Assembly (NCBI GenBank): GCA_001779195.1
Contig: MFJL01000041.1
Span: 16,881-80,880 of the forward strand
Length of the DNA stretch: 64,000 bases
From: Candidatus Gottesmanbacteria bacterium RIFCSPHIGHO2_02_FULL_39_11
Lineage (GTDB): Bacteria; Patescibacteriota; Microgenomatia; 2-02-FULL-39-11
Direction of reading: 5' to 3'
Shown here: piece by piece, positions 1 through 64,000 of the stretch
Numbering within the stretch: position 1 is the stretch's first letter
Layout of the letters: every line of letters starts with the position of its first letter
Notes under the pieces: generated by a model
Told to the model about the DNA's origin: nothing
Seen by the model: only the letters and a program-made list of their open reading frames with translations
The model's database searches: none
Position numbers and translations under genes: made by a program

Positions 1-1
1 T

Positions 2-1186
2 GCTATTTTTCTGGCTCTTTTGCCGAATTACTTCGGATATCTTCATATAAACATGAAGGATATTCCCAACGCGTTTTTTTTCTCGCTCTCTCTTTATCTT
101 TTTTATAAACTCACACAAAAACAAACCGTTAGACGGCTTATCTGGGCGGCAATTTCTTTTGCAGTTGCTTTTAATACGAAGATAAATTCCATTTTTATTC
201 CGGTTATTTGTGTAGTTTACTTTCTTTTAAGTCACTTACAGAAGATAGGGGAAATGAGGGGGATATTGGGAATATGGGAGAAGAATAAAAAGGTAATTTT
301 ATATTTTGTTCTTGCACCTCTTGTCGCTTTTCTTCTGTGGCTTCCTTTCTGGAAAAATCCTATTTCTAAACTCGCTGAGATTCCCCGGTTTTATTCCAAT
401 AATACGTATAGAATGCCTGTTTTATTTTTTGGAAAAGTTTACCACTCAGGAGTTAATATTCCTTTTGGGTATCCTTTTATTTATATAGCAATTACAACAC
501 CTCCAGTTATCTTAATAGGGTTTTTAATCGGACTGATGGTATTAGTTAAATCTGTTATTAAAGGTGAAAAGAGGGTCGAAAGCCTTTTTTTAATAGTATG
601 GTTCTTTCTTCCCCTTATCCGTTATTTCAGTCCCACAGCCGGTGCAATTGACGGAGTAAGACACTTTATGGAAGTAGTCTATCCTCTCTCTTGTATCGCG
701 GGAATAGGAGTTGAATCGGCAATAAGTTACCTAAGCGTCTTAGGTAACTTAAAAAAATTGGGAATAATAGGACTCATTCTGATCTGTCTTTTTGTTCCCA
801 TCATTCATTATCATCCATACGAAACAAGCTACTTTAATTTTCTCATCGGGGGAGTCAGAGGCGCATCTCTCCAATTTGACATAGATTTCTGGGGAACTCC
901 CCAAAAAGAAGCAATGGAATGGTTGAATAAAAACGCCGCACCTAATTCAAAAGTTCATATTGTCATGGCTCAGAGTTCTGCTGCGGTATACCTTCGGAGT
1001 GATATGTTAACATATGCCAATACACTGCCCTTTGGTCAAAGTGATTATGTTGTACTTCTAAACCGAGAATCATTTTTTTCTCTTTATGGAATTAATTCTT
1101 TTAAAGATAAAAAAATTAAAGATAATAAAGTTGTATTTAAAAAAGAAATAGACGGTATTCCTCTTGTATGGATTTTCAAAAAATAA
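2..1186 (+). CDS. GT-C family integral membrane glycosyltransferase (ArnT/PMT-like), 5'-truncated by the window edge. The open frame runs to position 2, and the listed start at 20 is a TTG.
   Basis: No in-frame stop upstream of 20. Many hydrophobic helices and a periplasmic-type C-terminal domain. Sits beside a divergent GT2 polyprenyl-phosphate-sugar synthase, the typical GtrB/GtrC-style pairing. Confidence 0.55.
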   Translation, partial: AIFLALLPNYFGYLHINMKDIPNAFFFSLSLYLFYKLTQKQTVRRLIWAAISFAVAFNTKINSIFIPVICVVYFLLSHLQKIGEMRGILGIWEKNKKVILYFVLAPLVAFLLWLPFWKNPISKLAEIPRFYSNNTYRMPVLFFGKVYHSGVNIPFGYPFIYIAITTPPVILIGFLIGLMVLVKSVIKGEKRVESLFLIVWFFLPLIRYFSPTAGAIDGVRHFMEVVYPLSCIAGIGVESAISYLSVLGNLKKLGIIGLILICLFVPIIHYHPYETSYFNFLIGGVRGASLQFDIDFWGTPQKEAMEWLNKNAAPNSKVHIVMAQSSAAVYLRSDMLTYANTLPFGQSDYVVLLNRESFFSLYGINSFKDKKIKDNKVVFKKEIDGIPLVWIFKK

Positions 1187-1898
1187 AAGGAATCCTCGGC
1201 AGGAAAAAAAAGTAATCCTTAAACGTTCTGATTTTATTCATTTTACTTTTTCCCCAAACCCGGGGGGTATAGATAATAGGAATCTCGGAAATTCTAAATC
1301 CGCTTTTGTGGGAAATTAAAATAAATTCCAGATACGCAGGATATCCTTTTTCTTTTAACATCTTGCGGATGGCAGATATCGTTTCTGATTTTATCAACCG
1401 GTATCCTGAGGTAGCATCAGATATCGGAAGATCTAAAATCACTTTTAGAAATAAGTTAATGCATCTGCTTATTACCCGTTTCCAAAGACGCTTATCATAA
1501 AATGCTCCTTTTTCAATAAACCGCGAACCGACTACGATATCTGATTTTTTTTCTTTCATATTCTTAAAAAAACTCTGGATTATCTTAGGATCATGGTTAA
1601 GATCAGCATCCATAGTCAAAACATGGGTTGTCGATTTATTTATTTTTTCAAAACCGGTCTTATAAGCCATTCCAATTCCCAAAGGCCTAGTGAAATAATC
1701 TGCTTTGATTTTTTTAGGATATTTTTTTTGAAGCTTTCTAATTTCCATTTTGCTTTTATCATTTCCCTGAATAATAAAAAAAAGCCGGTAAGAGCTGGTT
1801 ATCTTTTTCAGATTTTGAATAAGGTGTGTGGTAAGAGGTTTTAGGTTACCTGCTTCGTTGTATGCTGGGATGACGCACAGTATTTTTATTTTATCCAT
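1176..1898 (-). CDS. GT2 polyprenyl/dolichyl-phosphate sugar synthase (DPM1/GtrB-like)
   Basis: N-terminal CVIPAYNE motif, then VLTMDADLNHDP (the DAD motif) and a PRVWGKSKM tail, as in DPM synthase and GtrB. Confidence 0.8.
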   Translation of the reverse strand: MDKIKILCVIPAYNEAGNLKPLTTHLIQNLKKITSSYRLFFIIQGNDKSKMEIRKLQKKYPKKIKADYFTRPLGIGMAYKTGFEKINKSTTHVLTMDADLNHDPKIIQSFFKNMKEKKSDIVVGSRFIEKGAFYDKRLWKRVISRCINLFLKVILDLPISDATSGYRLIKSETISAIRKMLKEKGYPAYLEFILISHKSGFRISEIPIIYTPRVWGKSKMNKIRTFKDYFFFLPRIPFIF

Positions 1899-1949
1899 AA
1901 AAGTATAGCGTTTATGATAATATAGCGATACCGATCTGGCAAATATACT

Positions 1950-3161
1950 ATGAATATAGGAATGATTTCTTACTGGTCTTCTCCTCTTGCCAGAGTCGGG
2001 GTGTGGGAAGCGGGAGGGATGAATGTATATATTTCAGGACTTTCTCAGGGGTTAATTGATCTTGGTCATAAGGTTGATATATACACCAAATCTCCCAATT
2101 GCAAGGAAATAAAAATAACAAATGTTGTAAAAAATCTTCGAGTCATTCATATTCCCATATACGGGAATTTATACGCAGGAGTACCAACTTTTACTCATAA
2201 AATTGAAGAACTGATCCAAAAAGAAAATATATCCTACGATGTGTTTCATTCTCATTATTTTTACTCAGGTCTGATAGTCGAAAATTTAAAAAAAGACCAT
2301 ATTCCCTGGGTACATAATTCTCATTCATACGGAATTCTGAAAGCCAAAACTATAGGAATAATAGATAAAAAAAGAATTAAGTATGAAAAAGAGATATTTC
2401 AAAGAGCAGACGCACTCATTGTATCTACCTATGCAGAAAGAGAAGTAGTATTGGAAGAATATCCTAAGGCATCGGAAAAGATTTATCTCATATCTCCGGG
2501 AATTGACCATAACATATTTAAGCCTTTAGACAAATACAAATCCCGCCAAAAGCTGAACTTATCCAGAAATAAAATATATATATTATTTGTAGGTAGAATT
2601 GATCCGGTAAAGGGAATACCCTCTCTTATAACCGCAGTACAAAAACTATTGCAAAGTGAGCCAAATTTAAAAAGTAACCTGGAAGTCTTACTAATTGGCG
2701 GAGATATATCTTCTAAAAAATTCTGGAAGCAAAAAGAAGTAAAAATGATAAAAGATCTTATCCAAAAAGTAAATCTTTCTGGCAACATCAGATTTTTGGG
2801 AAGCAGATCAAACACGGTTCTACCTTATTACTACAGCGCCTGTGATATAGTAGTTCTTCCTTCTGTTTATGAATCCTTTGGGCTTGTTGTTCTGGAAGCT
2901 ATGGCCTGCCGCGCATGTGTCGTTGCTTCAAAAGCTGGAGGTCCCGAGTATCTGATACAGGACGGAAAAAACGGACTGTTATTTGACCGCGAAAATACAG
3001 CCCAGCTAAATAGGATTTTAAAAGATCTTATACATAATCCCGGCAAAAGAGAGAAAATAGGCAAAAATGCAGTTACCAGAAGCTTTGATTTCTGCTGGAG
3101 TACCCAAGCTGAAAAAGTGGTGTCTTTGTATGGAAAAATGATGAAACGAACTTCTTATTAA
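1950..3161 (+). CDS. GT4 family glycosyltransferase
   Basis: N-terminal GGMNVYISGLSQGL and C-terminal FGLVVLEAMACRACVVASKAGGPEYLIQDGKNGLLFD (the EX7E-type GT4 motif region). Confidence 0.8.
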   Translation: MNIGMISYWSSPLARVGVWEAGGMNVYISGLSQGLIDLGHKVDIYTKSPNCKEIKITNVVKNLRVIHIPIYGNLYAGVPTFTHKIEELIQKENISYDVFHSHYFYSGLIVENLKKDHIPWVHNSHSYGILKAKTIGIIDKKRIKYEKEIFQRADALIVSTYAEREVVLEEYPKASEKIYLISPGIDHNIFKPLDKYKSRQKLNLSRNKIYILFVGRIDPVKGIPSLITAVQKLLQSEPNLKSNLEVLLIGGDISSKKFWKQKEVKMIKDLIQKVNLSGNIRFLGSRSNTVLPYYYSACDIVVLPSVYESFGLVVLEAMACRACVVASKAGGPEYLIQDGKNGLLFDRENTAQLNRILKDLIHNPGKREKIGKNAVTRSFDFCWSTQAEKVVSLYGKMMKRTSY

Positions 3162-3186
3162 GAATTACCATATTGATAGGTAATCT

Positions 3187-3768
3187 ATGAAATCGACAAA
3201 ACTAATTCTGCTTAGACATGGACAAGTACATAATCCGAAAAGTATTTTATATGGAAGACTTCCCGGGTTTGGTTTATCTGCTAAAGGCCGCGAAGATGTA
3301 CTGAAAGCATACGAAAAATTGAAGAACGAATCTATTGACACAATTTTTATGAGTCCTCTTCTTCGTACCCGCCAGACAGCCAGTATTTTTGCTAAAAATT
3401 TGGGACTTGCGGTCCATACTGATAAAAGACTTATTGAAGTCAAATTATATTGTGAAGGAGTAAGTTTAACTGAGTTTAAATCTGATTTACAGCCTGATTT
3501 ATACTCGGAAGAAAACTATAAAAAAGGACAGGAAAGTGTAGAAGAAATCTCACAGCGCATGAACAGATTCCTATCTTTTATTAAAGAAAAATACCCCGGA
3601 AAAACGGTTCTTGCTGTTTCTCACGGGGATCCGATTATCATTCTCGAGTCTCAAGTTTTAAAGACTCCTTTTACCTGGGAATTTAAAAGAGACAACTATG
3701 TAAATACTGCCTACTATCGTATAATTGAAACAGGAAGGCATGATAAAAAATGGCACGTACGCATCTAG
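3187..3768 (+). CDS. histidine phosphatase family protein (phosphoglycerate mutase-like branch)
   Basis: LLRHGQ catalytic motif near the N-terminus, then RTRQTA and SHGDP. Confidence 0.75.
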   Translation: MKSTKLILLRHGQVHNPKSILYGRLPGFGLSAKGREDVLKAYEKLKNESIDTIFMSPLLRTRQTASIFAKNLGLAVHTDKRLIEVKLYCEGVSLTEFKSDLQPDLYSEENYKKGQESVEEISQRMNRFLSFIKEKYPGKTVLAVSHGDPIIILESQVLKTPFTWEFKRDNYVNTAYYRIIETGRHDKKWHVRI

Positions 3769-4394
3769 CAAAGTCTGTACTTTTTTTTCTAATTTTTCTT
3801 TTTTTAAGCTTTATTACCACCTGGGGAATTTTTGACCGGTTTGACTATTTCTCAATGATTTTTTTACAAAGGATAATTCCGCCGCTTTTTGATATTCCGT
3901 TTGCTCTTTTATCCTTCAGCGGATCAACTGAGATAACGGCTCTTCTTCTTCTGGTATTTTCTTATATTTTTTTCGCAAAGAGAAAAAAAATTCCATTCGG
4001 AATTATTCTTTTTGCCCTGATATTTTTAATTGAGGTAGCCGGAAAGATATTTATTTTCCAGGAACCACCTCCTATCTATCTTCAGAAAAAAGTGATTCCC
4101 TTTATCTTTCCAAGCAGCTCTTTTGTCTTTACACCTTTTTCCTACCCTTCCGGACACATGGCACGGATATGCTTTCTTGCAACTCTTTATTTGACTTACG
4201 CAGTGAAATTTATCCGTGAAAAAAAGAAAATGAAAATTATTTTAGTAGTCGGTATATTCTACCTTTTTATTATGACTGTCAGCCGGATTTATCTGGGGGC
4301 GCACTGGTTTTCGGATGTTTTGGGAGGTGCGATACTGGGCATTTCTTTGGGACTTCTGGCAAATGACCTAATATATGAAAAAAACATCGGATAA
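3750..4394 (+). CDS. PAP2 (type 2 phosphatidic acid / undecaprenyl-PP) phosphatase family membrane protein
   Basis: PSGH and SRIYLGAHWFSDV motifs. Multiple TM helices. Overlaps both neighbours. Confidence 0.75.
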   Translation: MARTHLAKSVLFFLIFLFLSFITTWGIFDRFDYFSMIFLQRIIPPLFDIPFALLSFSGSTEITALLLLVFSYIFFAKRKKIPFGIILFALIFLIEVAGKIFIFQEPPPIYLQKKVIPFIFPSSSFVFTPFSYPSGHMARICFLATLYLTYAVKFIREKKKMKIILVVGIFYLFIMTVSRIYLGAHWFSDVLGGAILGISLGLLANDLIYEKNIG

Positions 4395-5073
4395 ATTCAA
4401 CAATTGTATTAACTCATACCTATACATGGATATTTTGGGAGTTAGTATTAACTGCCCCTACTGGGCAAATCGGATGGAAAATGGAGTTGTAACCGTCCGG
4501 GGGTTTGAAGAGGGAAAAGGGGAGGCGAGTACTATTCAAAATGAAATAATGCGACTTGCAAGCGGGAGTAAAAAAGATAAACCTGAAGGAAAATTGGATT
4601 TTGAAAATATTACTTTTTTGGCAAGAAAAAACAGAATAGGAATTGACTGCTCAGGACTTATTTTCCGTATTATGGAGGCGGTTCTTGAAAAAAAAGATAT
4701 GGACATGATATTTCCTTTAGGAATCAGGAAAACGAATGCGGATATGCTTACCCGTAATTTATATTCACAAAAGATTGACTCTATAAAAGAAATCGCTGTT
4801 GGCGATCTTATACGGCTTAGTTCAGGACATCATGCAGTAATTATTACTCACATAGAAGGTGAGACCGTTAAGTATGTACATTCGTCCTCCCGTACGCAAA
4901 TATCAGGAGTACATACGGGAGAAATGGTTATTAATAAAGGAAGTGAAACAATTGAAAGCCAGGTATGGAAGGAAAAAACTTTTCGGGGCCAGAACTGGAA
5001 GGATAAATATTTTCACGGAGAAGAAGATGGAGTATACCGGAATAAATTCTTATACACTGCCTTAAACCCATGA
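4375..5073 (+). CDS. NlpC/P60-like papain-fold hydrolase. Start uncertain; ATG candidates at 4426 and 4471.
   Basis: Cys in IDCSGLI. His in GDLIRLSSGHHAVII, followed by KYVHSS as a likely third residue. Spacing is typical of NlpC/P60. Confidence 0.5.
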   Translation: MKKTSDKFNNCINSYLYMDILGVSINCPYWANRMENGVVTVRGFEEGKGEASTIQNEIMRLASGSKKDKPEGKLDFENITFLARKNRIGIDCSGLIFRIMEAVLEKKDMDMIFPLGIRKTNADMLTRNLYSQKIDSIKEIAVGDLIRLSSGHHAVIITHIEGETVKYVHSSSRTQISGVHTGEMVINKGSETIESQVWKEKTFRGQNWKDKYFHGEEDGVYRNKFLYTALNP

Positions 5074-6464
5074 TGAAAAAACCTTTTTCACTTGCCGAAT
5101 TTAGGAATAAATCCGTTCATATTGTAGGAGTCACCGGGTCTGAAGGAAGTGCAATCCTGAGATTATTAACACAGGAAAAGTTTAAAAATATTACGGTACA
5201 TGATTACAGTCCTTTGGAATATTCGGAGAGAAGCTTTAAAGTGTGGCACAAGGGTATACCATTGCGTGATCGGAATAACGCATTTAAAATATTTGCACAA
5301 GATATAAAAACAGTTAACAAAAACTTTGGAAATGATTATTTAAAGGAAATTGAATCCGGTGATATTATTTTTGCTCCTCAGTCGTGGAGACTGTATAAAA
5401 GGCAAAATGTCCCGTTGTTAGAAGCACATCAAAAAGGGATTCTATTTTGTTCATTAACTTCCCTGTATCTGGATTTGTCACCTGCAAAAGTTATTGCCGT
5501 TTGCGGAACCGTAGGCAAGGGAAGCGTATCCCACCTAATTTATGATGTTTTAAAAGGAAGTGGCAAGTCTGTGTACTATGGAGGAAATGACACGTGGAAT
5601 ATACAGTCTCTTGAGAATATTACTTCCCTTAGCAGAGAAGATTATTTAGTTCTTGAAGTTTCTCACCGGCAGCTTCAGGAAGGACTACAGAAGGGTCCCT
5701 TTATCGGCGTTCTTACCAATATTTATCCGAATCATTTGGATGAAACAGGCTTGGAGGAATACAAAAAACTGAAATATTCACTTTTTACCTCTCAACTATC
5801 TTCTGATTTTGCCGTACTCAACAATGACTATAAAGATATAAGTGATCTGGCAAAAGAAATAAAATCACAAGCAGTTTTTTTCAGCACTAAGGATTTAAAA
5901 TTGAACACAAAATATGTTCAAATTATTTATGATTATTTTATGAGGAATAAAAGTAATCATTTAATTGAAAATATAATAGCGACAGGCGCAGTACTTGAGT
6001 TATTGAACATTTCTGTTGAACAGACAATTAAAGAAATTTCCAGCTCAAAATCATTACAGGCAAGAATGCAAAAAATTGCAGAAAATGGAGAGATTGAATG
6101 GTATGACGATGTCAAAAGCACAACCCCGTGGGCAACACTAGCGCTTATTAATAAATTGGGTAATAATCTTATCCTTATTATGGGGGGGAAAACTAAGGGT
6201 ATTGATTACAAAGATGCACTAAAAGAAATACAGAAAAGAGTTTTAAAATTAATTATTTTAGAAAGCGAGTTAAGGAGCGAAGCTTCAAAGTATTTAATGC
6301 CGGGAAGCTACATGATTGCCGGTACGTTAAAAGATGCATTAGCCCTATCTTATAAAGAAGCAAAAAAGGGAACAAAAATTGCCGTATCTCCCGGAGCTGC
6401 TTTTTTTTATACCGATTTTATAAAAGGTAAAAGTTCAATAAGACAGATCTTATATAACTTGTAA
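5070..6464 (+). CDS. Mur ligase family protein, MurD-like
   Basis: N-terminal Rossmann-like VHIVGVTGSEGSA. P-loop VIAVCGTVGKGSV. C-terminal domain with DDVKSTTPWAT...IMGGKTKG, resembling MurD NDSKATN...GG. It is not in a cell-wall synthesis gene context, so it may be a paralog with a different substrate. Confidence 0.55.
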   Translation: MMKKPFSLAEFRNKSVHIVGVTGSEGSAILRLLTQEKFKNITVHDYSPLEYSERSFKVWHKGIPLRDRNNAFKIFAQDIKTVNKNFGNDYLKEIESGDIIFAPQSWRLYKRQNVPLLEAHQKGILFCSLTSLYLDLSPAKVIAVCGTVGKGSVSHLIYDVLKGSGKSVYYGGNDTWNIQSLENITSLSREDYLVLEVSHRQLQEGLQKGPFIGVLTNIYPNHLDETGLEEYKKLKYSLFTSQLSSDFAVLNNDYKDISDLAKEIKSQAVFFSTKDLKLNTKYVQIIYDYFMRNKSNHLIENIIATGAVLELLNISVEQTIKEISSSKSLQARMQKIAENGEIEWYDDVKSTTPWATLALINKLGNNLILIMGGKTKGIDYKDALKEIQKRVLKLIILESELRSEASKYLMPGSYMIAGTLKDALALSYKEAKKGTKIAVSPGAAFFYTDFIKGKSSIRQILYNL

Positions 6465-6475
6465 AGGACCGTCCC

Positions 6476-6664
6476 TTACTTTTCTTCTTCAATCGGGGTG
6501 ATGGTGAGAGGATCTAAATCTACAACTTCTGATTCACTGGCACATTTCTGACACTCATAAATTGTCCCAACTTTAATGGGATTTTGGATAACCATAGAGG
6601 AATTACACATCGGACATGCGATAATGATTGCGCTGGTAGAGTTTTTTTGAATATCGGCGATCAT
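6476..6664 (-). CDS. LysW/ArgW-like amino-group carrier protein (zinc-ribbon with an acidic tail)
   Basis: CPMC...ECQKC zinc ribbon. ESEVVDLDPLTITPIEEEK aligns with Thermus LysW (CPECG...CEDCG...ELEVVGLDPL...EEAEDWGE). The tail ends in EEEK rather than a terminal Glu. Confidence 0.6.
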   Translation of the reverse strand: MIADIQKNSTSAIIIACPMCNSSMVIQNPIKVGTIYECQKCASESEVVDLDPLTITPIEEEK

Positions 6665-6692
6665 AGGGTAAAATTAAACCACATTTCTATCT

Positions 6693-7541
6693 ATGAAGCA
6701 ACATAACATTACTATCGGTAATACTCAACTTGCAAATATTGAATCTGTCTATTTCAAATGCGAGTTTGAAAATCCGACCGGATCGGTAAAAGACAGATCC
6801 ATAATAAATCAGGTATTAAATGCTAAAAAGAGAGGATTTAAACTAGCCGTAATTTCCTCATCCGGAAATGCGGCAATTTCAGCCTCTAACTATTGTAAGG
6901 AAGCAAATATCAATTTAACCGCATTTGTTTCGTATCACATAAACTTGGGCAAACTTGAGAAACTTAAAGAATCAGGGACAGACATTATTCAAAGCCAAAA
7001 ACCCATAAGTGATGCGGCATCATTTTCTTTAAAAAATAATGCATATAATCTCAGACAGTCCCTTGATTCTGAGGCAGTATCAGGATATCAAAATATTTCT
7101 TATGAACTTTTAAAACAAATCCCAAATGCAGATGCCATCTTTATTCCGGTAAGTAGCGGGACAATGTTTGTAGGAATTGCCCGGGGATATATGGGATATG
7201 AAGGGCCAGCGTTACATGCGACGCAGACAGAAGCAGTTCACCCCATTTCTCAACAGTTCGATCGTGAGTTTTCTCCCAGTTCTGAAAGTATTGCTGATGG
7301 AATTGTTGCAAAAGTTACCACACGTGAGAGTGAAGTAATTGATCTTATTGAAAAGTCTGACGGGTTTGGATGGGTTATTGGGGATGATCAAATAAAAAAA
7401 GCACACCAGTATTTAAGAGCTTATGGTATTAGAACTTCCTACGAAGGTGCGATGGCTTTAGCAGCAGTTTGGAAAGCAAAAGAAAAAGGATATAGGTATA
7501 AAAGTCCGGTATGCATATTATCAGGAAGTTTTTATGGATAA
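6693..7541 (+). CDS. PLP-dependent fold-type II enzyme (ThrC/CysK/TrpB-like)
   Basis: FENPTGSVKDR, the PLP-lysine motif of the tryptophan-synthase-beta superfamily. Glycine-rich SSSGNAA loop. Short at 282 aa. Confidence 0.65.
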   Translation: MKQHNITIGNTQLANIESVYFKCEFENPTGSVKDRSIINQVLNAKKRGFKLAVISSSGNAAISASNYCKEANINLTAFVSYHINLGKLEKLKESGTDIIQSQKPISDAASFSLKNNAYNLRQSLDSEAVSGYQNISYELLKQIPNADAIFIPVSSGTMFVGIARGYMGYEGPALHATQTEAVHPISQQFDREFSPSSESIADGIVAKVTTRESEVIDLIEKSDGFGWVIGDDQIKKAHQYLRAYGIRTSYEGAMALAAVWKAKEKGYRYKSPVCILSGSFYG

Positions 7542-8854
7542 TGAATTTAATGAATAACAAAACATATATCCAATACCTTTTTAAAGATGATGATTTTTTT
7601 TATGTTACAACAGATGTAAAACGTGCATTAGGGCTTGAAGACATACTCCCTAATTTTCACGTTATTACATCTGTTTATGATCCTCTTATTCCGCTTCTTC
7701 GGAATAAAAATATACACGTTTTTTGTTTGGAAGAAGAAGTTGAAAAAGAGAATATGTCGGTTAAAAGTGCAAGGCAACTTTTTTTCCATCCTAAAGCCCA
7801 AAATTATATTCATAACCAGTCCAGTCGACCTAATATTCTTACTTTTAAGCCGGTTGAAGGAATGGGGGAAGAAAAGGGAGAGGATGGATATGAGTATATA
7901 GGAAACGGAAGAGAGCTTAATGAACAGTTTGAGGACAAGATAAACTTTTACCAGATATTAAAAGACAATTTTAAAGAGAATATGGTTCCCTCTATTATTG
8001 GACAGCTTGCAGAACTGACATACGGTAATATTAGAGATCAGTTAGGAGAGTCTCTCGTTATCCAATTCGGAAAAGGGTGGGCAGGAAATACCAGTTTCGA
8101 TGTAGAAAATGAAAGTGATTTTGAAAATTTGAAAAAAAGGTTTCCTCAAACGCATGTTCGAGTGAGCAAAAGAATTAACGGTAATACATTTTTGAATAAT
8201 TGCTGTATTTATAAAAATACAATATTTCACAGTTCTCCTGCAATTCAGATAAACGGAATTTCATGGCTAAATAAAAATCCTTTGGCAACTTCAGGAAGAG
8301 AATGGGGAAATAAGTTTTTAAGTTCAAAAGAGACAGAAGAAATAAGATTTCTTACCGAAAAAATGGGAAGGCTGCTTATTAAATCCACATACCGGGGATA
8401 CTTTGGACTGGATTTTATTGTGGATTCTGTAACCGGAAAGGTATACGTCTCAGAAATAAATGCACGCTTTACCGCTTCTTGCCCTTTCTATACAAAACTG
8501 GAATTAGGGAGTGAGATTCTGCCGTTATACGTCTATCATTTAGCTGAGTTTTTAGGAAAAGACATTAAAAAAGAATACAGAAGGTATGAGGGCATTGAGG
8601 GATGTGAGGTAAATGGAGAGTTAGACAAAATGTCAAATTTAAGAGTTGGAACATATAAAATAGAAGATGACGGGACATTTGATTTTGAAAATGACTCTTA
8701 TGATCCAGCAAAAATATTAAAAGACGAGGTAGTCTTAATTACAGACCCAAAAAATTCAGTGAAGATCCAAACTAATTATCCACTCCTTGCAAGTCCAGGG
8801 AAATTTCAGGAAAAGTTTGAGAAAATCATCAAAAAGGAGATTATAACGGGATAA
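7541..8854 (+). CDS. ATP-grasp ligase (LysX/RimK-like C-terminal domain with an N-terminal extension of about 170 aa)
   Basis: YRGYFGLDFIVDSVTGKVYVSEINARFTAS ATP-grasp motif. The start codon overlaps the upstream stop as TAATG. The ORF track start at 7511 would overlap the PLP gene by 31 nt. Confidence 0.65.
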   Translation: MNLMNNKTYIQYLFKDDDFFYVTTDVKRALGLEDILPNFHVITSVYDPLIPLLRNKNIHVFCLEEEVEKENMSVKSARQLFFHPKAQNYIHNQSSRPNILTFKPVEGMGEEKGEDGYEYIGNGRELNEQFEDKINFYQILKDNFKENMVPSIIGQLAELTYGNIRDQLGESLVIQFGKGWAGNTSFDVENESDFENLKKRFPQTHVRVSKRINGNTFLNNCCIYKNTIFHSSPAIQINGISWLNKNPLATSGREWGNKFLSSKETEEIRFLTEKMGRLLIKSTYRGYFGLDFIVDSVTGKVYVSEINARFTASCPFYTKLELGSEILPLYVYHLAEFLGKDIKKEYRRYEGIEGCEVNGELDKMSNLRVGTYKIEDDGTFDFENDSYDPAKILKDEVVLITDPKNSVKIQTNYPLLASPGKFQEKFEKIIKKEIITG

Positions 8855-8894
8855 TACTGTATCTGGTATAATTGTAAACTTATTAACAAGCACT

Positions 8895-9911
8895 ATGGAA
8901 GAACTTAAAAAAAGATTAACTGAACTTACCTCAAAGCTGGATATTCCGGGCAAAAAGAAGAAGGTAGAGGAAATTGAGACTCAGTCCTCAGACCCTGCAT
9001 TTTGGCAGGAGCAGGAAAAGTCAACCCGGATAATGAAGGAATTATCCCGACTTAATAAGCAGATAAAGCAGATTGAAAACTTAGAAATTTTGATCGAACT
9101 CGGAGATTTTAAGGAAGCAGAGAGCCAGATAGGACAACTTGAATTTGATCTCTATTTCTCAGGACCCCATGATGAACTCGGATGTATTCTCTCCATCCAT
9201 GCAGGTCAGGGAGGGACTGAAGCTATGGACTGGGCATCCATGCTTTTTCGCATGTATCTGAGATTTTGTGAGATACAGGGATGGAAGTATGAAATGGTTG
9301 ATGAAGTCGCGGGCGATGAGGCGGGAATTAAAAGTGCTGTTTTATCAATTGACGAGCCTTTGGCATATGGGTATTTAAAGGCGGAAAGGGGAGTGCACCG
9401 TCTCGTCCGTCAGTCACCTTTTAATGCAGATAAGCTTCGCCAAACTTCTTTTGCACTTATCGAGGTTTTGCCTATTTTTGAAGATACGGAAGAAGTTGAA
9501 ATAAAAGACGGAGATGTGGAATGGGAGTTTTTCAGAAGCGGGGGAAAAGGAGGACAGAATGTAAATAAAGTAGCAACGGCGGTTCGCCTTAAACATAAAG
9601 CAACCGGGCTAATTGTTGAGTGTCAGGAGCAAAGATATCAGGGGCAAAATAGAGAGACAGCACTGAAAATTCTGCGGGGGAAACTATGGCAGATGATGGA
9701 AGAGCAAAAAGTAAAAGATATATCGGAGTTAAAAGGAGAGCATAAAATGGCTTCCTGGGGGAATCAGATCCGCTCTTATGTACTCCACCCCTATCATTTG
9801 GTAAAAGATTTAAGAACGGGTTATGAGACAAGCGATACGAAGTCGGTCTTAGACGGTAACATTGAACCGTTTATCCTTGCCTACTTGAAAAAATTTTCAT
9901 CCGGCGTATAG
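8895..9911 (+). CDS. prfB: peptide chain release factor 2
   Basis: SPF tripeptide (QSPFNAD), GGQ motif (GGKGGQNVNKVATAVRL) and EQRYQGQNRE. One continuous ORF with no +1 frameshift site. Confidence 0.9.
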   Translation: MEELKKRLTELTSKLDIPGKKKKVEEIETQSSDPAFWQEQEKSTRIMKELSRLNKQIKQIENLEILIELGDFKEAESQIGQLEFDLYFSGPHDELGCILSIHAGQGGTEAMDWASMLFRMYLRFCEIQGWKYEMVDEVAGDEAGIKSAVLSIDEPLAYGYLKAERGVHRLVRQSPFNADKLRQTSFALIEVLPIFEDTEEVEIKDGDVEWEFFRSGGKGGQNVNKVATAVRLKHKATGLIVECQEQRYQGQNRETALKILRGKLWQMMEEQKVKDISELKGEHKMASWGNQIRSYVLHPYHLVKDLRTGYETSDTKSVLDGNIEPFILAYLKKFSSGV

Positions 9912-9919
9912 TTATAGGT

Positions 9920-10399
9920 ATGGAAAATAACCGTCAAAAAACATCAGTTAACCACCCCGCTGACGAGGAAAAAATGCTTCACGATCTGGAAAGCAGGAAA
10001 AATCCCGGAAAACAGGTGCTACTTGGAATTATTTTAATTGTTGTGGTGGGAATCGGAAGCGGATATGCCCTTTTTAAAGTAGTCGGAGCAAATAACTTAG
10101 AGAGCGGTATTTCCGGAAGTGCTTCCTCAGGATCAGTCAAAAAAGTGGTAGTGGGGGCAAAAGATCCCAGCAGTTTAAAAGACAGTGCACAAGGCGAGCT
10201 TCAAGAGGGAGGGATTGACGGAGAGGGCACTCATAAACTTCTTCGTCCCGGAGGAGAAAGTCAAACGGTCTATTTAAATTCATCAACACTTGATCTAACT
10301 CCCTTTGTAGGTAAAAAGGTCAAAGTATACGGTGAGACATTTGCAGGCAAAAAAGCAGGATGGCTTATGGATGTCGGTAAAGTAGAAGTTTTGCAATAA
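9920..10399 (+). CDS. hypothetical membrane-anchored protein (one N-terminal TM, Gly/Ser-rich linker, small C-terminal domain)
   Basis: ORF with a hydrophobic segment LLGIILIVVVGIGSGYALF. No recognisable family. Confidence 0.4.
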   Translation: MENNRQKTSVNHPADEEKMLHDLESRKNPGKQVLLGIILIVVVGIGSGYALFKVVGANNLESGISGSASSGSVKKVVVGAKDPSSLKDSAQGELQEGGIDGEGTHKLLRPGGESQTVYLNSSTLDLTPFVGKKVKVYGETFAGKKAGWLMDVGKVEVLQ

Positions 10400-10427
10400 T
10401 AAATTTTTTCCCTCAAAAATACGCGTT

Positions 10428-11105
10428 ATGATTCGTTTTGTTGGTATTTCAAAAACATATCCAAGCGGCAACATTGCTTTAAAAGATATTAACCTTTCAA
10501 TTGCGGACGGAGAATTTGTTTTTTTGATCGGATCATCCGGGGCCGGTAAGACAACCTTGCTTCGACTTTTAGACCGGGAACTTGCTCCTACCTCGGGGCA
10601 TGTGTATATAGATGATGTCAATATTTCATCACTTTCTAAGAATCGGGTGTATGAGTTTAGACGGAAGATGGGATTTGTGTTTCAGGACTTTAAACTTCTT
10701 TCCGACCGGACTGCTGCTGAAAATATAGGAGTGGTCCTTGAGATTATGGGCAGGAATAGGGGCGAGATTGAAAAAAAAGTAAAAGAAACGCTTCAATTTG
10801 TAGGTCTGACTGATAAAATGGATTATTTTCCGGTACAGTTATCTTTAGGTGAACAGCAGAGAGTAGCAATAGCCCGGGCAATTATAGGAGGAGCCAAAAT
10901 TTTACTTACGGATGAGCCTACCGGAAATCTGGACCCTAAAACATCTTGGGAAATTCTTAAGATTATCTCTGATATAAATAAATCTGGGACAACGGTTATA
11001 ATGGCAACCCATAACGCAGATATTGTAAACAGCATGAGAAAACGGGTCATCACCCTTAAAAAAGGTGAAGTTATAAAAGATGAAAAGAAAAGCAGATACG
11101 GGTAA
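10428..11105 (+). CDS. ftsE: cell division ATP-binding protein FtsE
   Basis: Walker A GSSGAGKTT, ABC signature LSLGEQQRVAIARA, Walker B LLTDEPTGNLD. Immediately upstream of ftsX. Confidence 0.9.
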   Translation: MIRFVGISKTYPSGNIALKDINLSIADGEFVFLIGSSGAGKTTLLRLLDRELAPTSGHVYIDDVNISSLSKNRVYEFRRKMGFVFQDFKLLSDRTAAENIGVVLEIMGRNRGEIEKKVKETLQFVGLTDKMDYFPVQLSLGEQQRVAIARAIIGGAKILLTDEPTGNLDPKTSWEILKIISDINKSGTTVIMATHNADIVNSMRKRVITLKKGEVIKDEKKSRYG

Positions 11106-11108
11106 CCT

Positions 11109-12017
11109 ATGACATCATCAGTTTCTTTTTTTAAGAGAATCAGGCGTACTCCATATCAGGCTTTGGCTGCTATTTTTATGATTTTTGTGACCCTTCTTGT
11201 GACCGGCGTATTTATTGTACTTGCGCTAGGATCCTCATCTCTTATTTCTTATTTTGAATCCAAACCTCAACTGACAGTATTTTTTAAAGATGAGAAAGAT
11301 AAGGAAAGCATAGACAGTCTTACTCAAAAGCTTAAAAATACGCAAAAAGTATCCACTGTACAATTTATTTCAAAAGAACAGGCGCTTGAAGTATATAAAG
11401 AACAGAATAAGAACGACCCTTTGCTTCTTGAGATGGTGACGGCGGAGATACTGCCTGCATCTTTGGAAATTTCGGCAACCAGCCCTGAATATTTAAGTGA
11501 ATTAAATGACATGGTAAAAAAAGAACCGGGAGTAGATGATGTCGTTTTTCAAAAAGATGTAGTCGATACTCTCATCACATGGACAACTATTCTTCGGAAA
11601 GTTGGAATTGTATTTATCATTTTTCTTCTTGTTGCAACACTTTTTATACTCCTGACAACAATCGGAATGAAAATTGCTTTGAGAAAAGAGGAAATCGAAG
11701 TTTTAAATCTAATTGGGGCTAGCAACTGGTATATAAGAAAACCTTTTATCAAAGAAGGACTTGTGTACGGACTGGGAGGAAGTATCGGTGCGTCTTTGGT
11801 AATCACCCTTTTTCTTCTCTATTTTGAGCCTTTTGCACAGTCTTTTTTAAGAGGCATACCGGATCTGACACTATTTAAATTAAACGAAGTCACGGTTTCC
11901 ATATGGCCTCCTAATATGTATTTTTATATTTTAATTTGGGCAGTAATCATGATAAGCGGAATGGTCATCGGTCTTTTGGGAAGCAGTATCGCATTGTCGA
12001 GGTATCTAAAAGACTAA
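11109..12017 (+). CDS. ftsX: cell division permease FtsX
   Basis: N-terminal TM, periplasmic domain, three C-terminal TM helices. Sits directly after ftsE. Confidence 0.85.
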   Translation: MTSSVSFFKRIRRTPYQALAAIFMIFVTLLVTGVFIVLALGSSSLISYFESKPQLTVFFKDEKDKESIDSLTQKLKNTQKVSTVQFISKEQALEVYKEQNKNDPLLLEMVTAEILPASLEISATSPEYLSELNDMVKKEPGVDDVVFQKDVVDTLITWTTILRKVGIVFIIFLLVATLFILLTTIGMKIALRKEEIEVLNLIGASNWYIRKPFIKEGLVYGLGGSIGASLVITLFLLYFEPFAQSFLRGIPDLTLFKLNEVTVSIWPPNMYFYILIWAVIMISGMVIGLLGSSIALSRYLKD

Positions 12018-12166
12018 ATCCGAAATAACTATTTAAATCCGAAACTCGAGATCCGATGCGAATTATAAATCTTAAATTTTAATATAGTTTCGAATTTCGT
12101 TTACCCTGGAAATTTCTTAAGAAATTTTCATGGGATATTCGAATTTAGAATTTTTTTACTGTATGT
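12018..12166. repeat. AT-rich intergenic repeat element containing AAATCCGAAA / TTTCGAATTTCG motifs. Related copy at 25320-25438.
   Basis: Shared strings AAATCCGAAAC, TTAA(A)TTTTAAT and GTTTCG(T/A)ATTT in both intergenic regions. Confidence 0.45.
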
Positions 12167-13378
12167 ATGAAGTCAATAAGATCCCTGCTTTTAAGCATAT
12201 TATTTATAATTTTTCTTCTCACCCCCGCTTATGTAATTTCTGCTTCCTGTCCGACAGATGATCCGTGTCGAGATCTTGGAAGCGCCTTTGAAAAAGTCTC
12301 CTGTTATACAGATACGGTCAATCGGTGTGCCAACGAACGGGAGAGTATGCAGGCGCAGATTGTGTATCTCTCAACCCGGATTGAACTTACTAAATCAAAA
12401 ATTGATTCCGCCAAACAAAAAGTAGAACAGCTTGAAAAAGAGATAACAACACTGGATGGCAAGATAACCAATCTTGAAAACTCTCTGACGAAAACTACCA
12501 ACCTTTTTATAGACAGAACCGCCGCCTCCTATAAATACGGAGGGGTGTCCTACCTCAGCTTAATTCTTTCGACACAAAAATTTTCTGATTTTTTTAATAG
12601 ATTCAAATATATTCAAACGGTCCAGACACATGACAGGCAAATCCTTTTTCAACTCCAAAACAGTAAAGAGAACTTTAAAGAACAGAAAACCCTGCGGGAA
12701 GAAAAAAAAGTTGAATTGGAACAAACTCAGGCACAACTCGTAAAAGACCAGGCAACCTTAGATCTGCAAAAAAGAGATAAAGAAGTTTTTCTCTCCGTCA
12801 CTAAAAATAGTGAGAAAATTTATCGTCAGAATCTGGAGGCAGCAGCGCGTGAAGCGGCTACCATTCAACAGGCAGCTTCTATATTATCAGCTGCCGGAGT
12901 ACCTAAGAAAGTTTCAAAAGGAGATGTGATTGGGCTTATGGGTAATACCGGGTTTTCAACCGGATCGCATCTGCACTTTTCCGTATATAATTTAAATGAA
13001 TCAGACCTGAATAAATTTAATTTTGATGTGGGATATGAAAATCCCTTTAATTTACTGACGTCCCGGGATATGCCGTTTAACAAAAACTCCTGTGATGATG
13101 TAGGCAACGATCTGACAAAAAATATAGGTTCCGGATCCTGGGAGTGGCCGATGGCAAACCCCAAAATTTCTCAATGTTTCGGACATACTCCTTTTTCCTC
13201 AGCCTATTATAAATCAGGGATTCATAACGGGGTTGATATGTATGATGATAAAAATTTAGCGATTAAAGCAGTTGATGAAGGGAATGCATATTTTTACCGG
13301 GGAGGGCAAAGTAAAGGAAACGGAGTATTTATTTTTCATGGTAACGGGAAGATGACTCTATATTGGCATCTGCAGTGA
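12167..13378 (+). CDS. M23 family metallopeptidase with an N-terminal coiled coil (EnvC-like)
   Basis: Long coiled-coil region (QLEKEITTLDGKITNLEN...). M23 motifs GNTGFSTGSHLHFSVY and HNGVDM. Follows ftsEX. Confidence 0.8.
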   Translation: MKSIRSLLLSILFIIFLLTPAYVISASCPTDDPCRDLGSAFEKVSCYTDTVNRCANERESMQAQIVYLSTRIELTKSKIDSAKQKVEQLEKEITTLDGKITNLENSLTKTTNLFIDRTAASYKYGGVSYLSLILSTQKFSDFFNRFKYIQTVQTHDRQILFQLQNSKENFKEQKTLREEKKVELEQTQAQLVKDQATLDLQKRDKEVFLSVTKNSEKIYRQNLEAAAREAATIQQAASILSAAGVPKKVSKGDVIGLMGNTGFSTGSHLHFSVYNLNESDLNKFNFDVGYENPFNLLTSRDMPFNKNSCDDVGNDLTKNIGSGSWEWPMANPKISQCFGHTPFSSAYYKSGIHNGVDMYDDKNLAIKAVDEGNAYFYRGGQSKGNGVFIFHGNGKMTLYWHLQ

Positions 13379-13403
13379 AATTTCACAATTTAACAATTTT
13401 ACA

Positions 13404-14261
13404 ATGATACAATTAAAATTCATTAAAAGAATTTTTGTTTTATTTTTATTAATTTTTTTTACACAGTATTCTTCAGTTTCTGCAGCGCCGTCCTCCATAA
13501 CTCTTTCTGATTTTTCGCCAAGCAGTATTACTGATGCCAATCAGGAAGTAAGTGTAAAAGTAAATCTATCAATTAATTCAGATGATGGGACGGTGTACTA
13601 TTTTCAGGGAGTTTTTTCAAAAGATAATACGATCAATTATTGCGGGTATACCTGGAATGGAACTGACTGGTTTTCCGGTCCCTCAACGGATGAAAGATGG
13701 AAGGAGTTTCTTTCCGTGACCATTTCCTCATCCTCAGCAACCACAACACTCAAGGCAAAGCTTGATACATCAGATTCCGGATGCAGGGAATCCGGAAGTT
13801 ATAAATTTAAAGTTCGAAGATTTACTGCAGGCGGTTCGCCTAATTTCGATGATCAAAATATTCAAACGGTGTCTGTTACGCTTCCTACTCTTACTCCTAC
13901 TCCTAACCCTACCAATACTCCCGCTCCTACGTCCTCTCCTTCCTTAACTCCGAATCCTACAAATACTCCTAAGGTACCCACAAATACTCCTAAACCTACC
14001 GTGAAAATATTACCCACGTCCCGCCCAACTATTTATTCAGATGGGGAAGGATTGGATAAGAGCTCAAGCTCAAGCTCTGAAGAGTTAAAAAGCGATACAA
14101 AAGTATTGGGAGAATCAACTAAGAATGATGAAAATGGATCAGGTTTATCAAAAAGCTCTCCTTATTTTTTCGTGTGGATTTTGATAGGACTCGGGACTGT
14201 ATGTTTTGCAGTCAGCGGGATCAGTATTTATAAGACGGTGAAGAAAGAGAAAAAGATATAG
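13404..14261 (+). CDS. secreted, cell-surface-anchored protein with a Pro/Thr-rich linker and a C-terminal TM helix plus basic tail
   Basis: Signal peptide. PTPNPTNTPAPT repeats. C-terminal FFVWILIGLGTVCFAVSGISIY followed by KTVKKEKKI. Confidence 0.55.
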   Translation: MIQLKFIKRIFVLFLLIFFTQYSSVSAAPSSITLSDFSPSSITDANQEVSVKVNLSINSDDGTVYYFQGVFSKDNTINYCGYTWNGTDWFSGPSTDERWKEFLSVTISSSSATTTLKAKLDTSDSGCRESGSYKFKVRRFTAGGSPNFDDQNIQTVSVTLPTLTPTPNPTNTPAPTSSPSLTPNPTNTPKVPTNTPKPTVKILPTSRPTIYSDGEGLDKSSSSSSEELKSDTKVLGESTKNDENGSGLSKSSPYFFVWILIGLGTVCFAVSGISIYKTVKKEKKI

Positions 14262-14306
14262 ATTGATATTGTTATCCTGACATGATAGGCTAAAACCTTA
14301 AATCTT

Positions 14307-14753
14307 ATGAAAACGATACTAACCGAAACAGCAGGCCAGACCCGAAAATTAGGGGTAAAAATAGGGGAGTCGATAAAGGGGGGAGAGGTGATTTTACTTT
14401 TCGGGCCCTTGGGAAGCGGAAAAACTACATTTGCGGGAGGTCTTGTCACATACCTTAGCGGAATAAAACGAGTCCTCTCCCCTACATATAATATTGTGCG
14501 ACAATATAATCCTAAAAATAACAACTCACTTCTTAGCCATATTTTTCATCTGGATTTATACCGGATCGACTCCCCTTCCCAAGTTCTCAATTTGGGAATA
14601 TGGGATTTATTAGGTCAAAAAAATATACTTATCGTTATTGAGTGGCCTGAGATTATCATTGATTTATTGCCCAAGAGAAGGATTGATATTAAGTTTAAAA
14701 CGATTGATGACGGAAAAAGAGAGATTAAAATTGAAGACTACCAAATTAAATAA
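14307..14753 (+). CDS. tsaE: tRNA threonylcarbamoyladenosine biosynthesis protein TsaE
   Basis: P-loop GPLGSGKTTF followed by SPTYNIV, the TsaE/YjeE SPT motif. Confidence 0.8.
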   Translation: MKTILTETAGQTRKLGVKIGESIKGGEVILLFGPLGSGKTTFAGGLVTYLSGIKRVLSPTYNIVRQYNPKNNNSLLSHIFHLDLYRIDSPSQVLNLGIWDLLGQKNILIVIEWPEIIIDLLPKRRIDIKFKTIDDGKREIKIEDYQIK

Positions 14754-14788
14754 AATGCGGACCGAGTTATAAACTCGCTCCGGCAAAA

Positions 14789-14869
14789 ATTTGTCATCCT
14801 GAGCTAAAGCGAAGGATCCCGTTGGCTCTACTTAAACCGATCGGGATTCTTCACTTCGTTCAGAATGAC
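14789..14869. repeat. palindromic intergenic element of the TTTGTCATCCTGAG...GAATGAC family (MITE/REP-like)
   Basis: TTTGTCATCCTGAGCTAAAGCGAAGGATCCCG ... CGGGATTCTTCACTTCGTTCAGAATGAC forms an imperfect long hairpin. The core is near-identical to the copy at 56733-56768. Confidence 0.6.
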
Positions 14870-14886
14870 GCATGCGAGTTTAAGTT

Positions 14887-15225
14887 ATGAACCTTCATAT
14901 TGACACTACACACCATAATGGAATTTTTATAAAAGTCTCAGATTCTGAAAAAGAATATTCCTTAAAAAAAGAAACAACGTCATGGGCTTCTCAGATACTT
15001 CTTCCCGCAATTGAGGAGTTGTTAAAAGCTCACTGTTTAACTTTTAAGGATATTTCATCCGTTACAGTTGGAACCGGACCGGGATCATATACGGGAATTA
15101 GAGTCGGAATTGCAGTTGCCCAGACGATTGCCTGGATATTGGATATTCCCTTAAACGGAAAGAAAAATAATACAGTTTCTCCTGTGTATGGAGAGAATGA
15201 TAAGTTTGGAGAGTTAAATGGTTAA
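14887..15225 (+). CDS. tsaB: tRNA threonylcarbamoyladenosine biosynthesis protein TsaB (short form, 112 aa)
   Basis: VGTGPGSYTGIRVGIAVAQ matches the TsaB/YeaZ GPGSFTGxRIG motif. Truncated relative to the roughly 220 aa homologs. Confidence 0.65.
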   Translation: MNLHIDTTHHNGIFIKVSDSEKEYSLKKETTSWASQILLPAIEELLKAHCLTFKDISSVTVGTGPGSYTGIRVGIAVAQTIAWILDIPLNGKKNNTVSPVYGENDKFGELNG

Positions 15226-15237
15226 ATTGTTTTATTG

Positions 15238-16752
15238 TTATATGGTTGGAATATGCGGTCCGATCAGAGAAGAAGATTTTCTTTTAAAAATAGCACTGAC
15301 TCGGTCTTCATACAGCAGTTCCCATCTGTTTTCGTTTACTAATGCCAACATTCTTTTGTAGATAGGTTTATGTGTAGAAATGTAAACTGTATCATAGGGG
15401 GATTTATTAATATCCAGAATGTTCTGTTCCAGATAAAAATTATTTTCAAATGCGCTGTAGTCTTTATTATCTCTCCAGAAGGACATGCGTCCGTCAACTG
15501 AGGGTTTAATCTTGGGATAATTCCATATAAGCCATCCTCCCCAGTCATAAAAAGTATAGAGATTTTTATACGGAACTTTTTTTAAAAATTCAGCCGATGC
15601 AAATGAACAGCTTGTATATCTGCAGTAATTTTCCCAACTTAAATTTCTTATTCCATAGGGAGTTACTAGTTTTAGATAAAGTGAGTAGATAATAATTCCA
15701 GAAAAAACAAGAAAGTAAATGATTTTTATGGTTTTTTGTGAAATGACGGAGATAATATTATCCAGATATTTAATAATGGGAATGGATAATAAAAGAAGAG
15801 TCCATGTATATCTGCGGGCGCTAAATGAGAGGAAAAATATTAAAACAAGGGGTAGGATTTCAGGAAGATACTCTCTGAGTTTTTTATTCTTAAAAAGAAT
15901 AAAAATGGAAACTCCTATATAAAGCCCCCAGGAGAGAAGCCTCCACCAATAGATAGTATAGGCATCAAATGAGGTCCACTCGACGATATATTGAGAAAGA
16001 GGATTTCCGAAGTGGTGAAGGGCTTCTCCGTAGATAGATATTCCGAAGGGATTTATGAGAGTTACAAATACTGAAACTAATAACGCAAGTAAAGGTAATA
16101 AGTAATAAAAAATTTTGTGTTTAATATTGGAAAAATATGAAGATGCTGAAACTAGTTCAGCATGACGAGGCAGTAAATTAATTACCAGATAAAATATAGA
16201 CCAAAGAAAGAAAAGTCCTAGTCCTTGGATAAATCCTCCGTGAAAGTTGACCCAAATAAGGAAAAGAAGCGGGAGGAAAAAAAGATATTTGACACTCCCC
16301 TTTTTAAATTTGCTGAAAATTAAATAGGCACAGCAGGTAAACATCAGAGTGACCAGTTGCGCGCGGAATGAGACTTTATTAAGAAGCTCCATAAAGTAGA
16401 GAGTAAGAGGAAAGAGAAAACTCTTTTGCCACCAGGTAAGGGATGCCGATTTTGATATAAAAAAAAGCGTTCCCACAACCGTTAGTGCTCCCAAGAGGGA
16501 AACTCCTAAAAATCCAAGATCGCGATATGCAAAATATGTCACACTATCTGAAAGCCAGGAGTGGTTTATCCAATGATAAGAATTCATTTCAGAGGAAAAA
16601 ATATTGTCTCTTAATATTTTTCCGTGAGTAAAGAAGTATTCTCCGTACTTTAAGTGCCACCCCAGATCAGAATCTATAGGCTGATAGAGAGAAAAAAGAA
16701 AGACAGAAATGTAGGGGAGAATATTAAGAATAATAGGGAAAAGCCGTTTCAT
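15238..16752 (-). CDS. polytopic integral membrane protein, GT-C-like putative glycosyltransferase
   Basis: 504 aa with more than 10 predicted TM helices. Loop-1 acidic motif DSDLGWHLKYGEYF. Hydrophilic C-terminal domain. Confidence 0.45.
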   Translation of the reverse strand: MKRLFPIILNILPYISVFLFSLYQPIDSDLGWHLKYGEYFFTHGKILRDNIFSSEMNSYHWINHSWLSDSVTYFAYRDLGFLGVSLLGALTVVGTLFFISKSASLTWWQKSFLFPLTLYFMELLNKVSFRAQLVTLMFTCCAYLIFSKFKKGSVKYLFFLPLLFLIWVNFHGGFIQGLGLFFLWSIFYLVINLLPRHAELVSASSYFSNIKHKIFYYLLPLLALLVSVFVTLINPFGISIYGEALHHFGNPLSQYIVEWTSFDAYTIYWWRLLSWGLYIGVSIFILFKNKKLREYLPEILPLVLIFFLSFSARRYTWTLLLLSIPIIKYLDNIISVISQKTIKIIYFLVFSGIIIYSLYLKLVTPYGIRNLSWENYCRYTSCSFASAEFLKKVPYKNLYTFYDWGGWLIWNYPKIKPSVDGRMSFWRDNKDYSAFENNFYLEQNILDINKSPYDTVYISTHKPIYKRMLALVNENRWELLYEDRVSAIFKRKSSSLIGPHIPTI

Positions 16753-16864
16753 GGAAAGAGAGTATACAGGAAAAAATCCTAAAGTCCAAAGTATGTTTTA
16801 TAACTGCCTCTTGACACACGGTTAAAAAAATTCCTATAGTGATATAGATCATTAATAATTTCAT

Positions 16865-16917
16865 TTGCTGGCCGCAACCGGAGGCAATCACCTAAATAAA
16901 GGGATTGCTTTTTTTAT
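16865..16917 (+). ncRNA. conserved box TTGCTGGCCGCAACCGGAGGCAATC plus hairpin and U-tract. Candidate small RNA 3' end or attenuator. Paralogous to 19008-19070.
   Basis: About 25 nt shared with 19015-19040. Followed by the GCAATC...GATTGC stem and TTTTTTT. No upstream plus-strand gene, so it is not an ordinary gene terminator. Confidence 0.3.
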
Positions 16918-17215
16918 AAGTTTTTTGTGATTCATCTGCCCGATGAAGTTTTGTTGTCGACTATTGAATTTATAATGAAAATCTGCCCACTGCCCAATTC
17001 TGGCACTTTAGCCTTTTTTAAAAGGGAGAGTGTCTTTTTTTGTGCAGATCTTGTCGAGCTTGCGAGACATAGAGATGCATACCCTGAAAATTTTTTTAAA
17101 TTGCAAAGCAATTTGGAAAAATTTACACAGTAAATTTTTAAAAAATTTTTAGGGTAAGAAATACTGAGACTCACTTTGTTCGTCAAGTATTTCTAACGAA
17201 AGGAGGTGAAAATTT

Positions 17216-17815
17216 ATGAAAAAAAATATATTAGGAGTTATGTTGGGTACCGGTATGCTTTTTGTTTCTGTTCTTCCTGTATTTGCAGCAACTGACAGTT
17301 TCAACATAGCAACCGGATATCGCAGTACTAATAAAAGTAGGATTTTGAATAAAACCACAGCCGATGTTGATGTATTTAATCATGCACATGTGACAAATAA
17401 CATCACAACCAAAAGTGAGAGTGGTAAGAATGATCAAAATTACAACACGTTAGTTTTAGGAACCGGAATTGTTACAGATCCTGCGAGTTCTTCCACAACT
17501 CTAACCAATGGAGTCAATTCTACAGGAGTTTTGGTTGATCAAACCTCTCCTGAGTGCGGATGTGATTTATCTGCCGGAAATAGTTTAACCGGAGCTAAAT
17601 CTCACAATTATGCCAGTGTGAAAAATATTAAAGACGCGGATGTCACTGTTATAAACAGCGCATACGTTTCAAATACAGTATACACTGCTTCTGACACAGG
17701 ACATAACGACTCAAACGGCAATACAGTTGGCGGCAGTATCTCAACAGGCACAGCAACCTCAAGGACAAATGTGACAAATGATGTAAATACGACAACTGTT
17801 GTTGTAGCTCAATAA
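17216..17815 (+). CDS. secreted Asn/Thr/Gly-rich repeat protein (paralog family A, short member)
   Basis: Signal peptide. Repeat units such as TGHNDSNGNTVGGSISTGTATSRTNVTNDVNTTTVVV. Leader TTCTAACGAAAGGAGGTGAAAAT is identical to the one upstream of 19188. Confidence 0.7.
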   Translation: MKKNILGVMLGTGMLFVSVLPVFAATDSFNIATGYRSTNKSRILNKTTADVDVFNHAHVTNNITTKSESGKNDQNYNTLVLGTGIVTDPASSSTTLTNGVNSTGVLVDQTSPECGCDLSAGNSLTGAKSHNYASVKNIKDADVTVINSAYVSNTVYTASDTGHNDSNGNTVGGSISTGTATSRTNVTNDVNTTTVVVAQ

Positions 17816-17847
17816 TTCGTTTCATCAAGAAAGAAACGGGTTACAAA

Positions 17848-17881
17848 AAGGCGTGAGTATAAAAAACTTACGCCTTTTTTG
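17848..17881 (+). terminator. rho-independent terminator after the 17216 gene
   Basis: AAGGCGTGAGT-ATAAAAA-ACTTACGCCTT stem-loop followed by TTTTTT. Confidence 0.6.
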
Positions 17882-17992
17882 CGGCTAATATGCTCCGTAT
17901 GAATTAATTGATATAGTTTGTTATCTTGACATACATTAATTAGGATTGTAATATCGCTGTCACATTCATGAGTATTAATTAGCGCATTATAT

Positions 17993-18637
17993 ATGGATAA
18001 AAACGCAGCCGAAAATGATTTAAATTCTACTGGTGTTAATATAACCAAACCTGTGCACAAAAGAAGACTCTCTTTATTTTTAAAGGCATATAAAAAATTT
18101 TTAATAGTAATTGTTATAGTAATAATAGGACTATTTCTTATTTCAAAAATTTCAACCCCCAAAAATTCCACCAATTCACCTTCTTCTGTTCGTTCGGTTA
18201 CTACAAGAGTTGATAGAAGCTATGACTTTAGTGCATTAAATAATCAGGGGAAGCCAATTCCGACGACTACTGCGAGTCCCAGCCGGATAAAGCTCACCAT
18301 TACCAATGCTGAAAAAACAAGCCAGGTGCTGGTAGGTGATAAAACATTCAGCGCTAAAAACAATAAATTGTTTTTAATTCTAAATTTGGAACTTAGAAAC
18401 GACAGAGCAACTCCTGCAAATATCATTCCGGGCGATCTTATTCGTATGACATACGGAGGTGATGAGAGCCGCAAATTTGCGCCTGACCTTCATAATAATT
18501 TGGTGCCTGTGGCTGCTATATCAACCAAAATTGATCGGGTGGGTTTTGTAGTACCGGATAATGAAAAGATGTTTAAAATATACATAGGAGAATTGGAAGG
18601 AAAGAAAGATATTGTCACAATAGCATTTGGGTCTTGA
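17993..18637 (+). CDS. hypothetical membrane-anchored protein (N-terminal TM, extracytoplasmic domain)
   Basis: ORF with the TM segment FLIVIVIVIIGLFLI. No family recognised. Confidence 0.4.
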   Translation: MDKNAAENDLNSTGVNITKPVHKRRLSLFLKAYKKFLIVIVIVIIGLFLISKISTPKNSTNSPSSVRSVTTRVDRSYDFSALNNQGKPIPTTTASPSRIKLTITNAEKTSQVLVGDKTFSAKNNKLFLILNLELRNDRATPANIIPGDLIRMTYGGDESRKFAPDLHNNLVPVAAISTKIDRVGFVVPDNEKMFKIYIGELEGKKDIVTIAFGS

Positions 18638-18753
18638 CAATATATTTTAAAATTAGTTATAGTGAAATGAGACTGCCTCGTTTTGTTTATGCGTTAACTT
18701 CTGCCCCCGCATAAATTAATCATATTTTCTGTCCAAATTTATATTTAAAATAT

Positions 18754-18930
18754 AATGGCTGATTACCAGTCATCTATGAATACTCAACTTCTTCTTGATG
18801 AGCTGAAAAAAGCTTTGGCAAATGTACGTCCCTACGGATCTATCGAAATTATTGTACAAAATAATCAAATCACCCAGATAACAGCACGAAATATAAGGAA
18901 GACAACAGGAATTGCAATTGACCAGTTATA
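18754..18930 (+). CDS. small YezD/DUF2292-like protein (58 aa, below the ORF-track cutoff)
   Basis: Translation MADYQSSMNTQLLLDELKKALANVRPYGSIEIIVQNNQITQITARNIRKTTG. The GS.EI.VQ(N/D).....I pattern resembles the YezD family. Confidence 0.4.
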
Positions 18931-19007
18931 GAAAAAACGTTCTTCGTTTTTCGTGATTCGTATTTCGTTAGGACGAAGAACGAACAACGATAAACGAATA
19001 ACGGCAT

Positions 19008-19070
19008 AAAATTTGTTGCTGACCGCAAGCGGAGGCAAGAATCTTTATAAAAAGATTCTTGCCTTTTTTT
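19008..19070 (+). terminator. conserved box TTGCTGACCGCAAGCGGAGGCAAGAATC embedded in a rho-independent terminator
   Basis: GGCAAGAATCTTT-ATAAA-AAGATTCTTGCC followed by TTTTTTT. The 5' box is shared with 16865-16890. Confidence 0.55.
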
Positions 19071-19187
19071 GTGGGAGGAGAATAAAAAAATCATTCTTCG
19101 ATTATAAGAGGACGTAAGAATTTGTATTTCCTCATTAAATAATTCGAAAACAAATTCTAACGAAAGGAGGTGAAAATAATTAAATAT

Positions 19188-20387
19188 ATGAAAAAATTCG
19201 CAACAATAGTTGGAACTGCTGCTCTTTTTGGAGCCGCAATGCTTCCAGCTTTAGCAACAGGTAATAACTGTTCAAACGATACCACCGGTCCTTTCTCAAA
19301 CAACACATGTACAGTAAACAACACAAGTAATGTGCAAGTGAGTAACTACAATGACGCTAAAATAACAAATGATGTTGAATCAAACGTCAATACCGGGCAC
19401 AATAGCGCAAGCTATAACACTCTCGGAGGTGATATCGTCACAGGAAACGCTACTTCTAATACCGTCGTATCAACCGTTGCCAATATTAATACTACTAACG
19501 TAGTAGGTGGTGCAGCAGCAGGTCCAAACACCGGCTCAAACCACATTACTGGTCCCGGTTCTATATGGGGAGGAAGTGACGGAAACAATGCAGTATATAT
19601 CAACAATGACCAAAACGTTAACGTTGATAATCAAAACACCGCCGTCGTTTATAACGACGTCGATGCATCTTCCAACACTGGATATAACAGAGCTAAAGCT
19701 AACACTGGTCCTGCATTTATCAAAAGCGGTAATGGAGTACTCGGCGTAACCGTCGGGACCCACGTCAATGATAACTGGACACAGGTTACAACTGGAGCTG
19801 GTTCAACTGGAGGAAATACAGCAGGAAACAGTATCACCGGACCTTTCTCAGACAATATCGTCACATTAAATAACAGCAGCGATATCAGTGTAAGAAATTA
19901 CAATGATATGTTCGTTAAAAATGATGTTGACGCAAGTGTTGAGACCGGAGATAACAAAGCTTCTTACAACACTCTCGGAGGCGACATCGTCACCGGGGGC
20001 GCACGTGGGATAGTTGGAGTAAATACAGAAGGAAATATAAATACTACTTCTGTACAACAAGCTCTAGGAGGATTTGCCAACAACGGCAATAACTCAACCA
20101 CCGGACCTGGATCAGAAAATAATACCTATGTTAACAACGATCAGATCATAAGTGTAGACAACGCAAATAATAAGTGTTGGTCTCATAATGCTGACAGTAT
20201 TAATTGGGGTAGAAATTGCTATCCGTGGGATCTAGGGGTCGAAAATTTTGTTGACGCATCTTCCGAAACCGGAGACAATCGAGCCAACGGTAATACCGCT
20301 GGTGGATTTGTCAACGCAACTTTGGCAGATTTGTGGCAGAGTGTCGTGACTCATATCAACGATACTATGACTACAGTCACACAGTAA
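19188..20387 (+). CDS. secreted Asn/Thr/Gly-rich repeat protein (paralog family A)
   Basis: The track start 19170 is a GTG inside the Shine-Dalgarno sequence; the real ATG is at 19188. Signal peptide. Repeats TGHNSASYNTLGGDIVTGNATSN and ETGDNKASYNTLGGDIVTGGARG. Conserved leader. Confidence 0.7.
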   Translation: MKKFATIVGTAALFGAAMLPALATGNNCSNDTTGPFSNNTCTVNNTSNVQVSNYNDAKITNDVESNVNTGHNSASYNTLGGDIVTGNATSNTVVSTVANINTTNVVGGAAAGPNTGSNHITGPGSIWGGSDGNNAVYINNDQNVNVDNQNTAVVYNDVDASSNTGYNRAKANTGPAFIKSGNGVLGVTVGTHVNDNWTQVTTGAGSTGGNTAGNSITGPFSDNIVTLNNSSDISVRNYNDMFVKNDVDASVETGDNKASYNTLGGDIVTGGARGIVGVNTEGNINTTSVQQALGGFANNGNNSTTGPGSENNTYVNNDQIISVDNANNKCWSHNADSINWGRNCYPWDLGVENFVDASSETGDNRANGNTAGGFVNATLADLWQSVVTHINDTMTTVTQ

Positions 20388-20479
20388 CCGTTTTCTTTCT
20401 TGGCAGGCCCCGACTATCAAGTCGAGGGCCTCCAAGAAGGAACGAGATTAACAAAAGCTCAAAGCTAAAAGTTTAAAAA

Positions 20480-22846
20480 ATGACGACAAAATCACCCATA
20501 AATAAATTACACAGACTTATTAGCAGTTTTCTTATTGCTATTCTTCTTTTTGAAAGAATGTTTTCTTTTACTACCCTTTCTGCATATGCGGATGATCCCT
20601 CACCGACAAGTGCTCCTCAAGAACAGAATGCTCCGCCTCCGCCTCCGTCAGTACCGACAGCTCCTCCTCCGGCTCCTACTGTGCCTCCGGTAGATGCAGT
20701 ACCCACCGTTCCTCCTCCGGGCGGATCAGATGAACCTCCTTCCAATCAGTCTCCTCCGGTTCCAACATCAGCACCTACTGGTGAGGCCCAACCGACTATT
20801 TCTCCTAATGATCCGGTTCCGACTATTGTACCGGTAGGATATGTATCTCCGACGGGTAATCCTACTACTACTACATCGAGCGGAGCCTTGGCGGATTCAA
20901 TGGCAACGGGCGATGCGCAAGAAGGGAACGGAAGTACCTACTCGAAAGACGAATCCGTAAACGATCCAGCCAATACCAATACCGGTGCTTTTTCACAAAA
21001 TCAGGCAACAGAAGATCTAAATAAAAATTTAGAACAGGTTTCTAAAAACCTGGCAGATCTTAATAATAAAATTAATCAGTTATCCAATACCGGATTTAAT
21101 GTAGCAACCCTTAATACATTATCCGGAAATGTTTTTACGGGAGATGCCAATGCCTCAACAAATCTTTTTAACAAACTAAACAGCAATGTCACGGGTGAGG
21201 GAGGATTTGTCACTCAAAATATATACGGAAATCAGAGCGGGGACATCGTATTTCAACTAGCTGAGAGTAGTGCAACTGGAACATTTGACAGTGTCAGTCC
21301 AACAGTTACCAAAAATGCAACAACGGGAGCGGAATCTGACAATACTGCTACAACTAGCAACGGATTTACCGTCAAAGAAGCAAACGGAAATGACGCAACG
21401 ATAAATAATGATATAACTTTAAATGCCATTTCCGGAGAAAATAAAGCAGTATTAAATACCGGAAACGGTGTTGTAAAAACAGGAGATGCAAATGCACTCG
21501 CAAATATAATTAACCTTGCCAACACCAATCTGAATGTAGCAGAGTGGCTTTTCGGAGTAATTAATATTTATGGCACCCTAACCGGGAATATTATACTTCC
21601 CGATGGAACATCTGTTCTTGCCTCATCAATTACATCAAATTCACCTGTTTCAACCACAAGTAATTCACAAACCGGAGCCGGATCTGACAACACAGCTGTC
21701 TACCAAACTTCAGATACGTCCGAATTTAAAAACGTAAATACGGCAACGGTGGCAACCAATGTTGATGTAACCTCCAATACCGGAAATAACGCCAGTAACG
21801 GAAATACAAGTGGAGGAAGTGTAACCACCGGGGATGCAAATTCAGATGTAAACAGTACAACTGTTGCCAATACAAATGTAGATGATCCTGAGGGAACCGT
21901 ATGGATTGTCATGGTAAACGAGTTGGGGAAATGGATAGGAAAAATTATCGGAGCGCCATCTGAGGCTACCACGGCATCAAGTCTTCCCGCAACTATAACA
22001 ACTGGAGGAGAAGGACAGGCAACATATACCGACAGCACAACTAATTCACAAACCGGTGCAGGGTCATCAAATGACGCGCAAAATTCACAAAGTGCTAAAG
22101 AGACAACAGAGAACACAAACACTGCAGATATTAAGAATAACATAACCGTAAATGCAGATTCCGGAAACAATGCCGCAAACTACAATACCGGGGCAGGAAT
22201 AGTTGAAACCGGGGATGCAAATGCGGGAGTAAATATATTAAATCTTTCAAACCTTAACGTAAAAGCCAAGAAAGTAGTGGTGTTATTTATAAACGTCTTG
22301 GGAGATTTTATAGGAAACGTGGTAACTCCCGGACAGCCGAATGAACACGTAATAGCTGATAATTCTCAGCCGCAGACTACACCTACTCCTGATACAAGGA
22401 TTGGGGGTGCTGTATCTTCTGATCCGACACCAACTCCCACTGATGAGGTTGCAGTAAATTATGTTATTAACCAAACTGTTGTGAATATAAATCCGGTACA
22501 GACGGTTGTCAGTTACCTTACAAACAGCACGGATCAAACCGGAGAAGAGGCGTATGGAAATTCAGGCAGGATATTTACATATGCAACGGACGCTATCTAC
22601 TTTGCTGAGGTAAACCCGAATATTATTCCTACCAAGTCGCCACTTCGGGGCGTGTATCTTTCCCCTTCTTTTCTGAAAGCAACCGAGTCCACCCTCCCTG
22701 GTATGCTTCTGGGGGGAGTGTCTCTGAAAGTAAATGAACGATGGCTTTCTGTACTTCCGGTTGCAGTACTCTTGGTTATCTTAAGACGCAGACGAAAAAT
22801 CGACTTTTCAAAATATCTAAACATGCTTTTTGACATTGTACTGTAA
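20480..22846 (+). CDS. large secreted surface protein: Pro-rich N-terminal region plus the family-A repeat domain, C-terminal hydrophobic segment and RRRRK tail
   Basis: Signal peptide. PPPPSVPTAPPPAPTVPP region. Repeats NTGNGVVKTGDANALANIINLANTNLNV recurring about four times. C-terminal LPVAVLLVILRRRRK. Confidence 0.7.
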   Translation: MTTKSPINKLHRLISSFLIAILLFERMFSFTTLSAYADDPSPTSAPQEQNAPPPPPSVPTAPPPAPTVPPVDAVPTVPPPGGSDEPPSNQSPPVPTSAPTGEAQPTISPNDPVPTIVPVGYVSPTGNPTTTTSSGALADSMATGDAQEGNGSTYSKDESVNDPANTNTGAFSQNQATEDLNKNLEQVSKNLADLNNKINQLSNTGFNVATLNTLSGNVFTGDANASTNLFNKLNSNVTGEGGFVTQNIYGNQSGDIVFQLAESSATGTFDSVSPTVTKNATTGAESDNTATTSNGFTVKEANGNDATINNDITLNAISGENKAVLNTGNGVVKTGDANALANIINLANTNLNVAEWLFGVINIYGTLTGNIILPDGTSVLASSITSNSPVSTTSNSQTGAGSDNTAVYQTSDTSEFKNVNTATVATNVDVTSNTGNNASNGNTSGGSVTTGDANSDVNSTTVANTNVDDPEGTVWIVMVNELGKWIGKIIGAPSEATTASSLPATITTGGEGQATYTDSTTNSQTGAGSSNDAQNSQSAKETTENTNTADIKNNITVNADSGNNAANYNTGAGIVETGDANAGVNILNLSNLNVKAKKVVVLFINVLGDFIGNVVTPGQPNEHVIADNSQPQTTPTPDTRIGGAVSSDPTPTPTDEVAVNYVINQTVVNINPVQTVVSYLTNSTDQTGEEAYGNSGRIFTYATDAIYFAEVNPNIIPTKSPLRGVYLSPSFLKATESTLPGMLLGGVSLKVNERWLSVLPVAVLLVILRRRRKIDFSKYLNMLFDIVL

Positions 22847-22901
22847 TCTGCTTTTGCCCACTATCTGTCGTTATTAAACTGCCATTTTCATAAGGAGGGT
22901 T

Positions 22902-23381
22902 ATGAAAAAAATAATTGCAGTTCTATCTGCATTCTTTTTATTTTTCTTCTTCTGGGGACTTTTTACTCAAACTGTGTCACAAACAGAAGCTGACTGGTGG
23001 GTGCGTCCGACTGAACGGGAAGCACAGCCCACACGTGAGCCGCGGGTTAGTTTGGCACCCCGGACTCCCAGTCCTACTGATTCTCCTACACCCAAGCCTA
23101 CAGGCAGTTCTCCGTCCGACCAGAATCCCTGTGCGCCGGGACAATCATTTACCGGTACCAACTGCGGATGGTCACCGGGAATTTCTGAATACAAACATGA
23201 TCCGGAAGGAAGCAGTAGCCAGGCAGTCGGATATGGAATCGGAGGACCGGATGTACTAGGACTTTCCTATACGGGAAGCGTGAGTTCAAATAAGATTAGC
23301 AGTTCTGATGTAATCTTTCTCTTAGGAGTTCTATGTCTACTCGTATACACAAAGTCAAAACTCAGGGCAAAGATAAGGTAA
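22902..23381 (+). CDS. small secreted Pro-rich protein with a C-terminal sortase-type sorting signal (LSYTG + hydrophobic + basic tail)
   Basis: Signal peptide. C-terminal GLSYTGSVSSNKISSSDVIFLLGVLCLLVYTKSKLRAKIR. Overlaps the sortase gene start. Confidence 0.55.
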   Translation: MKKIIAVLSAFFLFFFFWGLFTQTVSQTEADWWVRPTEREAQPTREPRVSLAPRTPSPTDSPTPKPTGSSPSDQNPCAPGQSFTGTNCGWSPGISEYKHDPEGSSSQAVGYGIGGPDVLGLSYTGSVSSNKISSSDVIFLLGVLCLLVYTKSKLRAKIR

Positions 23382-23971
23382 AAAAAGCCCGCCTGACCTT
23401 TTTAATTATAGGAATTGTACTTCTTGTTCTGGGATTTTTGATACAAAATAGTTCTTTTATTTTTTCAAAACCTCGCGCCATCGTAGCCAAGTCAAATGGT
23501 TATACGCCTCTCTTATCCTATAATCCGGTCAAAATAGACCCTCTTTTTATCCAGTCTCAGACTTTGCCAAAGTTAATTCGGGATATTCCTACAAAAATTA
23601 TTATTCCCTCAGTTGGGATTGATGTAGGAGTTAAAAAAGCAAAAATTATAAACGGTTACTGGGAAGTTTTTGAAGATACTGCCGGATGGGGAGAAGGATC
23701 AGCTGCACCCGATGAAGCAGGAAACGTTGTAATGTTTGCTCACGCACGGGAAGGGTTATTTTTACCCCTTAGAAACGTAAAATCAGGGCAAAAAGTTTAT
23801 ATTCTGACTGGTAATATATTTTATACGTATGAAATTAAAGAGGTTCAGGAAGTAAATCCGACAGATACGGAGGTTATTAAACCGACACAAGATGCAATTT
23901 TAACCCTGTATACTTGTTCGGGATTTGCAGACAGCAAAAGGCTTATCGTAAAGGCAAAAAAGATTATCTGA
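23333..23971 (+). CDS. sortase family transpeptidase
   Basis: N-terminal TM anchor. His in MFAHAREG. Catalytic Cys in the LTLYTCSG motif (TLxTC). Confidence 0.75.
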   Translation: MSTRIHKVKTQGKDKVKKARLTFLIIGIVLLVLGFLIQNSSFIFSKPRAIVAKSNGYTPLLSYNPVKIDPLFIQSQTLPKLIRDIPTKIIIPSVGIDVGVKKAKIINGYWEVFEDTAGWGEGSAAPDEAGNVVMFAHAREGLFLPLRNVKSGQKVYILTGNIFYTYEIKEVQEVNPTDTEVIKPTQDAILTLYTCSGFADSKRLIVKAKKII

Positions 23972-24134
23972 ATCTTTCCACTATTCCCCCGGCCGGATTC
24001 CACCATTCTGGCCGCATTCATTTACCACAGTGGTCGTACGGATTATACTATATTTTTCCCTTGCATGACTTCGTTCTTTCTGACACAATAAATATACTAA
24101 AAAACTCAAGTTTATGTGTTGTTTTTCAGTATAT

Positions 24135-24179
24135 CCCCCTCTAATCCTTCCCGATTGAATCGGGATCGGAAAGAGGGGT
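24135..24179 (+). promoter_or_regulatory. GC-rich nested hairpin immediately upstream of the CAP gene
   Basis: CCCCTCT-aatcc-TTCCCGATT-ga-ATCGGGA-tcgga-AGAGGGG. No U-tract, so not a classic terminator. Confidence 0.3.
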
Positions 24180-24189
24180 AAAAAAGTCT

Positions 24190-25068
24190 ATGAACCGGTT
24201 TATTTTTCCTATCCAGCATTATTTTTTTCCGCATCATTCAAACAACTACAAGGCAAAATCGCTCCATCTTTCTTCTTTGCTTTTTTATGTCGCTTTGCTT
24301 CTTCTGGTACAGTTTACTGTCAAAACATTTAGAAAAGATTATCCTGAGATTTTGGGATACGCAAAAGATGTAAATATTAACAGGATATTAACCCTCGTTA
24401 ATCAAAAGAGACAGGAGGCGGGACTTTCTCCCCTTGCTCTCTCACCGCTTCTAACAACATCAGCAACCAATAAGGGGAATGATATGTTTGGCAATAATTA
24501 CTGGGCTCATATATCTCCCTCCGGCAAAACTCCGTGGGAGTTTATAAGGGAGACAGGATATGATTATGACTATGCCGGGGAGAATTTAGCTAAAAGCTTT
24601 GATAGTTCAGATCAGGTGGTTGATGCCTGGATGAATTCTCCGACACATCGGACAAATCTACTTAAACCTGAGTATACCGAGATGGGACTTGCTGTTATCA
24701 ACGGCAAGCTTCTGGGTGAGGAGACAACTCTTGTAGTTCAGGAATTCGGAACACGAACTTTATCTGATACCGTTGCCCAAATTACACCTGAGGCGATTGT
24801 GCCTACACAAGCGGTTGCAGTTGTCCTGCCTCCGAACAGCTTCTCCGCAACGACCATTAATACGGTTCCAAAAGTTGTCGTCTATACTCCTCTTAAGTCA
24901 ATCTCCATCCTCACAGCCGAGTTTCTCCTAGTCGTTCTTTTCTTAGACGGGATTTATATGTGGAAATTTAAGCCTCATAGGCTTTCTTCACGGACTCTTG
25001 CCCATATTATATTTATAGGTGCTTTAATTGGTGCAATGGGAGCAACCGGAATAGGAGCCATACTATGA
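24190..25068 (+). CDS. CAP/SCP/PR1-like domain protein (YkwD-like) with C-terminal TM segments
   Basis: HISPSGKTPWEF, GENLAKSF and VVDAWMNSPTHRTNLLKPEYTEMGLAV are typical CAP-domain blocks. Confidence 0.7.
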   Translation: MNRFIFPIQHYFFPHHSNNYKAKSLHLSSLLFYVALLLLVQFTVKTFRKDYPEILGYAKDVNINRILTLVNQKRQEAGLSPLALSPLLTTSATNKGNDMFGNNYWAHISPSGKTPWEFIRETGYDYDYAGENLAKSFDSSDQVVDAWMNSPTHRTNLLKPEYTEMGLAVINGKLLGEETTLVVQEFGTRTLSDTVAQITPEAIVPTQAVAVVLPPNSFSATTINTVPKVVVYTPLKSISILTAEFLLVVLFLDGIYMWKFKPHRLSSRTLAHIIFIGALIGAMGATGIGAIL

Positions 25069-25319
25069 AAGTCCACAAACATACTCCCGATTACCTCATA
25101 CTTCTTCTGGTAGTTTTAATCAGTCTCGTGTTTTTTATCGCAAATATTTCAAATCCAATGAGACAGTATGAGATTATTATCTCTTTAAGCTTTCTTTATA
25201 TTGCTTGGGGAATTTTCCACCACGCCCGAAATCATGATTTGCACCTGAAAGTTGTGGTAGAATACGTTGTCATAGCAGTTATTGGCATACTCTTACTAAG
25301 AGGAGCCATTTTTCATTAA
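25065..25319 (+). CDS. small hypothetical membrane protein (2-3 TM)
   Basis: Overlapping ORF, hydrophobic throughout. Confidence 0.4.
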   Translation: MKVHKHTPDYLILLLVVLISLVFFIANISNPMRQYEIIISLSFLYIAWGIFHHARNHDLHLKVVVEYVVIAVIGILLLRGAIFH

Positions 25320-25438
25320 ATTCGAAACACGAAATCCGAAACAATATTATTAAAATCTGAGATACGAACCAGTTAATTTAATGTTTAAATTTGTTTCGTA
25401 TTTTTGATATTTAGGATTTCGGATTTATTTACATAATT
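25320..25438. repeat. AT-rich intergenic repeat element (AAATCCGAAAC ... GATTTCGGATTT inverted pair). Related to 12018-12166.
   Basis: Inverted AAATCCGAAA / TTTCGGATTT arms. Shares internal strings with the 12 kb copy. Confidence 0.45.
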
Positions 25439-26173
25439 ATGAAAGGTGTAATTTTAGCTGGGGGACTTGCAACCCGACTTTATCCGCTTACTTACGCTAC
25501 AAACAAGCATCTTCTGCCAATTTTTGATCGGCCGATGATTTTTTATCCTATAAACACTCTGGTTAAAGCAGGAATTACGGAGGTTCTTATTGTGACAAGC
25601 GGTCCTCATGCGGGTCATTTTTTACGGGTCTTAAAAAACGGGAAAGAGTTAGGAGTTACGCACCTTGAGTATGCATATCAGGAAAGGGCAAACGGAGGTA
25701 TTGCCGATGCTCTAAAACTTGCTGAGGATTTTGCGGATAACGACCCCATCACCGTAATTTTAGGAGATAACACAACGGATGCGGATATAAAAAAAAGCGT
25801 TGATAATTTTAAAGACGGGGCCTTAATTTTCCTGAAAAAAATTGAGAATAAAAAAGAACTGTCACGCTTTGGAGTTCCCGAATTTGGAGAGCCGGATAAG
25901 TCAAAAGTAATTTCGCTTGAAGAAAAACCAAAAAATCCTAAGAGCAAATTTGCAGTGTGCGGGTTGTATATGTATGACAAACATGTTTTTGATCTCATAC
26001 GTAAATGCACGCCCTCAGCCCGGGATGAGCTTGAAATTACGGATGTAAATAATTTGTATATTAAAGAGGGCAAACTCTCCTGGGAAGAATTAAAAGGATT
26101 TTGGTCTGATACCGGTACATTTGATACGCTTTATGCAGCAAATAAATATTGGGCAAAGAAAGCGGGGATATGA
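25439..26173 (+). CDS. rmlA: glucose-1-phosphate thymidylyltransferase-like sugar nucleotidyltransferase (short form)
   Basis: MKGVILAGGLATRLYPLTYATNKHLLPI N-terminal signature. First gene of an rml-type block. Confidence 0.75.
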   Translation: MKGVILAGGLATRLYPLTYATNKHLLPIFDRPMIFYPINTLVKAGITEVLIVTSGPHAGHFLRVLKNGKELGVTHLEYAYQERANGGIADALKLAEDFADNDPITVILGDNTTDADIKKSVDNFKDGALIFLKKIENKKELSRFGVPEFGEPDKSKVISLEEKPKNPKSKFAVCGLYMYDKHVFDLIRKCTPSARDELEITDVNNLYIKEGKLSWEELKGFWSDTGTFDTLYAANKYWAKKAGI

Positions 26174-27162
26174 AACTTCTGGTTACAGGCGGTGCCGGTT
26201 TTATAGGAAGCAATTTTATCCTCTACTGGATTTCTCACTATCCGAATGATGCGATCGTTAACCTGGATAAATTGACGTACGCGGGAAATTTAGAAAACCT
26301 CAAAAGTATTGAAAAAAATCAAAATTATACGTTTATCCGGGGGGATATTTGTGACTGCGATGTTGTTGAAAAAGCGATGCAGGGAGTTGATACGATTGTC
26401 CATTTTGCGGCTGAGAGCCATGTGGACCGGTCAATTACAGAACCAAGTGATTTTATCAAAACAAATATCACCGGTACTTATACTCTTTTGGAATCTGCAT
26501 TAAAAAACCATGTTAAACGCTTCCACCATATCTCAACAGATGAAGTATTCGGATCTTTAGAATTAGATTCCCTGGAAAAATTTGATGAAAATACCCCTTA
26601 TGATCCGAGCTCTCCATACTCAGCATCAAAAGCATCATCTGATCATTTAGTAAGAGCGTATTTTAGAACGTATCAATTGCCTATTACCATTTCAAACTGC
26701 TCAAATAACTTTGGCCCTTTTCAGTATCCTGAAAAATTGATTCCCCTTACCATTACCAATTTGATGGAGGGTAAGAAAGTGCCGGTATACGGAGACGGGA
26801 AAAACGTAAGGGACTGGTTATATGTAGAGGATCACTGCCGGGCAATTGACCTTATTTTGCAAAAAGGAAAAGTCGGGGAGACATACACAATCGGAGGAAT
26901 GACACAGGATGTTTCAAATATCGAAATTGTCGGAAAAATAATAACCCTTATGGATGAGGATAAGGGTAAAATTGAATTTGTCACAGACAGAAAAGGACAT
27001 GACAGAAGGTATGCAGTAGACTGGAAAAAAATTGAGGGTGAACTGGGATGGAAACCCGTTTCCGATTTTGACACATGGCTTGCCAAAACTATTGATTGGT
27101 ACAGAAAAAACGAAAATTGGTGGCAACCACTTAAAAATCAAAAATGGATAAATCAATCTTGA
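26170..27162 (+). CDS. rmlB: dTDP-glucose 4,6-dehydratase
   Basis: ATGA overlap with the rmlA stop. MKLLVTGGAGFIGSNF. YSASKASSDHLVRAY (YxxxK). Confidence 0.8.
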   Translation: MKLLVTGGAGFIGSNFILYWISHYPNDAIVNLDKLTYAGNLENLKSIEKNQNYTFIRGDICDCDVVEKAMQGVDTIVHFAAESHVDRSITEPSDFIKTNITGTYTLLESALKNHVKRFHHISTDEVFGSLELDSLEKFDENTPYDPSSPYSASKASSDHLVRAYFRTYQLPITISNCSNNFGPFQYPEKLIPLTITNLMEGKKVPVYGDGKNVRDWLYVEDHCRAIDLILQKGKVGETYTIGGMTQDVSNIEIVGKIITLMDEDKGKIEFVTDRKGHDRRYAVDWKKIEGELGWKPVSDFDTWLAKTIDWYRKNENWWQPLKNQKWINQS

Positions 27163-28013
27163 CAACCGGTTTTAACGGGATGGTGGGGTCCCGTTTCTTG
27201 GAGCTATTTCCGGATTATACCGTTCTCAATCTCGGTAAATCGGATGGAGTTGATATCACCGATTATGAAAAAATCATTAACTATTTTGAAGAGTCAAAAG
27301 CTCCTACGGTTGTCCATATGGCCGGAAAAACGGATGTTGATTCCTGTGAGGATGATAAATTGTTTGGGGAGGGTGGCGAAGCATGGAGAGTAAATGTGGA
27401 AGGTACTCGAAATATTGTCAAAGCCTCTCAAAAAACAGGGAAACGTCTCATCTATATCTCAACAGACTTTGTTTTTAACGGAACAAAAGATTTTTATACA
27501 GAAGAAGACGTACCTGATCCGGTGAACTGGTACGGATACACAAAATACGAAGGAGAGCTCTCTGTCGCATCATCCGGAATTGGCTATTCTATTTTGCGCA
27601 TATCATATCCGTACCGGGCGTATTATCCGAAGAAAAAAGACTTTGTCAGAAGAATTTTGGAAAAAATGACGAACAAGGAAAAAATTTACGCTCTTTCTGA
27701 TCATATATACACTCCCACCTTTATTGACGATATCGCACAGGGTATCAACCTGTTTCTGGAAAAAAACATAGAGGGAACCTATCACTTAGTAGGAAGGGAA
27801 AGTTTATCGGTTATAGAGGGAATAACCACAATTGGGGGTGTGTTTGGTCTAAATCCACAGCTTGTTCCCATTACCCGGGAACAGTACTTTAAAGACCGGG
27901 CATACCGTCCATTTAAGTTGGGACTTAAAAGTGATAAAATAAGAAATCTTGATTTAAAGATGAATTCATTTAGCGAGGGGCTGGAAAAAGTTAAAAAACA
28001 GTTATCCATTTAA
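27144..28013 (+). CDS. rmlD: dTDP-4-dehydrorhamnose reductase-like NAD(P)-dependent oxidoreductase
   Basis: ILTTGFNGMVGSRF Rossmann motif, YGYTKYEGE (YxxxK). About 290 aa. Follows rmlB. Confidence 0.7.
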   Translation: MDKSILTTGFNGMVGSRFLELFPDYTVLNLGKSDGVDITDYEKIINYFEESKAPTVVHMAGKTDVDSCEDDKLFGEGGEAWRVNVEGTRNIVKASQKTGKRLIYISTDFVFNGTKDFYTEEDVPDPVNWYGYTKYEGELSVASSGIGYSILRISYPYRAYYPKKKDFVRRILEKMTNKEKIYALSDHIYTPTFIDDIAQGINLFLEKNIEGTYHLVGRESLSVIEGITTIGGVFGLNPQLVPITREQYFKDRAYRPFKLGLKSDKIRNLDLKMNSFSEGLEKVKKQLSI

Positions 28014-28018
28014 AATAT

Positions 28019-29314
28019 ATGAAAATAGGTTTTATCGGACACGGATACGTGGGACTGGTTACTGCTTCTGTATTTGCGGATTTAGGAAATACTGTTTATG
28101 TTGCCGGCAGAACAAAGGAAAAAATTGAGAAACTCAAAAAAGGAATAAGCCCTTTTTATGAGCCGGGACTGGATGAAATGGTTAAAAGAAACGTAAATGC
28201 CGGGCGTATTAAATTTACTCTGGATATTTCCGAAGTTGTAAAATCCTCTAAAATTATTTTTATTTGCGTCGGGACTCCTCCTAAGGAGACGGGTGAGGCT
28301 GATCTTTCATCCGTTTTTAAAGTAGCGGAGGATATCGGAAAGTCACTGGATCACTATGCCGTTATCGTAACCAAAAGTACGGTTCCGGTTGGCACAAATA
28401 GAAAAGTAGCTGAAATTTTAAGAAAAAATCTAAAGCCGGGAGTAAGTTTTGATATTGCCTCCTGTCCTGAATTTCTGCGGGAAGGAACCGCAATTTCAGA
28501 TACAACCAGTCCCGATAGAATTGTAATAGGCAGCGATTCTTCCAAAGCTCGGGATTTGCTTCTGGATCTTCACAAAGCGATTCCGGGGCATAGGATTACC
28601 TCGACAATTGAAACTGCAGAAATGATTAAATATGCATCCAACTCCCTTCTTGCAACCAAAATTTCGTTTGCCAATGCGATGTCATTTCTCTGTGATGCAG
28701 TTCATGCGGATGTGGAAGCAGTTCTGGATGGAATGGGACTGGATAAACGCTTAGGCCGCCAGTTTTTATATCCGGGAGTAGGATTTGGAGGAAGCTGTTT
28801 TCCTAAAGATGTCAAAGCACTTGTTGCCATTGCCCGAGAGCACGGGTACGACTTTGAGCTTTTACGTGCAGTTAACCACATCAATACCTATGCCAAGAAA
28901 AAATTTGTGGATACTATCATTGAAAAGCTTGGTGGAGTTAAAGGAAAAACGATTGGAATTTGGGGCCTTTCTTTTAAAGCCAACACGGATGATATGAGAG
29001 AAGCATCCAGTATCGACATTATAAACGGACTTTTGGAGAAGGGCGCTAAAATAAAAGCATTTGATCCAATTGCGACTGAAACGGCCAAAAAAGTGCTTCC
29101 CGAAAAAGTGCAGTTTTGTTCAAGTCCCACTGAGGCTGCCAAAGATGTAGATGGGCTTGCCCTTATCACCGAGTGGAACGAATTTAAACAAATCGATTTA
29201 TCTGAAGTAAAAAAAGTAATGAAGGGGAATTTTATTTTTGACGGACGAAACATATATGATCCGGAAAAAGTTAAAGCTCTTGGATTTAATTATAAAGGAA
29301 TTGGAAGGGAATAA
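28019..29314 (+). CDS. ugd: UDP-glucose 6-dehydrogenase family protein
   Basis: MKIGFIGHGYVGLVTA. Catalytic GFGGSCFPKDV. Confidence 0.85.
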   Translation: MKIGFIGHGYVGLVTASVFADLGNTVYVAGRTKEKIEKLKKGISPFYEPGLDEMVKRNVNAGRIKFTLDISEVVKSSKIIFICVGTPPKETGEADLSSVFKVAEDIGKSLDHYAVIVTKSTVPVGTNRKVAEILRKNLKPGVSFDIASCPEFLREGTAISDTTSPDRIVIGSDSSKARDLLLDLHKAIPGHRITSTIETAEMIKYASNSLLATKISFANAMSFLCDAVHADVEAVLDGMGLDKRLGRQFLYPGVGFGGSCFPKDVKALVAIAREHGYDFELLRAVNHINTYAKKKFVDTIIEKLGGVKGKTIGIWGLSFKANTDDMREASSIDIINGLLEKGAKIKAFDPIATETAKKVLPEKVQFCSSPTEAAKDVDGLALITEWNEFKQIDLSEVKKVMKGNFIFDGRNIYDPEKVKALGFNYKGIGRE

Positions 29315-29316
29315 TC

Positions 29317-30300
29317 ATGAAAGATGATCCTATTATGAAACAAAATAAAAAAATTGCACTTATTACCGGAATTACCGGATTTGCGGGAAGCCATCTGGCT
29401 GAACTTCTATTAAAAGAGGATGTAGAAGTGCACGGCATTCAGAGATGGAGAAGTAAAAGCGATAATATTGAAGCTATAAAAGATAAAATTCAGTTTCATG
29501 AAGCAGATTTGCTCGATGCTCATTCGCTCTATACGGTGATTGATGAGGTAAAACCGAACTATATCTTCCATCTGGCAGCCCAGTCCTATGTACAGTCTTC
29601 ATGGGCATCTCCTTCCAATACGCTGGAAGTTAACATTATCGGCACGGTCCATCTATTTGAAGCCGTTCGAAAAAGCGGACTTCCTCTTGCTATCCAAATT
29701 GCGTGCAGTAGCGAAGAATACGGAAAAGTGATGCCTGATGAAGTTCCCATTTCAGAGGGTAATCCTTTGCGTCCTCTTTCTCCCTACGCAGTTTCCAAAC
29801 TTGCAATGGATTATTTGGGCTATCAGTATTTTGAAAGCTACGGAATTAAAATAATCAGGACCCGGGGATTTAATCATACCGGTCCAAGGCGGGGCGATGT
29901 TTTTGCTGAATCGACATTTGCCAAACAGATTGCGGAAATTGAAAAAGGAAAGAAAGAGCCGGTTGTGTATGTAGGAAATCTGGATGCAAAGCGTGATTAT
30001 ACCGATGTTCGGGATATGGTGCGGGCATATTATTTATCGGTTGAAAAATGCAAACCCGGAGAAGTATATAATATTGCAACCGGAAAAGCGTGGAAAATTG
30101 GAGAAGTGCTAAATCTGCTTTTATCGAAAAGCCTCGTTAAAATAGCAATTAAAGAAGATCCGACACGTATGCGTCCCTCGGATGTTGAAGTGCTTGTGGG
30201 GGATTCAACCAAATTCAGAAACGCAACCGGTTGGAAGCCGGTTATTCCTTTTGAAAAAACAATGGAAGATCTTCTTAATTATTGGAGAGAGAAGGTATAA
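29317..30300 (+). CDS. NAD-dependent sugar-nucleotide dehydratase, GDP-mannose 4,6-dehydratase-like
   Basis: ALITGITGFAGSHLAE, YAVSKLAMDY, RGFNHTGPRRG (compare GMD FNHESPRRG). Confidence 0.6.
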   Translation: MKDDPIMKQNKKIALITGITGFAGSHLAELLLKEDVEVHGIQRWRSKSDNIEAIKDKIQFHEADLLDAHSLYTVIDEVKPNYIFHLAAQSYVQSSWASPSNTLEVNIIGTVHLFEAVRKSGLPLAIQIACSSEEYGKVMPDEVPISEGNPLRPLSPYAVSKLAMDYLGYQYFESYGIKIIRTRGFNHTGPRRGDVFAESTFAKQIAEIEKGKKEPVVYVGNLDAKRDYTDVRDMVRAYYLSVEKCKPGEVYNIATGKAWKIGEVLNLLLSKSLVKIAIKEDPTRMRPSDVEVLVGDSTKFRNATGWKPVIPFEKTMEDLLNYWREKV

Positions 30301-30413
30301 TAATTATCCAATTAACCAATTTCTAATTATCCAATTAACCAAAAAAACATTTGTTTAATTTTAAATTGGTTTATTGGGTAATTGGTATTTATTGGATAAT
30401 TGGATAATTATCA
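30301..30413. repeat. complex AT-rich palindrome: two direct TAATTATCCAATTAACCAA units facing inverted TTGGATAATTGGATAATTA units
   Basis: The direct 19-mer occurs at 30301 and 30325. Its reverse complement occurs as 3-4 degenerate copies at 30367-30413. It directly abuts the uxs start. Confidence 0.55.
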
Positions 30414-30414
30414 A

Positions 30415-31380
30415 ATGAATACCTTACCTATTTCTATCGTTACTGGAGGAGCTGGATTTATAGGCTCTAACTTGTGTTCAGAGCTTTTAAGGCGCGGGCA
30501 TTTTGTATACTGTGTCGATAATCTTATAACCGGAAGTGAGAAGAATATAAAACCGCTTCTTTTAAATCCCAACTTTGCGTTTTTAAAGCATGATGTTATA
30601 AATCCACTTCCGGACTCCTTTAAAAAAAAACTTAACCCCCCCTTATTTATTTTTCATTTAGCATCTCCTGCATCTCCTCCTAAATATAAAAAATGGTCTA
30701 TAGAAACCATGCGCGTCAATTCCGTAGGAACGTATAATATGCTCAATTTAGCAAGCGATTATCTGTACTCCCGGTTTTTGCTGGCTTCAACTTCTGAGGT
30801 TTACGGAAATCCGGAGGTGCATCCCCAGAAGGAAAACTACAACGGAAACGTAAATCCCCTTGGTACCAGAGCTTGTTACGATGAAAGCAAAAGATTTGCG
30901 GAAAGTCTGACCATGGAATTTTTAAGAAAGAAAAATACGGCAGTCCGCATTGTCAGAATTTTTAATACATACGGGCCGAACATGGAGAAAAGTGACGGGA
31001 GAGTAGTTTCAAATTTTATTAATCAGGCACTTTCCGGACAGAGTTTAACCCTATATGGGGACGGTTCTCAGACACGGTCTTTGTGCTATGTCTCTGATTT
31101 AGTAGAAGGAATTATTAAGATGATCCAGAAAGATAATATTAATGGGGAAGTAATTAATTTAGGAAATCCGAATGAAATGAAAGTCCGCGAAATTGCTGAA
31201 ATAATATTAAAACTTACCAAGTCAAATTCCCAAATCATTAAATCAGGTGAGAAAGATGCAGATGATCCAAAGAGGAGAAAACCTGATATTTCAAAAGCAA
31301 AAAAGATATTAGGATGGGAACCGCATGTCAGCGTGGAGGAAGGACTGCTAAAAACAATTGAGTATTTTAAGAATATATGA
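30415..31380 (+). CDS. UDP-glucuronate decarboxylase (UDP-xylose synthase)
   Basis: GGAGFIGSNLCSELL. LLASTSEVYGNPEVHPQKENYNGNVNPLGTRACYDESKRFAE is near-invariant in UXS/ArnA-decarboxylase enzymes. The track start 30400 is a TTG inside the palindrome; ATG is at 30415. Confidence 0.8.
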   Translation: MNTLPISIVTGGAGFIGSNLCSELLRRGHFVYCVDNLITGSEKNIKPLLLNPNFAFLKHDVINPLPDSFKKKLNPPLFIFHLASPASPPKYKKWSIETMRVNSVGTYNMLNLASDYLYSRFLLASTSEVYGNPEVHPQKENYNGNVNPLGTRACYDESKRFAESLTMEFLRKKNTAVRIVRIFNTYGPNMEKSDGRVVSNFINQALSGQSLTLYGDGSQTRSLCYVSDLVEGIIKMIQKDNINGEVINLGNPNEMKVREIAEIILKLTKSNSQIIKSGEKDADDPKRRKPDISKAKKILGWEPHVSVEEGLLKTIEYFKNI

Positions 31381-32537
31381 AAATAGTACACATCATTCCT
31401 ACATTTAACGAAAAAGAAAATATAGAACGCATGGTTACGGTTCTTACTGAAGTTGCCAAAAAAACTCCTCAAGATATCCATGAAATTTTATTTGTGGATG
31501 ACTATTCTCCGGACGGAAGCGGCGAGCTGGTGAAAAAACTGCAGAAAAAAAACAGCAAAGTTCATCTCATTGAGAAGAAAAAAGAAGGCTTGGGGAAAGC
31601 TCTTATCATGGGATACGATTATGCCATACGAAAACTTCACGCGGATATTGTAATTCCAAACGATGCTGATTTTCAGTGGGATCCGGAGGATATTCCTTCC
31701 CTTATTAAAAAATTGAATGAAGGATATGATGTAGTAGTTGCTTCCCGGCATGTTGCGGGAGGAAAAGTGGTCGGATGGAATTGGTTTAGGAATCTAAATC
31801 ATCAACTTTCAAATTCACTCCTTGCATGGTGGGTAGCAGGAGTAAAAGAGGTGCATGATCATGCGGGAAACTTCAAAGCAATCCGGGTAAAAGGAATTTT
31901 GGATAAGATTTCACTTCATAAAATGCAGAATGCCGGTTTTTCATTTCAGCTTCATATTCTATATGAGCTTTCAAAAACGGGAGCAAAATTTACGGAGGTA
32001 CCGGTAATTTTTCATGAAAGAAGATTCGGTAAATCAAAGATCGGATTTAACCGGTATTACGTACGGGATGTTTTTGAATATATAAAAAGCAGCATCAGCA
32101 TCCGGTATGATAGGTCTGCAAGTTTTTTTAAATACTGCATGGTCGGTGGAACCGGATTTTTGGTACAAACATTTATTTCCCATTTTTTGATTTTAACCGG
32201 TCTTCCTGCAGGAGCATCCGTTGCACTCGGGGCTGAAGGCTCTATTATTTCAAATTTTCTCTTTAATAATTTTTGGACGTTTAAACATGCCAAAATTGAA
32301 GAGGGAAAACTGTTTAAAAAATTTCTTCATTTTAACGGAGTCTCACTGGGTGCCATTCTTATACAATCGGTTGTAGTAACGGTGGGCACACATTTTTTTG
32401 GGACATCATCCTGGTTTATCTTTATGGTTTTGTCCATTGTACTTATTGTTATTCCATACAGTTACCTTATGTATAATTTTTTTATATGGAAGACAAAAAA
32501 AGTTCCGGATTTCAAAAAATACTTTTTGAATAATTGA
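31377..32537 (+). CDS. GT2 polyprenyl-phosphate sugar synthase fused to a C-terminal GtrA-like membrane domain
   Basis: IIPTFNEKENI ... VDDYSPDGS ... DADFQWDPED, then four TM helices (FFKYCMVGGTGFLVQ...). Confidence 0.75.
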   Translation: MKIVHIIPTFNEKENIERMVTVLTEVAKKTPQDIHEILFVDDYSPDGSGELVKKLQKKNSKVHLIEKKKEGLGKALIMGYDYAIRKLHADIVIPNDADFQWDPEDIPSLIKKLNEGYDVVVASRHVAGGKVVGWNWFRNLNHQLSNSLLAWWVAGVKEVHDHAGNFKAIRVKGILDKISLHKMQNAGFSFQLHILYELSKTGAKFTEVPVIFHERRFGKSKIGFNRYYVRDVFEYIKSSISIRYDRSASFFKYCMVGGTGFLVQTFISHFLILTGLPAGASVALGAEGSIISNFLFNNFWTFKHAKIEEGKLFKKFLHFNGVSLGAILIQSVVVTVGTHFFGTSSWFIFMVLSIVLIVIPYSYLMYNFFIWKTKKVPDFKKYFLNN

Positions 32538-34033
32538 CCCGCAATTTTTTTACTATGCGCTTATCCTCTCTACTTATCTTAATTATTCTGATATTATCCG
32601 CATTCCTCAGGCTTTACCATATTCGGGAGTATATGACTTTTTTAGGAGACGAAGGACGGGATATGCTGGTTGTTAAACGGATGATTGTAAATGGCGAATT
32701 TACACTTTTAGGTCCCATCACATCGATCGGAAGAATGTATATGGGACCGGTGTATTACTACATGATTTCTCCATTTTTAGCTCTGTGGAACTTTGATCCC
32801 GTCGGGCCCTCTATTATGGTTGCGGTTCTTTCCATAGCAACCGTGTACCTGATATATTTTTTTTGTAAAAAATTTTTCTCCGCGCGAAGTGCCCTTATTG
32901 CCGCACTTTTCTATGCGATCTCGCCTCTTACTGTACTTTACGGACGCGCTTCCTGGAATCCGAATGTGGTCCCCTTTTTTTCCATGCTTTTTATTCTTTC
33001 CCTCTCAATCGCTTCCATAAAGAAGAAATATCCTCTTTTAATACTGGCAGGCTTCTCTTTAGGAATTCTCATTCAGCTTCATTATGTCACTCTCCTTTTG
33101 GGTCTTACCCTGATTTTAACTTTTCTCTTATTAATCCGTCCCTGGCCTCCTCTAAAATATCTGATTGCTTTGGCCCTGTCTTTTATTTTGGGATATTCTC
33201 CTTTTTTGCTTTTTGAACTTCGGCACAAGTTTGTAAATACCCAAAATACAGTACGGTTTATTCTGGAGAATAAAAAAGAAGATGTTTCCATTCCCTTATA
33301 TATATCAATTACGGCAATCGTGCAGGATGTAACTGTGCGCCTTTTTTGGAGGCTTTTAATTGTTCAAAGCGCTGAGCTCTCCAAAGTATTTATTTTATCT
33401 ATAGGAGGAATTATTTTTTGGATATTTAAAACAAAAAAAATCGGGAAAAACAGCAGGACGGCACTTTTGATAATTCTTATTTGGTTTCTTTCAGGTCTTA
33501 TTTTATTCAGTCTTTACCGGGGGATAACCTATGACTATTATTTTGGTTCCTTATTTCCGATTCCTTTTATCATCTTGGGAATCTCCATATCTTTTTTATG
33601 GAAGCTTAAAAATAGTGCCCTTAAGATAGTCTGTTTCGGATTTCTTCTGTACCTTATTATTGTAAATACTCTTCACTCTCCTCTTCAGAGTAAACCTAAT
33701 AATATTCTCACAACAACGGAAAAAGTTTCCCAATTTGTTTTTAACCGGGTAAACAACCGTCCATATAATTTTGCTCTTATGGCCCTTCATAATTCCGATC
33801 ATGCCTATCGTTATTTTTTTGATTTATGGGGAAATCCTCCGATTACGATCCAAAATCCCGCTCTGGATCCGGAAAGAAAAAGTGTTGCTCCGGAATTATG
33901 GGTGATATGCGAGGATAAGGATTGTAAGCCATTGGGAAATCCTCTATGGGAAATAGCGGGATTTGGGCCGGCTGAGATTGAAGAGGAATGGAAAATTGCG
34001 CAGGTTACTGTTTTTAAATTAGTTCACTTATGA
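32534..34033 (+). CDS. GT-C family membrane glycosyltransferase (ArnT/PMT-like)
   Basis: Polytopic. Loop-1 acidic motif FLGDEGRDMLVVKRM. C-terminal soluble domain. Confidence 0.6.
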   Translation: MTRNFFTMRLSSLLILIILILSAFLRLYHIREYMTFLGDEGRDMLVVKRMIVNGEFTLLGPITSIGRMYMGPVYYYMISPFLALWNFDPVGPSIMVAVLSIATVYLIYFFCKKFFSARSALIAALFYAISPLTVLYGRASWNPNVVPFFSMLFILSLSIASIKKKYPLLILAGFSLGILIQLHYVTLLLGLTLILTFLLLIRPWPPLKYLIALALSFILGYSPFLLFELRHKFVNTQNTVRFILENKKEDVSIPLYISITAIVQDVTVRLFWRLLIVQSAELSKVFILSIGGIIFWIFKTKKIGKNSRTALLIILIWFLSGLILFSLYRGITYDYYFGSLFPIPFIILGISISFLWKLKNSALKIVCFGFLLYLIIVNTLHSPLQSKPNNILTTTEKVSQFVFNRVNNRPYNFALMALHNSDHAYRYFFDLWGNPPITIQNPALDPERKSVAPELWVICEDKDCKPLGNPLWEIAGFGPAEIEEEWKIAQVTVFKLVHL

Positions 34034-34794
34034 GAAAAATAGAACTTAGTATTATTGTTCCCTGTTATAACGAGGAAAGAAATATCCGTCTGGGAGTTCT
34101 GGACCATATAGATGCCTATTTAAGAAAAGTAAAATATTCATATGAAGTTATTATTGTTGATGATGGATCAACAGATGAAACTCTTCACTTACTTACCGAT
34201 TTTATTTCCGAACATCCGAAATTTAAGGTTATTAAATCCCGTCACGGAGGAAAAGCACTGGCGGTTATTTCAGGAATGAATGAGGGAAAGGGAGATTATC
34301 TTCTTTTTTGCGATATGGATCAGGCTACCCCTCTTCCGGAATGGGAGAAACTGCATCCGTTTTTCGAGAAGAATTATGATGTAGTAATCGGCTCCCGAAG
34401 AGATATCCGGCAAGGGGCACCGCGGTTTCGCGTAATCATGGCAAAGGGTTTTATGATATTAAGAAACATTATTCTAGACTTAGGGATCACAGATACCCAG
34501 TGTGGTTTTAAGGCATTTAAGAGTGATGCTGCAAGAACTATACTCAATCGGCTGGTTTATTATAAAGGGGAGAGAAGCGTGAGGGGCTCAACGGTAACTG
34601 CTGGATTTGATGTAGAACTTCTTTTTATCGCAAAAGAGTTAGGGTATAAGATTAGTGAGGTACCGATTGACTGGCATTATCAGGAGACGAGACGCGTAAG
34701 TCCCGTTAAGGATTCTTTAGAGGGGTTTGCCGCTCTTCTTCGGATAAAATTTAACAGTCTGAGGGGGTATTATAGTAAAAAAACTCAGATCTAA
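34030..34794 (+). CDS. GT2 polyprenyl-phosphate glycosyltransferase (DPM1/GtrB-like)
   Basis: IIVPCYNEERNI, VDDGSTDET, FCDMDQATP. Confidence 0.8.
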   Translation: MRKIELSIIVPCYNEERNIRLGVLDHIDAYLRKVKYSYEVIIVDDGSTDETLHLLTDFISEHPKFKVIKSRHGGKALAVISGMNEGKGDYLLFCDMDQATPLPEWEKLHPFFEKNYDVVIGSRRDIRQGAPRFRVIMAKGFMILRNIILDLGITDTQCGFKAFKSDAARTILNRLVYYKGERSVRGSTVTAGFDVELLFIAKELGYKISEVPIDWHYQETRRVSPVKDSLEGFAALLRIKFNSLRGYYSKKTQI

Positions 34795-34841
34795 TCGGCT
34801 CCCGACTAAATAGGGAGCGGAAAGATGGGTATATAAAGTAA

Positions 34842-35993
34842 ATGAAAAAAGATATTCTGTTTTATATTATTACCTTGTTTTACTCTGTTTCTCTTGTCCT
34901 TTTTTCCGTTTATTCCTATTCTCAAATTGATTTAAATCTGACGCTTTGGGGAAATCCCGTGTATCAGAGTTTTCAGAACCACATGATTTATTTGGGTTAT
35001 TTTAACCGCCCGCTTTCATTCTGGATTTTTATCTCTTTAGTTGTCTGCTTTTTTGCATGCTACATTTTTTTTCTAAAACTGGCACTTGGGAAAAAAATAT
35101 CAGAAGGAAAAGTTCTATTTCTTATTCTGTTTTCCAGCGGTCTTCTCTTTTTTTCATATCCGGCATTTTCTTCTGATATTTTTAATTACATGTTTGATGC
35201 GCGTATTGTAACTAAATATCATCTAAATCCTTATGAGTACAAGCCCTTGGATTTTTCATCTGATTTATGGCTTCGGTTTATGAGATGGACACACAGGACT
35301 TATCCCTATGGACCTCTCTGGCTTATTCTCACGGTTCCTCTCTCACTCTTAGGAATGGAAAAATTTGTGCTGACACTTTTACTATTTAAATTTTCTTTTT
35401 TTCTTTTGCATCTCTCAAATACATTTCTTATATATAAAATCGTTAAGGGAATGAAAAAGGATTTGGCATTTTTTTCATCTTTATTTTATGCTCTTAATCC
35501 CTTAATTCTAATTGAATCTGTTACCAGTCCTCATAATGATTCCATAATGCTGACTCTTCTTTTACTCTCTTTTTATTTTATAAATAAAAAAAAGAATATA
35601 ATTTCCTTGGCATTTTTGTTTTTATCAGGAGCTGTCAAATTCAGTACGTGGATTTTGGCACCGTTATTTATTTTTAAACTATTCAGAAAAAACCTGGTTT
35701 ATATTTCGGCGCTGGCCTTAATCATTCCTCTTATTGTTCAAATTGTTAACCGAGAACCCTATCCGTGGTACTTTGTTCCCCTGTTGGGAATTATTAGTTT
35801 ATTCACCAATTATTTTTATCTGCAGGTTGCGGCAATTGTTTTTTCTTTTATGGAAGTTTTTCAGTATGCTCCGTATCTTCTCTTAGGGGTATATACTACG
35901 GAAGTTGCTGAGATTAAAACATATATTTTTTACATATCTTTATACATTATTTTTATATGCGTATTTTTGTATAAAATAAAAACCAGAAGGTAA
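34842..35993 (+). CDS. GT87/DUF2029-like polytopic membrane protein (PimE-like mannosyltransferase family)
   Basis: SSDIFNYMFDARIVTKYHLNPYEY matches the conserved DUF2029 block (...D...Y..aR......NPY). Confidence 0.5.
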   Translation: MKKDILFYIITLFYSVSLVLFSVYSYSQIDLNLTLWGNPVYQSFQNHMIYLGYFNRPLSFWIFISLVVCFFACYIFFLKLALGKKISEGKVLFLILFSSGLLFFSYPAFSSDIFNYMFDARIVTKYHLNPYEYKPLDFSSDLWLRFMRWTHRTYPYGPLWLILTVPLSLLGMEKFVLTLLLFKFSFFLLHLSNTFLIYKIVKGMKKDLAFFSSLFYALNPLILIESVTSPHNDSIMLTLLLLSFYFINKKKNIISLAFLFLSGAVKFSTWILAPLFIFKLFRKNLVYISALALIIPLIVQIVNREPYPWYFVPLLGIISLFTNYFYLQVAAIVFSFMEVFQYAPYLLLGVYTTEVAEIKTYIFYISLYIIFICVFLYKIKTRR

Positions 35994-35995
35994 CT

Positions 35996-37498
35996 ATGAT
36001 AAAAAAAATCATTCAAAATAATAATTTTTTGTTCATTTTTATACTCAGCGGGTTAACTTTTATTACCCGCATAATTAATTTACTTAACATACCTATATTT
36101 ACTGATGAAGCGATATACATTCGCTGGGCGCAAATTGGACTTGCAGACCGTGCACAATGGTTTATTTCCCTTACAGATGGTAAACAGCCTCTTTTGACAT
36201 GGCTTATGTATCCGACCCTTTTATTTTTTAAGGATCCTCTTGTTGCAGGAAGGCTTGTATCCGTATTGTCGGGATCTGTCTCTGTTGTTGCTCTCTATTT
36301 GATCGGAAAAGAGATTTTTAACCGGAGGGTAGGTATTATTTCAAGTTTTATTTATATCTTTTCTCCCTTTACTATGGTTTATGACAGACTTGCCGTAATG
36401 GATAGCTTGCTTGCATGCTGTATAGTGTGGGCGCTTTATTTTCAAATAAAACTGGTTAAAAAACCCGATATTAAAAATGCTCTTATTGCAGGAATTGTAT
36501 CCGGATTAGGTTTAATTACCAAATCTTCTGCCATGTTTACACTATATCTCTTGCCTGCCGGTTTAATTCTATATCCGTTTGGAAACAAAAAATTTTTTAA
36601 AAATACGTTCCGGTGGGTTCTATTTGCTGGTATTGTTTTTGTCATAGGAGAGGTAATTTATAATTCTCTTCGGGTGTCTCCCTGGTTTTATATCATAAAA
36701 CTTAAAAATTATTCATTTATTTATACAGTTAAAGAATTTATCTCCTCGCCCTTTCAGTTTTTTATCCCTAATCTAAACGGACTGGTTGGATGGTTTTTAG
36801 AATATGCAACACTTCCCATAATTGGCGCCATAATTTTAGGAATAATTTTCGGAATATTTTCCCGTAAAAAAGAAATTTTACTGTTATTTCTCTGGTTTAT
36901 ATTCCCATTTTTATCTCTGGGCGCATTCGGGAAAGTTATTTTCCCCCGGTTTATTTTGTTCATGACACTTCCATTATTTGTTATCGCCGCATACGGATTA
37001 ACTAAAGTAATTCAATTATTCAAAACTACAATGATACAAATCATTGTAGTATTTCTTTTTCTTGTGTATCCTCTATATCAATCAATTGTATTGATGGTTG
37101 ACCCGGTGTATGCCTCTATTCCCCAAACTGACCGCAATCAATTTTTTGATGACTGGCCCTCAGGATACGGGGTAACGGAAGTTATTTCATTTTTGGAAAG
37201 CAAAGCTAAAAGTGAAAAAGTTGTTATTGGAACCGAAGGAACATTCGGGCTCTTCCCGGCAGTTTTTGAAATATATCTTCAGAATAATCCCAATGTAGAG
37301 ATACACGGATTCTGGCCGGTAAGTGAAGTGCCTCCGCTTCTTATAGAAAAGGCAAAAACAACATCTACTTATTTAGTTTTTAAAGATACTCAAAAGGTTC
37401 CCGATACCTGGTCTTTGAAGCTTGTCTCCAAATACAGAAGGGGAATCGGAAATACGTATCTGCTTTTTTATCAGGTAATTCCCAAACAAGCGGTATGA
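35996..37498 (+). CDS. GT-C family glycosyltransferase (PMT/ArnT, GT39/83-like)
   Basis: PIFTDEAIYIRWAQ loop-1 DE motif. More than 10 TM helices, then a C-terminal periplasmic domain. Confidence 0.65.
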   Translation: MIKKIIQNNNFLFIFILSGLTFITRIINLLNIPIFTDEAIYIRWAQIGLADRAQWFISLTDGKQPLLTWLMYPTLLFFKDPLVAGRLVSVLSGSVSVVALYLIGKEIFNRRVGIISSFIYIFSPFTMVYDRLAVMDSLLACCIVWALYFQIKLVKKPDIKNALIAGIVSGLGLITKSSAMFTLYLLPAGLILYPFGNKKFFKNTFRWVLFAGIVFVIGEVIYNSLRVSPWFYIIKLKNYSFIYTVKEFISSPFQFFIPNLNGLVGWFLEYATLPIIGAIILGIIFGIFSRKKEILLLFLWFIFPFLSLGAFGKVIFPRFILFMTLPLFVIAAYGLTKVIQLFKTTMIQIIVVFLFLVYPLYQSIVLMVDPVYASIPQTDRNQFFDDWPSGYGVTEVISFLESKAKSEKVVIGTEGTFGLFPAVFEIYLQNNPNVEIHGFWPVSEVPPLLIEKAKTTSTYLVFKDTQKVPDTWSLKLVSKYRRGIGNTYLLFYQVIPKQAV

Positions 37499-39108
37499 AG
37501 CAACATGCTTTTTTTCTTTCTTTTATAGTTATAGCCTGTTTTTTAATAACGCAGCCCTTTTTTAAGGAAGGGTACTTCCCAACAGATGACGGTGAGTGGG
37601 CAATTGTCCGATTGGCTGAAATGAAAAGTGAGATAAAAGATCTCCAAATTCCTCCCCGGTGGTCCGGGTTTTTAAATCACGGGTACGGGTATCCCCTTTT
37701 TAATTTTGTTTATCCTTTTCCTTATTATTTAGGACTTATTCCAAATCTTCTGGGATTTAATCTGACAGAAAGCATCAAAATTTTGTTTGTTTTAAGCATT
37801 TTTTTATCCGGAACGGGCATGTATCTTTTAGGAAAATATTTGAAAGATGAATGGACGGGAATTATTGCCTCAATTTTTTATCTGGTCATTCCCTACCGGA
37901 TTGCAAATCTATACGAGCGTGGTTCACTCGGAGAAGTATTAAGCGGGGGAATTTTTCCCTTTTTAGTTTTATTTTCTATTTTATTTATTAGGAAGGGAAG
38001 TAACATATTTTATTTGTTAAGTTCTTTATTTTTATTTTTTATTTTGCTGAGCCATAATGTTTCTGCGTTATTTTTTATACCTGTTTTAATCATCATATCC
38101 GCTCTTGAATTATTTGGGGGTAAAAAGGAAAAATATGTGATAATAAGAAGAACTTTTTTTATTTTAGTTTCAGGCTTTACCCTTTCATCTTATTTTATTA
38201 TTCCCGCCATTCTTGAAAAGAAAAATATTTTATTGTCTGTAATTCCCCTTACCCATATTTCAGAATATTTTTTATCTTTTTCTTCAATCGTAGGAGTAAC
38301 CGTTTCAAAAGAGAGACCTCTTTTTCAGATAGGTATTTTTCATGCTCTTTCCTTTTGCCTCGTATTATTAGTCGGCAAGGTTAATAAAAAACTATACTCG
38401 ATTAGCATTCTTTCAATTCTTCTTTTCTTCTATATTCTTATGATGACCCCTATTTTACGGCCTCTGTGGAATCTTCCGTTTCTATCATCCATTGATTTTC
38501 CATGGAGACTTTTAGGTCCAATTTCATTTCTTATATCATTTATTCTTATTTTTTTGGCTGAATCAAAACAGATAAAAATTGTTTTAACTGTTCTTGCAGT
38601 TTTCTCTTTATTATGGGTTTTGCCGTATGTAAAAATAAATACTTTATTTGTCAAAAATGATACGTACTATACAAGTAATGATGCAACAACTACTTCAACT
38701 GATGAACTGATGCCTGTGTGGGTTTTAGAAAAACCTACGGAAAGATACCAGAATAAAATAGAATTTCTGAAGGGTTTGGGAAACATTCATCTTAGGGATC
38801 AGAAATCAAACTACTTAAAAGCAACCATAGATACAAGTATGAATTCCCAGGTCCAGGTAAATACCATTTATTACCCCGGGTGGGAATATAAAATAAACGG
38901 AGTTATTATCAAACCTATACTTACTAATAAGAACGGAACTGTAATATTTAATCTATCCCGGGGATATAATATGCTGGAGGGAACATTTAAGGAGACACCG
39001 TTACGATTGGTTTCCGACTTAATAAGTATATTTTCTGCTATTGGTATATTATTAACAGTCATTTGGTTAAGCAGGAAAAACGTTGTGAGAAAATATTCTA
39101 AGCAGTAA
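37495..39108 (+). CDS. GT-C-like polytopic membrane protein, tandem paralog 1
   Basis: FFKEGYFPTDDGEWAIVRLAEM ... GYGYPLFNF, shared with the next gene. Confidence 0.5.
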   Translation: MKQHAFFLSFIVIACFLITQPFFKEGYFPTDDGEWAIVRLAEMKSEIKDLQIPPRWSGFLNHGYGYPLFNFVYPFPYYLGLIPNLLGFNLTESIKILFVLSIFLSGTGMYLLGKYLKDEWTGIIASIFYLVIPYRIANLYERGSLGEVLSGGIFPFLVLFSILFIRKGSNIFYLLSSLFLFFILLSHNVSALFFIPVLIIISALELFGGKKEKYVIIRRTFFILVSGFTLSSYFIIPAILEKKNILLSVIPLTHISEYFLSFSSIVGVTVSKERPLFQIGIFHALSFCLVLLVGKVNKKLYSISILSILLFFYILMMTPILRPLWNLPFLSSIDFPWRLLGPISFLISFILIFLAESKQIKIVLTVLAVFSLLWVLPYVKINTLFVKNDTYYTSNDATTTSTDELMPVWVLEKPTERYQNKIEFLKGLGNIHLRDQKSNYLKATIDTSMNSQVQVNTIYYPGWEYKINGVIIKPILTNKNGTVIFNLSRGYNMLEGTFKETPLRLVSDLISIFSAIGILLTVIWLSRKNVVRKYSKQ

Positions 39109-39111
39109 CGT

Positions 39112-40611
39112 ATGAAAATTCTTTTGTCTCTTACTATTATTCTAGTTATTTCCTTCTTTTCAATCCGTCCCTTATTAATTGAGGGGTATTTTCCCATGCA
39201 TGATGATACCCAGCCCTCCCGCGTCTATGAAATGTCACAGCAGTTAAAAGAGAGACAATTTCCGGTTCGGTGGGTTGCCGATCTGGGATACGGATACGGG
39301 TATCCTCTTTTTAATTTTTACGCACCTCTTCCTTACTACATCGGTTCACTGTTTAATCTATCCGGATTTAATTCGATAGATTCAGCAAAAATTATGATGG
39401 GGATCGGGATGCTTCTTGCGGGGACTACCATGTTTTTTCTGGCAAAAGAGCTGGGTGGATATATATTAGGAATAACCGCATCACTTTTGTATCAGTTTGC
39501 GCCGTATCATGCATTGGATTTATACGTCAGAGGTGCAGTAGGAGAGGTATATGCTTATGCGCTTTTGCCTATAGCTGTACTTGGAGCAGTTCTTATTTTC
39601 AAATCAAAATATAAGAAAGGAATGATTATATACGCGTTGGGTACTTTTCTTGTATTGACATCGCATAATATTCTCGGAATGATTTTTCTTTATTTTTCAT
39701 TTTTTGTTTTAGTTTTCTCATTCATTTTTTTTCTAGCAAAAAAAGTATCAAAAAAAATGGTAATAAGCTTATTAAAAGGACTGTTACTGGGCGTTGGTCT
39801 TTCTTCGTTTTTTATTCTTCCTGCATTTTTGGAAAAAGATCTTACAAAAGTTTCGTCTCTTACAATGAAAGGAAGTAATTTTTCCGATCACTTTGTATAC
39901 CTTAATCAGTTATGGGATTTTCCCTGGGGATACGGAGGATCAGCACCGGGACTTGACGATGGTTTATCTTTTAAAATAGGAAAGATAAATATTCTTATTT
40001 CTTTATTTGCAGTAATGATCTTTATCCATTTCGTTTTAAATAATAAAAGGAAAAAAGAAAACAAATTAAATGTAGTATTCTATATATTAGTGTTATTAAC
40101 TTTCATCTCCATATTCCTCACTGTTGATATATCGCAAACTCTTTGGGAAGTTCTTCCTAACTTTTTTTATATTCAATATCCCTGGAGATTTTTAAATTTT
40201 ATTTTGCTTTTTTTATGCATGATTACTTCTTTGGGATTATCCGAATCTACACGACTATTAAAGCTCTCAATATTAATAATTGCCGTGATCGCAATAATTA
40301 CAACTCATTTTAAATACTTTCAGCCGCAGTATATATATCCTCTGGATGAGCAAAAATATATTTCCCAAAAATCACTAAACTGGGATATTTCTAAAATTTC
40401 AGATGAATACCTACCTTCCTCCTTTATTCCTCCTAAATCATACAGTGAATTATTAAATGACCCACGTACAACAGATATTACAAATAACCCGGGACAAAAA
40501 ATTAATTCTCCCATCCGTTCCGTTTCAAATGCTATTTCACTTTTATCGTTTGTTTTGCTGACACTGATAGCCGGCTGGAGTAGAAAGAAGGATATTGTTA
40601 GTATTGACTAA
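39112..40611 (+). CDS. GT-C-like polytopic membrane protein, tandem paralog 2
   Basis: LLIEGYFPMHDDTQPSRVYEM ... GYGYPLFNF. Paralog of 37495-39108. Confidence 0.5.
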   Translation: MKILLSLTIILVISFFSIRPLLIEGYFPMHDDTQPSRVYEMSQQLKERQFPVRWVADLGYGYGYPLFNFYAPLPYYIGSLFNLSGFNSIDSAKIMMGIGMLLAGTTMFFLAKELGGYILGITASLLYQFAPYHALDLYVRGAVGEVYAYALLPIAVLGAVLIFKSKYKKGMIIYALGTFLVLTSHNILGMIFLYFSFFVLVFSFIFFLAKKVSKKMVISLLKGLLLGVGLSSFFILPAFLEKDLTKVSSLTMKGSNFSDHFVYLNQLWDFPWGYGGSAPGLDDGLSFKIGKINILISLFAVMIFIHFVLNNKRKKENKLNVVFYILVLLTFISIFLTVDISQTLWEVLPNFFYIQYPWRFLNFILLFLCMITSLGLSESTRLLKLSILIIAVIAIITTHFKYFQPQYIYPLDEQKYISQKSLNWDISKISDEYLPSSFIPPKSYSELLNDPRTTDITNNPGQKINSPIRSVSNAISLLSFVLLTLIAGWSRKKDIVSID

Positions 40612-40666
40612 ATGTGTTATTTTCTGAGCATCGGTATAAATAAGAATGCTCCGTATATAAAAAATA

Positions 40667-41410
40667 ATGAAGAAATCAGTTGAAATAGTTATTCCGGCAT
40701 ATAACGAAGAAAAACAGCTTAGAGAAAGCGTTCTAAAACTGGCAACATTTTTAAATACTGAGCTTAGAAAATTTATTTGGAAAATTACTATTGCAGATAA
40801 TGCTTCAACAGATGGGACACTGGGTGTTGCCAAAGAGTTGACAAAGGAAAATAAAAATATACACGTTCTTCATTTGGATTTAAAAGGAAGAGGTCGGGCT
40901 GTAAAAAAAGCATGGAAAGAGAGCAGTGCCGACTATGTCGGGTATACTGATGTTGACCTTTCAACGGATTTAAAAAGTCTTCTTAATTTATTAGACGGAC
41001 TTGAAAAAGGGTATGATATTTCAATCGGATCCCGATTATTGCCTGGTGCAAAAGTAGTCGGGAGAACTCTAAGACGCGAAATTATGTCGAGGGTTTATAA
41101 TATCATAATTAAGATTTTTTTCCAGACTCATTTCTCAGATGCGCAATGCGGGTTTAAGTTTGTAAATAAAAGAGTAATGAAAGAACTGTTGCCGTATATC
41201 CGGGATGATGCATGGTTTTTTGACAGCGAGATGCTCATTGTCGGAGAGAAACTGGGATTTAAAATTTATGAAAAAGCAGTGCACTGGGTGGATGATCCGG
41301 GTTCAACGGTGAGAGTCATGGGGACAGTAAAAGGAGATCTTTTAGGATTGTGGCGGCTTTTTAAAGATAGACCGTGGAATCAAATTAGAAAAATTGCACC
41401 AGAGGTCTGA
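40667..41410 (+). CDS. GT2 polyprenyl-phosphate glycosyltransferase (DPM1/GtrB-like)
   Basis: VIPAYNEEKQL, ADNASTDGT, YTDVDLSTD. Confidence 0.8.
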   Translation: MKKSVEIVIPAYNEEKQLRESVLKLATFLNTELRKFIWKITIADNASTDGTLGVAKELTKENKNIHVLHLDLKGRGRAVKKAWKESSADYVGYTDVDLSTDLKSLLNLLDGLEKGYDISIGSRLLPGAKVVGRTLRREIMSRVYNIIIKIFFQTHFSDAQCGFKFVNKRVMKELLPYIRDDAWFFDSEMLIVGEKLGFKIYEKAVHWVDDPGSTVRVMGTVKGDLLGLWRLFKDRPWNQIRKIAPEV

Positions 41411-41416
41411 TTTTTT

Positions 41417-42448
41417 ATGAATAAAAAAATTTTAATCATAGGAGGTGCAGGATTTATAGGATCTAATGCCTCTCACTATTTTTCCAAAAAAGGGTATGAA
41501 GTTACGGTTTTTGATAATTTATATCGGATAGGAACAGATAAAAATTTAAACTGGCTTAAAGAAACTCATCCCCAAATAAAATTTATTAAAGGGGACATCC
41601 GTAAATATGCTGATCTTAAAGATGCTGTCAAAGGGTTTGATGTGGTTATCCATCTGGCTGCTCAAGTTGCGGTAACTACTTCCGTTGTTGATCCCCGAAC
41701 TGATTTTGAAATAAATGCGTTGGGAGCTTTTAATGTTTTAGAAGCCGTTCGGGAAAACGGAGAAAAGCCTTTTGTCATTTTCTCATCGACAAATAAAGTA
41801 TACGGCGGAATGGAAGAAATAAAAATTGTGGAAAAAAACGGACAGTACGCGTATAAGGATTTTCCAGGGGGAATTTCAGAAAAAAGTACTATAGATTTTC
41901 ACTCTCCTTACGGATGTTCAAAAGGATGTGCGGATCAGTACGTTAGAGATTACTTCAGAATCTATGATATTCCGACGGTTGTTTTTCGTCAGTCATGTAT
42001 ATACGGTCCTCGTCAGTTTGGGATAGAAGATCAGGGATGGTTAGCATGGTTTATTATCGCAACCACTCTCTCGAAATTCATTTCCGTTTACGGGGATGGA
42101 AAACAGGTTCGGGATGTTTTATATGTTGATGATTTGGTGCGAGCATATGATTTGGCAATTGAAAATATGAGAAATGTGAAAGGAAAAATATATAATATAG
42201 GAGGAGGACCCGGCAATACCCTTTCTGTCTGGAAGCAGTTCGGAGGAATTCTTGAAAAATTATTTGGAAAAAAACTAAATCCAAAATGGGGACCCTCCCG
42301 GCCGGGAGATCAAAAAGTATATATAAGCGATATCTCAAAAATAAAAAAAGAATTAAATTGGACTCCACAAGTGAAAGTGGAAGAAGGGATAGAAAAACTT
42401 TTCAACTGGGTGCAGGAAAATAAAGAATTGTTTAAAGACTTTATATAA
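41417..42448 (+). CDS. NAD-dependent epimerase/dehydratase (CDP-paratose 2-epimerase-like)
   Basis: ILIIGGAGFIGSN, SSTNKVYGG, YGCSKGCADQYVRDY. Confidence 0.65.
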   Translation: MNKKILIIGGAGFIGSNASHYFSKKGYEVTVFDNLYRIGTDKNLNWLKETHPQIKFIKGDIRKYADLKDAVKGFDVVIHLAAQVAVTTSVVDPRTDFEINALGAFNVLEAVRENGEKPFVIFSSTNKVYGGMEEIKIVEKNGQYAYKDFPGGISEKSTIDFHSPYGCSKGCADQYVRDYFRIYDIPTVVFRQSCIYGPRQFGIEDQGWLAWFIIATTLSKFISVYGDGKQVRDVLYVDDLVRAYDLAIENMRNVKGKIYNIGGGPGNTLSVWKQFGGILEKLFGKKLNPKWGPSRPGDQKVYISDISKIKKELNWTPQVKVEEGIEKLFNWVQENKELFKDFI

Positions 42449-42453
42449 TTCAT

Positions 42454-42513
42454 TTGTCATCCCGGGCTTGACCCGGGATCCATGATAGATTCCCGCCTTC
42501 GCGGGAATGACAA
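42454..42513. repeat. palindromic intergenic element TTTGTCATCCC-[CCCGGG hairpin]-[TTCCCGC hairpin]-GGGAATGACAAA (same family as 14789 and 56733)
   Basis: Outer inverted arms TTTGTCATCCC / GGGAATGACAAA. Two internal GC-rich hairpins. Fills the gap between two epimerase genes. Confidence 0.6.
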
Positions 42514-42525
42514 AAAAACAACAGT

Positions 42526-43647
42526 ATGAAGTATAAAAAAATATTAGTTACCGGAGGCGCAGGATTTATCGGCTCTCATCTAGTTGACGGGCTTATTAAA
42601 AAAGGATATAGAGTTCGTGTCATGGATAATCTGTTTAAGCAAATTCATCCGAGTGGAAAACTTCCCGATTATTTCAACAAAAAAGCGGAATTTTTTAAAG
42701 GGGATGTCACGAAACGTGAAGGCTGGAAAACGGCATTGAAAGAGATTGATGTGGTGTATCATCTGGCATCGGCTGTAGGGGTGGGGCAGAGCATGTATGA
42801 AGTTGAGCATTACGTAAAAGTAAATAGTCTGGGTACTGCATTGTTTTTGGATATTTTAGCAAATGAAAACCATTCTGTACAAAAAATAATTGTAGCCGCT
42901 TCTATGAGTTCTTACGGGGAAGGGACATACCATTTCGAAGGAAAAGGATTATTCCAGCCGCCTCTTCGAAATGAAAAAGATTTAAAAAAAGGAGACTATA
43001 ATGTTTATTATCCGGGCACACGCATTATGGGAGAGCCCCGGGCAACATCTGAGGACGTCAAGCAAAATTCAAACTCCATCTATGCAATCGGGAAGAAAAA
43101 TCAGGAAGAAATGATTCTTGTCTTCGGAAAAGCATATGGCATTCCTTCTGTTGCCATGAGATATTTTAATGTATACGGACCCCGCCAGAGTCTCTCAAAT
43201 CCGTATAACGGTGTCGTTGCCATATTTCAAAGCAGGGTAAAAAATAACAAGCTGCCCATAATTAATGAAGACGGGACGCAGACGCGGGATTTTATTCATG
43301 TAACAGACGTCACAGCGGCAAATATCAAAGCGATGGAAGAAGATAGTGCAAATTACGAAGTTTTTAATGTGGGATCGGGAAATCCGATTTCAATTTCCGA
43401 AGTTGCCCGGATTTTAATACAGTTAAACGGTAAGAAATTTAAATCCGATATTACGGGTAAAATAAGAAAGCTGGATGTCAAACACTGTTTTGCGGATATA
43501 ACAAAAATCAAAAAACTTTTAGGATGGAATCCTACAATCCGTTTTGAAGAAGGACTTAAAGAAGTATTAAAATGGAGTGAGGGCGAGAAGGCCGAAGATA
43601 AATTAGATTTTGCACTTTCGCAGCTTGAAAAACGCGGACTTAGATGA
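42526..43647 (+). CDS. NAD-dependent epimerase/dehydratase family protein (UDP-sugar 4-epimerase-like with an insertion)
   Basis: ILVTGGAGFIGSHLVDGL. YAIGKKNQEEM (YxxxK). Confidence 0.6.
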   Translation: MKYKKILVTGGAGFIGSHLVDGLIKKGYRVRVMDNLFKQIHPSGKLPDYFNKKAEFFKGDVTKREGWKTALKEIDVVYHLASAVGVGQSMYEVEHYVKVNSLGTALFLDILANENHSVQKIIVAASMSSYGEGTYHFEGKGLFQPPLRNEKDLKKGDYNVYYPGTRIMGEPRATSEDVKQNSNSIYAIGKKNQEEMILVFGKAYGIPSVAMRYFNVYGPRQSLSNPYNGVVAIFQSRVKNNKLPIINEDGTQTRDFIHVTDVTAANIKAMEEDSANYEVFNVGSGNPISISEVARILIQLNGKKFKSDITGKIRKLDVKHCFADITKIKKLLGWNPTIRFEEGLKEVLKWSEGEKAEDKLDFALSQLEKRGLR

Positions 43648-44387
43648 AAATCTCCTTTATTATACCTTTCCATAACGAAGAAAAGAACTGTATCCTCATG
43701 CTTAAACGGGTCTCTGAATATGCGGATAAAACCGGATTAAATTATGAAATTGTCCCCATAGATGATAGAAGCGCGGATAAAACTACTGAACTTATTAAAT
43801 CATTTTCCGAAAAAAATAACTGTGTATTTCCCCTATTTAGAAAAATAGATTCAGAGGAAAAAGGAAATACCATGGGAAAATCTCTTATTGAAGCAACCAA
43901 AAAATCAAAAGGAGACATTATTATTTGGACCATGGGAGATATGGCTGATGATACCAAAACATACAGAGAGATTATAGAGAAAATTGAAAAAGGGTATGAT
44001 ATGGTATTCGGATCCCGGTATATGCCGGGAGGGTCGCGGGGAAATTTAGATCCATTTAAGGCCTTTTTCAGTTCATGGGGAACTATGCTTGCGCGGGTTT
44101 TATTTTCAGTTCCGGTTCATGATATTACAAATGCTTTTCGGGGATTTAGACGAAGTGTATTTGATTCGATAACGCTTACCTCTTCCGGGTTTGCCATCTC
44201 TCCTGAATTTGCAATAAAAGCTCATCTCTCAGGATTTAAGTTAGGCGAAATTCCGACGGTTTATACCAATCGGGTGGAAGGAGTCTCAAGCTTTAAGCTT
44301 TTTAAAATGATTAGAAGCTACTTATCTTTATTTTTAAATTTATTTTATCAATACAAAATCAGAAGAATTAAATACGCGTTATCATGA
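43644..44387 (+). CDS. GT2 polyprenyl-phosphate glycosyltransferase-like
   Basis: FIIPFHNEEKN, IDDRSADKT, GSRYMPGG. Confidence 0.7.
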   Translation: MKISFIIPFHNEEKNCILMLKRVSEYADKTGLNYEIVPIDDRSADKTTELIKSFSEKNNCVFPLFRKIDSEEKGNTMGKSLIEATKKSKGDIIIWTMGDMADDTKTYREIIEKIEKGYDMVFGSRYMPGGSRGNLDPFKAFFSSWGTMLARVLFSVPVHDITNAFRGFRRSVFDSITLTSSGFAISPEFAIKAHLSGFKLGEIPTVYTNRVEGVSSFKLFKMIRSYLSLFLNLFYQYKIRRIKYALS

Positions 44388-44479
44388 GATTTTAAAGAAA
44401 CTTAATAATATCATTTATATATGGAAAAAAAAAGGAGCTTGAGCAAAGAATCAGACAGATAGAGGAGAGAAATAAAGGT

Positions 44480-44695
44480 GTGGAATTAAATAAAGCCTGG
44501 GAAACAAGTTATACACGGAGAGTTTTAGTTGCGCTTTTTACATACTTGGTAATTGTTTTGTATCTAAAGTTTATCGTTGGTATTGATCCATGGATTAATG
44601 CTATTGTTCCGACTGTCGGTTTTCTGCTTTCAACACTTACCCTACGTTTTTTTAAAGAAATGTGGAAACAATTCCTATATAAAAAAAATAAATAA
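44480..44695 (+). CDS. small hypothetical membrane protein (GTG start)
   Basis: Two TM helices. SD GAGGAGAG upstream. Confidence 0.35.
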   Translation: MELNKAWETSYTRRVLVALFTYLVIVLYLKFIVGIDPWINAIVPTVGFLLSTLTLRFFKEMWKQFLYKKNK

Positions 44696-44705
44696 GTTTA
44701 TATTT

Positions 44706-45911
44706 TTATTTTTTAATCCACTCTTTTTTCAATTTTAAAAAGTTATTTTCTTCAATTGAATTTCTGATTTCTTCCATCACACTCCCAAAAAATGAAAGAT
44801 TGTGAATTGTTGCCAGACGGTATCCCAATAGTTCACGGGACTTAAATAAGTGATGAATATATGAGCGGGTAAAATTACTGCATGTATAGCATCTGCAGCC
44901 CCGGCTTAAAATATTATTATCCAGTTTAAATTCTGACTTAGTTATGTCATATCGATACTTTTTTGAAAGTCCCATTTCTTTTGAAAAAATATACCCAAGC
45001 CGTCCCATACGGGTGGGGATTACGCAGTCCAATGTGTCAATTCCGCGCTGTATGCTTTCAAATATATCTTCGATTTCTCCGATGCCCAAAAAATGAACGG
45101 GTCTTTCAGAGTAATTCAGTATCGGAAGTGTCCAGTCCAGAACTTTAAATACAAATTCGCGGGGCTCTTTTGCATTTGCAACGCTTCCAATTGCGAATCC
45201 TTCAACATCTTTTGATTTGATAAAACGGGCAGACTCCATCCTTAAATCTTCAAATATTGAACCCTGAACAACTCCGTATAAAGCCTGAGAGAGATTTATT
45301 TTATTTTTATTATTTTTGTGCTGCTCTATGCATACCTCAAGCCAGGCATGCGTTCTTTTTAAAGCCTCTTTGGCATAATTGTGTTTTATCGGATAAAACG
45401 TACATTCGTCAAATGACATCATGATGTCAGACCCTAATTCCTGTTGAGCTTCAATTGATTCTTTGGGACCTAAAAATATTTTTTTTCCGTCCCAGGCCGA
45501 GGTAAATTCAATTCCATCTTCCAAAATTTTTACCAGAGTCTTCTCATTGAATTGGGTTTTCTCATTACCCGCTTTGGTTTGCTTTCTCGGTCCATTTTCT
45601 CCGAGTGAAAATGCCTGAAATCCTCCCGAGTCTGTCATCACAGATCCTTCCCAGTTCATAAATTTATGCACGCCTCCTGCATTTTTCACCACATCAATAC
45701 CCGGACGAAACATCATGTGATACGTATTTACAAAAAAGACATCAATTGAGCATGCCTTAATTTCCTCAGGGGTTAGAGACTTGATAGTTGCCGCAGTTCC
45801 GCAGGAAACAAATCCCGGGGTTCTTATTTTCCCATGTGATGTAGTTATGATTCCAGTTCGTGCGTTTGAGTTTTTGTCGCGGTGGTGAATTTTGAAATTG
45901 AATTTGTCCAT
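44706..45911 (-). CDS. tgt: queuine tRNA-ribosyltransferase (tRNA-guanine transglycosylase)
   Basis: Catalytic MTDSGGFQ. Zinc site CRCYTCSNFTRSYIHHL. TIM-barrel length. Confidence 0.9.
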   Translation of the reverse strand: MDKFNFKIHHRDKNSNARTGIITTSHGKIRTPGFVSCGTAATIKSLTPEEIKACSIDVFFVNTYHMMFRPGIDVVKNAGGVHKFMNWEGSVMTDSGGFQAFSLGENGPRKQTKAGNEKTQFNEKTLVKILEDGIEFTSAWDGKKIFLGPKESIEAQQELGSDIMMSFDECTFYPIKHNYAKEALKRTHAWLEVCIEQHKNNKNKINLSQALYGVVQGSIFEDLRMESARFIKSKDVEGFAIGSVANAKEPREFVFKVLDWTLPILNYSERPVHFLGIGEIEDIFESIQRGIDTLDCVIPTRMGRLGYIFSKEMGLSKKYRYDITKSEFKLDNNILSRGCRCYTCSNFTRSYIHHLFKSRELLGYRLATIHNLSFFGSVMEEIRNSIEENNFLKLKKEWIKK

Positions 45912-45946
45912 AACTGCTATGGATTCCCGCTTTGCGGGAATGACAA
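45903..45946. repeat. degenerate copy of the TTTGTC...TTCCCGC-hairpin-GGGAATGACAA element
   Basis: TTTGTCCATAACTGCTATGGATTCCCGCTTTGCGGGAATGACAA. Sits between the divergent tgt and ogt starts. Confidence 0.5.
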
Positions 45947-45951
45947 CACGT

Positions 45952-46293
45952 ATGTTGGAATTTTACATGATCGGGCTTATAATTACTAATATGGGAACTT
46001 TTCAAAAAATCAATGATATAGTTGCCAAAATTCCTCAGGGAAAAGTAGCAACATACGGGCAAATCGCAAAGCTTGCAGGAGTTTCAAGTCCGAAAATTGT
46101 CGGATTTGCACTTCACGTAAACAAAGATCCGATCGCTGTCCCCTGTCACAGAGTAGTAAACCGGTTTGGGCACTTAGCATCAGGATACGCAATGGGAGGA
46201 AAGGACAAACAGAAGAAACGTTTGGAAGATGAAGGCGTTAAAATAGATTCGGATAATAAAGTTGATTTAGATAAATACCTCTGGGTACCATGA
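45952..46293 (+). CDS. ogt: methylated-DNA-protein-cysteine methyltransferase, C-terminal-domain-only form. Start uncertain (45952, 45967 or 45991).
   Basis: GTFQKINDIVAKIPQGKVATYGQIA ... PCHRVV (the PCHR active site). Confidence 0.75.
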   Translation: MLEFYMIGLIITNMGTFQKINDIVAKIPQGKVATYGQIAKLAGVSSPKIVGFALHVNKDPIAVPCHRVVNRFGHLASGYAMGGKDKQKKRLEDEGVKIDSDNKVDLDKYLWVP

Positions 46294-46460
46294 AAACCTT
46301 CACCATAAAAGGGAAAGAATTTATCCCGGCAAGCCATGAAGATGCAACTCTTGTTTGTCCCGACTCACATTTGCAGATGGTTAATTGGGCAAAAATTCCT
46401 GCCGGGAAACATTTCAATCTCATTGTCATGAAGATATGGATGAGATTTTATAATAATTGA
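46290..46460 (+). CDS. small ORF (56 aa) translationally coupled to ogt by an ATGA overlap. Hypothetical.
   Basis: Translation MKTFTIKGKEFIPASHEDATLVCPDSHLQMVNWAKIPAGKHFNLIVMKIWMRFYNN. The ATG overlaps the ogt TGA stop. Below the ORF-track cutoff. Confidence 0.3.
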   Translation: MKTFTIKGKEFIPASHEDATLVCPDSHLQMVNWAKIPAGKHFNLIVMKIWMRFYNN

Positions 46461-46593
46461 AGGGGAATGCGAGATAGATATTGGGCGCGAGAAGAAGGTA
46501 ATGGGAAAAGGAGACGGGGTAGTCGTACCGTTAAAATCAATTGTTTTTATTTAGCAATGGGGTTTAGTCTTGGTAAAGGCGGAAAGACGGTAA

Positions 46594-48012
46594 ATGTTAA
46601 ATAAATCATTGCTCAGGGCAAACAAGTCCGGGATGATAGAGAGTAATATGAATAAGAAAATTATTCTCATTCTTTTTTTAATCAATTCTCTACTTGTACT
46701 CTTTCTGTATCGCAACTCTTTTTCTTCCTATTTTTTTCAGGACGACTGGTTTACACTAAAAATCAGTTCGGCAAAAAATATCGGTGACTTCTTAAATTTT
46801 TTTATCCCAAGAACTGATGTTATCTATTACCGTCCTTTAGGAATGCAGGTTTATTTTTTCATTCTTCAATTGTTATTCGGCCTGAAATCATTCCCTTTTC
46901 ATGCCACTGCTTTTATTACCCATATTGCTAATTCCGGTTTAATTTTTCTGATTTCTTTATTTCTTACTAAGAATAAAATTCAATCTGTTCTAATTTCTAT
47001 CCTGTATGCGTCATCCGCTGTTCACTTTACTCCTTTTTACTGGGCTTCTACATATCCGTTTATTTTAGGACCGGGACTTACTTTTCTGTCTTTCTATTCT
47101 TTCTTAATCTATGACAAAGCTGGTCATAACAAGTGGCTTCTACTCTCAGGTATGGCTTATGTATCGGCAATTTTTACAAATGAGATGGCAATTGTTTTTC
47201 CAGTGTTAGCGTTTTTATATGCGTTGTTATTTTCACCAAAAAGAATAAAAAGTACATTTATTTTTTTTATTATTTCACTTTTATTTTTAGGAAGACTTAT
47301 TTTTTTCCGTCCTCCAACGGTGGGGACGTATGCATTTGCTGTAAACAGAACCAGTTTTTACAACCTCCTGGGATTTGGCATGTGGACTTTCAATTGGCCG
47401 GAGGATATGAAAGCTCAGATGGTAAGTCTCGGGAAGTTTAACCCTGTTTTTATTTCCGAGTTTTATTCTTATTACACGCGGTTTATGACAAGTTTTGGAA
47501 TACTCTTTATCTCTCTTTTTATCATTCCTTTTATTTATACGATTATTAAAAAAACAAAAAATAATACTATGGTTAAAATTATTATTTTTGGTTCTCTGTG
47601 GTACTTCGCCGGACTTTTTCCCGTATTGTTTTTTCCGAATCATACATTCAGCTACTATTTACCCATTTCTCTATTCGGATTTCTGATTTTATCAACTTCA
47701 TTTCTATTTAAAGCAATTAAATCATCACAATTAAAAATTGCATTATCATCAGTTGTACTGGGGGCCTGGCTTATCTCATCTGAGGCATCAACCGATTTTA
47801 ATCAAAAAATTCACTGGGCGCCAAGAAGGGCTAAACGATCACAGGAACTTACACTAACAATTGCTGAGAAAAAAAGACAGCAGCCTGACAGAGAATATTT
47901 TTATATTTTTCCGGCTTCTGAGAATAAATTAGCCTTAAACGACCAGGATGGCTTACAGGTATATTTTAAGGATAAAAACATGAAAACGATATATGCATAC
48001 GGGGAAAATTGA
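46594..48012 (+). CDS. polytopic membrane protein, GT-C-like putative glycosyltransferase. Alternative start 46648.
   Basis: More than 10 TM helices. Acidic loop motif YFFQDDWFTLK. Hydrophilic C-terminal domain. Confidence 0.45.
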   Translation: MLNKSLLRANKSGMIESNMNKKIILILFLINSLLVLFLYRNSFSSYFFQDDWFTLKISSAKNIGDFLNFFIPRTDVIYYRPLGMQVYFFILQLLFGLKSFPFHATAFITHIANSGLIFLISLFLTKNKIQSVLISILYASSAVHFTPFYWASTYPFILGPGLTFLSFYSFLIYDKAGHNKWLLLSGMAYVSAIFTNEMAIVFPVLAFLYALLFSPKRIKSTFIFFIISLLFLGRLIFFRPPTVGTYAFAVNRTSFYNLLGFGMWTFNWPEDMKAQMVSLGKFNPVFISEFYSYYTRFMTSFGILFISLFIIPFIYTIIKKTKNNTMVKIIIFGSLWYFAGLFPVLFFPNHTFSYYLPISLFGFLILSTSFLFKAIKSSQLKIALSSVVLGAWLISSEASTDFNQKIHWAPRRAKRSQELTLTIAEKKRQQPDREYFYIFPASENKLALNDQDGLQVYFKDKNMKTIYAYGEN

Positions 48013-48071
48013 CGTAATGGCTATATTCTGGTATTCATCCGTTAACCTGCAATAAATAGTATAATTAGGAG

Positions 48072-49529
48072 ATGGAAAAGGTGGACGTTTCAGAAATCAA
48101 AAGAAAGATATTAAGCGGAGTTTTTGCCCTCACCTCACGAACCCTTATTCTTCAAGTTGTCTCCGTTATATCCCAGACTCTCCTTACAGTCATCCTGACT
48201 CCTGCTGTTTTTGGAACGTATTATATTGCTACAGCATTTACTGACTTTTTTAACTATTTCGCAGACATCGGCCTTGCCGCAGCCCTTATTCAAAAAAAGG
48301 ATGAACCGACTTTAAAAGACCTCAGAACTGTTTTTACCGTTCAGCAGATGCTGATTACCGTTTTGGTTGTTTTAGGTCTTATTTTTTCAGATACAGTAGG
48401 AAATTTTTATCATTTGGATGCGGGAGGAATATTTTTAGTGAGAGCTCTTTTAATCTCATTTTTTCTTTCATCACTTAAAACCATTCCCTCAATTCTTCTG
48501 GAAAGAAGGCTTAATTTTAATCTACTTGTGGTTCCTCAACTTTTTGAAAGTATTGTGTTTAATATTTTAGTTATCCTGTTTGCCCTAAACGGAATGGGAG
48601 TATACAGTTTTGCGTGGGCCGCAATTGCCCGGGGAATTGTCGGAGTTGTTACCATATATATAATCAGTCCCTGGAGTATCGGGTTTGATTTGTCAATAAA
48701 AGAATTAAAAAAGCTTCTTTCATACGGAGTTCCGATTCAAGCAAATTCATTTTTGGCCCTTATTAAAGATAATTTGATGACATTATTCTTAGGAAGGGTA
48801 TTAAATCTCACTCAAGTGGGATACATCGGCTGGGCAAAAAAAACGTCAGAACTCGTTCTGAGGCTCTTTATGGACAATGTTATACGGGTCACCTTCCCGG
48901 CATATTCGCGCCTTCAAGAGCACCTGGAAATTCTGGCAAAAGCAGTTGAGAGGTCATTTTTTTTCCTTGCATTTTTTATTTTTCCTACATCGGCAGCCCT
49001 CATCCTCTTTATGCATCCTCTTATGGAAATTGTTCCCCGGTATTCCAAATGGGAGCCGGCGCTTTTATCCTTTTATCTTTTCAGCTTCGCGAGCCTTTGG
49101 GCAGCATTTTCAACAGCCGCTATTAATGCCCTTAATGCAATCGGAAAAATAAAATGGACACTTATACTTATGGTGTTATGGACGGCAATTACCTGGATAG
49201 GAATTCCAATACTTATTCATCTGGTTGGGTTTAACGGTGCTGCCATAACTGCTGCAATTATTGCAGCAACAGGGATACTTCCCATAATTCTTCTTAAAAG
49301 GAAAATTAATTATGATGCGCTTGGTCCCCTTCTAAAACCGTTAACTGCTACTTTTCTTATGATAGTTCTTATTTCGTTCTTTTTATCCCAGATTCATTCA
49401 GTTATATCATTTGGAACTTTGCTTGTAGTGTTTATTTTAGGGTATGCTTTAATTAGCTTTATCTGGATGAAGAGTGATATTAAACCCTATGTACTTCCTA
49501 TACTAAATAAAATAATTAAAAATAAATAA
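48072..49529 (+). CDS. wzx: polysaccharide/oligosaccharide flippase (MOP superfamily, Wzx-like)
   Basis: 485 aa with 12-14 TM helices. Wzx-like N-terminal block. Confidence 0.7.
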   Translation: MEKVDVSEIKRKILSGVFALTSRTLILQVVSVISQTLLTVILTPAVFGTYYIATAFTDFFNYFADIGLAAALIQKKDEPTLKDLRTVFTVQQMLITVLVVLGLIFSDTVGNFYHLDAGGIFLVRALLISFFLSSLKTIPSILLERRLNFNLLVVPQLFESIVFNILVILFALNGMGVYSFAWAAIARGIVGVVTIYIISPWSIGFDLSIKELKKLLSYGVPIQANSFLALIKDNLMTLFLGRVLNLTQVGYIGWAKKTSELVLRLFMDNVIRVTFPAYSRLQEHLEILAKAVERSFFFLAFFIFPTSAALILFMHPLMEIVPRYSKWEPALLSFYLFSFASLWAAFSTAAINALNAIGKIKWTLILMVLWTAITWIGIPILIHLVGFNGAAITAAIIAATGILPIILLKRKINYDALGPLLKPLTATFLMIVLISFFLSQIHSVISFGTLLVVFILGYALISFIWMKSDIKPYVLPILNKIIKNK

Positions 49530-49533
49530 TTTT

Positions 49534-50433
49534 ATGATCTCAGCGGTTATAAACACATACAACGAAGAGAAAAATATCAAAAAATGCCTTTCTTCCTTAT
49601 TGTGGGCGGATGAGATTATTGTTGTTGACATGGGATCAACTGATAAAACAAGGGAAATTGCAGAAGAGTTCGGAGCAAAGGTTTACGAACATAACTATGT
49701 AGGATTTGTAGAGCCTGCACGGAATTTCGGTATTGAAAAAGCTCACGGAGAATGGGTATTTATTTTAGACGCCGATGAAAGAGTTTCTCAAATTCTTTCT
49801 AAACTCCTTTTGGAAAAAAGCAGGCAAAAAGATATAAATTATTTTCGGGTGGCGAGGAAAAACATCATTTTTGACAAGTGGATAAAACATGCCGGTTGGT
49901 GGCCGGACTATCAAATCAGGTTTTTCAGAAAAGGAAGTGTGAGTTGGGTTGAGAAAATTCACGGTATTCCCTTTACGGTAGGAAACGGATTTGATATGGA
50001 GGCAAGTGAAGATCTCTCCATTATTCATAATAATTATCAAAGCATCACTCAGTATCTTACCCGGATGGATAGATACACTTCCATAATGGCAAAAGAATTG
50101 TCAGATTCCGGTTATTACTTCTCAGTATCAGATGTTTTCGGCAAACCCGTTTCCGAATTTTTAAACCGCTTTTTTGCCCAGGAGGGATACAAAGATGGGC
50201 TTCACGGGCTCTCTCTTTCTCTTTTGCAAGCTTTCTCAGAGCTTATTGTTTATCTTAAAGTCTGGGAAAGTATCGGATTTAAGCCGCATACATTTTCAAT
50301 TGATGATTTAGGCAGAAAAGGCAGGTCAATTGCTGAAAGCATGAATTACTGGCTCATTAATGAACAGCTCAAAAAAGATCCCTCATATCCCCGTAAATTT
50401 ATCATAAAACTTAAAAATAAACTTAGAATATGA
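49534..50433 (+). CDS. GT2 family glycosyltransferase
   Basis: MISAVINTYNEEKNI, VVDMGSTDKT, ILDADERV. Confidence 0.75.
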   Translation: MISAVINTYNEEKNIKKCLSSLLWADEIIVVDMGSTDKTREIAEEFGAKVYEHNYVGFVEPARNFGIEKAHGEWVFILDADERVSQILSKLLLEKSRQKDINYFRVARKNIIFDKWIKHAGWWPDYQIRFFRKGSVSWVEKIHGIPFTVGNGFDMEASEDLSIIHNNYQSITQYLTRMDRYTSIMAKELSDSGYYFSVSDVFGKPVSEFLNRFFAQEGYKDGLHGLSLSLLQAFSELIVYLKVWESIGFKPHTFSIDDLGRKGRSIAESMNYWLINEQLKKDPSYPRKFIIKLKNKLRI

Positions 50434-51335
50434 ACAGAATTGCACTTATCATTCCTCATTACGCCAATGTGTCAGACACGTATGAGTGTCTGGAATCGCT
50501 TAAAAAGCAAAGTATATATTCTCAATTTAAAATATATCTGACTTTTATATCGGAAGAAGAATTTGAAAGTGATAATTTTATAAAACAGAATCCTCATGTA
50601 GTTCCCGTAAAGCTTTCCTCAAATTTAGGATTTGCCGGCTCCTGTAATGTTGGCCTTAAAAAAGCTCTTGAGGGAAACTCGGATATTTTTATTACGTTAA
50701 ACAACGATATTATTCTTGATAAATACTGTATTGACAGTCTTGTCATGCATGCCGCTTCACTTTCAAACGGAGCGATAATATCTCCCAAAATTTATTTTTA
50801 TACAGGCCAGGAATATCATAAGGACAGGTACCAAGAGAAAGATTTGGGAAAGGTGATTTGGTATGCAGGAGGAAAACTGGATGTTAAAAACGTATACGCA
50901 TCCCACCGCGGAGTTGATGAGCCTGATTGCGGCCAATTTGATATTCCCGAGGAAACTGATTTTGCAACCGGCTGCTGTATGGTAATTACAAAAAAAGTCA
51001 TCGAAACGGTGGGTTTTTTTGATGAGAAATATTTTTTATATTACGAAGATGTAGATTACTCTATGCGCTGTAAAGATAGAGATTTAGGAGTGCTATACTA
51101 TCCTAAAGCACGTCTCTGGCACAAAAACGCAAGCGCAAGCGGAAAGCCGGGGTCGGCACTTCATGAATATTACCTTACCCGAAACCGGCTTTATTTTGGA
51201 AACAAATATGCTCCCACACGGACAAAACTGGCATTATTCCGGGAAAGCGTTCAGATGCTCGCGAGTGCTGGTGTAAAAGCAAAGGCTGTGAAAGATTATT
51301 ACTTCGGATATATGGGGAAAAGGGAAATCATATGA
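50430..51335 (+). CDS. GT2 family glycosyltransferase (rhamnosyltransferase-like)
   Basis: IIPHYANVSDT, GFAGSCNVGL, YYEDVDYSMR. Confidence 0.7.
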   Translation: MNRIALIIPHYANVSDTYECLESLKKQSIYSQFKIYLTFISEEEFESDNFIKQNPHVVPVKLSSNLGFAGSCNVGLKKALEGNSDIFITLNNDIILDKYCIDSLVMHAASLSNGAIISPKIYFYTGQEYHKDRYQEKDLGKVIWYAGGKLDVKNVYASHRGVDEPDCGQFDIPEETDFATGCCMVITKKVIETVGFFDEKYFLYYEDVDYSMRCKDRDLGVLYYPKARLWHKNASASGKPGSALHEYYLTRNRLYFGNKYAPTRTKLALFRESVQMLASAGVKAKAVKDYYFGYMGKREII

Positions 51336-52111
51336 AAAAAAATCTAAGCGCAGTTATTATTACGAGAAATGATAGCGATGATTTAGAAGACTGCATAAAA
51401 GAGTTATCCTTCGCCGATGAAATAATTGTTATTGACAATAACTCAACCGATGATACGGCAAAAATAGCCAAATCGTTAAAAGCTATGGTTTACAATGTTG
51501 GAGGACTTGATTTTTCGTATTTGCGAAATATCGGAAAAGAAAAATCGGAAGGGGAGTGGATTTTATATATTGATACGGATGAAAGGATCACAAAAGAGCT
51601 GAAAAATGAAATTGTATCATTCCTTAAAAAACCTGGCGATTATATGGCAGGGCTTTTTATCAGGAAAAATTTCTTTTTCGGAAGTCCCTGGAATCATTCG
51701 GACCGGATGACCAGACTCATGAAAAAAGAAGCCCTTATCGGATGGCACGGGCAGCTTCATGAAACTCCTCATGTAAGGGGCAATGTCTATACATTTAAAA
51801 ATCCGCTCTTACACTATACTCATGATAATTTAACCCAAATGGTTAGTAAGACAAATGAGTGGTCTGAAATTGAAGCACAACTTAGGTATCAGAATAATCA
51901 TCCTCATATCGTCGGGTGGCGCTTAATACGAGTTATGATTACGGCATTCTTTCAATCCTATATTCGGGAGGGAGGATGGAAGTGCAAAACGGTGGGGGTG
52001 GTAGAAAGTATTTATCAATCTTTTAGTATGTTTATTACTTATGCAAAATTATGGGAAAAACAAAATCGCGCGCTGATTGAAGAAAAAGACTATGATAAGC
52101 CGAACTCCTAA
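51332..52111 (+). CDS. GT2 family glycosyltransferase
   Basis: LSAVIITRNDSDDL, VIDNNSTDDT, YIDTDERI. Confidence 0.7.
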   Translation: MKKNLSAVIITRNDSDDLEDCIKELSFADEIIVIDNNSTDDTAKIAKSLKAMVYNVGGLDFSYLRNIGKEKSEGEWILYIDTDERITKELKNEIVSFLKKPGDYMAGLFIRKNFFFGSPWNHSDRMTRLMKKEALIGWHGQLHETPHVRGNVYTFKNPLLHYTHDNLTQMVSKTNEWSEIEAQLRYQNNHPHIVGWRLIRVMITAFFQSYIREGGWKCKTVGVVESIYQSFSMFITYAKLWEKQNRALIEEKDYDKPNS

Positions 52112-53177
52112 ACCTCTTAAAATCGGCATGTACAGTCCCTATCTTTCTATTTTAGGAGGTGGGGAACGTTACTTTCTCTCAATTGCTGAAATTTTATCCC
52201 AAAAAGAGAACGTCACCATTTTTTTTGATAAAAGTATTTCCCCGAAAGTTAAAGACACCCTCGGAATTAATCTGGACAAAGTATCTTTTGAATCAGAGAA
52301 AAAAATTTCTTCATCTTCTGCGATATCAAAATTTAAGCTTCTGTTAAAAATGGACGCATTTTTCTACATGACGGATGGGAGCGTTTTTTTGCCCGGTGCC
52401 AAACGGAATTTTCTTATTATCCAGTCTCCTGGTCATATGCCGGGGATTACCATTTCCCAAACGATTAAAACAGCCGGATGGAAAGTGTTGTGCTACTCGC
52501 AATTTATGAAAAGTATTCTTGAGAATCGTCTTAAAAAACCGGCAACCATACTCTCTCCGGGAATTGATACTCTGGTGTATCACACGACTACGAAAACGAA
52601 ACAGCCGATTATTCTCACAGTCGGCAGATTTTTTTCCTACCCCCATGACAAAAAACAAAAAATACTCATAGAAACTTTTAAAGAACACTCTCTTACTCTT
52701 TTTAAAGGATGGAGACTTATAGTTGCCGGAGGACTTACGGAAAAAAGCGGTGAGAAGGTTTTGGAAGATCTACAAGAATGTGCCTCCGGGTATCCCATCG
52801 ATTTTAAAGTAAATGTATCTTTTCTGGAGCTAATCAAAATTTATAAAAAGTCAACCATTTATTGGCATGCAGCCGGGTACGGAGAGGATCTGTACAGCCA
52901 TCCGGAGAGGGCAGAGCATTTTGGAATTACAACGCTTGAGGCGATGGCGGCAGGATGTGTGCCGGTTGTATATGACGGGGGTGGACAGAGGGATATCGTA
53001 GAAAATGGGGTAAACGGGTATCTCTGGCGAGAACCTCTTGATCTTGTCAAACACACGATGCATATTTTAGACCATGAGGAAACGTATCTAAGTCTTGTGG
53101 GAAACGCGTTTAAAAAAGCAGAAGAATATTCACAGCCGAATTTTTATGAAAAAGTTGTCAAGCTTCTTCACAGATAG
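52077..53177 (+). CDS. GT4 family glycosyltransferase. Start may be 52092 or 52128.
   Basis: EHFGITTLEAMAAGCVPVVYDGGGQRDIVENGVNGYLW. Confidence 0.75.
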   Translation: MKKKTMISRTPKPLKIGMYSPYLSILGGGERYFLSIAEILSQKENVTIFFDKSISPKVKDTLGINLDKVSFESEKKISSSSAISKFKLLLKMDAFFYMTDGSVFLPGAKRNFLIIQSPGHMPGITISQTIKTAGWKVLCYSQFMKSILENRLKKPATILSPGIDTLVYHTTTKTKQPIILTVGRFFSYPHDKKQKILIETFKEHSLTLFKGWRLIVAGGLTEKSGEKVLEDLQECASGYPIDFKVNVSFLELIKIYKKSTIYWHAAGYGEDLYSHPERAEHFGITTLEAMAAGCVPVVYDGGGQRDIVENGVNGYLWREPLDLVKHTMHILDHEETYLSLVGNAFKKAEEYSQPNFYEKVVKLLHR

Positions 53178-55389
53178 AAAGATATTTTTGTTTTTGGTGG
53201 GTTTAGGAGGAATATTTTTTTATCCATTTTTTATTTTCGGAAAAATTCCCATTCCCTCAGATGCCTTGGTGGGATTATATTATCCCTTCCGGGATACTCT
53301 AAATACCCGGTACCCGAACGGTTATCCGTATAAAAATCCGCTAATTACTGATCCTGTCCGTCAACAATATGTCTGGAGGGAGCTCTCAGTTGATGCGTTT
53401 AGAAAGGGGAAACTTCCCCTGTGGAATCCCTATTCATTCGCAGGTACTCCGCTTCTTGCCAATTTTCAGTCTGCTTCTTTTTATCCCTTAAATATATTAT
53501 TTTTTATTTTTTCATTTCCTTTTGCCTGGGGAATTCTAGTTTCCCTTCAGCCAACCCTCTCATTGATTTTTATGTATTTTTATCTTCGGGAGTTAAAAAT
53601 TACAAAAGCAGCATCCGTTGTCGGGAGTCTGGCTTTTTCATTTTCAGGCTTTTCCATTTCATGGCTTACGTGGAACACCGTGGGCCATACCGTTCTTTGG
53701 CTTCCCCTTATACTTCTCTCTGGTGAAAAAATTATTAAAAACACTTCCCTGAAATGGTCTCTTGTTCTTCTTTTTTCTCTGTGCTCATCTTTTTTTGCCG
53801 GTCATCTGCAGACGTTTTTCTATATAGGAGTTTTTTCACTGATTTACTTTGTTGCTAAATTAATTAATGGTATTCGTCATCCTGGATTTATTTACCCGGA
53901 AAATCCTTATGACGTACGGAAAAAATTAATAGTCTTTTTTATTTTTGTAATTCTTTTCACTGCCATCACCTCCGTCCAATGGATTCCGACTCTTGGTTTT
54001 ATTTCACAAAGTGCCAGAAATGCAGATCAGGCTAACTGGCAGAAGGAAGGATGGTTTGTGCCTCCTCAAAATCTGTTGCAGTTTTTTGCTCCTGATTTTT
54101 TCGGAAACCCAGCAACCGGTAATTATTACGGAGTCTGGAATTACGGTGAATTTATCGGATATATAGGAATGATTCCACTATTCTTTGCCCTGTATGCTGC
54201 TCTGAAATTAAAAGATAAAAAATCTATTTTCTTTGTATCCATTATTATGGTATCCATTGTTTTAATCACCGATAATCCTGTTTCTGAAATTCCTTACCGG
54301 TTAAATATCCCATATATTGGGACAAGTCAGCCCACACGGCTTATGTCTCTTATTGATTTTTCCCTCGCTGTTCTTGCCTCTTTAGGAGTAGACCAGCTCA
54401 GGAGCAACACAAAGCAGAAAAGATCTGTCTTATTCTCAATTGCAATAATACTAATGCTATTAGGAATTTGGACATTTTCCAGAAATCCGGTTGCCCGGAA
54501 TAATTTATATCTCTCCATTTTCCTGGGGCTTATTATCATTCTTACCACACAGGCATATCGTATACGGCCCTCCAAAATAGTATTGCCCGTATATTTACTG
54601 GTTACCGTTTTTGATCTTTTTCGTTTTGGGTGGAAGTTTACACCATTCACAAGTACCGATCTTTTGTATCCTCAAAGTTCCCTATTAAGTTATTTAGAGG
54701 ATAACTCACACAATTACCGGGTTATGGCAAATGACAGAAGGATTTTGCCTCCCAATGTATCCTCCCATTACAAAATTCAGGATGTTTCAGGATATGATCC
54801 TCTGTATTTACTCTCATACAATAAGTTTGTTTCTTCCTGGAACAGCAACAGCCTGAATTTGAAGCCAAGCGCATTTAACCGGATCGTAACTCCTCAAAAT
54901 TACGAGTCGCCCGTAAGCGATCTTTTAGGCATTAAATATCTTCTCAGTCTTACACCGGTTCAGTCTTTAAAATGGGAGTATGTTATGAGGGACGGGGAGA
55001 CATATCTTTATCAAAATAAAGATGTATTGCCCCGGGCGTATTTGGCACAAACCGTTTTCCAAAAAGAGACGGATCAGGATGTAATGAGAGAAGTTTTAAA
55101 TAATAAAAATTCAGATTCTGCTTTCTCAACCGAAAATATTACACTCGGGTCAAAATCTCTTACACCCAGTGAGTCAGCAGTAATTGAAAATTATGAAGAA
55201 AACGATATTCGTATTAAAGTTATATCAGGTGATACGCGAATGTTGGTATTAACTGATCCCTACTACAAAACGTGGAAAGCTTTCGTAGATGAAAAAGAAA
55301 CACAAATATTCAAAGTAAACTTTTTATTCAGAGGCGTTGTAATTCCATCAGGTGAACATATAATAGAATTTAAAAATTATTTGTTCTAG
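53149..55389 (+). CDS. YfhO-family GT-C membrane protein
   Basis: About 745 aa. N-terminal polytopic domain plus a large C-terminal extracytoplasmic domain, the YfhO architecture. The track start 53095 overlaps the preceding gene, so 53149 ATG is preferred. Confidence 0.55.
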   Translation, partial: KKLSSFFTDRKIFLFLVGLGGIFFYPFFIFGKIPIPSDALVGLYYPFRDTLNTRYPNGYPYKNPLITDPVRQQYVWRELSVDAFRKGKLPLWNPYSFAGTPLLANFQSASFYPLNILFFIFSFPFAWGILVSLQPTLSLIFMYFYLRELKITKAASVVGSLAFSFSGFSISWLTWNTVGHTVLWLPLILLSGEKIIKNTSLKWSLVLLFSLCSSFFAGHLQTFFYIGVFSLIYFVAKLINGIRHPGFIYPENPYDVRKKLIVFFIFVILFTAITSVQWIPTLGFISQSARNADQANWQKEGWFVPPQNLLQFFAPDFFGNPATGNYYGVWNYGEFIGYIGMIPLFFALYAALKLKDKKSIFFVSIIMVSIVLITDNPVSEIPYRLNIPYIGTSQPTRLMSLIDFSLAVLASLGVDQLRSNTKQKRSVLFSIAIILMLLGIWTFSRNPVARNNLYLSIFLGLIIILTTQAYRIRPSKIVLPVYLLVTVFDLFRFGWKFTPFTSTDLLYPQSSLLSYLEDNSHNYRVMANDRRILPPNVSSHYKIQDVSGYDPLYLLSYNKFVSSWNSNSLNLKPSAFNRIVTPQNYESPVSDLLGIKYLLSLTPVQSLKWEYVMRDGETYLYQNKDVLPRAYLAQTVFQKETDQDVMREVLNNKNSDSAFSTENITLGSKSLTPSESAVIENYEENDIRIKVISGDTRMLVLTDPYYKTWKAFVDEKETQIFKVNFLFRGVVIPSGEHIIEFKNYLF

Positions 55390-55423
55390 TTTTTTTGTTA
55401 TCTGTCAAATATTATTTGTTCAT

Positions 55424-56440
55424 ATGGATCTAAGTATCATTATCCCCAACTTTAACGGAAAAAAACTTTTAGAAAATAATCTTCCGAAAGTTTTAGAAGC
55501 AGGAAAAGATTGTGAAATAATTATTGTTGATGATGCATCAACAGATGGAAGCGTAGAATTTCTCAAAAAAGAATTTCCTCAAATAAAAGTTTTACAAACA
55601 TCTTATCATCCTGAACTTGTTTACTCGGAAAATTCGTTAGAATTGTTCCGAGATTCAGGATCTTCTTCAAACAAGGGCTTTTCTGCCTCCGTTAATCTTG
55701 GCGTTAGCCATGCCAAGTCTGACTTTGTTTTTCTCCTAAACAGTGACTGCTATCCTGAAAAAGGGAGTATTGAGAAAGTGATAAAGTTATTTGAAGATCG
55801 CAATTTATTTGCTGTGGGATTTGCACAGAAAAATTTAGAAGATGGAAAAACAGTCATTCGGGGAAGGGCCTTAGGGAAATTTGAAAAAGGATTTTTTGTT
55901 CATTCATACGGAAGTCCTGATAAAACAACCACTCAATGGGTGGGAGGTGGGGCGGGAGTTTTCAAAAAATCACTATGGGATCGTTTAGGAGGAATGGATG
56001 AAATTTATAATCCTTTTTATTGGGAGGATATAGATCTCTCATACCGTGCGTTAAAATCAGGGTATTCCATCCGGTTTGTTCCGGATGCATATGTTGTCCA
56101 CGAGCAAAGTAAAGGAACCATACGCAGCCATTATTCAGATTCCTATATTAAGTCCATTTCTTATAGAAATCAGATCTTATTTGTGTGGCTGAATATATCA
56201 GATCCCTACCTTTTATTAAGTCATTTCTTTTATTATCCCTATGAAGTCATTAAATCCTGGGTTAGGTTAGTGTGGTATGTCGTAAGTCGTAGGAAGAACA
56301 AAATCAGATCTTCTTCAGATCTTTCTTTTATAAAAGCTGATATCGCCTCAGAACTGAAATTCTTTTTGGCACTCGGAAAAAGATTTCAAAGAAAAAAAAT
56401 GTGGAAGAAAAAAGATAAAGAATGTTTTGTGAAGAACTAG
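55424..56440 (+). CDS. GT2 family glycosyltransferase
   Basis: LSIIIPNFNGKKLL, VDDASTDGS, YWEDIDLSYR. Confidence 0.75.
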   Translation: MDLSIIIPNFNGKKLLENNLPKVLEAGKDCEIIIVDDASTDGSVEFLKKEFPQIKVLQTSYHPELVYSENSLELFRDSGSSSNKGFSASVNLGVSHAKSDFVFLLNSDCYPEKGSIEKVIKLFEDRNLFAVGFAQKNLEDGKTVIRGRALGKFEKGFFVHSYGSPDKTTTQWVGGGAGVFKKSLWDRLGGMDEIYNPFYWEDIDLSYRALKSGYSIRFVPDAYVVHEQSKGTIRSHYSDSYIKSISYRNQILFVWLNISDPYLLLSHFFYYPYEVIKSWVRLVWYVVSRRKNKIRSSSDLSFIKADIASELKFFLALGKRFQRKKMWKKKDKECFVKN

Positions 56441-56846
56441 AAGTCATCCCAAAACCTCTTTTGCGAACTCGAGCGGGATTGCTTCGCTACGCTCGCAATG
56501 GCGGGTATTGAGATGAGTTCTAGATCAAATTTATTATCTAAGGAATTTGTACACAACTCAGAGGGGATATCAGAAATAGTATATCCATAGCTGTGGTCAT
56601 TTTCTACGCGAACTTATACCTCTGGAATAAAATTCCACTCTGTCATACTGTTATATCAGTGTTGTTCCCGCGCAGGCCTGCCTGCGCAGACAGGCGGGAA
56701 TCCATCGTTAAATTTTGTTACCCTATTTTATTTTTGTCATCCTGAGGTCTCCCGAAGGATCCCGTCCGATACCAGAAGCCTTTAAAAGAAATAGTTAGGA
56801 AATATAAAATCTCTTGTATACACTAAATATCTGATATACTCAAATT
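56441..56846. repeat. repeat-rich spacer holding at least three palindromic elements of the GTCATCC family. It separates the glycan cluster from the defense island.
   Basis: At 56441: AAGTCATCCC...CTCGAGCGGGATTGCTTCGCTACGCTCGCAATGGCGGG. At 56665-56703: TTCCCGCGCAGGCCTGCCTGCGCAGACAGGCGGGAATCC. At 56733-56768: TTTGTCATCCTGAGGTCTCCCGAAGGATCCCGTCCG. All GC-rich compared with the surrounding sequence. Confidence 0.55.
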
Positions 56847-57284
56847 ATGACTCAGCTTTTCACCACCGGTTATCAAGGGGAAACCATACATGAATTTATT
56901 CAAAAAATCACTACAAAAAATATAGAAGCAATTATTGATATCAGAGAAAATCCCACAAGCAGAAAACCAGGGTTTAGTAAAAACGCGCTTCAGAGACGAC
57001 TTGATTCTGTTGGTATAGATTACTATCATTTTCAGGAATTAGGAACCCCAAAACCCCTTCGTAATCTTTTAGCACATAGTCAAAACTATAATCAGTTTTT
57101 TGAAGAATATAAACAATTTTTACCGGAGTTTCAGGATGCTCTTGATGATATTATCGAGATAGGCAGTAATAAAAGAATTTGTCTATTGTGTTTTGAAAAA
57201 GATCCACATTATTGTCATCGAAAAATTGTCGCGAATCTTATCTCTTTCTACACCGGCAGAGATATTTCAGTCGTTCATATATAA
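56847..57284 (+). CDS. DUF488 (YeaO-like) family protein
   Basis: MTQLFTTGYQGETIHEFIQKI ... IDIRENPTSRKPGFSKNAL ... ICLLCFEKDPHYCHR, characteristic of DUF488. Confidence 0.65.
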   Translation: MTQLFTTGYQGETIHEFIQKITTKNIEAIIDIRENPTSRKPGFSKNALQRRLDSVGIDYYHFQELGTPKPLRNLLAHSQNYNQFFEEYKQFLPEFQDALDDIIEIGSNKRICLLCFEKDPHYCHRKIVANLISFYTGRDISVVHI

Positions 57285-57291
57285 TGTCTCC

Positions 57292-58083
57292 ATGGAATGG
57301 AGAGACGAAGAAATATTAATGCTTGTAAAAGTCTATCCCACACCAAGTAAGAAATATGGTGAAACCGTTTGTTCAGCAGGCATAACCCGTCATGGAAAAT
57401 GGATAAGAGTTTATCCTGTTCCATATCGTGATCTTCCTCCCAGTCAACAGTTTGTTAAATTTCAATGGATTAGGGCTAGGATTACACAAGCTAAAGAAAA
57501 ACTTAGCAGACCGGAAAGTCACAAAATAGATCTTAATAGTATAAAGTTATTAGAAAAAATTCCGGCAGGTGATAAATGGGGTGAGAGAGAAAACTATTTC
57601 TTACCTTATGTCAGTAAATCTTTAGAGGTACTTTTTGAAAATCAAAAAATCCACAACGTATCTCTTGGCGCATTTAAACCTAAGAAAGTAAAAGATTTTA
57701 TTATCGAACCCTCTGAAGATGAATGGGACTTAGGTCAAAAGGGAATACTCAGCCAAACAAGTCTCTTTAACGACAGACGTGCGACTTTAGAAAAAACACC
57801 TTACCGTTTTAGATATAAATTTACCTGTAATGACGATCGCTGTGTGGGACATAACATGATAATTCTTGACTGGGAAGTCTTTGAAAGCTACCGGAGATGG
57901 AAAAGAATTTATAAGGATGGGAAATTGACATTGGAAAAACTTAAGGAAAAATGGTTGACCTACTTTTTTCAAAAAAGAGAATCTTATTTTGTTGTCGGTA
58001 CCGAATCTGAGTTCGGAAAATTCATGATTCTTTCCATAATCAGTCCAAAACGCAAAGAGTCACAACTCAGATTTGGTTTTTAG
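57292..58083 (+). CDS. hypothetical protein (264 aa), no recognisable family. Coupled to the DUF488 gene. A TTG alternative at 57193 would overlap the DUF488 gene by 92 nt.
   Basis: ORF begins 8 nt after the DUF488 stop. Hydrophilic. Cys/His cluster CNDDRCVGHNM. Confidence 0.4.
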   Translation: MEWRDEEILMLVKVYPTPSKKYGETVCSAGITRHGKWIRVYPVPYRDLPPSQQFVKFQWIRARITQAKEKLSRPESHKIDLNSIKLLEKIPAGDKWGERENYFLPYVSKSLEVLFENQKIHNVSLGAFKPKKVKDFIIEPSEDEWDLGQKGILSQTSLFNDRRATLEKTPYRFRYKFTCNDDRCVGHNMIILDWEVFESYRRWKRIYKDGKLTLEKLKEKWLTYFFQKRESYFVVGTESEFGKFMILSIISPKRKESQLRFGF

Positions 58084-58112
58084 TAGGGTAAACAACGACA
58101 TAATAGTATCTG

Positions 58113-58155
58113 AATTTCTTGTGGATAAGTACTATAATCCACGTATAAGGTTTTT
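58113..58155 (+). repeat. direct repeat copy 1 (GAATTTCTTGTGGATAAGTACTATAATCCACGTATA). Copy 2 is at 59616-59658.
   Basis: About 43 nt with about 88% identity between the copies. Contains a TATAAT -10-like hexamer and TGTGGATAA. Confidence 0.6.
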
Positions 58156-58165
58156 TTATTTATGG

Positions 58166-58255
58166 ATGAAAGAGTTGATGAGTGAATTTACAAGTTTAGC
58201 TGAAGAGGCGCGCAAACTAGAAAAGAAAATAGTTGAGGGTTGGAAAAGTATTTAA
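58166..58255 (+). pseudogene. 3'-terminal remnant of a type I RM hsdM gene
   Basis: MKELMSEFTSLAEEARKLEKKIVEGWKSI parallels the C-terminus of the intact HsdM at 61210-61299 (MKELTEEFRTLTKEAHELEKKIEEDWEKII). Confidence 0.6.
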
Positions 58256-58302
58256 TCATGGCAAATTCGCCATAATTAAATATTAATATCTTAGCTAAAA
58301 AT

Positions 58303-59319
58303 ATGAAAAACTCACAGCCTCAATCTCAAATAATTATCTATAAAGCAGAAACTGGCGAGACTAAAATCGACGTGCGTTTTGATGGGGACACGGTCTGGTT
58401 GAGTCAGGATGAAATGGCTCGATTGTTTGACAAAGGCCGTTCAACTATTGCAGAACATATTGCTAAAGTATTTAAGGAAAAAGAACTAGTCGAGGGATCA
58501 GTATGTCGGGAATTCCGACGTACTGGCGCTGATGAAAAAGAATATCAGGTAAAATATTACAATCTCGATGTTATTATCTCCGTTGGTTACCGAGTCAAGT
58601 CACTCCGTGGTACTCAATTTCGTATTTGGGCAACCAAGCGTCTGCGCGAATATATCGTCAAAGGTTTTGTGATGGATGATGAGAGACTGAAAAACCCCGA
58701 TCTGCCGTTTGATTATTTTGAAGAACTCACTCGTCGTATTGCTGATATCCGCACTTCAGAAAAAAGATTTTATAGAAAAATTACAGACATCTATGCTACC
58801 AGTGTCGATTATGACCCGACAGACAAACAGAGTATTCTCTTTTTCAAAACGGTCCAAAACAAAATGCATTATGCAATTACCGGAAGTACTGCGGCGGAGA
58901 TAGTAGCCAGTAGAGTGGATAGTAAAAAACCAAATGTGGGACTGACAAACTTCAGGGGTAATAAACCAACAAAAGAAGAAGTAGTGATCGCCAAAAATTA
59001 TTTGAGTGAACAAGAGCTTCTTGTTTTAAATAATCTTGTCGAGCAATATCTCGTATTTGCGCAAGGACAGGCCATACAAAGAGTGCCAATGTATATGAAA
59101 GACTGGATTGGTAAACTCCATGCATTTTTACAGATTAATAATAAAGATATTTTGAAAGATGCAGGAAGAATCTCTCACGAGTTGGCTACAGAAATAGCCG
59201 AAAGGAATTTTGATGAATACAAGAGAAATGAAGTAAAAAAATTAGATAATAATTTTGATTTGGCTGCTTTACACGCGCTTGAAATTGCAAAGAAAAAGAA
59301 AGGGGAGGATAAAAAATGA
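58303..59319 (+). CDS. RhuM family virulence/defense-island protein
   Basis: IIYKAETGETKIDVRFDGDTVWLSQDEMARLFDKGRSTIAEHI ... YNLDVIISVGYRVKSLRGTQFRIWATKRLREYIVKGF, a strong match to the RhuM family core. Confidence 0.8.
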   Translation: MKNSQPQSQIIIYKAETGETKIDVRFDGDTVWLSQDEMARLFDKGRSTIAEHIAKVFKEKELVEGSVCREFRRTGADEKEYQVKYYNLDVIISVGYRVKSLRGTQFRIWATKRLREYIVKGFVMDDERLKNPDLPFDYFEELTRRIADIRTSEKRFYRKITDIYATSVDYDPTDKQSILFFKTVQNKMHYAITGSTAAEIVASRVDSKKPNVGLTNFRGNKPTKEEVVIAKNYLSEQELLVLNNLVEQYLVFAQGQAIQRVPMYMKDWIGKLHAFLQINNKDILKDAGRISHELATEIAERNFDEYKRNEVKKLDNNFDLAALHALEIAKKKKGEDKK

Positions 59320-59381
59320 CTATGCAATTTTAAAAAATGCAAAATTACTTCATGGAAATAGGCCTGTCAAGAAAACTCTTC

Positions 59382-59528
59382 TGTCATCCTGAAATCGTCT
59401 ACCCTGAGTCTTATCGAAGGGTTTCAGGATCTTCTTTTTGTCATTCTAGCTTGTCCAGAATCTGTGTTGTTTCCATGTCATCCTGAATTTGCTTGTACTG
59501 AGCTTGTCGAACGTATCCAGAATCTGTC
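59382..59528. repeat. cluster of three imperfect palindromic GTCATYCTGA...CCAGAATCTG elements
   Basis: TGTCATCCTGAAA...TTTCAGGATC, then TTTGTCATTCTAGCTTGTCCAGAATCTG, then TGTCATCCTGAATTTG...TCCAGAATCTG. Confidence 0.5.
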
Positions 59529-59615
59529 TTTCCTTTTTCTTTCTCTCTTCTTTTGCTTTCCTCCTCTAAACCTCTAAACCTTTCTCCATAAAGAAAAATT
59601 GAATACGTATCGGAA

Positions 59616-59658
59616 TTTCTTGTGAATAAGCAGTATAATCCACGTATACAAGTTAGGA
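59616..59658 (+). repeat. direct repeat copy 2 (GAATTTCTTGTGAATAAGCAGTATAATCCACGTATA), about 60 nt upstream of hsdM. Probable promoter region.
   Basis: See copy 1. The TATAAT hexamer is retained. Confidence 0.55.
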
Positions 59659-59721
59659 GCCTTCAACCAATTAAGAAGATAAAACAAACAAATTAGTATT
59701 TTGCTGACTTATAATAAATAT

Positions 59722-61299
59722 ATGAATACACACAGTAGTCAACTTCAGGAACAATTGTGGGCAGCAGCTGAGCACATGCGTGCAAATAGCAGTCTAAAGC
59801 TGAACGAAATCTCAGAGCCAATTTTAGGTCTTATTTTTCTCAAATTTGCTGATGTATGTTTTCAAAGAGCTACAAAAGAGCTAGAAAAAGATAGATTATC
59901 CATAAAATCTTCAAGACAAAGACCTCTTATTTCAGATGACTATAAAGCAATGGGAGTTATTTATATTCCGAAAGAAGCATCATACTCATATCTTATTAGT
60001 CTCCCGGAAAATGAAAATCTAGGAAAAACAATAAACGGTGCCATGAAAACAATTGAGGAAGAAAATCGTGAGCTTGCTGGAGTATTACCCCAAGATTATA
60101 CCAATATTTCTAGGAAAGCTGATGAAAATAACCGAATACTTATATCGCTACTAAAAAGCTTTAATCAAATTCCTGATGATATTGAAGGGGACTCTTTTGG
60201 TGAAATATATGAATACTTTCTGGGGAATTTCGCTCTTTCTGAAGGAAGAAATGGAGGAGAATTCTTTACAGCACAATCAATAGTAAAGCTTTTAGTTGAA
60301 ATTATTGAACCCTATCATGGAAGGATTTATGATCCTGCTTGCGGAAGCGGGGGCATGTTTGTACATTCTGCTCATTTTGTGGCTGAACATATAAAAAATA
60401 AATCTCATGTGATGGACGAAGTGGCAATCTATGGACAAGAGAAAACAGACTCTACCGTCAAAATTGCCAAAATGAATCTCTCAATTCATGGACTTTCAGG
60501 AAAAATTATCCAAGCAAACTCATTTTACGAAGATGTATATGAAAGTGTCGGAAAATTTGATTTTGTGCTTGCAAACCCTCCTTTTAATGTAAAAGGGAAA
60601 GATAAAAGAGGACAATTGGTCATAGATCCCGCTCGACTTCATGGGGATCCCAGGTATTATTTCGGTCTTCCTCTTACAGGTAAAAAAGAGATAAGTAATG
60701 CTAATTATCTCTGGATTCAGATCTTTACCAGCGCATTGTCATCAAAAGGGCGTGCCGGATTTGTTATGGCTAATTCTGCAACGGATGCAGGTAATGCGGA
60801 AAAGGGAATTAGGGAAAAACTAATTGAAGAGGGAATTGTGGATGTTATTATCTCAACTCCTCCCAATATGTTTCTTAACGTTACTCTTTCATCAACGTTA
60901 TGGTTTTTAGATAAAGGTAAAAAAAGCACGGATAGACAAAATAAAATTTTGTTTATTAACTCCCAAGATATTTTTACTCCTGTTGATCGCGCACACAATA
61001 GATGGACGGATGAACAAATCCAAGAAATCGCTGGAATTGTTCGGCGATATCGAAGTGAAGAAGGAAACGAAAAATATAAAGATATAAAAGGCAGGTGCAA
61101 AGTTGCAACTCTTGATGAAATTAAGGCCAATGATTATTCGCTAAATCCTGGAAGATATATAGAAATAGTTGAAAAAGAAATGGATGATGTGGAGTTTGAA
61201 GCAAGAATGAAAGAATTAACTGAAGAATTCAGAACTCTAACCAAAGAAGCTCACGAGCTTGAAAAGAAAATAGAGGAAGATTGGGAGAAAATTATATGA
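59722..61299 (+). CDS. hsdM: type I restriction-modification system DNA methyltransferase subunit M
   Basis: Motif I IYDPACGSGGMF. Motif IV LANPPFNVKG. N-terminal HsdM_N-like helical domain. The track start 59701 is a TTG; ATG is at 59722. Confidence 0.9.
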   Translation: MNTHSSQLQEQLWAAAEHMRANSSLKLNEISEPILGLIFLKFADVCFQRATKELEKDRLSIKSSRQRPLISDDYKAMGVIYIPKEASYSYLISLPENENLGKTINGAMKTIEEENRELAGVLPQDYTNISRKADENNRILISLLKSFNQIPDDIEGDSFGEIYEYFLGNFALSEGRNGGEFFTAQSIVKLLVEIIEPYHGRIYDPACGSGGMFVHSAHFVAEHIKNKSHVMDEVAIYGQEKTDSTVKIAKMNLSIHGLSGKIIQANSFYEDVYESVGKFDFVLANPPFNVKGKDKRGQLVIDPARLHGDPRYYFGLPLTGKKEISNANYLWIQIFTSALSSKGRAGFVMANSATDAGNAEKGIREKLIEEGIVDVIISTPPNMFLNVTLSSTLWFLDKGKKSTDRQNKILFINSQDIFTPVDRAHNRWTDEQIQEIAGIVRRYRSEEGNEKYKDIKGRCKVATLDEIKANDYSLNPGRYIEIVEKEMDDVEFEARMKELTEEFRTLTKEAHELEKKIEEDWEKII

Positions 61300-61328
61300 A
61301 AAAGTAGTCGGATAAGGTGAATTGTTTA

Positions 61329-61358
61329 TTGACTTTTTATTCTGTTATAGTGTAATAT
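61329..61358 (+). promoter_or_regulatory. sigma-70-like promoter candidate for the ATPase gene (TTGACT, 18 nt spacer, TAATAT)
   Basis: Hexamers read directly from the sequence. Ends about 30 nt upstream of the 61390 start. Confidence 0.3.
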
Positions 61359-61389
61359 ATGTGCATGATCATTATTTTAGCCTTATTAC

Positions 61390-62862
61390 ATGACGGAAAT
61401 TGATGTCCAACTACTCGCCCAACTTCGCACCTGGAATCCCTGGTGGCAACAAGGTAGAGAAGGAATTGATAGGTATAAAGATCCTTCTTATAAGCGTGAG
61501 CTCTATACTAACATCTGTAATCAGTATAAAGACGGCAACCAGATCGTAAGCATCATAGGGATGCGTCAGGTAGGAAAATCTACTTTGATGCGCCAAGTGA
61601 TCAAAAATTTACTTGACTCTGGAGTTGATCCTAAGACAATTCTCTATATTTCATTCGATGATCCATTCGTTCGGGTTAAATACGATAAGAAAAAAATATT
61701 CGACATCATAGTTGAGATTTTCCTGCAGGGATTGATTCAGGAGGACCTGGATGTATATAAGGGCACATTGTATTTTTTTCTGGATGAGATCCACCAGCTT
61801 CCCAACTGGGAAAAAACACTGAAAACTTACTATGATCGATCATTTCCCATTCGGTATATGGTCAGCGGATCATCATCGATCCAGTTGCAGTCGAAAAATA
61901 AAGAGAGTTTACTCGGAAGGATATCCGAATATGTTCTTTGGCCATTTTCATTCCGTGAATATCTCGAGTTTCATGAGAATAAGGATAAGCAGATACAAGG
62001 TGTGATACAGGAAGCCCGAGAAGTTTTTACGAAATATAACACCACATTTGATATACACACAATATATGAATCATTACAAGATCTCTACAAAAAAGCATTT
62101 GTGTGGAGTAAGCAACCTATCCAGTCCAATCTTCAAAAATTTATAGTCTGTGGCGGGTTCCCGAGAGCTTGGCAGCAGCTTGATTTTATATCCCGGCAGC
62201 GGATCTTGTGGGAACAGCATGTCGGGAAAGTGATTTTTGAAGATCTGGTACAGGTAGCAAATATCCGTAAACCGCGAGACCTCGAGTTTTTGTTCACCTA
62301 CATCATCGAAAACAACGGCAAAGAAGTGAAACTGGGTGAGATGAAACATAACTTAAATATTCATTGGGAAACACTCGATAGATATCTCAGCTATCTTATC
62401 CGTACGTTTCTTATTTTTCGCGTCGAGCGGACGAAGACGAAGCGTCTCCTGCAGAAAAGAAGATCGGGGAATGTGAAGTTCTACCTTACTGACGTAGCAC
62501 TGCGAAACGCATTTTATAACCGTACTGAAGATGTTTTTTTTGATTCCGAAGAGATGTCCTTTATTGCGGAAAATCTTGTCTGCACGGCAATCGAGCGTTG
62601 GCTACGTGGGCCTAAGAAAGAAGAGCAGGTATCCTTTTATAAAGACAGGAGCGGAGAAGTGGACTTTATATTTAAAGGACCAAATAATATCACGCCAATC
62701 GAAGTCAAATGGAGATCCGACATGCCGCCCTTGAAAACATTACTAAAACTAGAAACATCCTGGAGCACGACGCAAAGTCTTCTCATTACGAGAGATCAGG
62801 AACTTGACTTACGGGGAGGCAGACTCTCGATCCCTTTATGGTTTTTCCTATTATGTTTTTAA
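61390..62862 (+). CDS. AAA-family ATP-binding protein of the DUF4143/COG1373 type, embedded between hsdM and hsdS
   Basis: Walker A IIGMRQVGKSTL. Walker B-like FFLDEIHQL. About 490 aa with the typical length and architecture. Confidence 0.7.
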   Translation: MTEIDVQLLAQLRTWNPWWQQGREGIDRYKDPSYKRELYTNICNQYKDGNQIVSIIGMRQVGKSTLMRQVIKNLLDSGVDPKTILYISFDDPFVRVKYDKKKIFDIIVEIFLQGLIQEDLDVYKGTLYFFLDEIHQLPNWEKTLKTYYDRSFPIRYMVSGSSSIQLQSKNKESLLGRISEYVLWPFSFREYLEFHENKDKQIQGVIQEAREVFTKYNTTFDIHTIYESLQDLYKKAFVWSKQPIQSNLQKFIVCGGFPRAWQQLDFISRQRILWEQHVGKVIFEDLVQVANIRKPRDLEFLFTYIIENNGKEVKLGEMKHNLNIHWETLDRYLSYLIRTFLIFRVERTKTKRLLQKRRSGNVKFYLTDVALRNAFYNRTEDVFFDSEEMSFIAENLVCTAIERWLRGPKKEEQVSFYKDRSGEVDFIFKGPNNITPIEVKWRSDMPPLKTLLKLETSWSTTQSLLITRDQELDLRGGRLSIPLWFFLLCF

Positions 62863-62875
62863 CGAAAAATATTTT

Positions 62876-64000
62876 ATGACAACCTGGACAAAACAAAAAT
62901 TGGGAGATTGTCTCAGTTTCAGAACCGGCAAACTTAATTCAAATGCTGCAATTAAGAATGGAATGTATCCATTCTTTACATGCTCTCAAGAAGTATACAA
63001 AACGAATACATGGAGTTTTGATACTGAATGTGTGCTTTTGGGGGGAAATAATGCTGATGCAATTTACCCCCTTTTTTATTTTAAGGGTAAGTTTGATGCT
63101 TATCAAAGGACCTATGTTATAGAATCTAAAAATAATAACAATATACGGTTTTTTTATTACGTTTTGCGTAAAAAGCTTGAAGACCTTCGAAATCAATCAA
63201 CAGGAGCTACTACAAAGTTTTTAACACTAAAAATCTTAAACAACCTTCAGATAACCACTCCAAATGAATTTATACAATCTCAAATGGTTGCTGTTCTCTC
63301 CTGTTATGATGACCTAATCGAAAACAACGAGAAGCGAATAAGGATTTTAGAGGAAATGGCGCAGAGGCTTTATACAGAATGGTTTGTAAAATTCAAATTC
63401 CCGCTTGCCCGCCGTAGCCTTAGCGAAGGACGGGGACATGAAAAAGTGAAAATGCTTGAAAGCGGAACAGAATATGGAATGATTCCTGAAGGATGGAAGG
63501 TAGTTTTAATGAAGGATGTTGCAGAAATAGTGGACTGTTTGCATTCAAAGAAACCAGAACGAATTAGAAGCGGAACTCATATATTATTACAGTTAAATAA
63601 TATTTTAGAAAACGGTCTTATAGATATATTAGATAAGTACATAATAAGTGAGGATGATTATCAGAAATGGATAAAAAATATTGAATTACGGAAGGGAGAC
63701 TGCGTAATAACAAATGTTGGACGAATTGCAGCAACAGCACAAATTTCTGGTGAAATCAGGTTAGCAGCCGGTAGAAATATGACTGCAATAAGACCTAAAA
63801 GAATTCCTGATTCATTCTTAATTCAATATCTAAAATCTCCTCACATTGAGAGAGAAGTCAAAATGAAAATTGATGCGGGGGCTATTATGGGAAGCTTGAA
63901 TGTTAAAAGTATCTATATATTGAAAATACTCTTACCTGATGATAGCACACTAGAGAATTTTTCAGTAATAGCTTCTTCTTGGAGAGAAGAAATGAATATA
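62876..64000 (+). CDS. hsdS: type I restriction-modification system specificity subunit S, 3'-truncated by the window edge. Not in the ORF track because no stop is reached.
   Basis: Translated by hand from ATG 62876: MTTWTKQKLGDCLSFRTGKLNSNAAIKNGMYPFFTCSQEVYKTN...GGNNADAIYPLFYFKGKFDAYQRTYVIESKNNN...RFFYYVL. Central coiled spacer NEKRIRILEEMAQRLYTEWFVKFKFP, then a second TRD (GMIPEGWKVVLMKDVAEIVDCLHSKKPE...). Confidence 0.85.
   Translation, partial: MTTWTKQKLGDCLSFRTGKLNSNAAIKNGMYPFFTCSQEVYKTNTWSFDTECVLLGGNNADAIYPLFYFKGKFDAYQRTYVIESKNNNNIRFFYYVLRKKLEDLRNQSTGATTKFLTLKILNNLQITTPNEFIQSQMVAVLSCYDDLIENNEKRIRILEEMAQRLYTEWFVKFKFPLARRSLSEGRGHEKVKMLESGTEYGMIPEGWKVVLMKDVAEIVDCLHSKKPERIRSGTHILLQLNNILENGLIDILDKYIISEDDYQKWIKNIELRKGDCVITNVGRIAATAQISGEIRLAAGRNMTAIRPKRIPDSFLIQYLKSPHIEREVKMKIDAGAIMGSLNVKSIYILKILLPDDSTLENFSVIASSWREEMNI

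Follow-up and report, generated by a model that had tools for sequence, protein, structure and literature searches.

A conserved gene cluster encoding three related secreted proteins of a probable cell-surface structure in Candidatus Gottesmanbacteria

Genes and expression signals at the locus

The window analyzed here is a 64 kb stretch of DNA from a Candidatus Gottesmanbacteria genome. Its setting is core chromosome (FtsX, PcsB, and TsaE/TsaD) rather than a mobile island, and a PcsB-like gene lies inside the window. Three genes designated A199, B399, and C788 encode secreted proteins and are flanked by the features listed in Table 1. The paralogy of the three proteins, proposed in a preliminary description of the sequence, was borne out by BLASTP (E values of 1e-9 to 1e-11) and by an HMM for the 399-aa family. 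When run over every six-frame ORF in the whole window, the HMM matched only B399 (8e-167), C788 (7e-38, four matches), and A199 (1e-32, profile positions 3–190). The start of B399 was assigned to the ATG because a GTG at 19170 falls inside the Shine-Dalgarno (SD) sequence and the homologs begin with MKK at the ATG. Signal peptides were judged by eye from AxA sites. As described earlier, the proteins are rich in Asn, Thr, Ser, and Gly (Asn, 11.6–17.5%; Thr, 12–15.6%).

Table 1 Positions of genes and sequence features in the window.
Feature	Position	Strand	Description
Mem504	15238..16752	-	504-aa polytopic membrane protein, divergent, upstream of A199
Leader copy 1	17191..17213	+	TTCTAACGAAAGGAGGTGAAAAT, exact match; extended SD 8 nt before A199 ATG
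A199	17216..17815	+	Secreted 199-aa paralog, two modules, matches modules 1–2 of B399, without anchor
X214	17993..18637	+	N-terminal membrane anchor and DUF4352-like (Ig-like) ectodomain
DUF2292 (YezD-like) ORF	18755..18931	+	58 aa; Pfam PF10055, E 1.5e-7, above cutoff
Intrinsic-terminator-like hairpin and T-run	19031..19066	+	16-bp stem, then TTTTTGT
Leader copy 2	19155..19177	+	Identical 23 nt; SD 15 nt before B399 ATG
B399	19188..20387	+	Secreted 399-aa protein, four modules, predicted beta-solenoid fold
Stem-loop	20389..20444	+	Directly 3' of B399 stop; strong, no U-tract; dG -38.8 kcal/mol, z -6.9
C788	20480..22846	+	Membrane-anchored 788-aa paralog, four (predicted) solenoid modules
D159	22902..23381	+	Small secreted Pro-rich protein, candidate sortase substrate
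Sortase	23333..23971	+	N-terminal TM segment, TLYTC active-site motif, Pfam PF04203, E 5.8e-23

The leader shared by A199 and B399 occurs exactly twice in the window, as had been noted, and none is expected by chance even with three mismatches. The bulk of it is a perfect 12-nt SD sequence, and perfect AAGGAGGTGA was found only twice in the 64 kb, before A199 and at 19164 before B399. Since GAAAGGAGGTGAAAA also precedes the A, B, and D orthologs in other genomes, most of the shared leader appears to be a selected extended SD. As the sole perfect AAGGAGGTGA sites, the two copies make the suggested high expression of their genes plausible at the sequence level. The recent duplication that the leaders had been taken to indicate was not supported: A199 and B399 have approximately 31% amino acid identity, and separate A and B orthologs in other Gottesmanbacteria indicate that the duplication is ancient and predates the group. 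A weak hairpin ending in TTCTAAC was predicted in the leader RNA of both genes and neither was significant (z of -1.6 and -1.1). An Rfam search of the window gave no match.

The terminator-like hairpin between the DUF2292 ORF and B399 suggests that B399 probably has its own promoter. A promoter scan placed a promoter-like site at 18634–18663, preceding the DUF2292 ORF, and a 54-aa DUF2292 gene occupies the equivalent place in locus L002. The position of the stem-loop behind B399 is kept in 12 Gottesmanbacteria loci, and 8 of the 18 pairs in its consensus have compensatory changes. The stem-loop may act as an attenuator or 3' stabilizer, and the level of B would then be well above that of C.

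A tripartite sorting signal was seen in no real ORF of the window other than D159, where it consists of LGLSYTG, a hydrophobic segment, and KSKLRAKIR; all three elements are conserved in the family alignment (LGLSxT[GSA], hydrophobic segment, R/K-S-K). The N-terminus of the mature protein is likewise conserved (ADWWxRP), and the protein has a pair of Cys residues. The sortase gene overlaps the end of the D159 gene by 49 nt, an overlap that is also present in L001 and L002 and absent in L003, and it directly follows the D gene in 15 loci. Its product scored 50.2 bits against NCBIfam TIGR01076 (sortase_fam; cutoff, 39.35), and all class-specific sortase models stayed below their own cutoffs. In the X214 family, 9 of 14 members match Pfam DUF4352 (best E, 1.6e-5). 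Mem504 belongs with the cluster only uncertainly. It is syntenic in most Gottesmanbacteria loci (L001–L006, L009, L014, and L015, at 40–43% identity); an attempt to assign it as a GT-C glycosyltransferase found no Pfam match at E<=1, and its 391 homologs are all annotated as hypothetical, without Pfam domains.

Modules, predicted fold, and anchors

A repeat of about 35 aa had been described for the three proteins. The conserved motif is real, but its spacing is 89–95 aa in A199 and B399 and 114–127 aa in C788; in A199 it lies at residues 70 and 162. We define the module as a unit of 90–125 aa with the core [ST]-x-T-G-x-N-x-A-x-x-N-T-x-G-G-x-[IV]-x-T-G-x-A ... N-x-N-T-T. All three proteins fall within this "NTGxNxAxxNTxGG" CPR module definition (A1 profile).

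Structure prediction gave a beta-solenoid, as the preliminary description had expected. The five AF2 models of B399 scored 78.5, 69.6, 61.2, 54.5, and 35.5, and only the best is confident. For C788, the predicted module cores have pLDDT values of 80–97, and residues 33–160 and 625–750 are below 50. An 18-residue rung was sought in B399, where autocorrelation peaks at 18 and 9 were both weak. The conservation profile of the family showed periods of 2 and 89–95 only, plus a weak signal at 42–47.

C788 consists of a signal peptide, a disordered Pro-rich region, the four modules (profile matches at residues 157–240, 279–352, 392–468, and 499–596), a Pro/Thr linker, a conserved juxtamembrane segment, and a TM helix (753–770), followed by RRRRK and a conserved 15-aa cytoplasmic helix (IDFSKYLNMLFDIVL). 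Each module carries an extra hydrophobic insert. Of the Pro-rich stalk and C-terminal anchor described earlier, the Pro-rich region, the hydrophobic segment, and RRRRK are present, but the main Pro-rich region is N-terminal (approximately residues 38–130) and far from the anchor, which is preceded by the second linker (approximately 640–690). The C-termini of A199 and B399 are soluble sequence, and none of the three proteins has a complete LPxTG-type sorting signal. C788 was considered and rejected as a sortase substrate: despite the TM helix and RRRRK, it lacks a conserved LPxTG-like motif, and the 15-aa tail keeps its basic stretch from the extreme C-terminus. Some distant C-type relatives swap the TM anchor for a dockerin or for DUF11 plus a peptidoglycan-binding domain (PG_binding_1), which indicates that the array of modules is a passenger displayed outside the cell.

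Family range and conservation

Single-sequence and profile searches of A199, B399, and C788 against Pfam (E<=1), NCBIfam, and PDB gave no match. The family proved widespread in related genomes, with 2,777 cluster representatives of the module at E<=1e-3 (A1 profile). All named members belong to the CPR (Gottesman-, Curtiss-, Ames-, Woyke-, Levy-, Roizman-, and Berkelbacteria, CPR2, and Parcubacteria), a range to be read within the 9-sequence alignment and the narrow peptide pattern used for the genome scan. No relevant paper on this module family in the CPR came up in literature searches.

The gene order conserved in Gottesmanbacteria is a DUF4352 membrane protein, a 400-aa protein, the stem-loop, an anchored protein of ~770 aa, the LSxTG substrate, and the sortase. 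The X-B-C-D-sortase order is kept in every examined Gottesmanbacteria locus that reaches far enough, and X-B-C is kept in Amesbacteria, Woykebacteria, and other Microgenomates. X214, whose gene directly precedes the B gene across the Microgenomates, is syntenic in L001–L019, L022, and L023 at 26–62% identity, and together with B399 it is the most conserved protein of the cluster. Orthologs of A199 in other loci have 29–42% identity and those of C788 have 40–46%. Within the neighborhood, the B gene shows the highest conservation (53–56%, versus 40–47% for C, the sortase, and Mem504 in L002 and L003) and its family has a fixed length of 370–427 aa. This conservation and fixed length argue for a structural role of B.

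Proposed surface structure and comparison with known systems

The three proteins are probably components of an uncharacterized cell-surface structure rather than random low-complexity sequence, because they are predicted to form rigid beta-solenoid rods and their sortase-bearing cluster is conserved across relatives. The surface role proposed in the preliminary description fits, judging from sequence features, the signal peptides, the membrane anchor of C788, the adjacent sortase, and the dockerin and peptidoglycan-binding anchors of relatives. From the observed paralogy, conservation, synteny, and sorting signal and from the fold prediction, we infer the abundance, assembly, and role of each part as follows.

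A199, B399, and C788 would be parts of one conserved cell-envelope structure of Microgenomates. All three would be exported by Sec with removal of the signal peptide, and their modules would fold into narrow beta-solenoid rods stabilized by Asn/Thr/Gly ladders. The C-terminal helix of C788 would lie in the cytoplasmic membrane, and its Pro/Thr-rich linkers would push the four solenoid modules through the wall. The candidate major subunit, B399, is probably made in large excess, as suggested by the strongest ribosome-binding site of the window, its own promoter region, and the conserved stem-loop. B399, which has no anchor, would attach to the homologous modules of C788 and so be held on the outside of the cell, and B399 on C788 would build a surface coat or fibril. 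We assign a probability of about 0.5 to this reading of an abundant secreted rod subunit held on a membrane-anchored paralog. Alternatively, the secreted B could end up in the medium. A199, of half length, might speculatively be a minor, capping, or initiating subunit, and X214, D159, and the dedicated sortase may be accessory wall-attachment or assembly factors, as their synteny suggests.

A sharper version of the coat or fibril explanation is a functional amyloid, which we consider doubtful. Cross-beta fibrils would arise as B399 subunits add on head to tail through beta-sheet augmentation, with the anchored C788 as nucleator in the role of CsgB or a long chaplin and A199 as a minor subunit. 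Extended to X-B-C-D-sortase as a whole, and with equally low expectation, the cluster would build an undescribed CPR extracellular polymer, a curli-like cross-beta fiber or sheath of B399-type solenoid subunits that is nucleated by C788, tied to the wall through the sortase-linked Pro-rich protein, and of independent origin in single-membrane, ultra-small bacteria.

Somewhat less probable, and in line with the host attachment suggested in the preliminary description, are independent monomeric beta-solenoid adhesins with which the episymbiont would bind a host cell or substrate, without joint assembly. Neither A199 nor B399 carries an anchor or a wall-binding domain, B is locally the most conserved protein with fixed length and module number whereas host-range adhesins usually vary, and the strict X-B-C order with the conserved stem-loop suggests stoichiometric co-production. 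Least likely is a glycosylated S-layer-type coat, in which B399 would be the glycoprotein of a 2-D lattice modified by the large glycosylation cluster at 25.4–44.4 kb of the window: N-x-S/T sequons are not enriched over composition in the three proteins (7 versus 6.0, 16 versus 13.6, and 13 versus 19.3 expected), Pfam and NCBIfam searches of them gave no SLH, CWB2, or comparable S-layer wall-binding domain, the Rml genes that follow the conserved cluster here and in L001 and L002 do not do so in L003 and L004, which means that this linkage is not conserved, and the role of the glycosylation genes could instead lie in wall polysaccharides.

Knowledge of the cell envelope is very scarce for Microgenomates and other uncultured CPR bacteria, yet their lifestyle depends on surface contact, and the cluster offers a specific and testable candidate for a major component of that envelope. 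It comprises a very large family for which neither Pfam nor NCBIfam has a model, genes in a fixed order, and a confident fold prediction. The non-canonical LSxTG motif in the substrate of the dedicated sortase is useful for annotating CPR surface proteomes. If the subunits polymerize, they would represent an independent origin of a curli-like fiber and might be the molecules behind the surface layer or fibrils seen on groundwater ultra-small cells; even without polymerization, the module family merits a name and a domain model.

The RTX beta-roll proteins (among them the Caulobacter S-layer protein RsaA and the antifreeze protein MpAFP) differ from the proteins described here, which have no GGxGxD nonapeptide and no match to Pfam HemolysinCabind (PF00353). 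Each 90-aa module has one GG-containing turn (NTLGGDIVTG) in place of tandem GGxGxDxUx, and export would rely on a Sec signal peptide here versus type I secretion in RTX proteins. Gram-positive sortase-anchored adhesins such as the binding region of L. reuteri SRRP share a surface beta-solenoid passenger (predicted here), a single-membrane cell, and a nearby sortase. However, the solenoid proteins here are without LPxTG and only D159 has a signal, as LSxTG; neither SRR regions nor an accessory Sec system was found among the cluster and neighboring ORFs scanned.

In curli of Gram-negative bacteria, CsgA is the major subunit and CsgB the cell-bound nucleator. The predicted fold of the modules agrees with the stacked beta-solenoid (strand-arc-strand) of curlin, whereas the curlin repeat is 23 +/- 5 aa (S-x5-Q-x-G-x-G-N-x-A-x3-Q) and the module is ~90 aa. 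No Pfam match to the curlin repeat (PF07012) was obtained at E<=1 in the three proteins or in 50 C-family members. An hhalign comparison of the B-family profile with E. coli CsgA indicated no kinship (probability, 0.2%). The cell-bound member here, C788, is a transmembrane protein. CsgG/E/F-type secretion genes were not found among the cluster and neighboring ORFs scanned, and none are expected in a single-membrane cell.

The chaplins of Streptomyces, a wall-bearing single-membrane cell, comprise short secreted ChpD-H and long sortase-anchored ChpA-C. The chaplin domain is ~40 aa and hydrophobic, unrelated to the module in sequence and composition; the long paralog here uses a TM anchor in place of LAxTG, and the sortase substrate is the separate Pro-rich D159. 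In organization the two systems are alike, each combining short anchor-less secreted paralogs, a long cell-anchored paralog, and a sortase.

Three paralogous proteins built from a repeated module

The three secreted-protein genes of the preliminary description, for A199, B399 and C788 (199, 399 and 788 aa), were all present as described there (see the table). B399 and C788 are 100% identical to NCBI A3D77_07005 and A3D77_07010 (Candidatus Gottesmanbacteria bacterium RIFCSPHIGHO2_02_FULL_3x), and the source organism is an uncultured groundwater bacterium belonging to the Microgenomates, a group of the candidate phyla radiation (CPR). The start of B399 was placed at the ATG because the listed start, a GTG at 19170, falls within the Shine-Dalgarno (SD) sequence and all B399 orthologs begin with MKK at an ATG.

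Features of the window and its surface-protein cluster.
Feature	Position	Strand	Remarks
Short TsaD/Kae1-like ORF	14887-15225		112 aa only
Mem504	15238-16752	-	polytopic membrane protein; syntenic with the cluster; large CPR family (391 matches), no Pfam model or name
Promoter-like site	16811-16840		TTGACA-18-TATAGT, 11/12; ~375 nt upstream of the A199 start; hexamers as at 18634
Leader, A199	17191-17213		exact copy
A199	17216-17815	+	ORF listing
X214	17993-18637		membrane-anchored, DUF4352-like; directly 5' of B throughout Microgenomates
Promoter-like site	18634-18663		TTGACA-18-TATAGT, strong
DUF2292 (YezD-like) ORF	18755-18931		58 aa; between X214 and B399; counterpart in L002
Terminator-like hairpin	19031-19066		5' of the B leader
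Leader, B399	19155-19177		exact copy
B399	19188-20387	+	ORF listing, start at ATG
Stem-loop	20389-20444		directly 3' of the B399 stop; dG -38.8 kcal/mol, z -6.9
C788	20480-22846	+	ORF listing
D159	22902-23381		small Pro-rich secreted protein with a Cys pair; gene overlaps the sortase gene
Sortase	23333-23971		PF04203, E 5.8e-23
CAP/SCP-domain protein	24190-25068		PF00188, E 1.4e-18; hydrophobic C-terminal segments
Sugar-modification cluster	25439-44387		~19 kb

The proposed paralogy is supported by pairwise BLASTP, which links the three proteins mutually (E 1e-9 to 1e-11), and by an HMM of 35 B399 orthologs: of all ORFs in the six frames of the 64-kb window, it matched only B399 (8e-167), C788 (7e-38) and A199 (1e-32). 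In the HMM alignments, A199 corresponds to modules 1-2 of B399, and C788 is matched in four separate stretches. The repeat motif reported previously is real, but its ~35-aa unit length did not hold: the motif forms the conserved core within a longer unit, with autocorrelation periods of 89-95 aa in A199 and B399 and 114-127 aa in C788. A motif scan located the core at residues 70 and 162 of A199, 70, 165 and 254 of B399 (a fourth copy, at 362, was recognized by eye), and 205, 319, 435 and 562 of C788. A recent duplication had also been suggested; with only ~31% identity between A and B, and separate orthologs of each in other genomes, the duplication is ancient.

Neither the three proteins nor the family profiles had a sequence match in Pfam, NCBIfam or PDB, and a literature search found no paper on these proteins, which are annotated only as hypothetical. 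The preliminary description had recommended looking for the family in related genomes, and there we found at least 148 relatives of B399, most of them full-length (370-427 aa, 43-75% identity), and at least 125 of C788, from Gottesman-, Ames-, Woyke-, Levy- and Roizmanbacteria. An exhaustive profile search returned 2,777 cluster representatives at E<=1e-3 (1,459 at E<=1e-10), the best 150 of which are 137-1,183 aa long with 1-7 matched stretches. All named matches are CPR organisms, Berkelbacteria, CPR2 and Parcubacteria included, and some loci carry placeholder titles ('uncultured Gammaproteobacteria'); the peptide pattern of the genome scan was narrow, and the CPR restriction holds only within it.

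The best of five AlphaFold2 models of B399 (35-sequence alignment), the only good one, is all-beta with a pLDDT of 78.5 and a pTM of 0.69, the confidence dropping at three module junctions. The C788 model (50 sequences) contains four module cores (pLDDT 80-97), disordered Pro-rich regions (33-160 and 625-750), a transmembrane (TM) helix (753-770) and a short C-terminal helix. Foldseek gave no significant match; the C788 model fell into the same classes as the B399 model, with lower Z. Conservation across the family alternates with a period of 2, as expected for beta-strands, and a register of 18 residues is only weakly suggested. The predicted fold thus agrees with the beta-helix or beta-solenoid expected in the preliminary description.

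Leader, promoters and the stem-loop after B

The duplicated 23-nt leader TTCTAACGAAAGGAGGTGAAAAT was confirmed: it occurs exactly at its two positions and nowhere else in the window, even with 3 mismatches allowed, and none is expected by chance. The perfect AAGGAGGTGA likewise has only two sites in the 64 kb, 5' of A199 and B399. Since orthologs of A, B and D (the D159 family) in two other Gottesmanbacteria also carry an extended SD, (G)AAAGGAGGTGAAAA at locus L002 and GGAAGGAGGTGAA at L003, most of the 23-nt identity is a selected extended SD. GAAAGGAGGTGA complements the usual Gram-positive-type 16S 3' end; the window has no 16S gene. In both genes, the remaining TTCTAAC pairs as the 3' side of a weak hairpin that is not significant. 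The 460-nt gap before A199 (16753-17215) holds no convincing ORF and may be a long 5' UTR. The small DUF2292 ORF is flanked by the strong promoter-like site and the terminator-like hairpin.

A stem-loop of ~18 bp without a U-tract lies right after the B stop in 12 Gottesmanbacteria loci (L002 11212-11263, L003 11260-11319, and equivalents in L006-L015). Its consensus has 18 pairs, 8 with compensatory changes, and no Rfam family matched. Most copies share the loop ATCCTAGGA; the window copy keeps the hairpin with a diverged sequence. Production of B in excess over C would be expected to leave such a pattern.

Gene order, sortase and sugar-modification genes

In other genomes, the order is an opposite-strand polytopic membrane protein, A (at a variable position), X (the X214 family), sometimes a DUF2292 ORF, B, C, D and sortase. 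X-B-C-D-sortase is found in all Gottesmanbacteria loci reaching far enough, X-B-C in Amesbacteria, Woykebacteria and other Microgenomates (with a sortase in some), and B-C in Berkelbacteria and CPR2. The X214 family is DUF4352 (9 of 14 members match, best E 1.6e-5), and X214 is 45-62% identical to its orthologs, as high as B. The surroundings are core genes (FtsX, PcsB-like, TsaE/TsaD). Short versions of the TsaD/Kae1-like ORF (102-104 aa, with Pfam TsaD matches) are kept at the same position in L001-L004, and this ORF may be a truncated TsaB-like partner. An early 'IDSDLGWH' loop of Mem504 seems to resemble GT-C glycosyltransferases. The CAP/SCP-domain gene lies 3' of the sortase here and, at a distance of a few kb more, in several other Gottesmanbacteria and Amesbacteria loci (44-55% identity).

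The sortase, in which a TLYTC motif is visible, fits no class-specific NCBIfam model. Common to D159 and its orthologs are a signal peptide, ADWWxRPxxRPTQP as the mature N-terminus and a Pro-rich stretch; most also have PCAxGKSYxGPYCGW. Their C-terminus runs from LGLSxT[GSA] through a hydrophobic segment to R/K-S-K. It has the three parts of a classical sorting signal, with a variant motif, and D159 is the sole genuine ORF of the window bearing such a signal. D159 and the sortase are a candidate for a new pair of sortase and motif in CPR bacteria.

The nearby glycosylation cluster exists as claimed, encoding RmlA/B/D, UDP-glucose dehydrogenase, epimerases, four GT2 enzymes (one GtrA-fused) and four large membrane proteins of ~500 aa (two PMT_2 and two PTPS_related). 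The three proteins had been considered its plausible substrates. N-x-S/T sequons occur in them as often as composition predicts, or less often, and L003 and L004 have no Rml genes after the surface-protein cluster, so the linkage is not conserved. O-glycosylation by PMT-like enzymes is possible.

Anchoring and a proposed envelope structure

The hydrophobic C-terminal segment and RRRRK of C788 stand as first described, followed by a conserved 15-residue tail; the Pro-rich stalk needs revision, the main such region being N-terminal and a second, a Pro/Thr linker, lying before the anchor. The C-terminal block conserved among orthologs, RGxFLSPAFAKATETSFAGMLLGGAxxKVNxSWLSIIPLA...RRRRKxxFxKYLNALLEIIL, was considered as a sortase signal and rejected, being unlike one in its conserved sequence. 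More distant relatives retain (K/R)INLAWL where the TM segment begins. In some distant C-type proteins, a type I dockerin, or DUF11 plus a peptidoglycan-binding domain, replaces the TM anchor; the module array is thus shown to be a passenger outside the cell, carried by interchangeable envelope anchors. The dockerin-ended CPR relatives of C788 (P0181, P0192 and P0204) imply cohesin-dockerin surface display in CPR bacteria.

Most economically, A199, B399, C788 and their neighbours are read as parts of one envelope structure. C788 would be its membrane-anchored base, B399 an abundant secreted rod, A199 a minor subunit of half length, and X214 and the D159-sortase pair accessory factors. As B399 lacks any anchor, it would be held via the homologous modules of C788. 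Together with X, B shows the highest conservation of the neighbourhood (53-56% identity, vs 40-47% for C, sortase and Mem504 in the same genomes), and its module number is fixed; this speaks more for a structural role than for a host-range adhesin. It is unlikely that a curli-like fibre system evolved independently here; if true, this would be considerably more interesting. Beta-solenoid surface proteins encoded close to a sortase are a familiar kind of system. The protein family and its 90-aa module have not been described before, nor have the fixed X-B-C-D-sortase cluster, the LSxTG substrate or the stem-loop after B.

Follow-up and report, generated by a model that had tools for sequence, protein, structure and literature searches.

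A candidate envelope-glycan locus of Candidatus Gottesmanbacteria combining predicted lipid-linked sugar synthases with GT-C enzymes

The glycan gene cluster at positions 25439-56440 of the analysed window (i.e. the complete stretch of 64,000 nucleotides) appears on balance to be an envelope-glycan locus conserved within the Candidatus Gottesmanbacteria lineage, in which a four-stage hybrid pathway would serve a glycopolymer as its main acceptor. The donor-plus-GT-C logic is well supported by the protein families involved; the sugars, the specificities (by family membership) and the nature of the acceptor (polymer or protein) are inferred. The initial annotation of this DNA is partly supported, namely at the level of family and fold.

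Families were assigned on the basis of Pfam and NCBIfam profile matches with bit-score cutoffs, the best relatives in the PDB and, for two GT-Cs, AlphaFold models searched with Foldseek (Table 1). The profiles confirmed the cluster at the coordinates given earlier, with corrections of detail, and its inventory comprises nucleotide-sugar enzymes, eight GT2, seven GT-C, one GT4 and one Wzx. The 25 glycan genes all lie on the plus strand, with 11 overlapping junctions (UXS/synthase, synthase/GT-C and GT-C/synthase junctions among them) and six gaps of 10 nt or less, and 28.6 of the 31.0 kb is coding; the packing is operon-like, and the co-directional, overlapping arrangement described before thus holds, except that tgt on the minus strand and an Ogt-like gene, neither of which had been mentioned, split the block at 44706-46293. 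The source organism is a groundwater bacterium with a tiny genome (CPR/Patescibacteria, Microgenomates).

Table 1. Features of the cluster, its upstream neighbours and the window edge (positions in the window)
Position	Strand	Assignment	Basis
20-3161		Window-edge module (next three genes)	Pfam
20-1186	+	Truncated PMT_2 GT-C	Pfam
1176-1898	-	Synthase-like GT2	NCBIfam AglJ, PgfS, PpgS
1950-3161	+	MshA-like GT4	MshA, 264 bits
15238-25068		Upstream block, candidate acceptors (next six lines)	Composition, signal peptides, Pfam sortase and CAP
15238-16752	-	Polytopic membrane protein	
17216, 19170, 20480		Secreted Asn/Thr-rich proteins	Composition, signal peptides
17993		Membrane-anchored protein	
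22902		Small protein with C-terminal anchor	
23333		Sortase	Pfam
24190		CAP-domain membrane protein	Pfam
25439-26173	+	RmlA-like sugar-1-phosphate nucleotidylyltransferase, short form, 244 aa	Pfam NTP_transferase, E=2.7e-53
26149-27162	+	RmlB, dTDP-glucose 4,6-dehydratase	TIGR01181, 492.7 bits (cutoff 365.1)
27144-28013	+	RmlD-like 4-ketoreductase	Pfam RmlD_sub_bind, E=5e-52; TIGR01214, 170 bits (cutoff 224)
28019-29314	+	Ugd, UDP-glucose 6-dehydrogenase	Three of three UDPG_MGDP_dh domains
29317-30300	+	GDP-sugar 4,6-dehydratase/4-reductase family SDR, closest to Rmd	PDB 2PK3, E=6e-87
30400-31380	+	UDP-glucuronate decarboxylase (UDP-xylose synthase, UXS)	Human UXS1 (2B69, 4GLL), E=1.1e-97, full length
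31377-32537	+	Polyprenyl-phosphate glycosyltransferase, GT2 with GtrA-like TM domain	Pfam Glycos_transf_2, GtrA_DPMS_TM
32534-34033	+	GT-C, PMT_2/ArnT-like class, ~11 TM	Pfam PMT_2, 42.8 bits (cutoff 26.1)
34030-34794	+	TM-less GT2, probable polyprenyl-P-sugar synthase	DMD motif 95-97; PDB, NCBIfam
34842-35993	+	MptA/MptB-family GT-C, 383 aa, ~9 TM	NCBIfam MptB NF038066; PF26314
35996-37498	+	PMT/PMT_2-type GT-C	Pfam PMT_2, 73.3 bits; PMT, 46.4 bits
37495-39108	+	PTPS_related GT-C, C-terminal beta-sandwich domain (420-498) and terminal TM helix	
39112-40611	+	PTPS_related GT-C, tandem paralogue of 37495	Pfam; 32% identity (pairwise blastp)
40667-41410	+	TM-less GT2, plausible polyprenyl-P-sugar synthase	DVD motif 95-97; PDB, NCBIfam
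41417-42448	+	SDR nucleotide-sugar dehydratase/epimerase, RmlB/GalE-like	Pfam; NCBIfam, all below equivalog cutoffs
42526-43647	+	SDR nucleotide-sugar epimerase, GalE-like with insertion	Pfam, in two stretches; NCBIfam
43644-44387	+	TM-less DPM1/Ppm1-type polyprenyl-P-sugar synthase	DPMS 5MLZ, E=1.6e-23
44706-45911	-	tgt, tRNA-guanine transglycosylase; non-glycan, breaks the cluster in this lineage	Pfam TGT, E=4e-118
45892-46293	+	Ogt/MGMT-like DNA-binding domain protein; non-glycan	Pfam DNA_binding_1, E=1.8e-22
46594-48012	+	GT-C of a Gottesmanbacteria-rich family	AlphaFold, Foldseek; FFQDDW after TM1 invariant in alignment
48072-49529	+	Wzx/MOP-family flippase	Pfam Polysacc_synt_3, E=9e-51; NCBIfam MOP flippases
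49534-50433, 50430-51335, 51332-52111	+	Three ordinary cytoplasmic GT2s, not synthase-like	Pfam
52077-53177	+	GT4 glycosyltransferase	Pfam Glycos_transf_1, E=3.6e-22
53095-55389	+	YfhO-family GT-C, 764 aa	Pfam YfhO, 111.2 bits (cutoff 28.5)
55424-56440	+	GT2 without TM, MftF/EpsD-like, not CsbB/GtrB-like	Pfam, NCBIfam, TM count

The first, cytoplasmic stage would provide dTDP-6-deoxyhexose (via the RmlA-like, RmlB and RmlD-like enzymes), UDP-GlcA (Ugd), UDP-xylose (UXS), probably GDP-6-deoxyhexose (the Rmd-like enzyme) and epimerised derivatives (two further SDRs). Of the annotated rmlA/B/D set, RmlB passes its cutoff, but the RmlD-like protein does not, nor does the RmlA-like one (225.8 bits against the NCBIfam rmlA equivalog cutoff of 360.65); rmlC was found nowhere within the window. 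According to the junction sequence and the gene call in contig L001, the true start of RmlB is likely the ATG at 26170, which overlaps the rmlA stop as ATGA. The assignments of ugd (463.9 bits with an NDP-sugar dehydrogenase subfamily model, cutoff 189.8), UDP-xylose synthase and, as SDRs, the two further epimerases (41417 and 42526) were borne out. The presumed GMD-like dehydratase, 29317, does belong to the GMD-family SDRs, but its nearest relative is the GDP-6-deoxy-D-lyxo-4-hexulose (i.e. GDP-4-keto-6-deoxymannose) reductase Rmd, with GMDs matching only at about 1e-50; no other protein of the cluster is as conserved (46-85% identity to its clear orthologues).

At the inner face of the membrane, four DPMS/GtrB/ArnC-class GT2s would subsequently load single sugars onto polyprenyl phosphate. 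All eight expected GT2 genes (31377, 34030, 40667, 43644, 49534, 50430, 51332 and 55424) were recovered by profile, and among solved structures those closest to the first four are DPMS, GtrB or ArnC; the fifth DPM1/GtrB-like enzyme that had been counted is the gene at the window edge, where the predicted module of a GT-C fragment, a GT2 and a GT4 was indeed found. The clearest case is 31377, a full-length homologue of the Pyrococcus furiosus DPMS with the same architecture (PDB 5MLZ, E=1.6e-37, residues 1-356 against 23-358, TM domain included; DAD motif at residues 96-98), which carries its own GtrA-like membrane domain. The annotated GT2-GtrA fusion is therefore real, but since this is the single GtrA-like domain in the cluster, and a free-standing GtrA gene is absent from the sequence, the notion of repeated GtrA modules was wrong. 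Similarly, 43644 aligns over the full catalytic length (1-233 against 23-246 of 5MLZ, followed by ArnC and GtrB), and its NCBIfam scores for PgfS, AglJ and ArnC are well over those of non-synthase GT2 families. The other two score nearly equally against such families: 34030 is closest to GtrB sll0501 (E=2.5e-16), DPMS (7e-15) and, not far behind, chondroitin synthase (8e-14), with PgfS as best NCBIfam match (84 bits), and 40667, a plausible synthase whose assignment is weaker than that of the other three, is closest to DPMS (E=2.9e-12) and then ArnC, with AglJ, Dol-P-hexose transferase and PgfS at ~38-43 bits. The top NCBIfam matches of these three TM-less proteins are PgfS (first in three of the four synthases), ArnC, AglJ and Dol-P-hexose transferase, and all synthase matches stay far under the equivalog cutoffs. 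Neither a membrane partner nor a dedicated flippase was found for the TM-less synthases; the lipid-linked sugars would presumably be flipped before the third stage.

In that stage, seven GT-C-fold enzymes (32534, 34842, 35996, 37495, 39112, 46594 and 53095) would pass the lipid-linked sugars to an acceptor at the outer face; the annotated eighth is the truncated gene at 20-1186. Curated or precomputed profiles support six of them, five passing curated Pfam or NCBIfam thresholds and 34842 being marginal (40.8 bits with MptB NF038066, cutoff 40, next to a precomputed match to PF26314, MptA_B_family). The seventh, 46594, is without profile support (Pfam PMT_2 sub-threshold, 16.7 bits), yet it aligns with the PTPS_related family (hhalign, E=1.4e-5, DD motifs aligned) and its model (pLDDT 92.9) has ArnT, STT3, PglB, AglB, DPY19 and Pmt4 as top Foldseek matches. 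The models of 46594 and 37495 are both confident, with ArnT, PMT, STT3 and Aft among the structural matches and GT-C enzymes as all top matches, and none of the seven proteins had to be reassigned to the transporters.

The acidic motifs reported earlier were seen in every GT-C: a conserved DE/DD-type motif, which would be located in an early extracytoplasmic loop, follows N-terminal basic residues and TM1 (TM3 in 34842), and its key residues are unvarying in orthologues of 33-57% identity. Examples are FLGDEGRD after TM1 in 32534 (unchanged across seven orthologues of 37-52% identity), SxDxFNYxFDA in 34842 (last residues diverging in 1 of 10 orthologues), the invariant PIFTDEAIY after TM1 in 35996, D32 in 37495 and HDDTQ in 39112, and PIPxD in 53095, retained in the L007 orthologue. 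The YfhO-like enzyme and the tandem pair were described correctly, but 53095 has no CsbB-type partner, and a one-to-one pairing of synthases and GT-Cs does not hold for four synthases and seven GT-Cs.

In parallel, as a fourth stage, sub-cluster B (the single annotated Wzx, three GT2, the single GT4 and a GT2) resembles a standard Wzx-dependent cytoplasmic assembly line, which presumably builds and flips a lipid-linked oligosaccharide and may be coupled to sub-cluster A; the best NCBIfam matches of 49534, 50430 and 51332 are SunS-like, rhamnosyltransferase-like and SunS-like, respectively. Together with the rml genes, and with 34030 and 40667 not cleanly apart from non-synthase GT2 families, this could suggest that the whole locus makes a conventional Wzx-dependent surface polysaccharide or glycosylates en bloc, in which case the small GT2s would be ordinary Leloir enzymes and the GT-C-fold proteins polymerases, ligases or oligosaccharyltransferases acting on Und-PP-linked oligosaccharides, as STT3, PglB and AglB, the top Foldseek matches of the 37495 model, would also suggest. 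We consider this unlikely, as the WWDxG hallmark that defines these oligosaccharyltransferases occurs in none of the seven GT-Cs, 31377 (by homology unambiguously a predicted DPMS-type lipid-monophosphate synthase) and 43644 are of a type that requires GT-C consumers, and profile searches of the window yielded no Wzy/WaaL, initiating phosphoglycosyltransferase or chain-length regulator, in agreement with the earlier view that this is not a simple O-antigen locus. An LCP ligase and a lipid-anchor enzyme are likewise absent from the window, so that the window does not contain a complete polymer pathway.

Regarding the acceptor, the presence of an MptB-like member and the ratio of seven GT-Cs to four donors, which is more reminiscent of a polymer built in series than of proteins modified with single sugars, point to a glycan. 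This would be a conserved glycopolymer, associated with the wall or anchored to a lipid, whose extension and decoration take place outside the membrane; the PMT-like member may in addition act on surface proteins. That member, 35996, at the same time argues against a glycopolymer by matching the profile of PMT (protein O-mannosyltransferase) with an invariant TDE loop motif, although a Pfam PMT_4TMC match is lacking. A locus that is mainly a protein O-glycosylation machine, like Pmt or the Pgf and GtrB/PgtC2 systems, which glycosylate extracytoplasmic Ser/Thr-rich regions in streptococci by such logic (PMC11092751, PMC5856776), is a possibility of lesser but appreciable probability, and PgfS as best match of three synthases fits it. 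Its targets would be the secreted Asn/Thr/Ser-rich proteins that neighbour the cluster and are associated with the sortase, and perhaps pilins or S-layer proteins in addition. As conserved neighbours, the Asn/Thr-rich proteins suit a protein acceptor equally well: they lie with the sortase directly upstream, the block is syntenic in three other genomes (L089-L091, 31-61% identity), and L018 and L019 likewise have secreted T/S/N-rich ORFs ahead of the cluster. However, the link between the Asn/Thr-rich proteins and the cluster, to which the initial annotation had drawn attention, carries little functional weight because the housekeeping genes TsaE, TsaD and PcsB are equally syntenic; the adjacency, absent in L010 and L021, may only reflect overall genome colinearity. 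Moreover, known bacterial systems of this type use one or two GT-Cs, and a glycan would be in better accord with the MptB-like member, the beta-sandwich domain and the module of Wzx and Leloir GTs.

The cluster is not a chance arrangement, since at least 10 further contigs show the genes in this order (31-85% protein identity). As the comparison across lineages proposed earlier bears out, colinearity extends over other Gottesmanbacteria and partly to Levyibacteriota: sub-cluster A keeps its order in L003, L004 and L005 (the latter two with tgt at the equivalent site), A and B are contiguous in L007, where a cupin gene replaces tgt, the order is also found in L008, L010, L018, L019 and L021, and the central core alone is retained in L006 (Levyibacteriota). 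Conserved order may partly mirror general colinearity in this class, as housekeeping neighbours are colinear too, and together with the break by tgt and ogt, the ABC transporter inserted in L008, the reduction to the core in L006 and the accessory genes that vary between genomes (cupin/RmlC, methyltransferase, a ~540 aa secreted protein) this would fit several unrelated small glycosylation modules, kept side by side by frozen gene order in reduced genomes. Such a patchwork is very improbable in our estimate, given that synthase genes share translationally coupled junctions with both sugar-nucleotide and GT-C genes, that L007 carries A and B together without tgt, and that the core moves jointly into a different phylum-level lineage.

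All parts of the cluster are members of known families, and its logic is a variant of the known three-component or mycobacterial-type extracytoplasmic glycosylation, although no such arrangement was found in the literature searched. The glycopolymer that we propose as main acceptor would resemble mycobacterial LM/LAM and arabinogalactan, and may likewise be compared to the rhamnose wall polysaccharides of streptococci and lactococci.

Scanning all ORFs of 100 aa or more between 25439 and 56440 with Pfam and NCBIfam largely upheld the gene inventory of the initial annotation, which had described a glycan-assembly supercluster with repeated GtrA/GtrB/GT-C modules, apart from five corrections. 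The interruption of the block by a tgt gene and an Ogt/MGMT-like gene, which split it into sub-clusters A and B (see table), had gone unmentioned. The span holds seven GT-Cs, i.e. polytopic membrane glycosyltransferases, where eight were counted, the eighth being a truncated gene at the window edge; it holds four GT2s that resemble polyprenyl-phosphate sugar synthases (called synthases below) and not five, the fifth being 1176(-); and the repeated GtrA comes down to a single GtrA-like domain. The gene junctions of the locus comprise 11 overlaps and 6 gaps of at most 10 nt, the largest gap within a sub-cluster being 114 nt, and there is translational coupling of nucleotide-sugar genes with synthases and of synthases with GT-Cs. 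Operon boundaries are not defined by promoters or terminators, since scans of 43500-57500 stayed at chance level for both (41 promoter sites vs 42 expected, 15 terminators vs 11.5 expected). No tRNA genes lie within the window, and horizontal acquisition of the block was rejected: there is no island signal, because GC content is alike inside (0.33-0.41) and outside (0.35-0.43) and the lineage as a whole has kept the block.

The locus reads as three runs, in each of which one or more tailoring enzymes, a synthase and one or more GT-Cs follow each other. With genes named by their start coordinates, Ugd, an Rmd-like enzyme and UXS lead to the synthase 31377 and the GT-C 32534 in the first run, the synthase 34030 leads to the GT-Cs 34842, 35996, 37495 and 39112 in the second, and the synthase 40667, two SDRs and the synthase 43644 lead to the GT-C 46594 in the third. 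The proposed pairing of synthases with GT-Cs is not one-to-one, the ratio being 4:7.

Features of the glycan locus, its flanks and related loci (positions in the window unless a related contig is named)
Feature	Position	Strand	Content or best match	Motif or remark
Truncated GT-C	20-1186			window edge
GT2 1176(-)	1176-1898	-	synthase
Flank of window-edge glycosyltransferase module	3187-6464		histidine phosphatase, PAP2 phosphatase, Mur-ligase-family protein
112-aa ORF	14887-15225		N-terminal part of TsaD/TsaB (PF00814)
Polytopic protein 15238(-)	15238-16752	-	504 aa	PxDSDLGWHLKYGEYFF after TM1
Surface-protein block	17216-23971		secreted Asn/Thr-rich 17216, 19170, 20480; membrane-anchored 17993; 22902, small protein with C-terminal TM and basic tail; sortase 23333	counterpart in L089, L090, L091 at about 5400-13600
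CAP/SCP-domain protein	24190-25068		hydrophobic N- and C-terminal regions	immediately upstream of rmlA
Sub-cluster A, 17 genes (Pfam, NCBIfam)	25439-44387	+	RmlA-like, RmlB, RmlD-like, Ugd, Rmd/GMD-family SDR, UXS; GT2 with fused GtrA-like TM domain, PMT_2 GT-C; GT2, MptA/B-like GT-C, PMT/PMT_2 GT-C, two PTPS_related polytopic proteins; GT2, SDR, SDR, GT2
GT-C	32534	+	PMT_2, 42.8 bits vs cutoff 26.1	FLGDEGRD, invariant in orthologues
Synthase	34030	+	GtrB 2.5e-16, DPMS 7e-15 (best solved relatives); chondroitin synthase 8e-14
GT-C	34842	+	NCBIfam MptB NF038066, 40.8 bits vs cutoff 40, marginal	SxDxFNYxFDA, only core acidic residues fixed
GT-C	35996	+	PMT_2 / PMT (PF02366), 73.3 / 46.4 bits vs cutoffs 26.1 / 22.7	PIFTDEAIY, invariant in orthologues; TDE at 36-38
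GT-C	37495	+	PTPS_related, about 47 bits vs cutoff 26.4	xDGxW, only core acidic residues fixed
GT-C	39112	+	PTPS_related, about 47 bits vs cutoff 26.4	HDDTQ, invariant in orthologues
Synthase	40667	+	DPMS 2.9e-12 (best solved relative), then ArnC
Synthase	43644	+	DPMS over residues 1-233, E=1.6e-23 (best solved relative), then ArnC, GtrB
tgt	44706-45911	-		between sub-clusters A and B
Ogt/MGMT-like gene	to 46293			between sub-clusters A and B
Sub-cluster B, 8 genes	46594-56440	+	polytopic protein, Wzx, three GT2, GT4, YfhO, GT2
GT-C	46594	+		FFQDDW, invariant in orthologues
GT-C	53095	+	YfhO (PF09586), 111.2 bits vs cutoff 28.5	PIPxD, invariant in orthologues
3' flank	56847-62862		DUF488, RhuM-family protein, type I methylase HsdM, AAA_14/DUF4143 ATPase
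rmlC, L089	17533-18051
rmlC, L090	15532-16014
rmlC, L091	20662-21117
Accessory genes, L007	11961-16265			absent from the window
Accessory genes, L008	4904-6608, 17162-18730			absent from the window

In the case of the GT2 enzymes, 31377 aligns over its full length (catalytic and TM domain, through residue 356) to the P. furiosus DPMS 5MLZ with E=1.6e-37, its next-best PDB relatives being ArnC and GtrB, and it has the GT-A domain with DXD, the interface helices and the four-helix GtrA-like TM domain of that enzyme type (DAD motif at 96-98; PF04138, 57.9 bits). The fusion of a GT2 to GtrA that had been pointed out therefore has an architecture already known from DPMS. A mannose donor is not to be assumed for this protein, because the adjacent genes make UDP-GlcA and UDP-Xyl. 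The synthases 34030, 40667 and 43644 have no TM segment, as is also the case for the small synthases DPM1, Ppm1 and PpgS, and they share the invariant NE, D46, D98, SR, D161, E207 and R215 positions with 31377. Among the four, 31377 and 43644 fall in the GtrB/DPMS/ArnC class, 34030 and 40667 being less well discriminated. The top NCBIfam ranks for these proteins and 1176(-) were taken by PgfS, ArnC, AglJ, Dol-P-hexose transferase and PpgS, every score being far below the equivalog cutoffs. Judged from sequence, 31377, 43644 and 1176(-) can be predicted securely to be synthases, 34030 is a probable and 40667 a plausible one, and 49534, 50430, 51332 and 55424, whose best NCBIfam models are SunS-, rhamnosyltransferase-, MftF- and EpsD-type, are predicted to be ordinary cytoplasmic transferases. 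No free-standing GtrA ORF was found in the locus, the sole GtrA_DPMS_TM domain being the fused one in 31377; this domain and one MOP/Wzx protein at 48072 are the candidate flippases seen. A 71-aa two-TM ORF (44480-44695) after the last TM-less synthase was considered as a DPM2/DPM3-like anchor or mini-flippase and rejected, being conserved in no related locus.

Six of the seven GT-Cs score above curated profile cutoffs (see table), 34842 marginally so. The MptB model matched 34842 over positions 149-293 of 553 only, and this protein has a precomputed PF26314 (MptA_B_family) match and none in the Pfam scan; 46594, the first gene of sub-cluster B, gave only a sub-threshold Pfam match to PMT_2. 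PDB sequence searches with 35996 and with the family profiles A1 (46594), A2 and A4 yielded no meaningful match, so that fold comparison was needed for the GT-C assignment. AlphaFold models were built from 42-sequence alignments for 46594, which has no profile support, and for the PTPS_related protein 37495 (pLDDT 92.9 and 88.6, respectively). In Foldseek comparisons against the PDB, only GT-C enzymes (ArnT, STT3, PglB, AglB, DPY19, Pmt4, AftD and Emb) were matched with probability 1.0, transporters coming next at 0.1-0.3. Modelling thus bears out the GT-C identity of both proteins, the folds of which match GT-C enzymes and not transporters. The 46594 and PTPS_related families are remote homologues (hhalign E=1.4e-5) with aligned DD motifs, and according to the confident models they are predicted to constitute well-populated new GT-C subfamilies that have no characterised member.

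Six of the seven GT-Cs carry an acidic motif directly after TM1, which is preceded by an N-terminus with basic residues, and in 34842 the motif comes after TM3. These motifs are kept in orthologues that are just 33-57% identical overall. Profiles, models and motifs together identify GT-Cs with a conserved acidic early-loop motif, as in the three-component extracytoplasmic systems. The fold matches to STT3, PglB and AglB might suggest oligosaccharyltransferases, a reading that was rejected because WWDxG is lacking: the WWD or W[WY]DxG motif is present in none of the GT-C proteins. The N-terminal PMT domain and loop-1 Asp-Glu of Pmt/GT39 enzymes are found in 35996, which is not filed as Pmt because the PMT_4TMC domain is absent (no Pfam match at E<=0.01). 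In the case of 53095, the score lies above the YfhO gathering score, and no CsbB/GtrB-type partner with C-terminal TM helices lies beside it, the adjacent GT2 55424 being TM-less and MftF/EpsD-like. Weak matches to the Agl23 subfamily model were obtained for 32534 and the window-edge GT-C. Outside the locus, the conserved polytopic protein 15238(-), for which no Pfam, NCBIfam or PDB match was found, has a motif after TM1 that is invariant in four orthologues. It was considered as an eighth GT-C, an assignment that was not made at an hhalign probability of 22-33% vs PTPS_related (a weak match: probability 33%, E=4.5e-4, 300 columns); possibly it represents an additional enzyme of GT-C-like type.

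As to the sugars supplied, 30400 matches human UXS1 with E=1e-97 and is predicted to be a true UDP-glucuronate decarboxylase; its gene comes directly behind those for Ugd and the Rmd-like SDR, and the stop codon shares nucleotides with the start of the DPMS-type synthase gene. For the SDR 29317, the GDP-4-keto-6-deoxymannose reductase Rmd (E=6e-87) is a nearer relative than GMD (~1e-50), and neither GMD nor ManC is in the window. RmlB scores above its equivalog cutoff, RmlA-like and RmlD-like score below theirs. The three rml genes are present as had been noted; a tblastn search with RmlC from the relative L090 detected no rmlC in the whole 64 kb window, which leaves the four-enzyme RmlABCD pathway incomplete there. 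In three related Gottesmanbacteria (L089-L091), rmlC (dTDP_sugar_isom) is located between rmlA and rmlB; at 26100-26200 of the window these two genes overlap as ATGA, rmlC being cleanly missing. This genome may make a different dTDP-6-deoxyhexose, or may keep rmlC elsewhere.

The comparison across related lineages, performed by tblastn of the window proteins against related contigs, confirmed that the gene order recurs across Gottesmanbacteria and partly in Levyibacteriota. The window itself is placed in the Microgenomates (CPR/Patescibacteria) by exact protein matches: 35996 is encoded identically on a 136 kb ENA metagenome contig (ERZ4903137) and in the Logan assembly of run SRR3989338, and 20480 is identical to A3D77_07010 of a Candidatus Gottesmanbacteria bacterium. 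Sub-cluster A is colinear in L003, L004 and L005 (37-85% identity), and L004 and L005 also keep tgt(-) and a 46594 homologue, the tgt insertion being common to these two and the window. In L007, A and B are contiguous, with no tgt and a small cupin gene at its site: 34842 to 43644 are followed by the cupin gene, the 46594 homologue, a methyltransferase, an 8-TM unknown protein, Wzx, a secreted unknown protein, three GT2, GT4 and YfhO (35-66% identity). L008 has kept the order, with an ABC transporter pair placed behind its homologue of 32534; it is also kept in four metagenome contigs, one of them 1.15 Mb long, from rmlA to 34030 (in three of them on to 34842), and in a Levyibacteriota contig for 34030-34842-35996, then 37495-39112, and Wzx. 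The accessory genes of the relatives encode the 8-TM unknown protein and, directly following Wzx, a conserved secreted protein (520-560 aa) with 35% identity between L007 and L008. The database label of contig L003 (CAYIFB010000008.1) is "uncultured Gammaproteobacteria bacterium"; its genes are those of the Gottesmanbacteria cluster, identically ordered and with protein identities of 40-85%, so that the contig is probably mis-binned or mislabelled. With a genome size of roughly 1.1-1.2 Mb, as deduced from related contigs of 1.12 and 1.15 Mb, the locus takes up roughly 2.5% of a ~1.2 Mb genome, and its colinearity is maintained between species with protein identities as low as 35-70%. This share of the genome and the kept colinearity imply that the glycan is important to the integrity of the envelope or to contact with the host.

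The upstream block, with the polytopic 15238(-), secreted N/T-rich proteins, a sortase and a CAP protein, is syntenic in three genomes (L089-L091; 31-61% identity). As a control, the housekeeping genes for TsaE, TsaD and PcsB proved equally syntenic with the cluster, so that the position of the Asn/Thr-rich proteins next to it argues only weakly for a functional link. The surface-protein block resembles a sortase-dependent surface-protein or pilus operon; its 788-aa 20480 family is conserved full length at 40-47% identity across Gottesmanbacteria, and DUF11 (PF01345) or dockerin domains are found in its more remote relatives. The CAP/SCP gene has the same position in five related contigs (L010, L072, L089, L090, L091). 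The 112-aa ORF, at whose counterpart site L090 and L091 have genes of 106-108 aa beside TsaE and Sua5, may encode a miniaturised TsaB-like protein. By its gene content, the 3' flank resembles a region of defence or mobile genes. The PAP2 phosphatase beside the window-edge glycosyltransferase module shows weak similarity to undecaprenyl-diphosphatases, and carrier-lipid recycling is possible.

The enzyme classes, folds, catalytic-type motifs, translational coupling and deep gene-order conservation are established directly. In the mechanism that we propose, the four synthases would load single sugars onto polyprenyl phosphate, the lipid-linked donors would be flipped across the membrane and used by the seven GT-Cs on its outer face, and sub-cluster B would build a Wzx-flipped lipid-linked oligosaccharide. 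As the main acceptor we favour a conserved envelope glycopolymer or lipoglycan, because of the serial GT-Cs, the MptB-like member and the beta-sandwich domains; the locus as seen has no initiating enzyme, polymerase, LCP ligase or anchor enzyme. A serious rival is a protein acceptor, served in a Pgf-, Pmt- or PgtC2-like manner, to which point the match of 35996 (lacking PMT_4TMC) to the PMT profile and the conserved sortase-linked Asn/Thr-rich neighbours (as syntenic as housekeeping genes). The preferred glycopolymer or lipoglycan reading can be taken further, in a form that we hold tentatively and consider rather unlikely: Gottesmanbacteria would assemble a major heteroglycan of their envelope for the most part on the outer face of the membrane, using at least four polyprenyl-monophosphate sugars, possibly including donors undescribed in bacteria (polyprenyl-P-xylose or polyprenyl-P-uronic acid from the Ugd-UXS-DPMS module), and seven GT-Cs in series. 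Such a system would have evolved independently as a counterpart to LM/LAM and arabinan assembly in mycobacteria and would be encoded by one operon-like locus of a ~1.1-1.2 Mb symbiont genome; it might also coat the sortase-linked Asn/Thr-rich proteins.

Much of bacterial diversity falls within the CPR/Patescibacteria, which live attached to host cells, and to our knowledge their surface chemistry is almost unstudied. Literature searches returned no description of the locus and no work on clusters of GT-Cs from Gottesmanbacteria or Microgenomates, and a recent paper on Saccharibacteria calls the glycosylation processes of CPR/Patescibacteria "unexplored" (PMC11623550). Every component falls in a known superfamily, and the specific families or systems Pmt, YfhO/CsbB pair, oligosaccharyltransferase, Wzx/Wzy and RmlABCD do not fit. 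The novelty lies in the configuration: a reduced CPR genome keeps four synthases, seven GT-Cs and a Wzx/Leloir module together in a single conserved locus of 31 kb. As handles, the locus offers four candidate lipid-sugar synthases, seven GT-Cs with defined catalytic motifs and candidate acceptor proteins. It does not amount to a new principle but is a sound starting point for work on the surface glycobiology of CPR, which is unexplored.

Among known systems, a Wzx/Wzy locus does not apply, as Wzx alone was found and no Wzy_C, Bac_transf, Glycos_transf_4 or Wzz among the scanned window ORFs of at least 100 aa. The rhamnose-rich cell-wall polysaccharide loci of (monoderm) streptococci and lactococci (PMC10821137, PMC11754754) share rml genes, Leloir GT2/GT4 enzymes, a flippase and GtrB plus GT-C side-chain modules; unlike in these, GT-Cs dominate the locus here, and no RgpA-F/ABC-transporter rhamnan core, rmlC or LCP ligase was seen in the window. 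With the haloarchaeal Agl Dol-P-sugar steps (AglJ, AglD, AglS, Agl23) the link is that the synthases match the AglJ and Dol-P-hexose transferase models, and 31377 has the same architecture as P. furiosus DPMS; all these matches are below curated cutoffs, and unlike in the Agl system there is no AglB/STT3-type oligosaccharyltransferase.

Protein O-glycosylation by Streptococcus mutans Pgf (PgfS, PgfM1, PgfE, PgfM2) and streptococcal GtrB/PgtC2 is directed at Ser/Thr-rich extracytoplasmic regions of surface or sortase-anchored proteins (PMC5856776, PMC11092751). What is shared with Pgf is the cooperation of a synthase of the GtrB type with an epimerase and a pair of polytopic, GT-C-like membrane proteins, and PgfS is the best NCBIfam match of 34030 and 43644 and the second-best of 31377. 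The scores are nevertheless 60-84 bits vs a cutoff of 500, GT-Cs and synthases are far more numerous here, and a protein acceptor is putative only. In the three-component extracytoplasmic systems, i.e. GtrA/GtrB/GtrC, CsbB/GtcA/YfhO, ArnC/ArnEF/ArnT and the pentofuranose GT136 system (PMC11127046, PMC5836110, PMC7389260), a GT2 polyprenyl-phosphate sugar synthase likewise feeds a GT-C-fold transferase outside the membrane, and auxiliary nucleotide-sugar epimerases or decarboxylases are encoded beside the synthase; the Ugd-UXS-synthase-GT-C run mirrors ArnA-ArnC-ArnT. Those are three-gene modules, whereas four synthases (three of them without TM segments) and seven GT-Cs share one locus here, in which a fused GtrA-like domain and one MOP flippase are present and no free-standing GtrA/SMR flippase; and those decoration modules are strain-variable or phage-borne, whereas the present locus is a conserved core feature.

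In mycobacterial and corynebacterial lipoglycan and arabinogalactan assembly (Ppm1, PpgS/Rv3779, PimE, MptA/B/C, Emb, AftA-D), many GT-Cs act in series on polyprenyl-P-monosaccharide donors, with TM-less synthases of the Ppm1 and PpgS type. The genes are dispersed there and form one operon-like block here, where no UbiA/DprE decaprenyl-P-arabinose pathway was seen and the likely sugars are different ones, namely xylose, uronic acid and a 6-deoxyhexose, in a CPR bacterium of roughly 1.1-1.2 Mb. Common to both are the many GT-Cs on polyprenyl-P-monosaccharides, the TM-less synthases and, with 34842, an MptB-like member, and the modelled GT-C structurally matches AftD, AftA and AftB.

Follow-up and report, generated by a model that had tools for sequence, protein, structure and literature searches.

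A short-form PDC-M19 gene pair, encoding a DUF488 protein and a predicted OB-fold protein, beside a type I restriction-modification locus of a Candidatus Gottesmanbacteria genome

Judged from their sequences, two adjacent genes of the window (the whole stretch of DNA analysed here, 64,000 nucleotides of a Candidatus Gottesmanbacteria genome) are an intact short-form member of PDC-M19, a phage-defence candidate of PADLOC. The first gene (A) encodes a DUF488 protein and the second (B) a protein with a predicted OB fold, and we estimate at about 0.8 the probability that the two products constitute an obligate two-protein conflict module directed at nucleic acids. The idea of a defence pair is not new, the pair of the window being a new member of a catalogued candidate family. 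PDC-M19 is one of 145 PDCs and was proposed as a "guilt-by-embedding" candidate (Payne et al. 2024, bioRxiv 10.1101/2024.01.29.577857), its cassette CAS_00089 being FAM_02799>>FAM_02993 with 174 instances (Payne et al. 2024 supplement, bioRxiv 10.1101/2024.01.29.577857). No main-text mention of PDC-M19 was found in a literature search.

Results

The pair and the elements surrounding it in the window are the following.

56441-56846, + strand: non-coding spacer upstream of the pair, 406 bp, presumably containing the promoter of the pair
56847-57284, + strand: gene A, DUF488 protein of 145 aa, intact open reading frame, short form (PADLOC PDC-M19A)
57285-57291, + strand: intergenic gap of 7 nt from the gene A stop to the gene B ATG, operon-type coupling
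57292-58083, + strand: gene B, predicted OB-fold protein of 263 aa (PADLOC PDC-M19B), distant relative of Pfam DuOB
58154-58255, + strand: 3'-end relic of another hsdM allele, immediately following gene B
58303-59319, + strand: RhuM-family gene (Pfam PF13310, E 2e-105; PADLOC PDC-S05, E 4e-134)
59701-61299, + strand: hsdM, type I methyltransferase (HsdM_N and N6_Mtase; PADLOC MTase_I, E 4e-185)
61390-62862, + strand: AAA_14/DUF4143 ATPase gene between hsdM and hsdS (Pfam; PADLOC PDC-S01)
about 62876-64000, + strand: hsdS, an open frame cut by the window end (Methylase_S on the parent contig)

A sequence-only reading of this DNA had placed a DUF488 gene at 56847 beside a second gene of unassigned type, both preceding the genes for RhuM, HsdM, a DUF4143 ATPase and HsdS. 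Both open reading frames are indeed present and intact, and the coordinates and domain matches bear out the order of the downstream genes. Gene B runs from an ATG at 57292 to a stop at 58083 in a frame that differs from that of gene A; the length of 264 aa given for its product counts codons, that is, 263 aa and the stop codon. The statement that this product has no recognisable family is correct for Pfam and NCBIfam, where no family was matched, but not for PADLOC-DB, where residues 6-255 match positions 4-263 of the 269 of the PDC-M19B model PDLC04508 (E 3e-65). Gene A matches the PDC-M19A models PDLC04505 (E 5e-44) and PDLC04504 (E 1e-30) and is aligned to positions 149-294 only of the 294-position M19A model, which correspond to its C-terminal DUF488 part. 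The two models of the candidate and their adjacency (A>>B, same strand, 7-nt gap) are all found in the window. As in the setting where PDC-M19 was found, the pair is adjacent, co-directional and located beside a type I restriction-modification (RM) system; it differs in the short form of gene A, in its position flanking the RM operon and in its host, a CPR bacterium.

On the parent contig, hsdS is followed by a 200-aa gene and then by hsdR (HSDR_N/ResIII), and hsdM, hsdS and hsdR are all complete and distinct from the A-B pair, which flanks the operon and is not embedded inside it. Neither of the two proteins matched the RM models (HsdR, HsdM, HsdS) of Pfam and PADLOC. The relic between gene B and RhuM belongs to an open reading frame at 58073-58255, whose last 33 codons have 55% identity to the C-terminus of the window HsdM (residues 499-531, pairwise E 2e-8).

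The spacer upstream of the pair had been described as repeat-filled, a description that did not hold: no direct repeat family was detected, and the repeat search returned one 13-nt GC-rich palindrome and two chance-level 11-nt inverted pairs, nothing else. Two GC-rich hairpins are located at about 56466-56506 and 56667-56702, each unique in the window, while the fold z-score of the spacer is only -1.85; neither an Rfam match in the spacer nor a nearby tRNA was found. On these results, the spacer was not retained as a candidate repeat array or RNA element. It has a sigma-70-like match at 56781-56810, and the promoter-like matches of the region as a whole are not above chance, 15 being found for 11.9 +/- 3.4 expected.

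Gene A passes the curated cut-off of Pfam DUF488 (PF04343; E 5e-32, 111.4 bits, cut-off 22.2) and that of DUF488-N3a (PF22751; 32.4 bits, cut-off 27). Its predicted fold is PTP/DSP-like and RapZ-C-like, and in the fold comparison the DUF488 model also matches RapZ and diphthine/tetrapyrrole-methylase-type domains. A set of active-site-like residues is fully conserved across the relatives. After the strand formed by residues 111-115, the chain reads C115-FEKDPHY-C123-H-R125, which corresponds to C-X9-R or C-H-R; the canonical C-X5-R(S/T) phosphatase loop was sought in gene A and is absent, so that a phosphatase chemistry is not assured. Gene A has a predicted PTP/DSP scaffold, yet it is not a canonical member of the cysteine-dependent PTP/DSP phosphatases, and we consider it as the putative catalytic subunit. 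A DUF488 sequence search of the PDB gave noise only (MurT, glutaredoxin, 3C protease), and the literature on DUF488 gives no mechanism.

For gene B, no match to DuOB (PF22557) was obtained at E<=0.1. DuOB is nevertheless the only Pfam family matched by gene B relatives, with 14 of 49 aligned relatives at E<=0.01; the best match among those individually scanned reaches 28.4 bits for a cut-off of 27 and covers the N-terminal ~145 profile positions only. The gene B profile had no match at E<=10 among PDB sequences. The gene B model gave OB-fold-type matches to SSB, PriB, RPA, telomere-end binders, HIN domains and baculovirus LEF-3, always with Z below 8, and a BFVD fold search returned weak LEF-3 matches only. 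In the family alignment, the invariant and near-invariant residues are mostly K/R and aromatic, and on this predicted fold gene B is a putative subunit binding ssDNA or DNA ends. Four further invariant residues, E24, C27, D193 and E195, are not obviously needed by a pure binding subunit. Compared with the OB-fold ssDNA binders named above, gene B has no sequence similarity to them, its helix-rich C-terminal half and its invariant E24, C27 and D193-W-E195 are without counterpart, and it is obligately paired with an enzyme. The CNDDRCVGH cluster noticed earlier is present at residues 178-186; it was rejected as the functional core of gene B, being missing from whole subgroups of the family. A literature search for "DuOB" returned nothing relevant.

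The coupling of the two genes extends well beyond this genome. Among 80 genome loci, which come from many phyla of bacteria and archaea, 77 have a DUF488 gene adjoining gene B, and gene B stands at a contig start in the other three; the same adjacency was seen in 77 of 80 viral contigs, on plasmids and in cultured Gordonia phages. Co-directional pairs are separated by at most 30 nt or overlap in 124 of 129 cases (53 overlaps, 22 of them of the 4-nt type), and A precedes B in 72 of the 77 genome loci with both genes. The convergent order (B-> <-A) was observed in the five others, in many viral loci, and in the plasmids and the Gordonia phages. At the level of single residues, A and B are both strongly conserved between domains of life. 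The reverse coupling fails, as DUF488 relatives at ~40% identity exist without gene B, and those scoring with DUF488-N3a adjoin NudC-like NUDIX genes, in one case near dnaX-ybaB-recR. That B is nearly always beside DUF488 whereas DUF488 is found without B is consistent with B being an adaptor specialised for an enzyme of wider use. In one viral locus, a gene of DUF4326, the sister family of DUF488, takes the place of DUF488 next to B, and in Sulfolobus pSOG2 the neighbour is likewise not a DUF488 gene. Decay was seen in three loci, with B broken and A intact in two (L044, L151) and A truncated at its N-terminus and B intact in one (L022). The hypothesis of a conserved third gene was set aside for the genome loci, since only 7 of the 80 have the top neighbour cluster.

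Most members of the family carry a longer gene A, whose N-terminal extension of ~150 aa is a divergent SocA_Panacea domain, matched by 7 of 20 members. The best match reaches 27.5 bits for a cut-off of 25.7 (E 6e-6, profile positions 7-99 of 113), and the Pfam Panacea cut-off was passed by one of ten tested N-terminal domains. Against the PDB, the extension profile gave a single match (E 0.014) covering the same motif, chain 7yk3_B, "DNA ADP-ribosyl glycohydrolase", which is DarG by name. No Panacea-like domain or remnant was found in the gene A of the window, in the upstream spacer or anywhere else in the window. Panacea proteins act directly as antitoxins on many toxins unrelated to one another, the antitoxin gene more often coming first (PMC8832971).

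Gene B relatives were found in 361 of 185,579 species genomes (~0.2%), with a patchy distribution over many bacterial and archaeal phyla, in 23 plasmid records, 11 of them conjugative, and on 88 IMG/VR contigs. Among 143 immediate neighbours, the commonest class is that of type I/III/IV restriction subunits, the commonest families in raw counts being ResIII (9), SWI2_SNF2 (6), PADLOC REase_I (6) and HSDR_N (4). In four loci (L056, L060, L064, L066) the order is hsdM-hsdS-...-[A-B]-hsdR, with the gene B stop overlapping the hsdR start in L060 and L066 and hsdR beginning 3 nt past B in L056. An HsdM-like gene lies within 10 kb in only ~11 of 80 genome loci, and in most loci, as in all phage and plasmid examples viewed, no RM genes stand beside the pair.

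On mobile elements the surroundings are of other kinds. In 25 of 80 viral loci, a gene for a ParB_N plus N6_N4 DNA methyltransferase is directly upstream on the same strand, with terminase gpA, portal and capsid genes downstream; this association is frequent, not universal. In Gordonia phages the pair is located in the immunity cassette (repressor-integrase region), where B overlaps the stop codon of the immunity repressor, and intact copies are genes 42-43 of the Gordonia terrae phages Nymphadora and BatStarr, beside that repressor. Further intact copies are carried by the Rhizobium johnstonii 3841 plasmid pRL8 and by a Pseudomonas CIP-10 plasmid; plasmid copies occupy accessory regions beside transposases and a HEPN/Toprim-associated protein. 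The gp43/gp44 defence system of Gordonia phage CarolAnn was considered as this same pair and rejected, since it is RexAB-like and unrelated; in the study of that system, Nymphadora and BatStarr served only as attacking phages.

Discussion

These data are in agreement with the earlier proposal of a two-gene defence or toxin-antitoxin-like module. Two observations had been named as contrary to it, namely housekeeping homologues of the gene B product outside defence contexts and an adjacency that is not conserved in other genomes. What was found is a scattered gene, carried by mobile elements and repeatedly placed inside type I RM operons, with a DUF488 partner in nearly every locus. The toxin-antitoxin-like part of the proposal draws only on the Panacea-like domain of long-form relatives, which is absent from the window protein.

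In the conflict module that we favour, gene B would bind single-stranded DNA or DNA ends through its basic and aromatic-rich surface, and gene A would remove or transfer a phosphate-linked group carried by a nucleotide or by the terminus of a nucleic acid. The two proteins would form a complex, B bringing A to the nucleic acid on which it acts, and the module would take part in the conflict between virus and host. Its most probable role in the present setting, an RM island on a chromosome, would be to render the ends of invading DNA unfit for ligation, circularisation or replication. The specific division of labour, with the OB subunit B binding and the DUF488 protein A catalysing, is suggested by the predicted folds and we hold it with a little less than even confidence. 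Several observations count against the preferred view: gene A has no canonical phosphatase loop, gene B has the invariant E24, C27, D193 and E195, the window pair flanks its RM operon, the 25 viral loci with the ParB-methyltransferase gene are equally compatible with a DNA-processing role of benefit to the phage, and the Panacea domain of the long forms points instead to a toxin/antidote logic.

Within the rhodanese-phosphatase superfamily, Burroughs & Aravind are said to have defined, in 2023, a RapZ-C/DUF488/DUF4326 clade to which predicted conflict systems processing DNA ends belong, and the Pfam families DUF488-N3a and DuOB presumably derive from that work. The window pair resembles this clade in the PTP/DSP fold predicted for gene A, its RapZ match and its DUF488-N3a score above the cut-off, in the DuOB matches of gene B relatives and in the single locus that joins B to DUF4326. 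It differs from it in that the window gene B remains below all Pfam thresholds, and DUF488-N3a relatives also occur without gene B.

Several other hypotheses could be issued. In one of them, modelled on DarTG, B would be an effector arresting growth or replication by acting on or clamping ssDNA and the DUF488 protein an antidote reversing its action enzymatically; long-form A would also neutralise B directly via Panacea, and phage infection would tip the balance towards abortive infection. We regard this as a serious rival of the preferred view, if with a rather low probability, and it has much to account for it: the divergent Panacea domain of long-form A, whose sole PDB match is the DarG chain, the antitoxin-first order shared by the window and most genome loci, and the invariant acidic and cysteine residues of B. 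Moreover, B essentially never occurs without A, while A-type enzymes are found alone in housekeeping-like settings, suggesting that A is not intrinsically toxic, and decay has broken B beside an intact A in two loci against one of the reverse. That one locus, which keeps an intact B beside a truncated A, speaks against the hypothesis, as do the borderline DarG match, the many convergent loci with separate transcription, which is unusual for toxin-antitoxin pairs, and the window gene A, which has no Panacea domain or remnant. DarTG, an anti-phage toxin-antitoxin system in which a macrodomain "eraser" counters a toxin that ADP-ribosylates ssDNA, also occurs in RM and defence contexts. The likeness between the systems lies in their two genes, in a partner directed at ssDNA (predicted for B) and in an enzymatic partner able to carry a domain of toxin-binding type (long-form A); they differ in that B is a predicted OB protein and not an ART toxin, and A has a PTP-like fold and not a macrodomain. 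Neither window protein matched DarT or DarG in PADLOC and Pfam. For PDC-M19 as a whole, the corresponding proposition is a reversible nucleic-acid-modification immunity of the DarTG kind built from different folds, with an OB "writer" or clamp, a DUF488 "eraser" and a fused Panacea in most members, and we give it a rather low chance of being right. The PanAT systems (Kurata et al. 2022, PMC8832971) are comparable through the divergent Panacea of long-form A, the antitoxin-like-first order, the tight spacing and the occurrence in bacteria, archaea and phages, but here a conserved enzyme carries the Panacea domain as a fusion, the window protein lacks it, and B has no recognisable toxin fold.

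The pair could alternatively benefit the mobile element itself and not host defence, by processing DNA or countering defence; it would modify or protect the ssDNA or genome ends of the element at entry or packaging. The viral loci combining the ParB-methyltransferase gene with terminase, portal and capsid genes, the carriage by conjugative plasmids and an OB fold suited to ssDNA entry intermediates would agree with such a role. We nevertheless find it distinctly improbable in view of the copies embedded in type I RM operons of chromosomes, some of which overlap the hsdR start, of the accessory surroundings of the plasmid copies and of the coupling to the immunity repressor in Gordonia phages; the prophage expresses its repressor-integrase region, as would befit a defence that it encodes. 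A plain addiction pair, stabilising the island or mobile element by post-segregational killing without any anti-phage role, is very unlikely: the compact two-gene architecture, the mobile carriage and the Panacea-like domain of the long forms are as expected, whereas both proteins are large, enzyme-like or OB-fold, and lack an HTH, convergent orientation is common and residue-level conservation spans domains of life. A still smaller chance is given to the two proteins serving the neighbouring type I RM enzyme as accessory subunits, such as HsdR modulators. The contact of B with hsdR in three of the loci ordered hsdM-hsdS-...-[A-B]-hsdR and the rank of restriction subunits as the commonest neighbours would suit them, but the scarcity of HsdM-like genes near the other pairs, the phage and plasmid copies devoid of adjacent RM genes and, in the window, the RhuM gene and relic hsdM tail standing between the pair and hsdM do not. 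Least probable of all is a housekeeping pair for DNA repair or RNA-end healing, since a gene so rare and scattered over unrelated phyla, with variable neighbours, plasmid and phage carriage and pseudogenised copies, is hardly what such a function predicts, even if DUF488 relatives adjoin NUDIX genes and once lie near dnaX-ybaB-recR, and the OB and phosphatase folds are both frequent in repair.

The finding in the window is itself modest, being one more instance of a catalogued candidate in an unculturable CPR genome. Since the pair is obligate across ~150 loci, its invariant residues are mapped and copies exist in cultured tractable systems, the question of its function is directly testable, and the Panacea-DUF488 fusion offers a clear toxin/antidote hypothesis. 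If the DarTG-like reading were true, it would define a new DNA-end chemistry, shared by bacteria, archaea, plasmids and temperate phages. Should the pair be a working defence or conflict module, DUF488 and the DuOB-like proteins, two widespread "unknown" families, would gain a function, and a phosphatase-fold enzyme acting on nucleic-acid termini would join the known effector chemistries of prokaryotic immunity.

Gene pair and its surroundings

The pair formed by gene A (a DUF488 protein, short form) and gene B (a putative OB-fold protein) was located in the window together with the genes that follow it.

56847-57284, + strand: gene A, intact ORF, 145 aa
57292 (ATG) to 58083, + strand: gene B, second ORF, 263 aa plus stop
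58303-59319, same strand, downstream: RhuM
59701-61299, same strand, downstream: hsdM
61390-62862, same strand, downstream: AAA_14/DUF4143 ATPase
about 62876 to beyond the window end, same strand, downstream: hsdS

RhuM, hsdM, the DUF4143 ATPase and hsdS thus all lie 3' of the pair, as the sequence-only reading had placed them, and the gap between genes A and B, read from the window sequence, is 7 nt. Since a 200-aa gene and then hsdR follow hsdS on the parent contig (L171), the type I restriction-modification (RM) system is complete. This 200-aa gene (L171 17243-17845, about 250 nt past the window end) gave no match in a Pfam scan and is a further "guilt-by-embedding" candidate in the island, beside RhuM and the DUF4143 ATPase, which correspond in PADLOC-DB to PDC-S05 and PDC-S01, both candidates from the study that listed PDC-M19. 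A long cluster of glycosyltransferase and YfhO cell-envelope genes lies 5' of the pair. The gene A protein is 100% identical to NCBI A3D77_07175 from a Candidatus Gottesmanbacteria (CPR) MAG.

Directly 3' of gene B, the last 33 codons of an ORF at 58073-58255 (tested over 58154-58252) share 55% identity with the C-terminus of the window HsdM. This tail, 5' of RhuM, appears to be the remnant of another hsdM allele, and the pair would therefore sit at a site of cassette turnover. It suggests either that the pair displaced most of an earlier hsdM or that recombination between cassettes took place at this position.

The 406-bp spacer 5' of the pair had been described as repeat-filled; no direct repeats were found in it, only a single 13-nt GC-rich palindrome. 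GC-rich palindromic hairpins were observed at 56466-56506 and 56667-56702 (one has the sequence GCCTGCCTGCGCAGACAGGC), the rest of the spacer being AT-rich. No other copies of the two hairpins were found across the window, the terminator scan returned neither as terminator-like, the spacer and its hairpins matched no Rfam family, the tRNA search at the spacer was negative and its folding was insignificant (z = -1.85).

Gene A, gene B and the candidate family PDC-M19

In Pfam, gene A exceeded the cut-offs of both DUF488 (111 bits) and the "active DUF488-N3 subclade" (32.4 bits vs 27). Its predicted model (pLDDT 93.8) has structural matches in three groups, namely the PTP/DSP fold, RapZ and diphthine/tetrapyrrole-methylase-type domains, which we take to be the set that Burroughs and Aravind (2023) reportedly united as a rhodanese-phosphatase superfamily with a "RapZ-C-DUF488-DUF4326" clade. 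For some superfamily members that study is said to have predicted a role in processing DNA ends in conflict systems. Among the DUF488 sequences 23 residues are invariant (T6, G8, Y9, D31, R33, S38, K40, G42, F43, S44, Y59, H61, L65, G66, P68, R72, C112, C115, F116, E117, C123, H124 and R125). Unlike canonical PTPs, gene A has no CX5R loop in its DUF488 sequence, which rules out membership of that group.

For gene B the claim that it has no recognisable family holds for Pfam and NCBIfam, where no match was found, but not for PADLOC-DB, where it matches PDC-M19B (E 3e-65). A BFVD fold search returned weak matches only, to the multi-OB ssDNA binder LEF-3, and the sequence profile had no match in the PDB. 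Pfam DuOB ("dual OB-containing domain") was matched by 14 of 49 relatives, which matched no other Pfam family. By predicted fold, the pair consists of a putative OB-fold protein and a phosphatase-fold enzyme. Invariant positions of gene B are K13, P16, E24, C27, R39, P42, R46, K56, R73, R99, P130, D193, W194, E195 and P252, and many near-invariant ones are aromatic or basic. The cysteine cluster CNDDRCVGH (residues 178-186) is missing from whole subgroups and was for this reason rejected as the functional core. The family comprises 3,376 representatives at 50% identity (E<=1e-3); the best 150 of them measure 185-312 aa, mostly about 255-300, and by protein length include no fusion to DUF488.

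Gene A matches PDC-M19A (E 5e-44), and the window pair, judged by sequence, is a member of PDC-M19, agreeing with it in every feature that could be tested. In the source supplement, PDC-M19 is cassette CAS_00089, FAM_02799>>FAM_02993, with 174 instances (bioRxiv 10.1101/2024.01.29.577857); no mention of it was found in the text of the published literature searched. Its domains appear to be already named in Pfam, as DUF488-N3a and DuOB. Gene A also matched PDC-M45, a further PADLOC candidate, in its components B and C (E 5e-20 and 3e-16), so that two or more candidate systems, each with other partners, contain DUF488 enzymes.

Coupling of the two genes

The pair is an obligate, operon-coupled and horizontally mobile unit. 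In a pattern scan with one genome per species, gene B relatives were found in 361 of 185,579 genomes, from Patescibacteria, DPANN archaea, Planctomycetota, Verrucomicrobiota, Chloroflexota, Omnitrophota, Myxococcota and others. The adjacency with DUF488 on which the proposed two-gene module depended is conserved in 77 of 80 fetched genome loci (72 upstream co-directional, 5 convergent downstream; gene B stands at the contig start in the other three) and in 77 of the 80 viral contigs fetched from 88 IMG/VR contigs with a gene B relative. Two viral exceptions are truncated where the contig stops. In the third, L086, there is no DUF488 neighbour, and a DUF4326 (PF14216) protein with a similar C..C/CH motif lies 3' of gene B (8855-9208); a partner swap inside one enzyme clade may explain this, or else coincidence, given that DUF4326 proteins are very common. 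The gap was at most 30 nt in 124 of 129 co-directional pairs; of these 124, 53 overlap, 22 by 4 nt. No conserved third gene was found among the 80 genome loci, the top neighbour cluster occurring in 7.

The dependence is one-sided: gene B needs an A-type enzyme, and DUF488 occurs without gene B. Three loci carry DUF488 relatives at 37-41% identity without gene B, all with DUF488-N3a matches (one weak), and two of them adjoin a NudC-like NUDIX gene and an 87-91-aa ORF. This conserved trio was seen in L164 (2811-4450) and in L166 and L167 (2678-4492), in the last two near dnaX-ybaB-recR; its DUF488 is about 40% identical to gene A, with a weak DUF488-N3a match in L164. It hints that NAD-related or RNA-cap-related substrates may serve this DUF488 clade.

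In L002 (4510-5733, Candidatus Roizmanbacteria MGAN01000004.1, CPR) both genes are broken by in-frame stops or frameshifts, and the pair has decayed together. Gene B is broken and gene A intact in L044 and L151; in L022 gene A is N-terminally truncated and gene B intact.

RM operons, plasmids and phages

Copies of the pair were repeatedly found within RM operons and on mobile elements. The 143 genes directly next to it in the genome loci belong most often to the Pfam families ResIII (9), SWI2_SNF2 (6), DEAD (6), HSDR_N (4) and T1RH-like_C (4); in PADLOC the leading families were REase_I, PbeA, RmrA, type IV and type III restriction enzymes and AriA. All other neighbours were singletons, ordinary metabolic genes among them. 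An HsdM-like gene lies within 10 kb of the pair in 11 of 80 genome loci. The order hsdM-hsdS-...-[A-B]-hsdR was found in L056, L060, L064 and L066, the gene B stop overlapping the hsdR start in L060 and L066. Identity of the pair with an RM subunit was rejected. Of 23 plasmid records with the pair, 11 are conjugative; on Rhizobium pRL8 and on Pseudomonas and Streptomyces plasmids the two genes are convergent, with overlapping 3' ends.

5001-5855 and 5846-6298: pair of phage Nymphadora (L161, NC_031061.1)
L158 1531-2820 and L145 6122-7426: examples of the methyltransferase 5' of the pair, from viral loci L126-L160
4995-5861 and 5849-6355: gene B homologue and overlapping downstream 168-aa ORF of L162

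Five cultured Gordonia terrae phages, Nymphadora, BatStarr, TimTam, Eviarto and Herod, carry the pair in the same arrangement. In Nymphadora the gene B homologue (E 5e-74) is gene 43, annotated "hypothetical"; its start and the stop of the immunity repressor gene 44 overlap. Gene 42, annotated "HipA toxin", is a convergent DUF488 (E 1e-44). Both lie between repressor and integrase, a typical location of prophage-expressed defence genes. In 25 of 80 viral contigs a ParB_N + N6_N4 DNA methyltransferase (about 430 aa) lies directly 5' of the pair on the same strand, with terminase gpA, portal and capsid genes a few genes 3' of the pair; methyltransferase and pair may form a three-gene DNA-modification cassette in phages.

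On the Sulfolobus islandicus archaeal conjugative plasmid pSOG2 (L162) a gene B homologue (E 6e-53) was observed and no DUF488 was found. The 168-aa ORF beside it has no DUF488 or PDB sequence match and shows, by eye, a D...E-x-K-like motif.

Long-form gene A and the proposed mechanism

About half of the gene A partner proteins are of a long form of about 300 aa, with a 150-aa N-terminal extension that is probably a divergent SocA_Panacea domain. This family was matched by 7 of 20 long-form members, at best with 27.5 bits against a cut-off of 25.7 (E 6e-6), co-linear with profile positions 7-99 of 113. Against the PDB, the extension profile found one chain, at a borderline E of 0.014 and via the Panacea motif, 7yk3_B "DNA ADP-ribosyl glycohydrolase", by its name presumably DarG. 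Many unrelated toxins are neutralised directly by Panacea proteins acting as antitoxins (PMC8832971). Neither a Panacea domain in the window's gene A nor a remnant anywhere in the window was found.

We tentatively favour, with a probability of about 0.45, a mechanism in which B targets and A catalyses, because the conserved surface of gene B is typical of nucleic-acid binding, the conservation of gene A is enzyme-like, and gene B depends on A-type enzymes and not the reverse. Gene B would bind ssDNA or DNA ends, the target of gene A would be a phosphate-linked group carried by a nucleic-acid end or by a nucleotide, and the two would form a complex acting against invading DNA. The main rival, which we find doubtful, follows a DarTG-like logic in which gene B would be the effector and gene A the eraser or antidote. 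It draws support from the long-form fusion to Panacea, from gene A standing first and from the invariant acidic and cysteine residues of gene B; the frequent convergent orientation and the lack of a recognised toxin fold speak against it. Membership of DarTG or PanAT was rejected for the window pair, their defining domains being absent. Compared with targeting by B and catalysis by A, it is distinctly unlikely that the pair benefits the mobile element or counters defence, and a plain addiction module is quite improbable; an RM accessory is more so, and housekeeping repair is barely credible.

The window pair is one more member of the already listed candidate family PDC-M19. New here are the extent and strictness with which A and B are coupled, the one-sided dependence, the predicted fold assignments and the Panacea domain of the long form, as well as phage-immunity-cassette and plasmid examples that make experiments feasible, the Gordonia phage pair offering a tractable test system for A-B.
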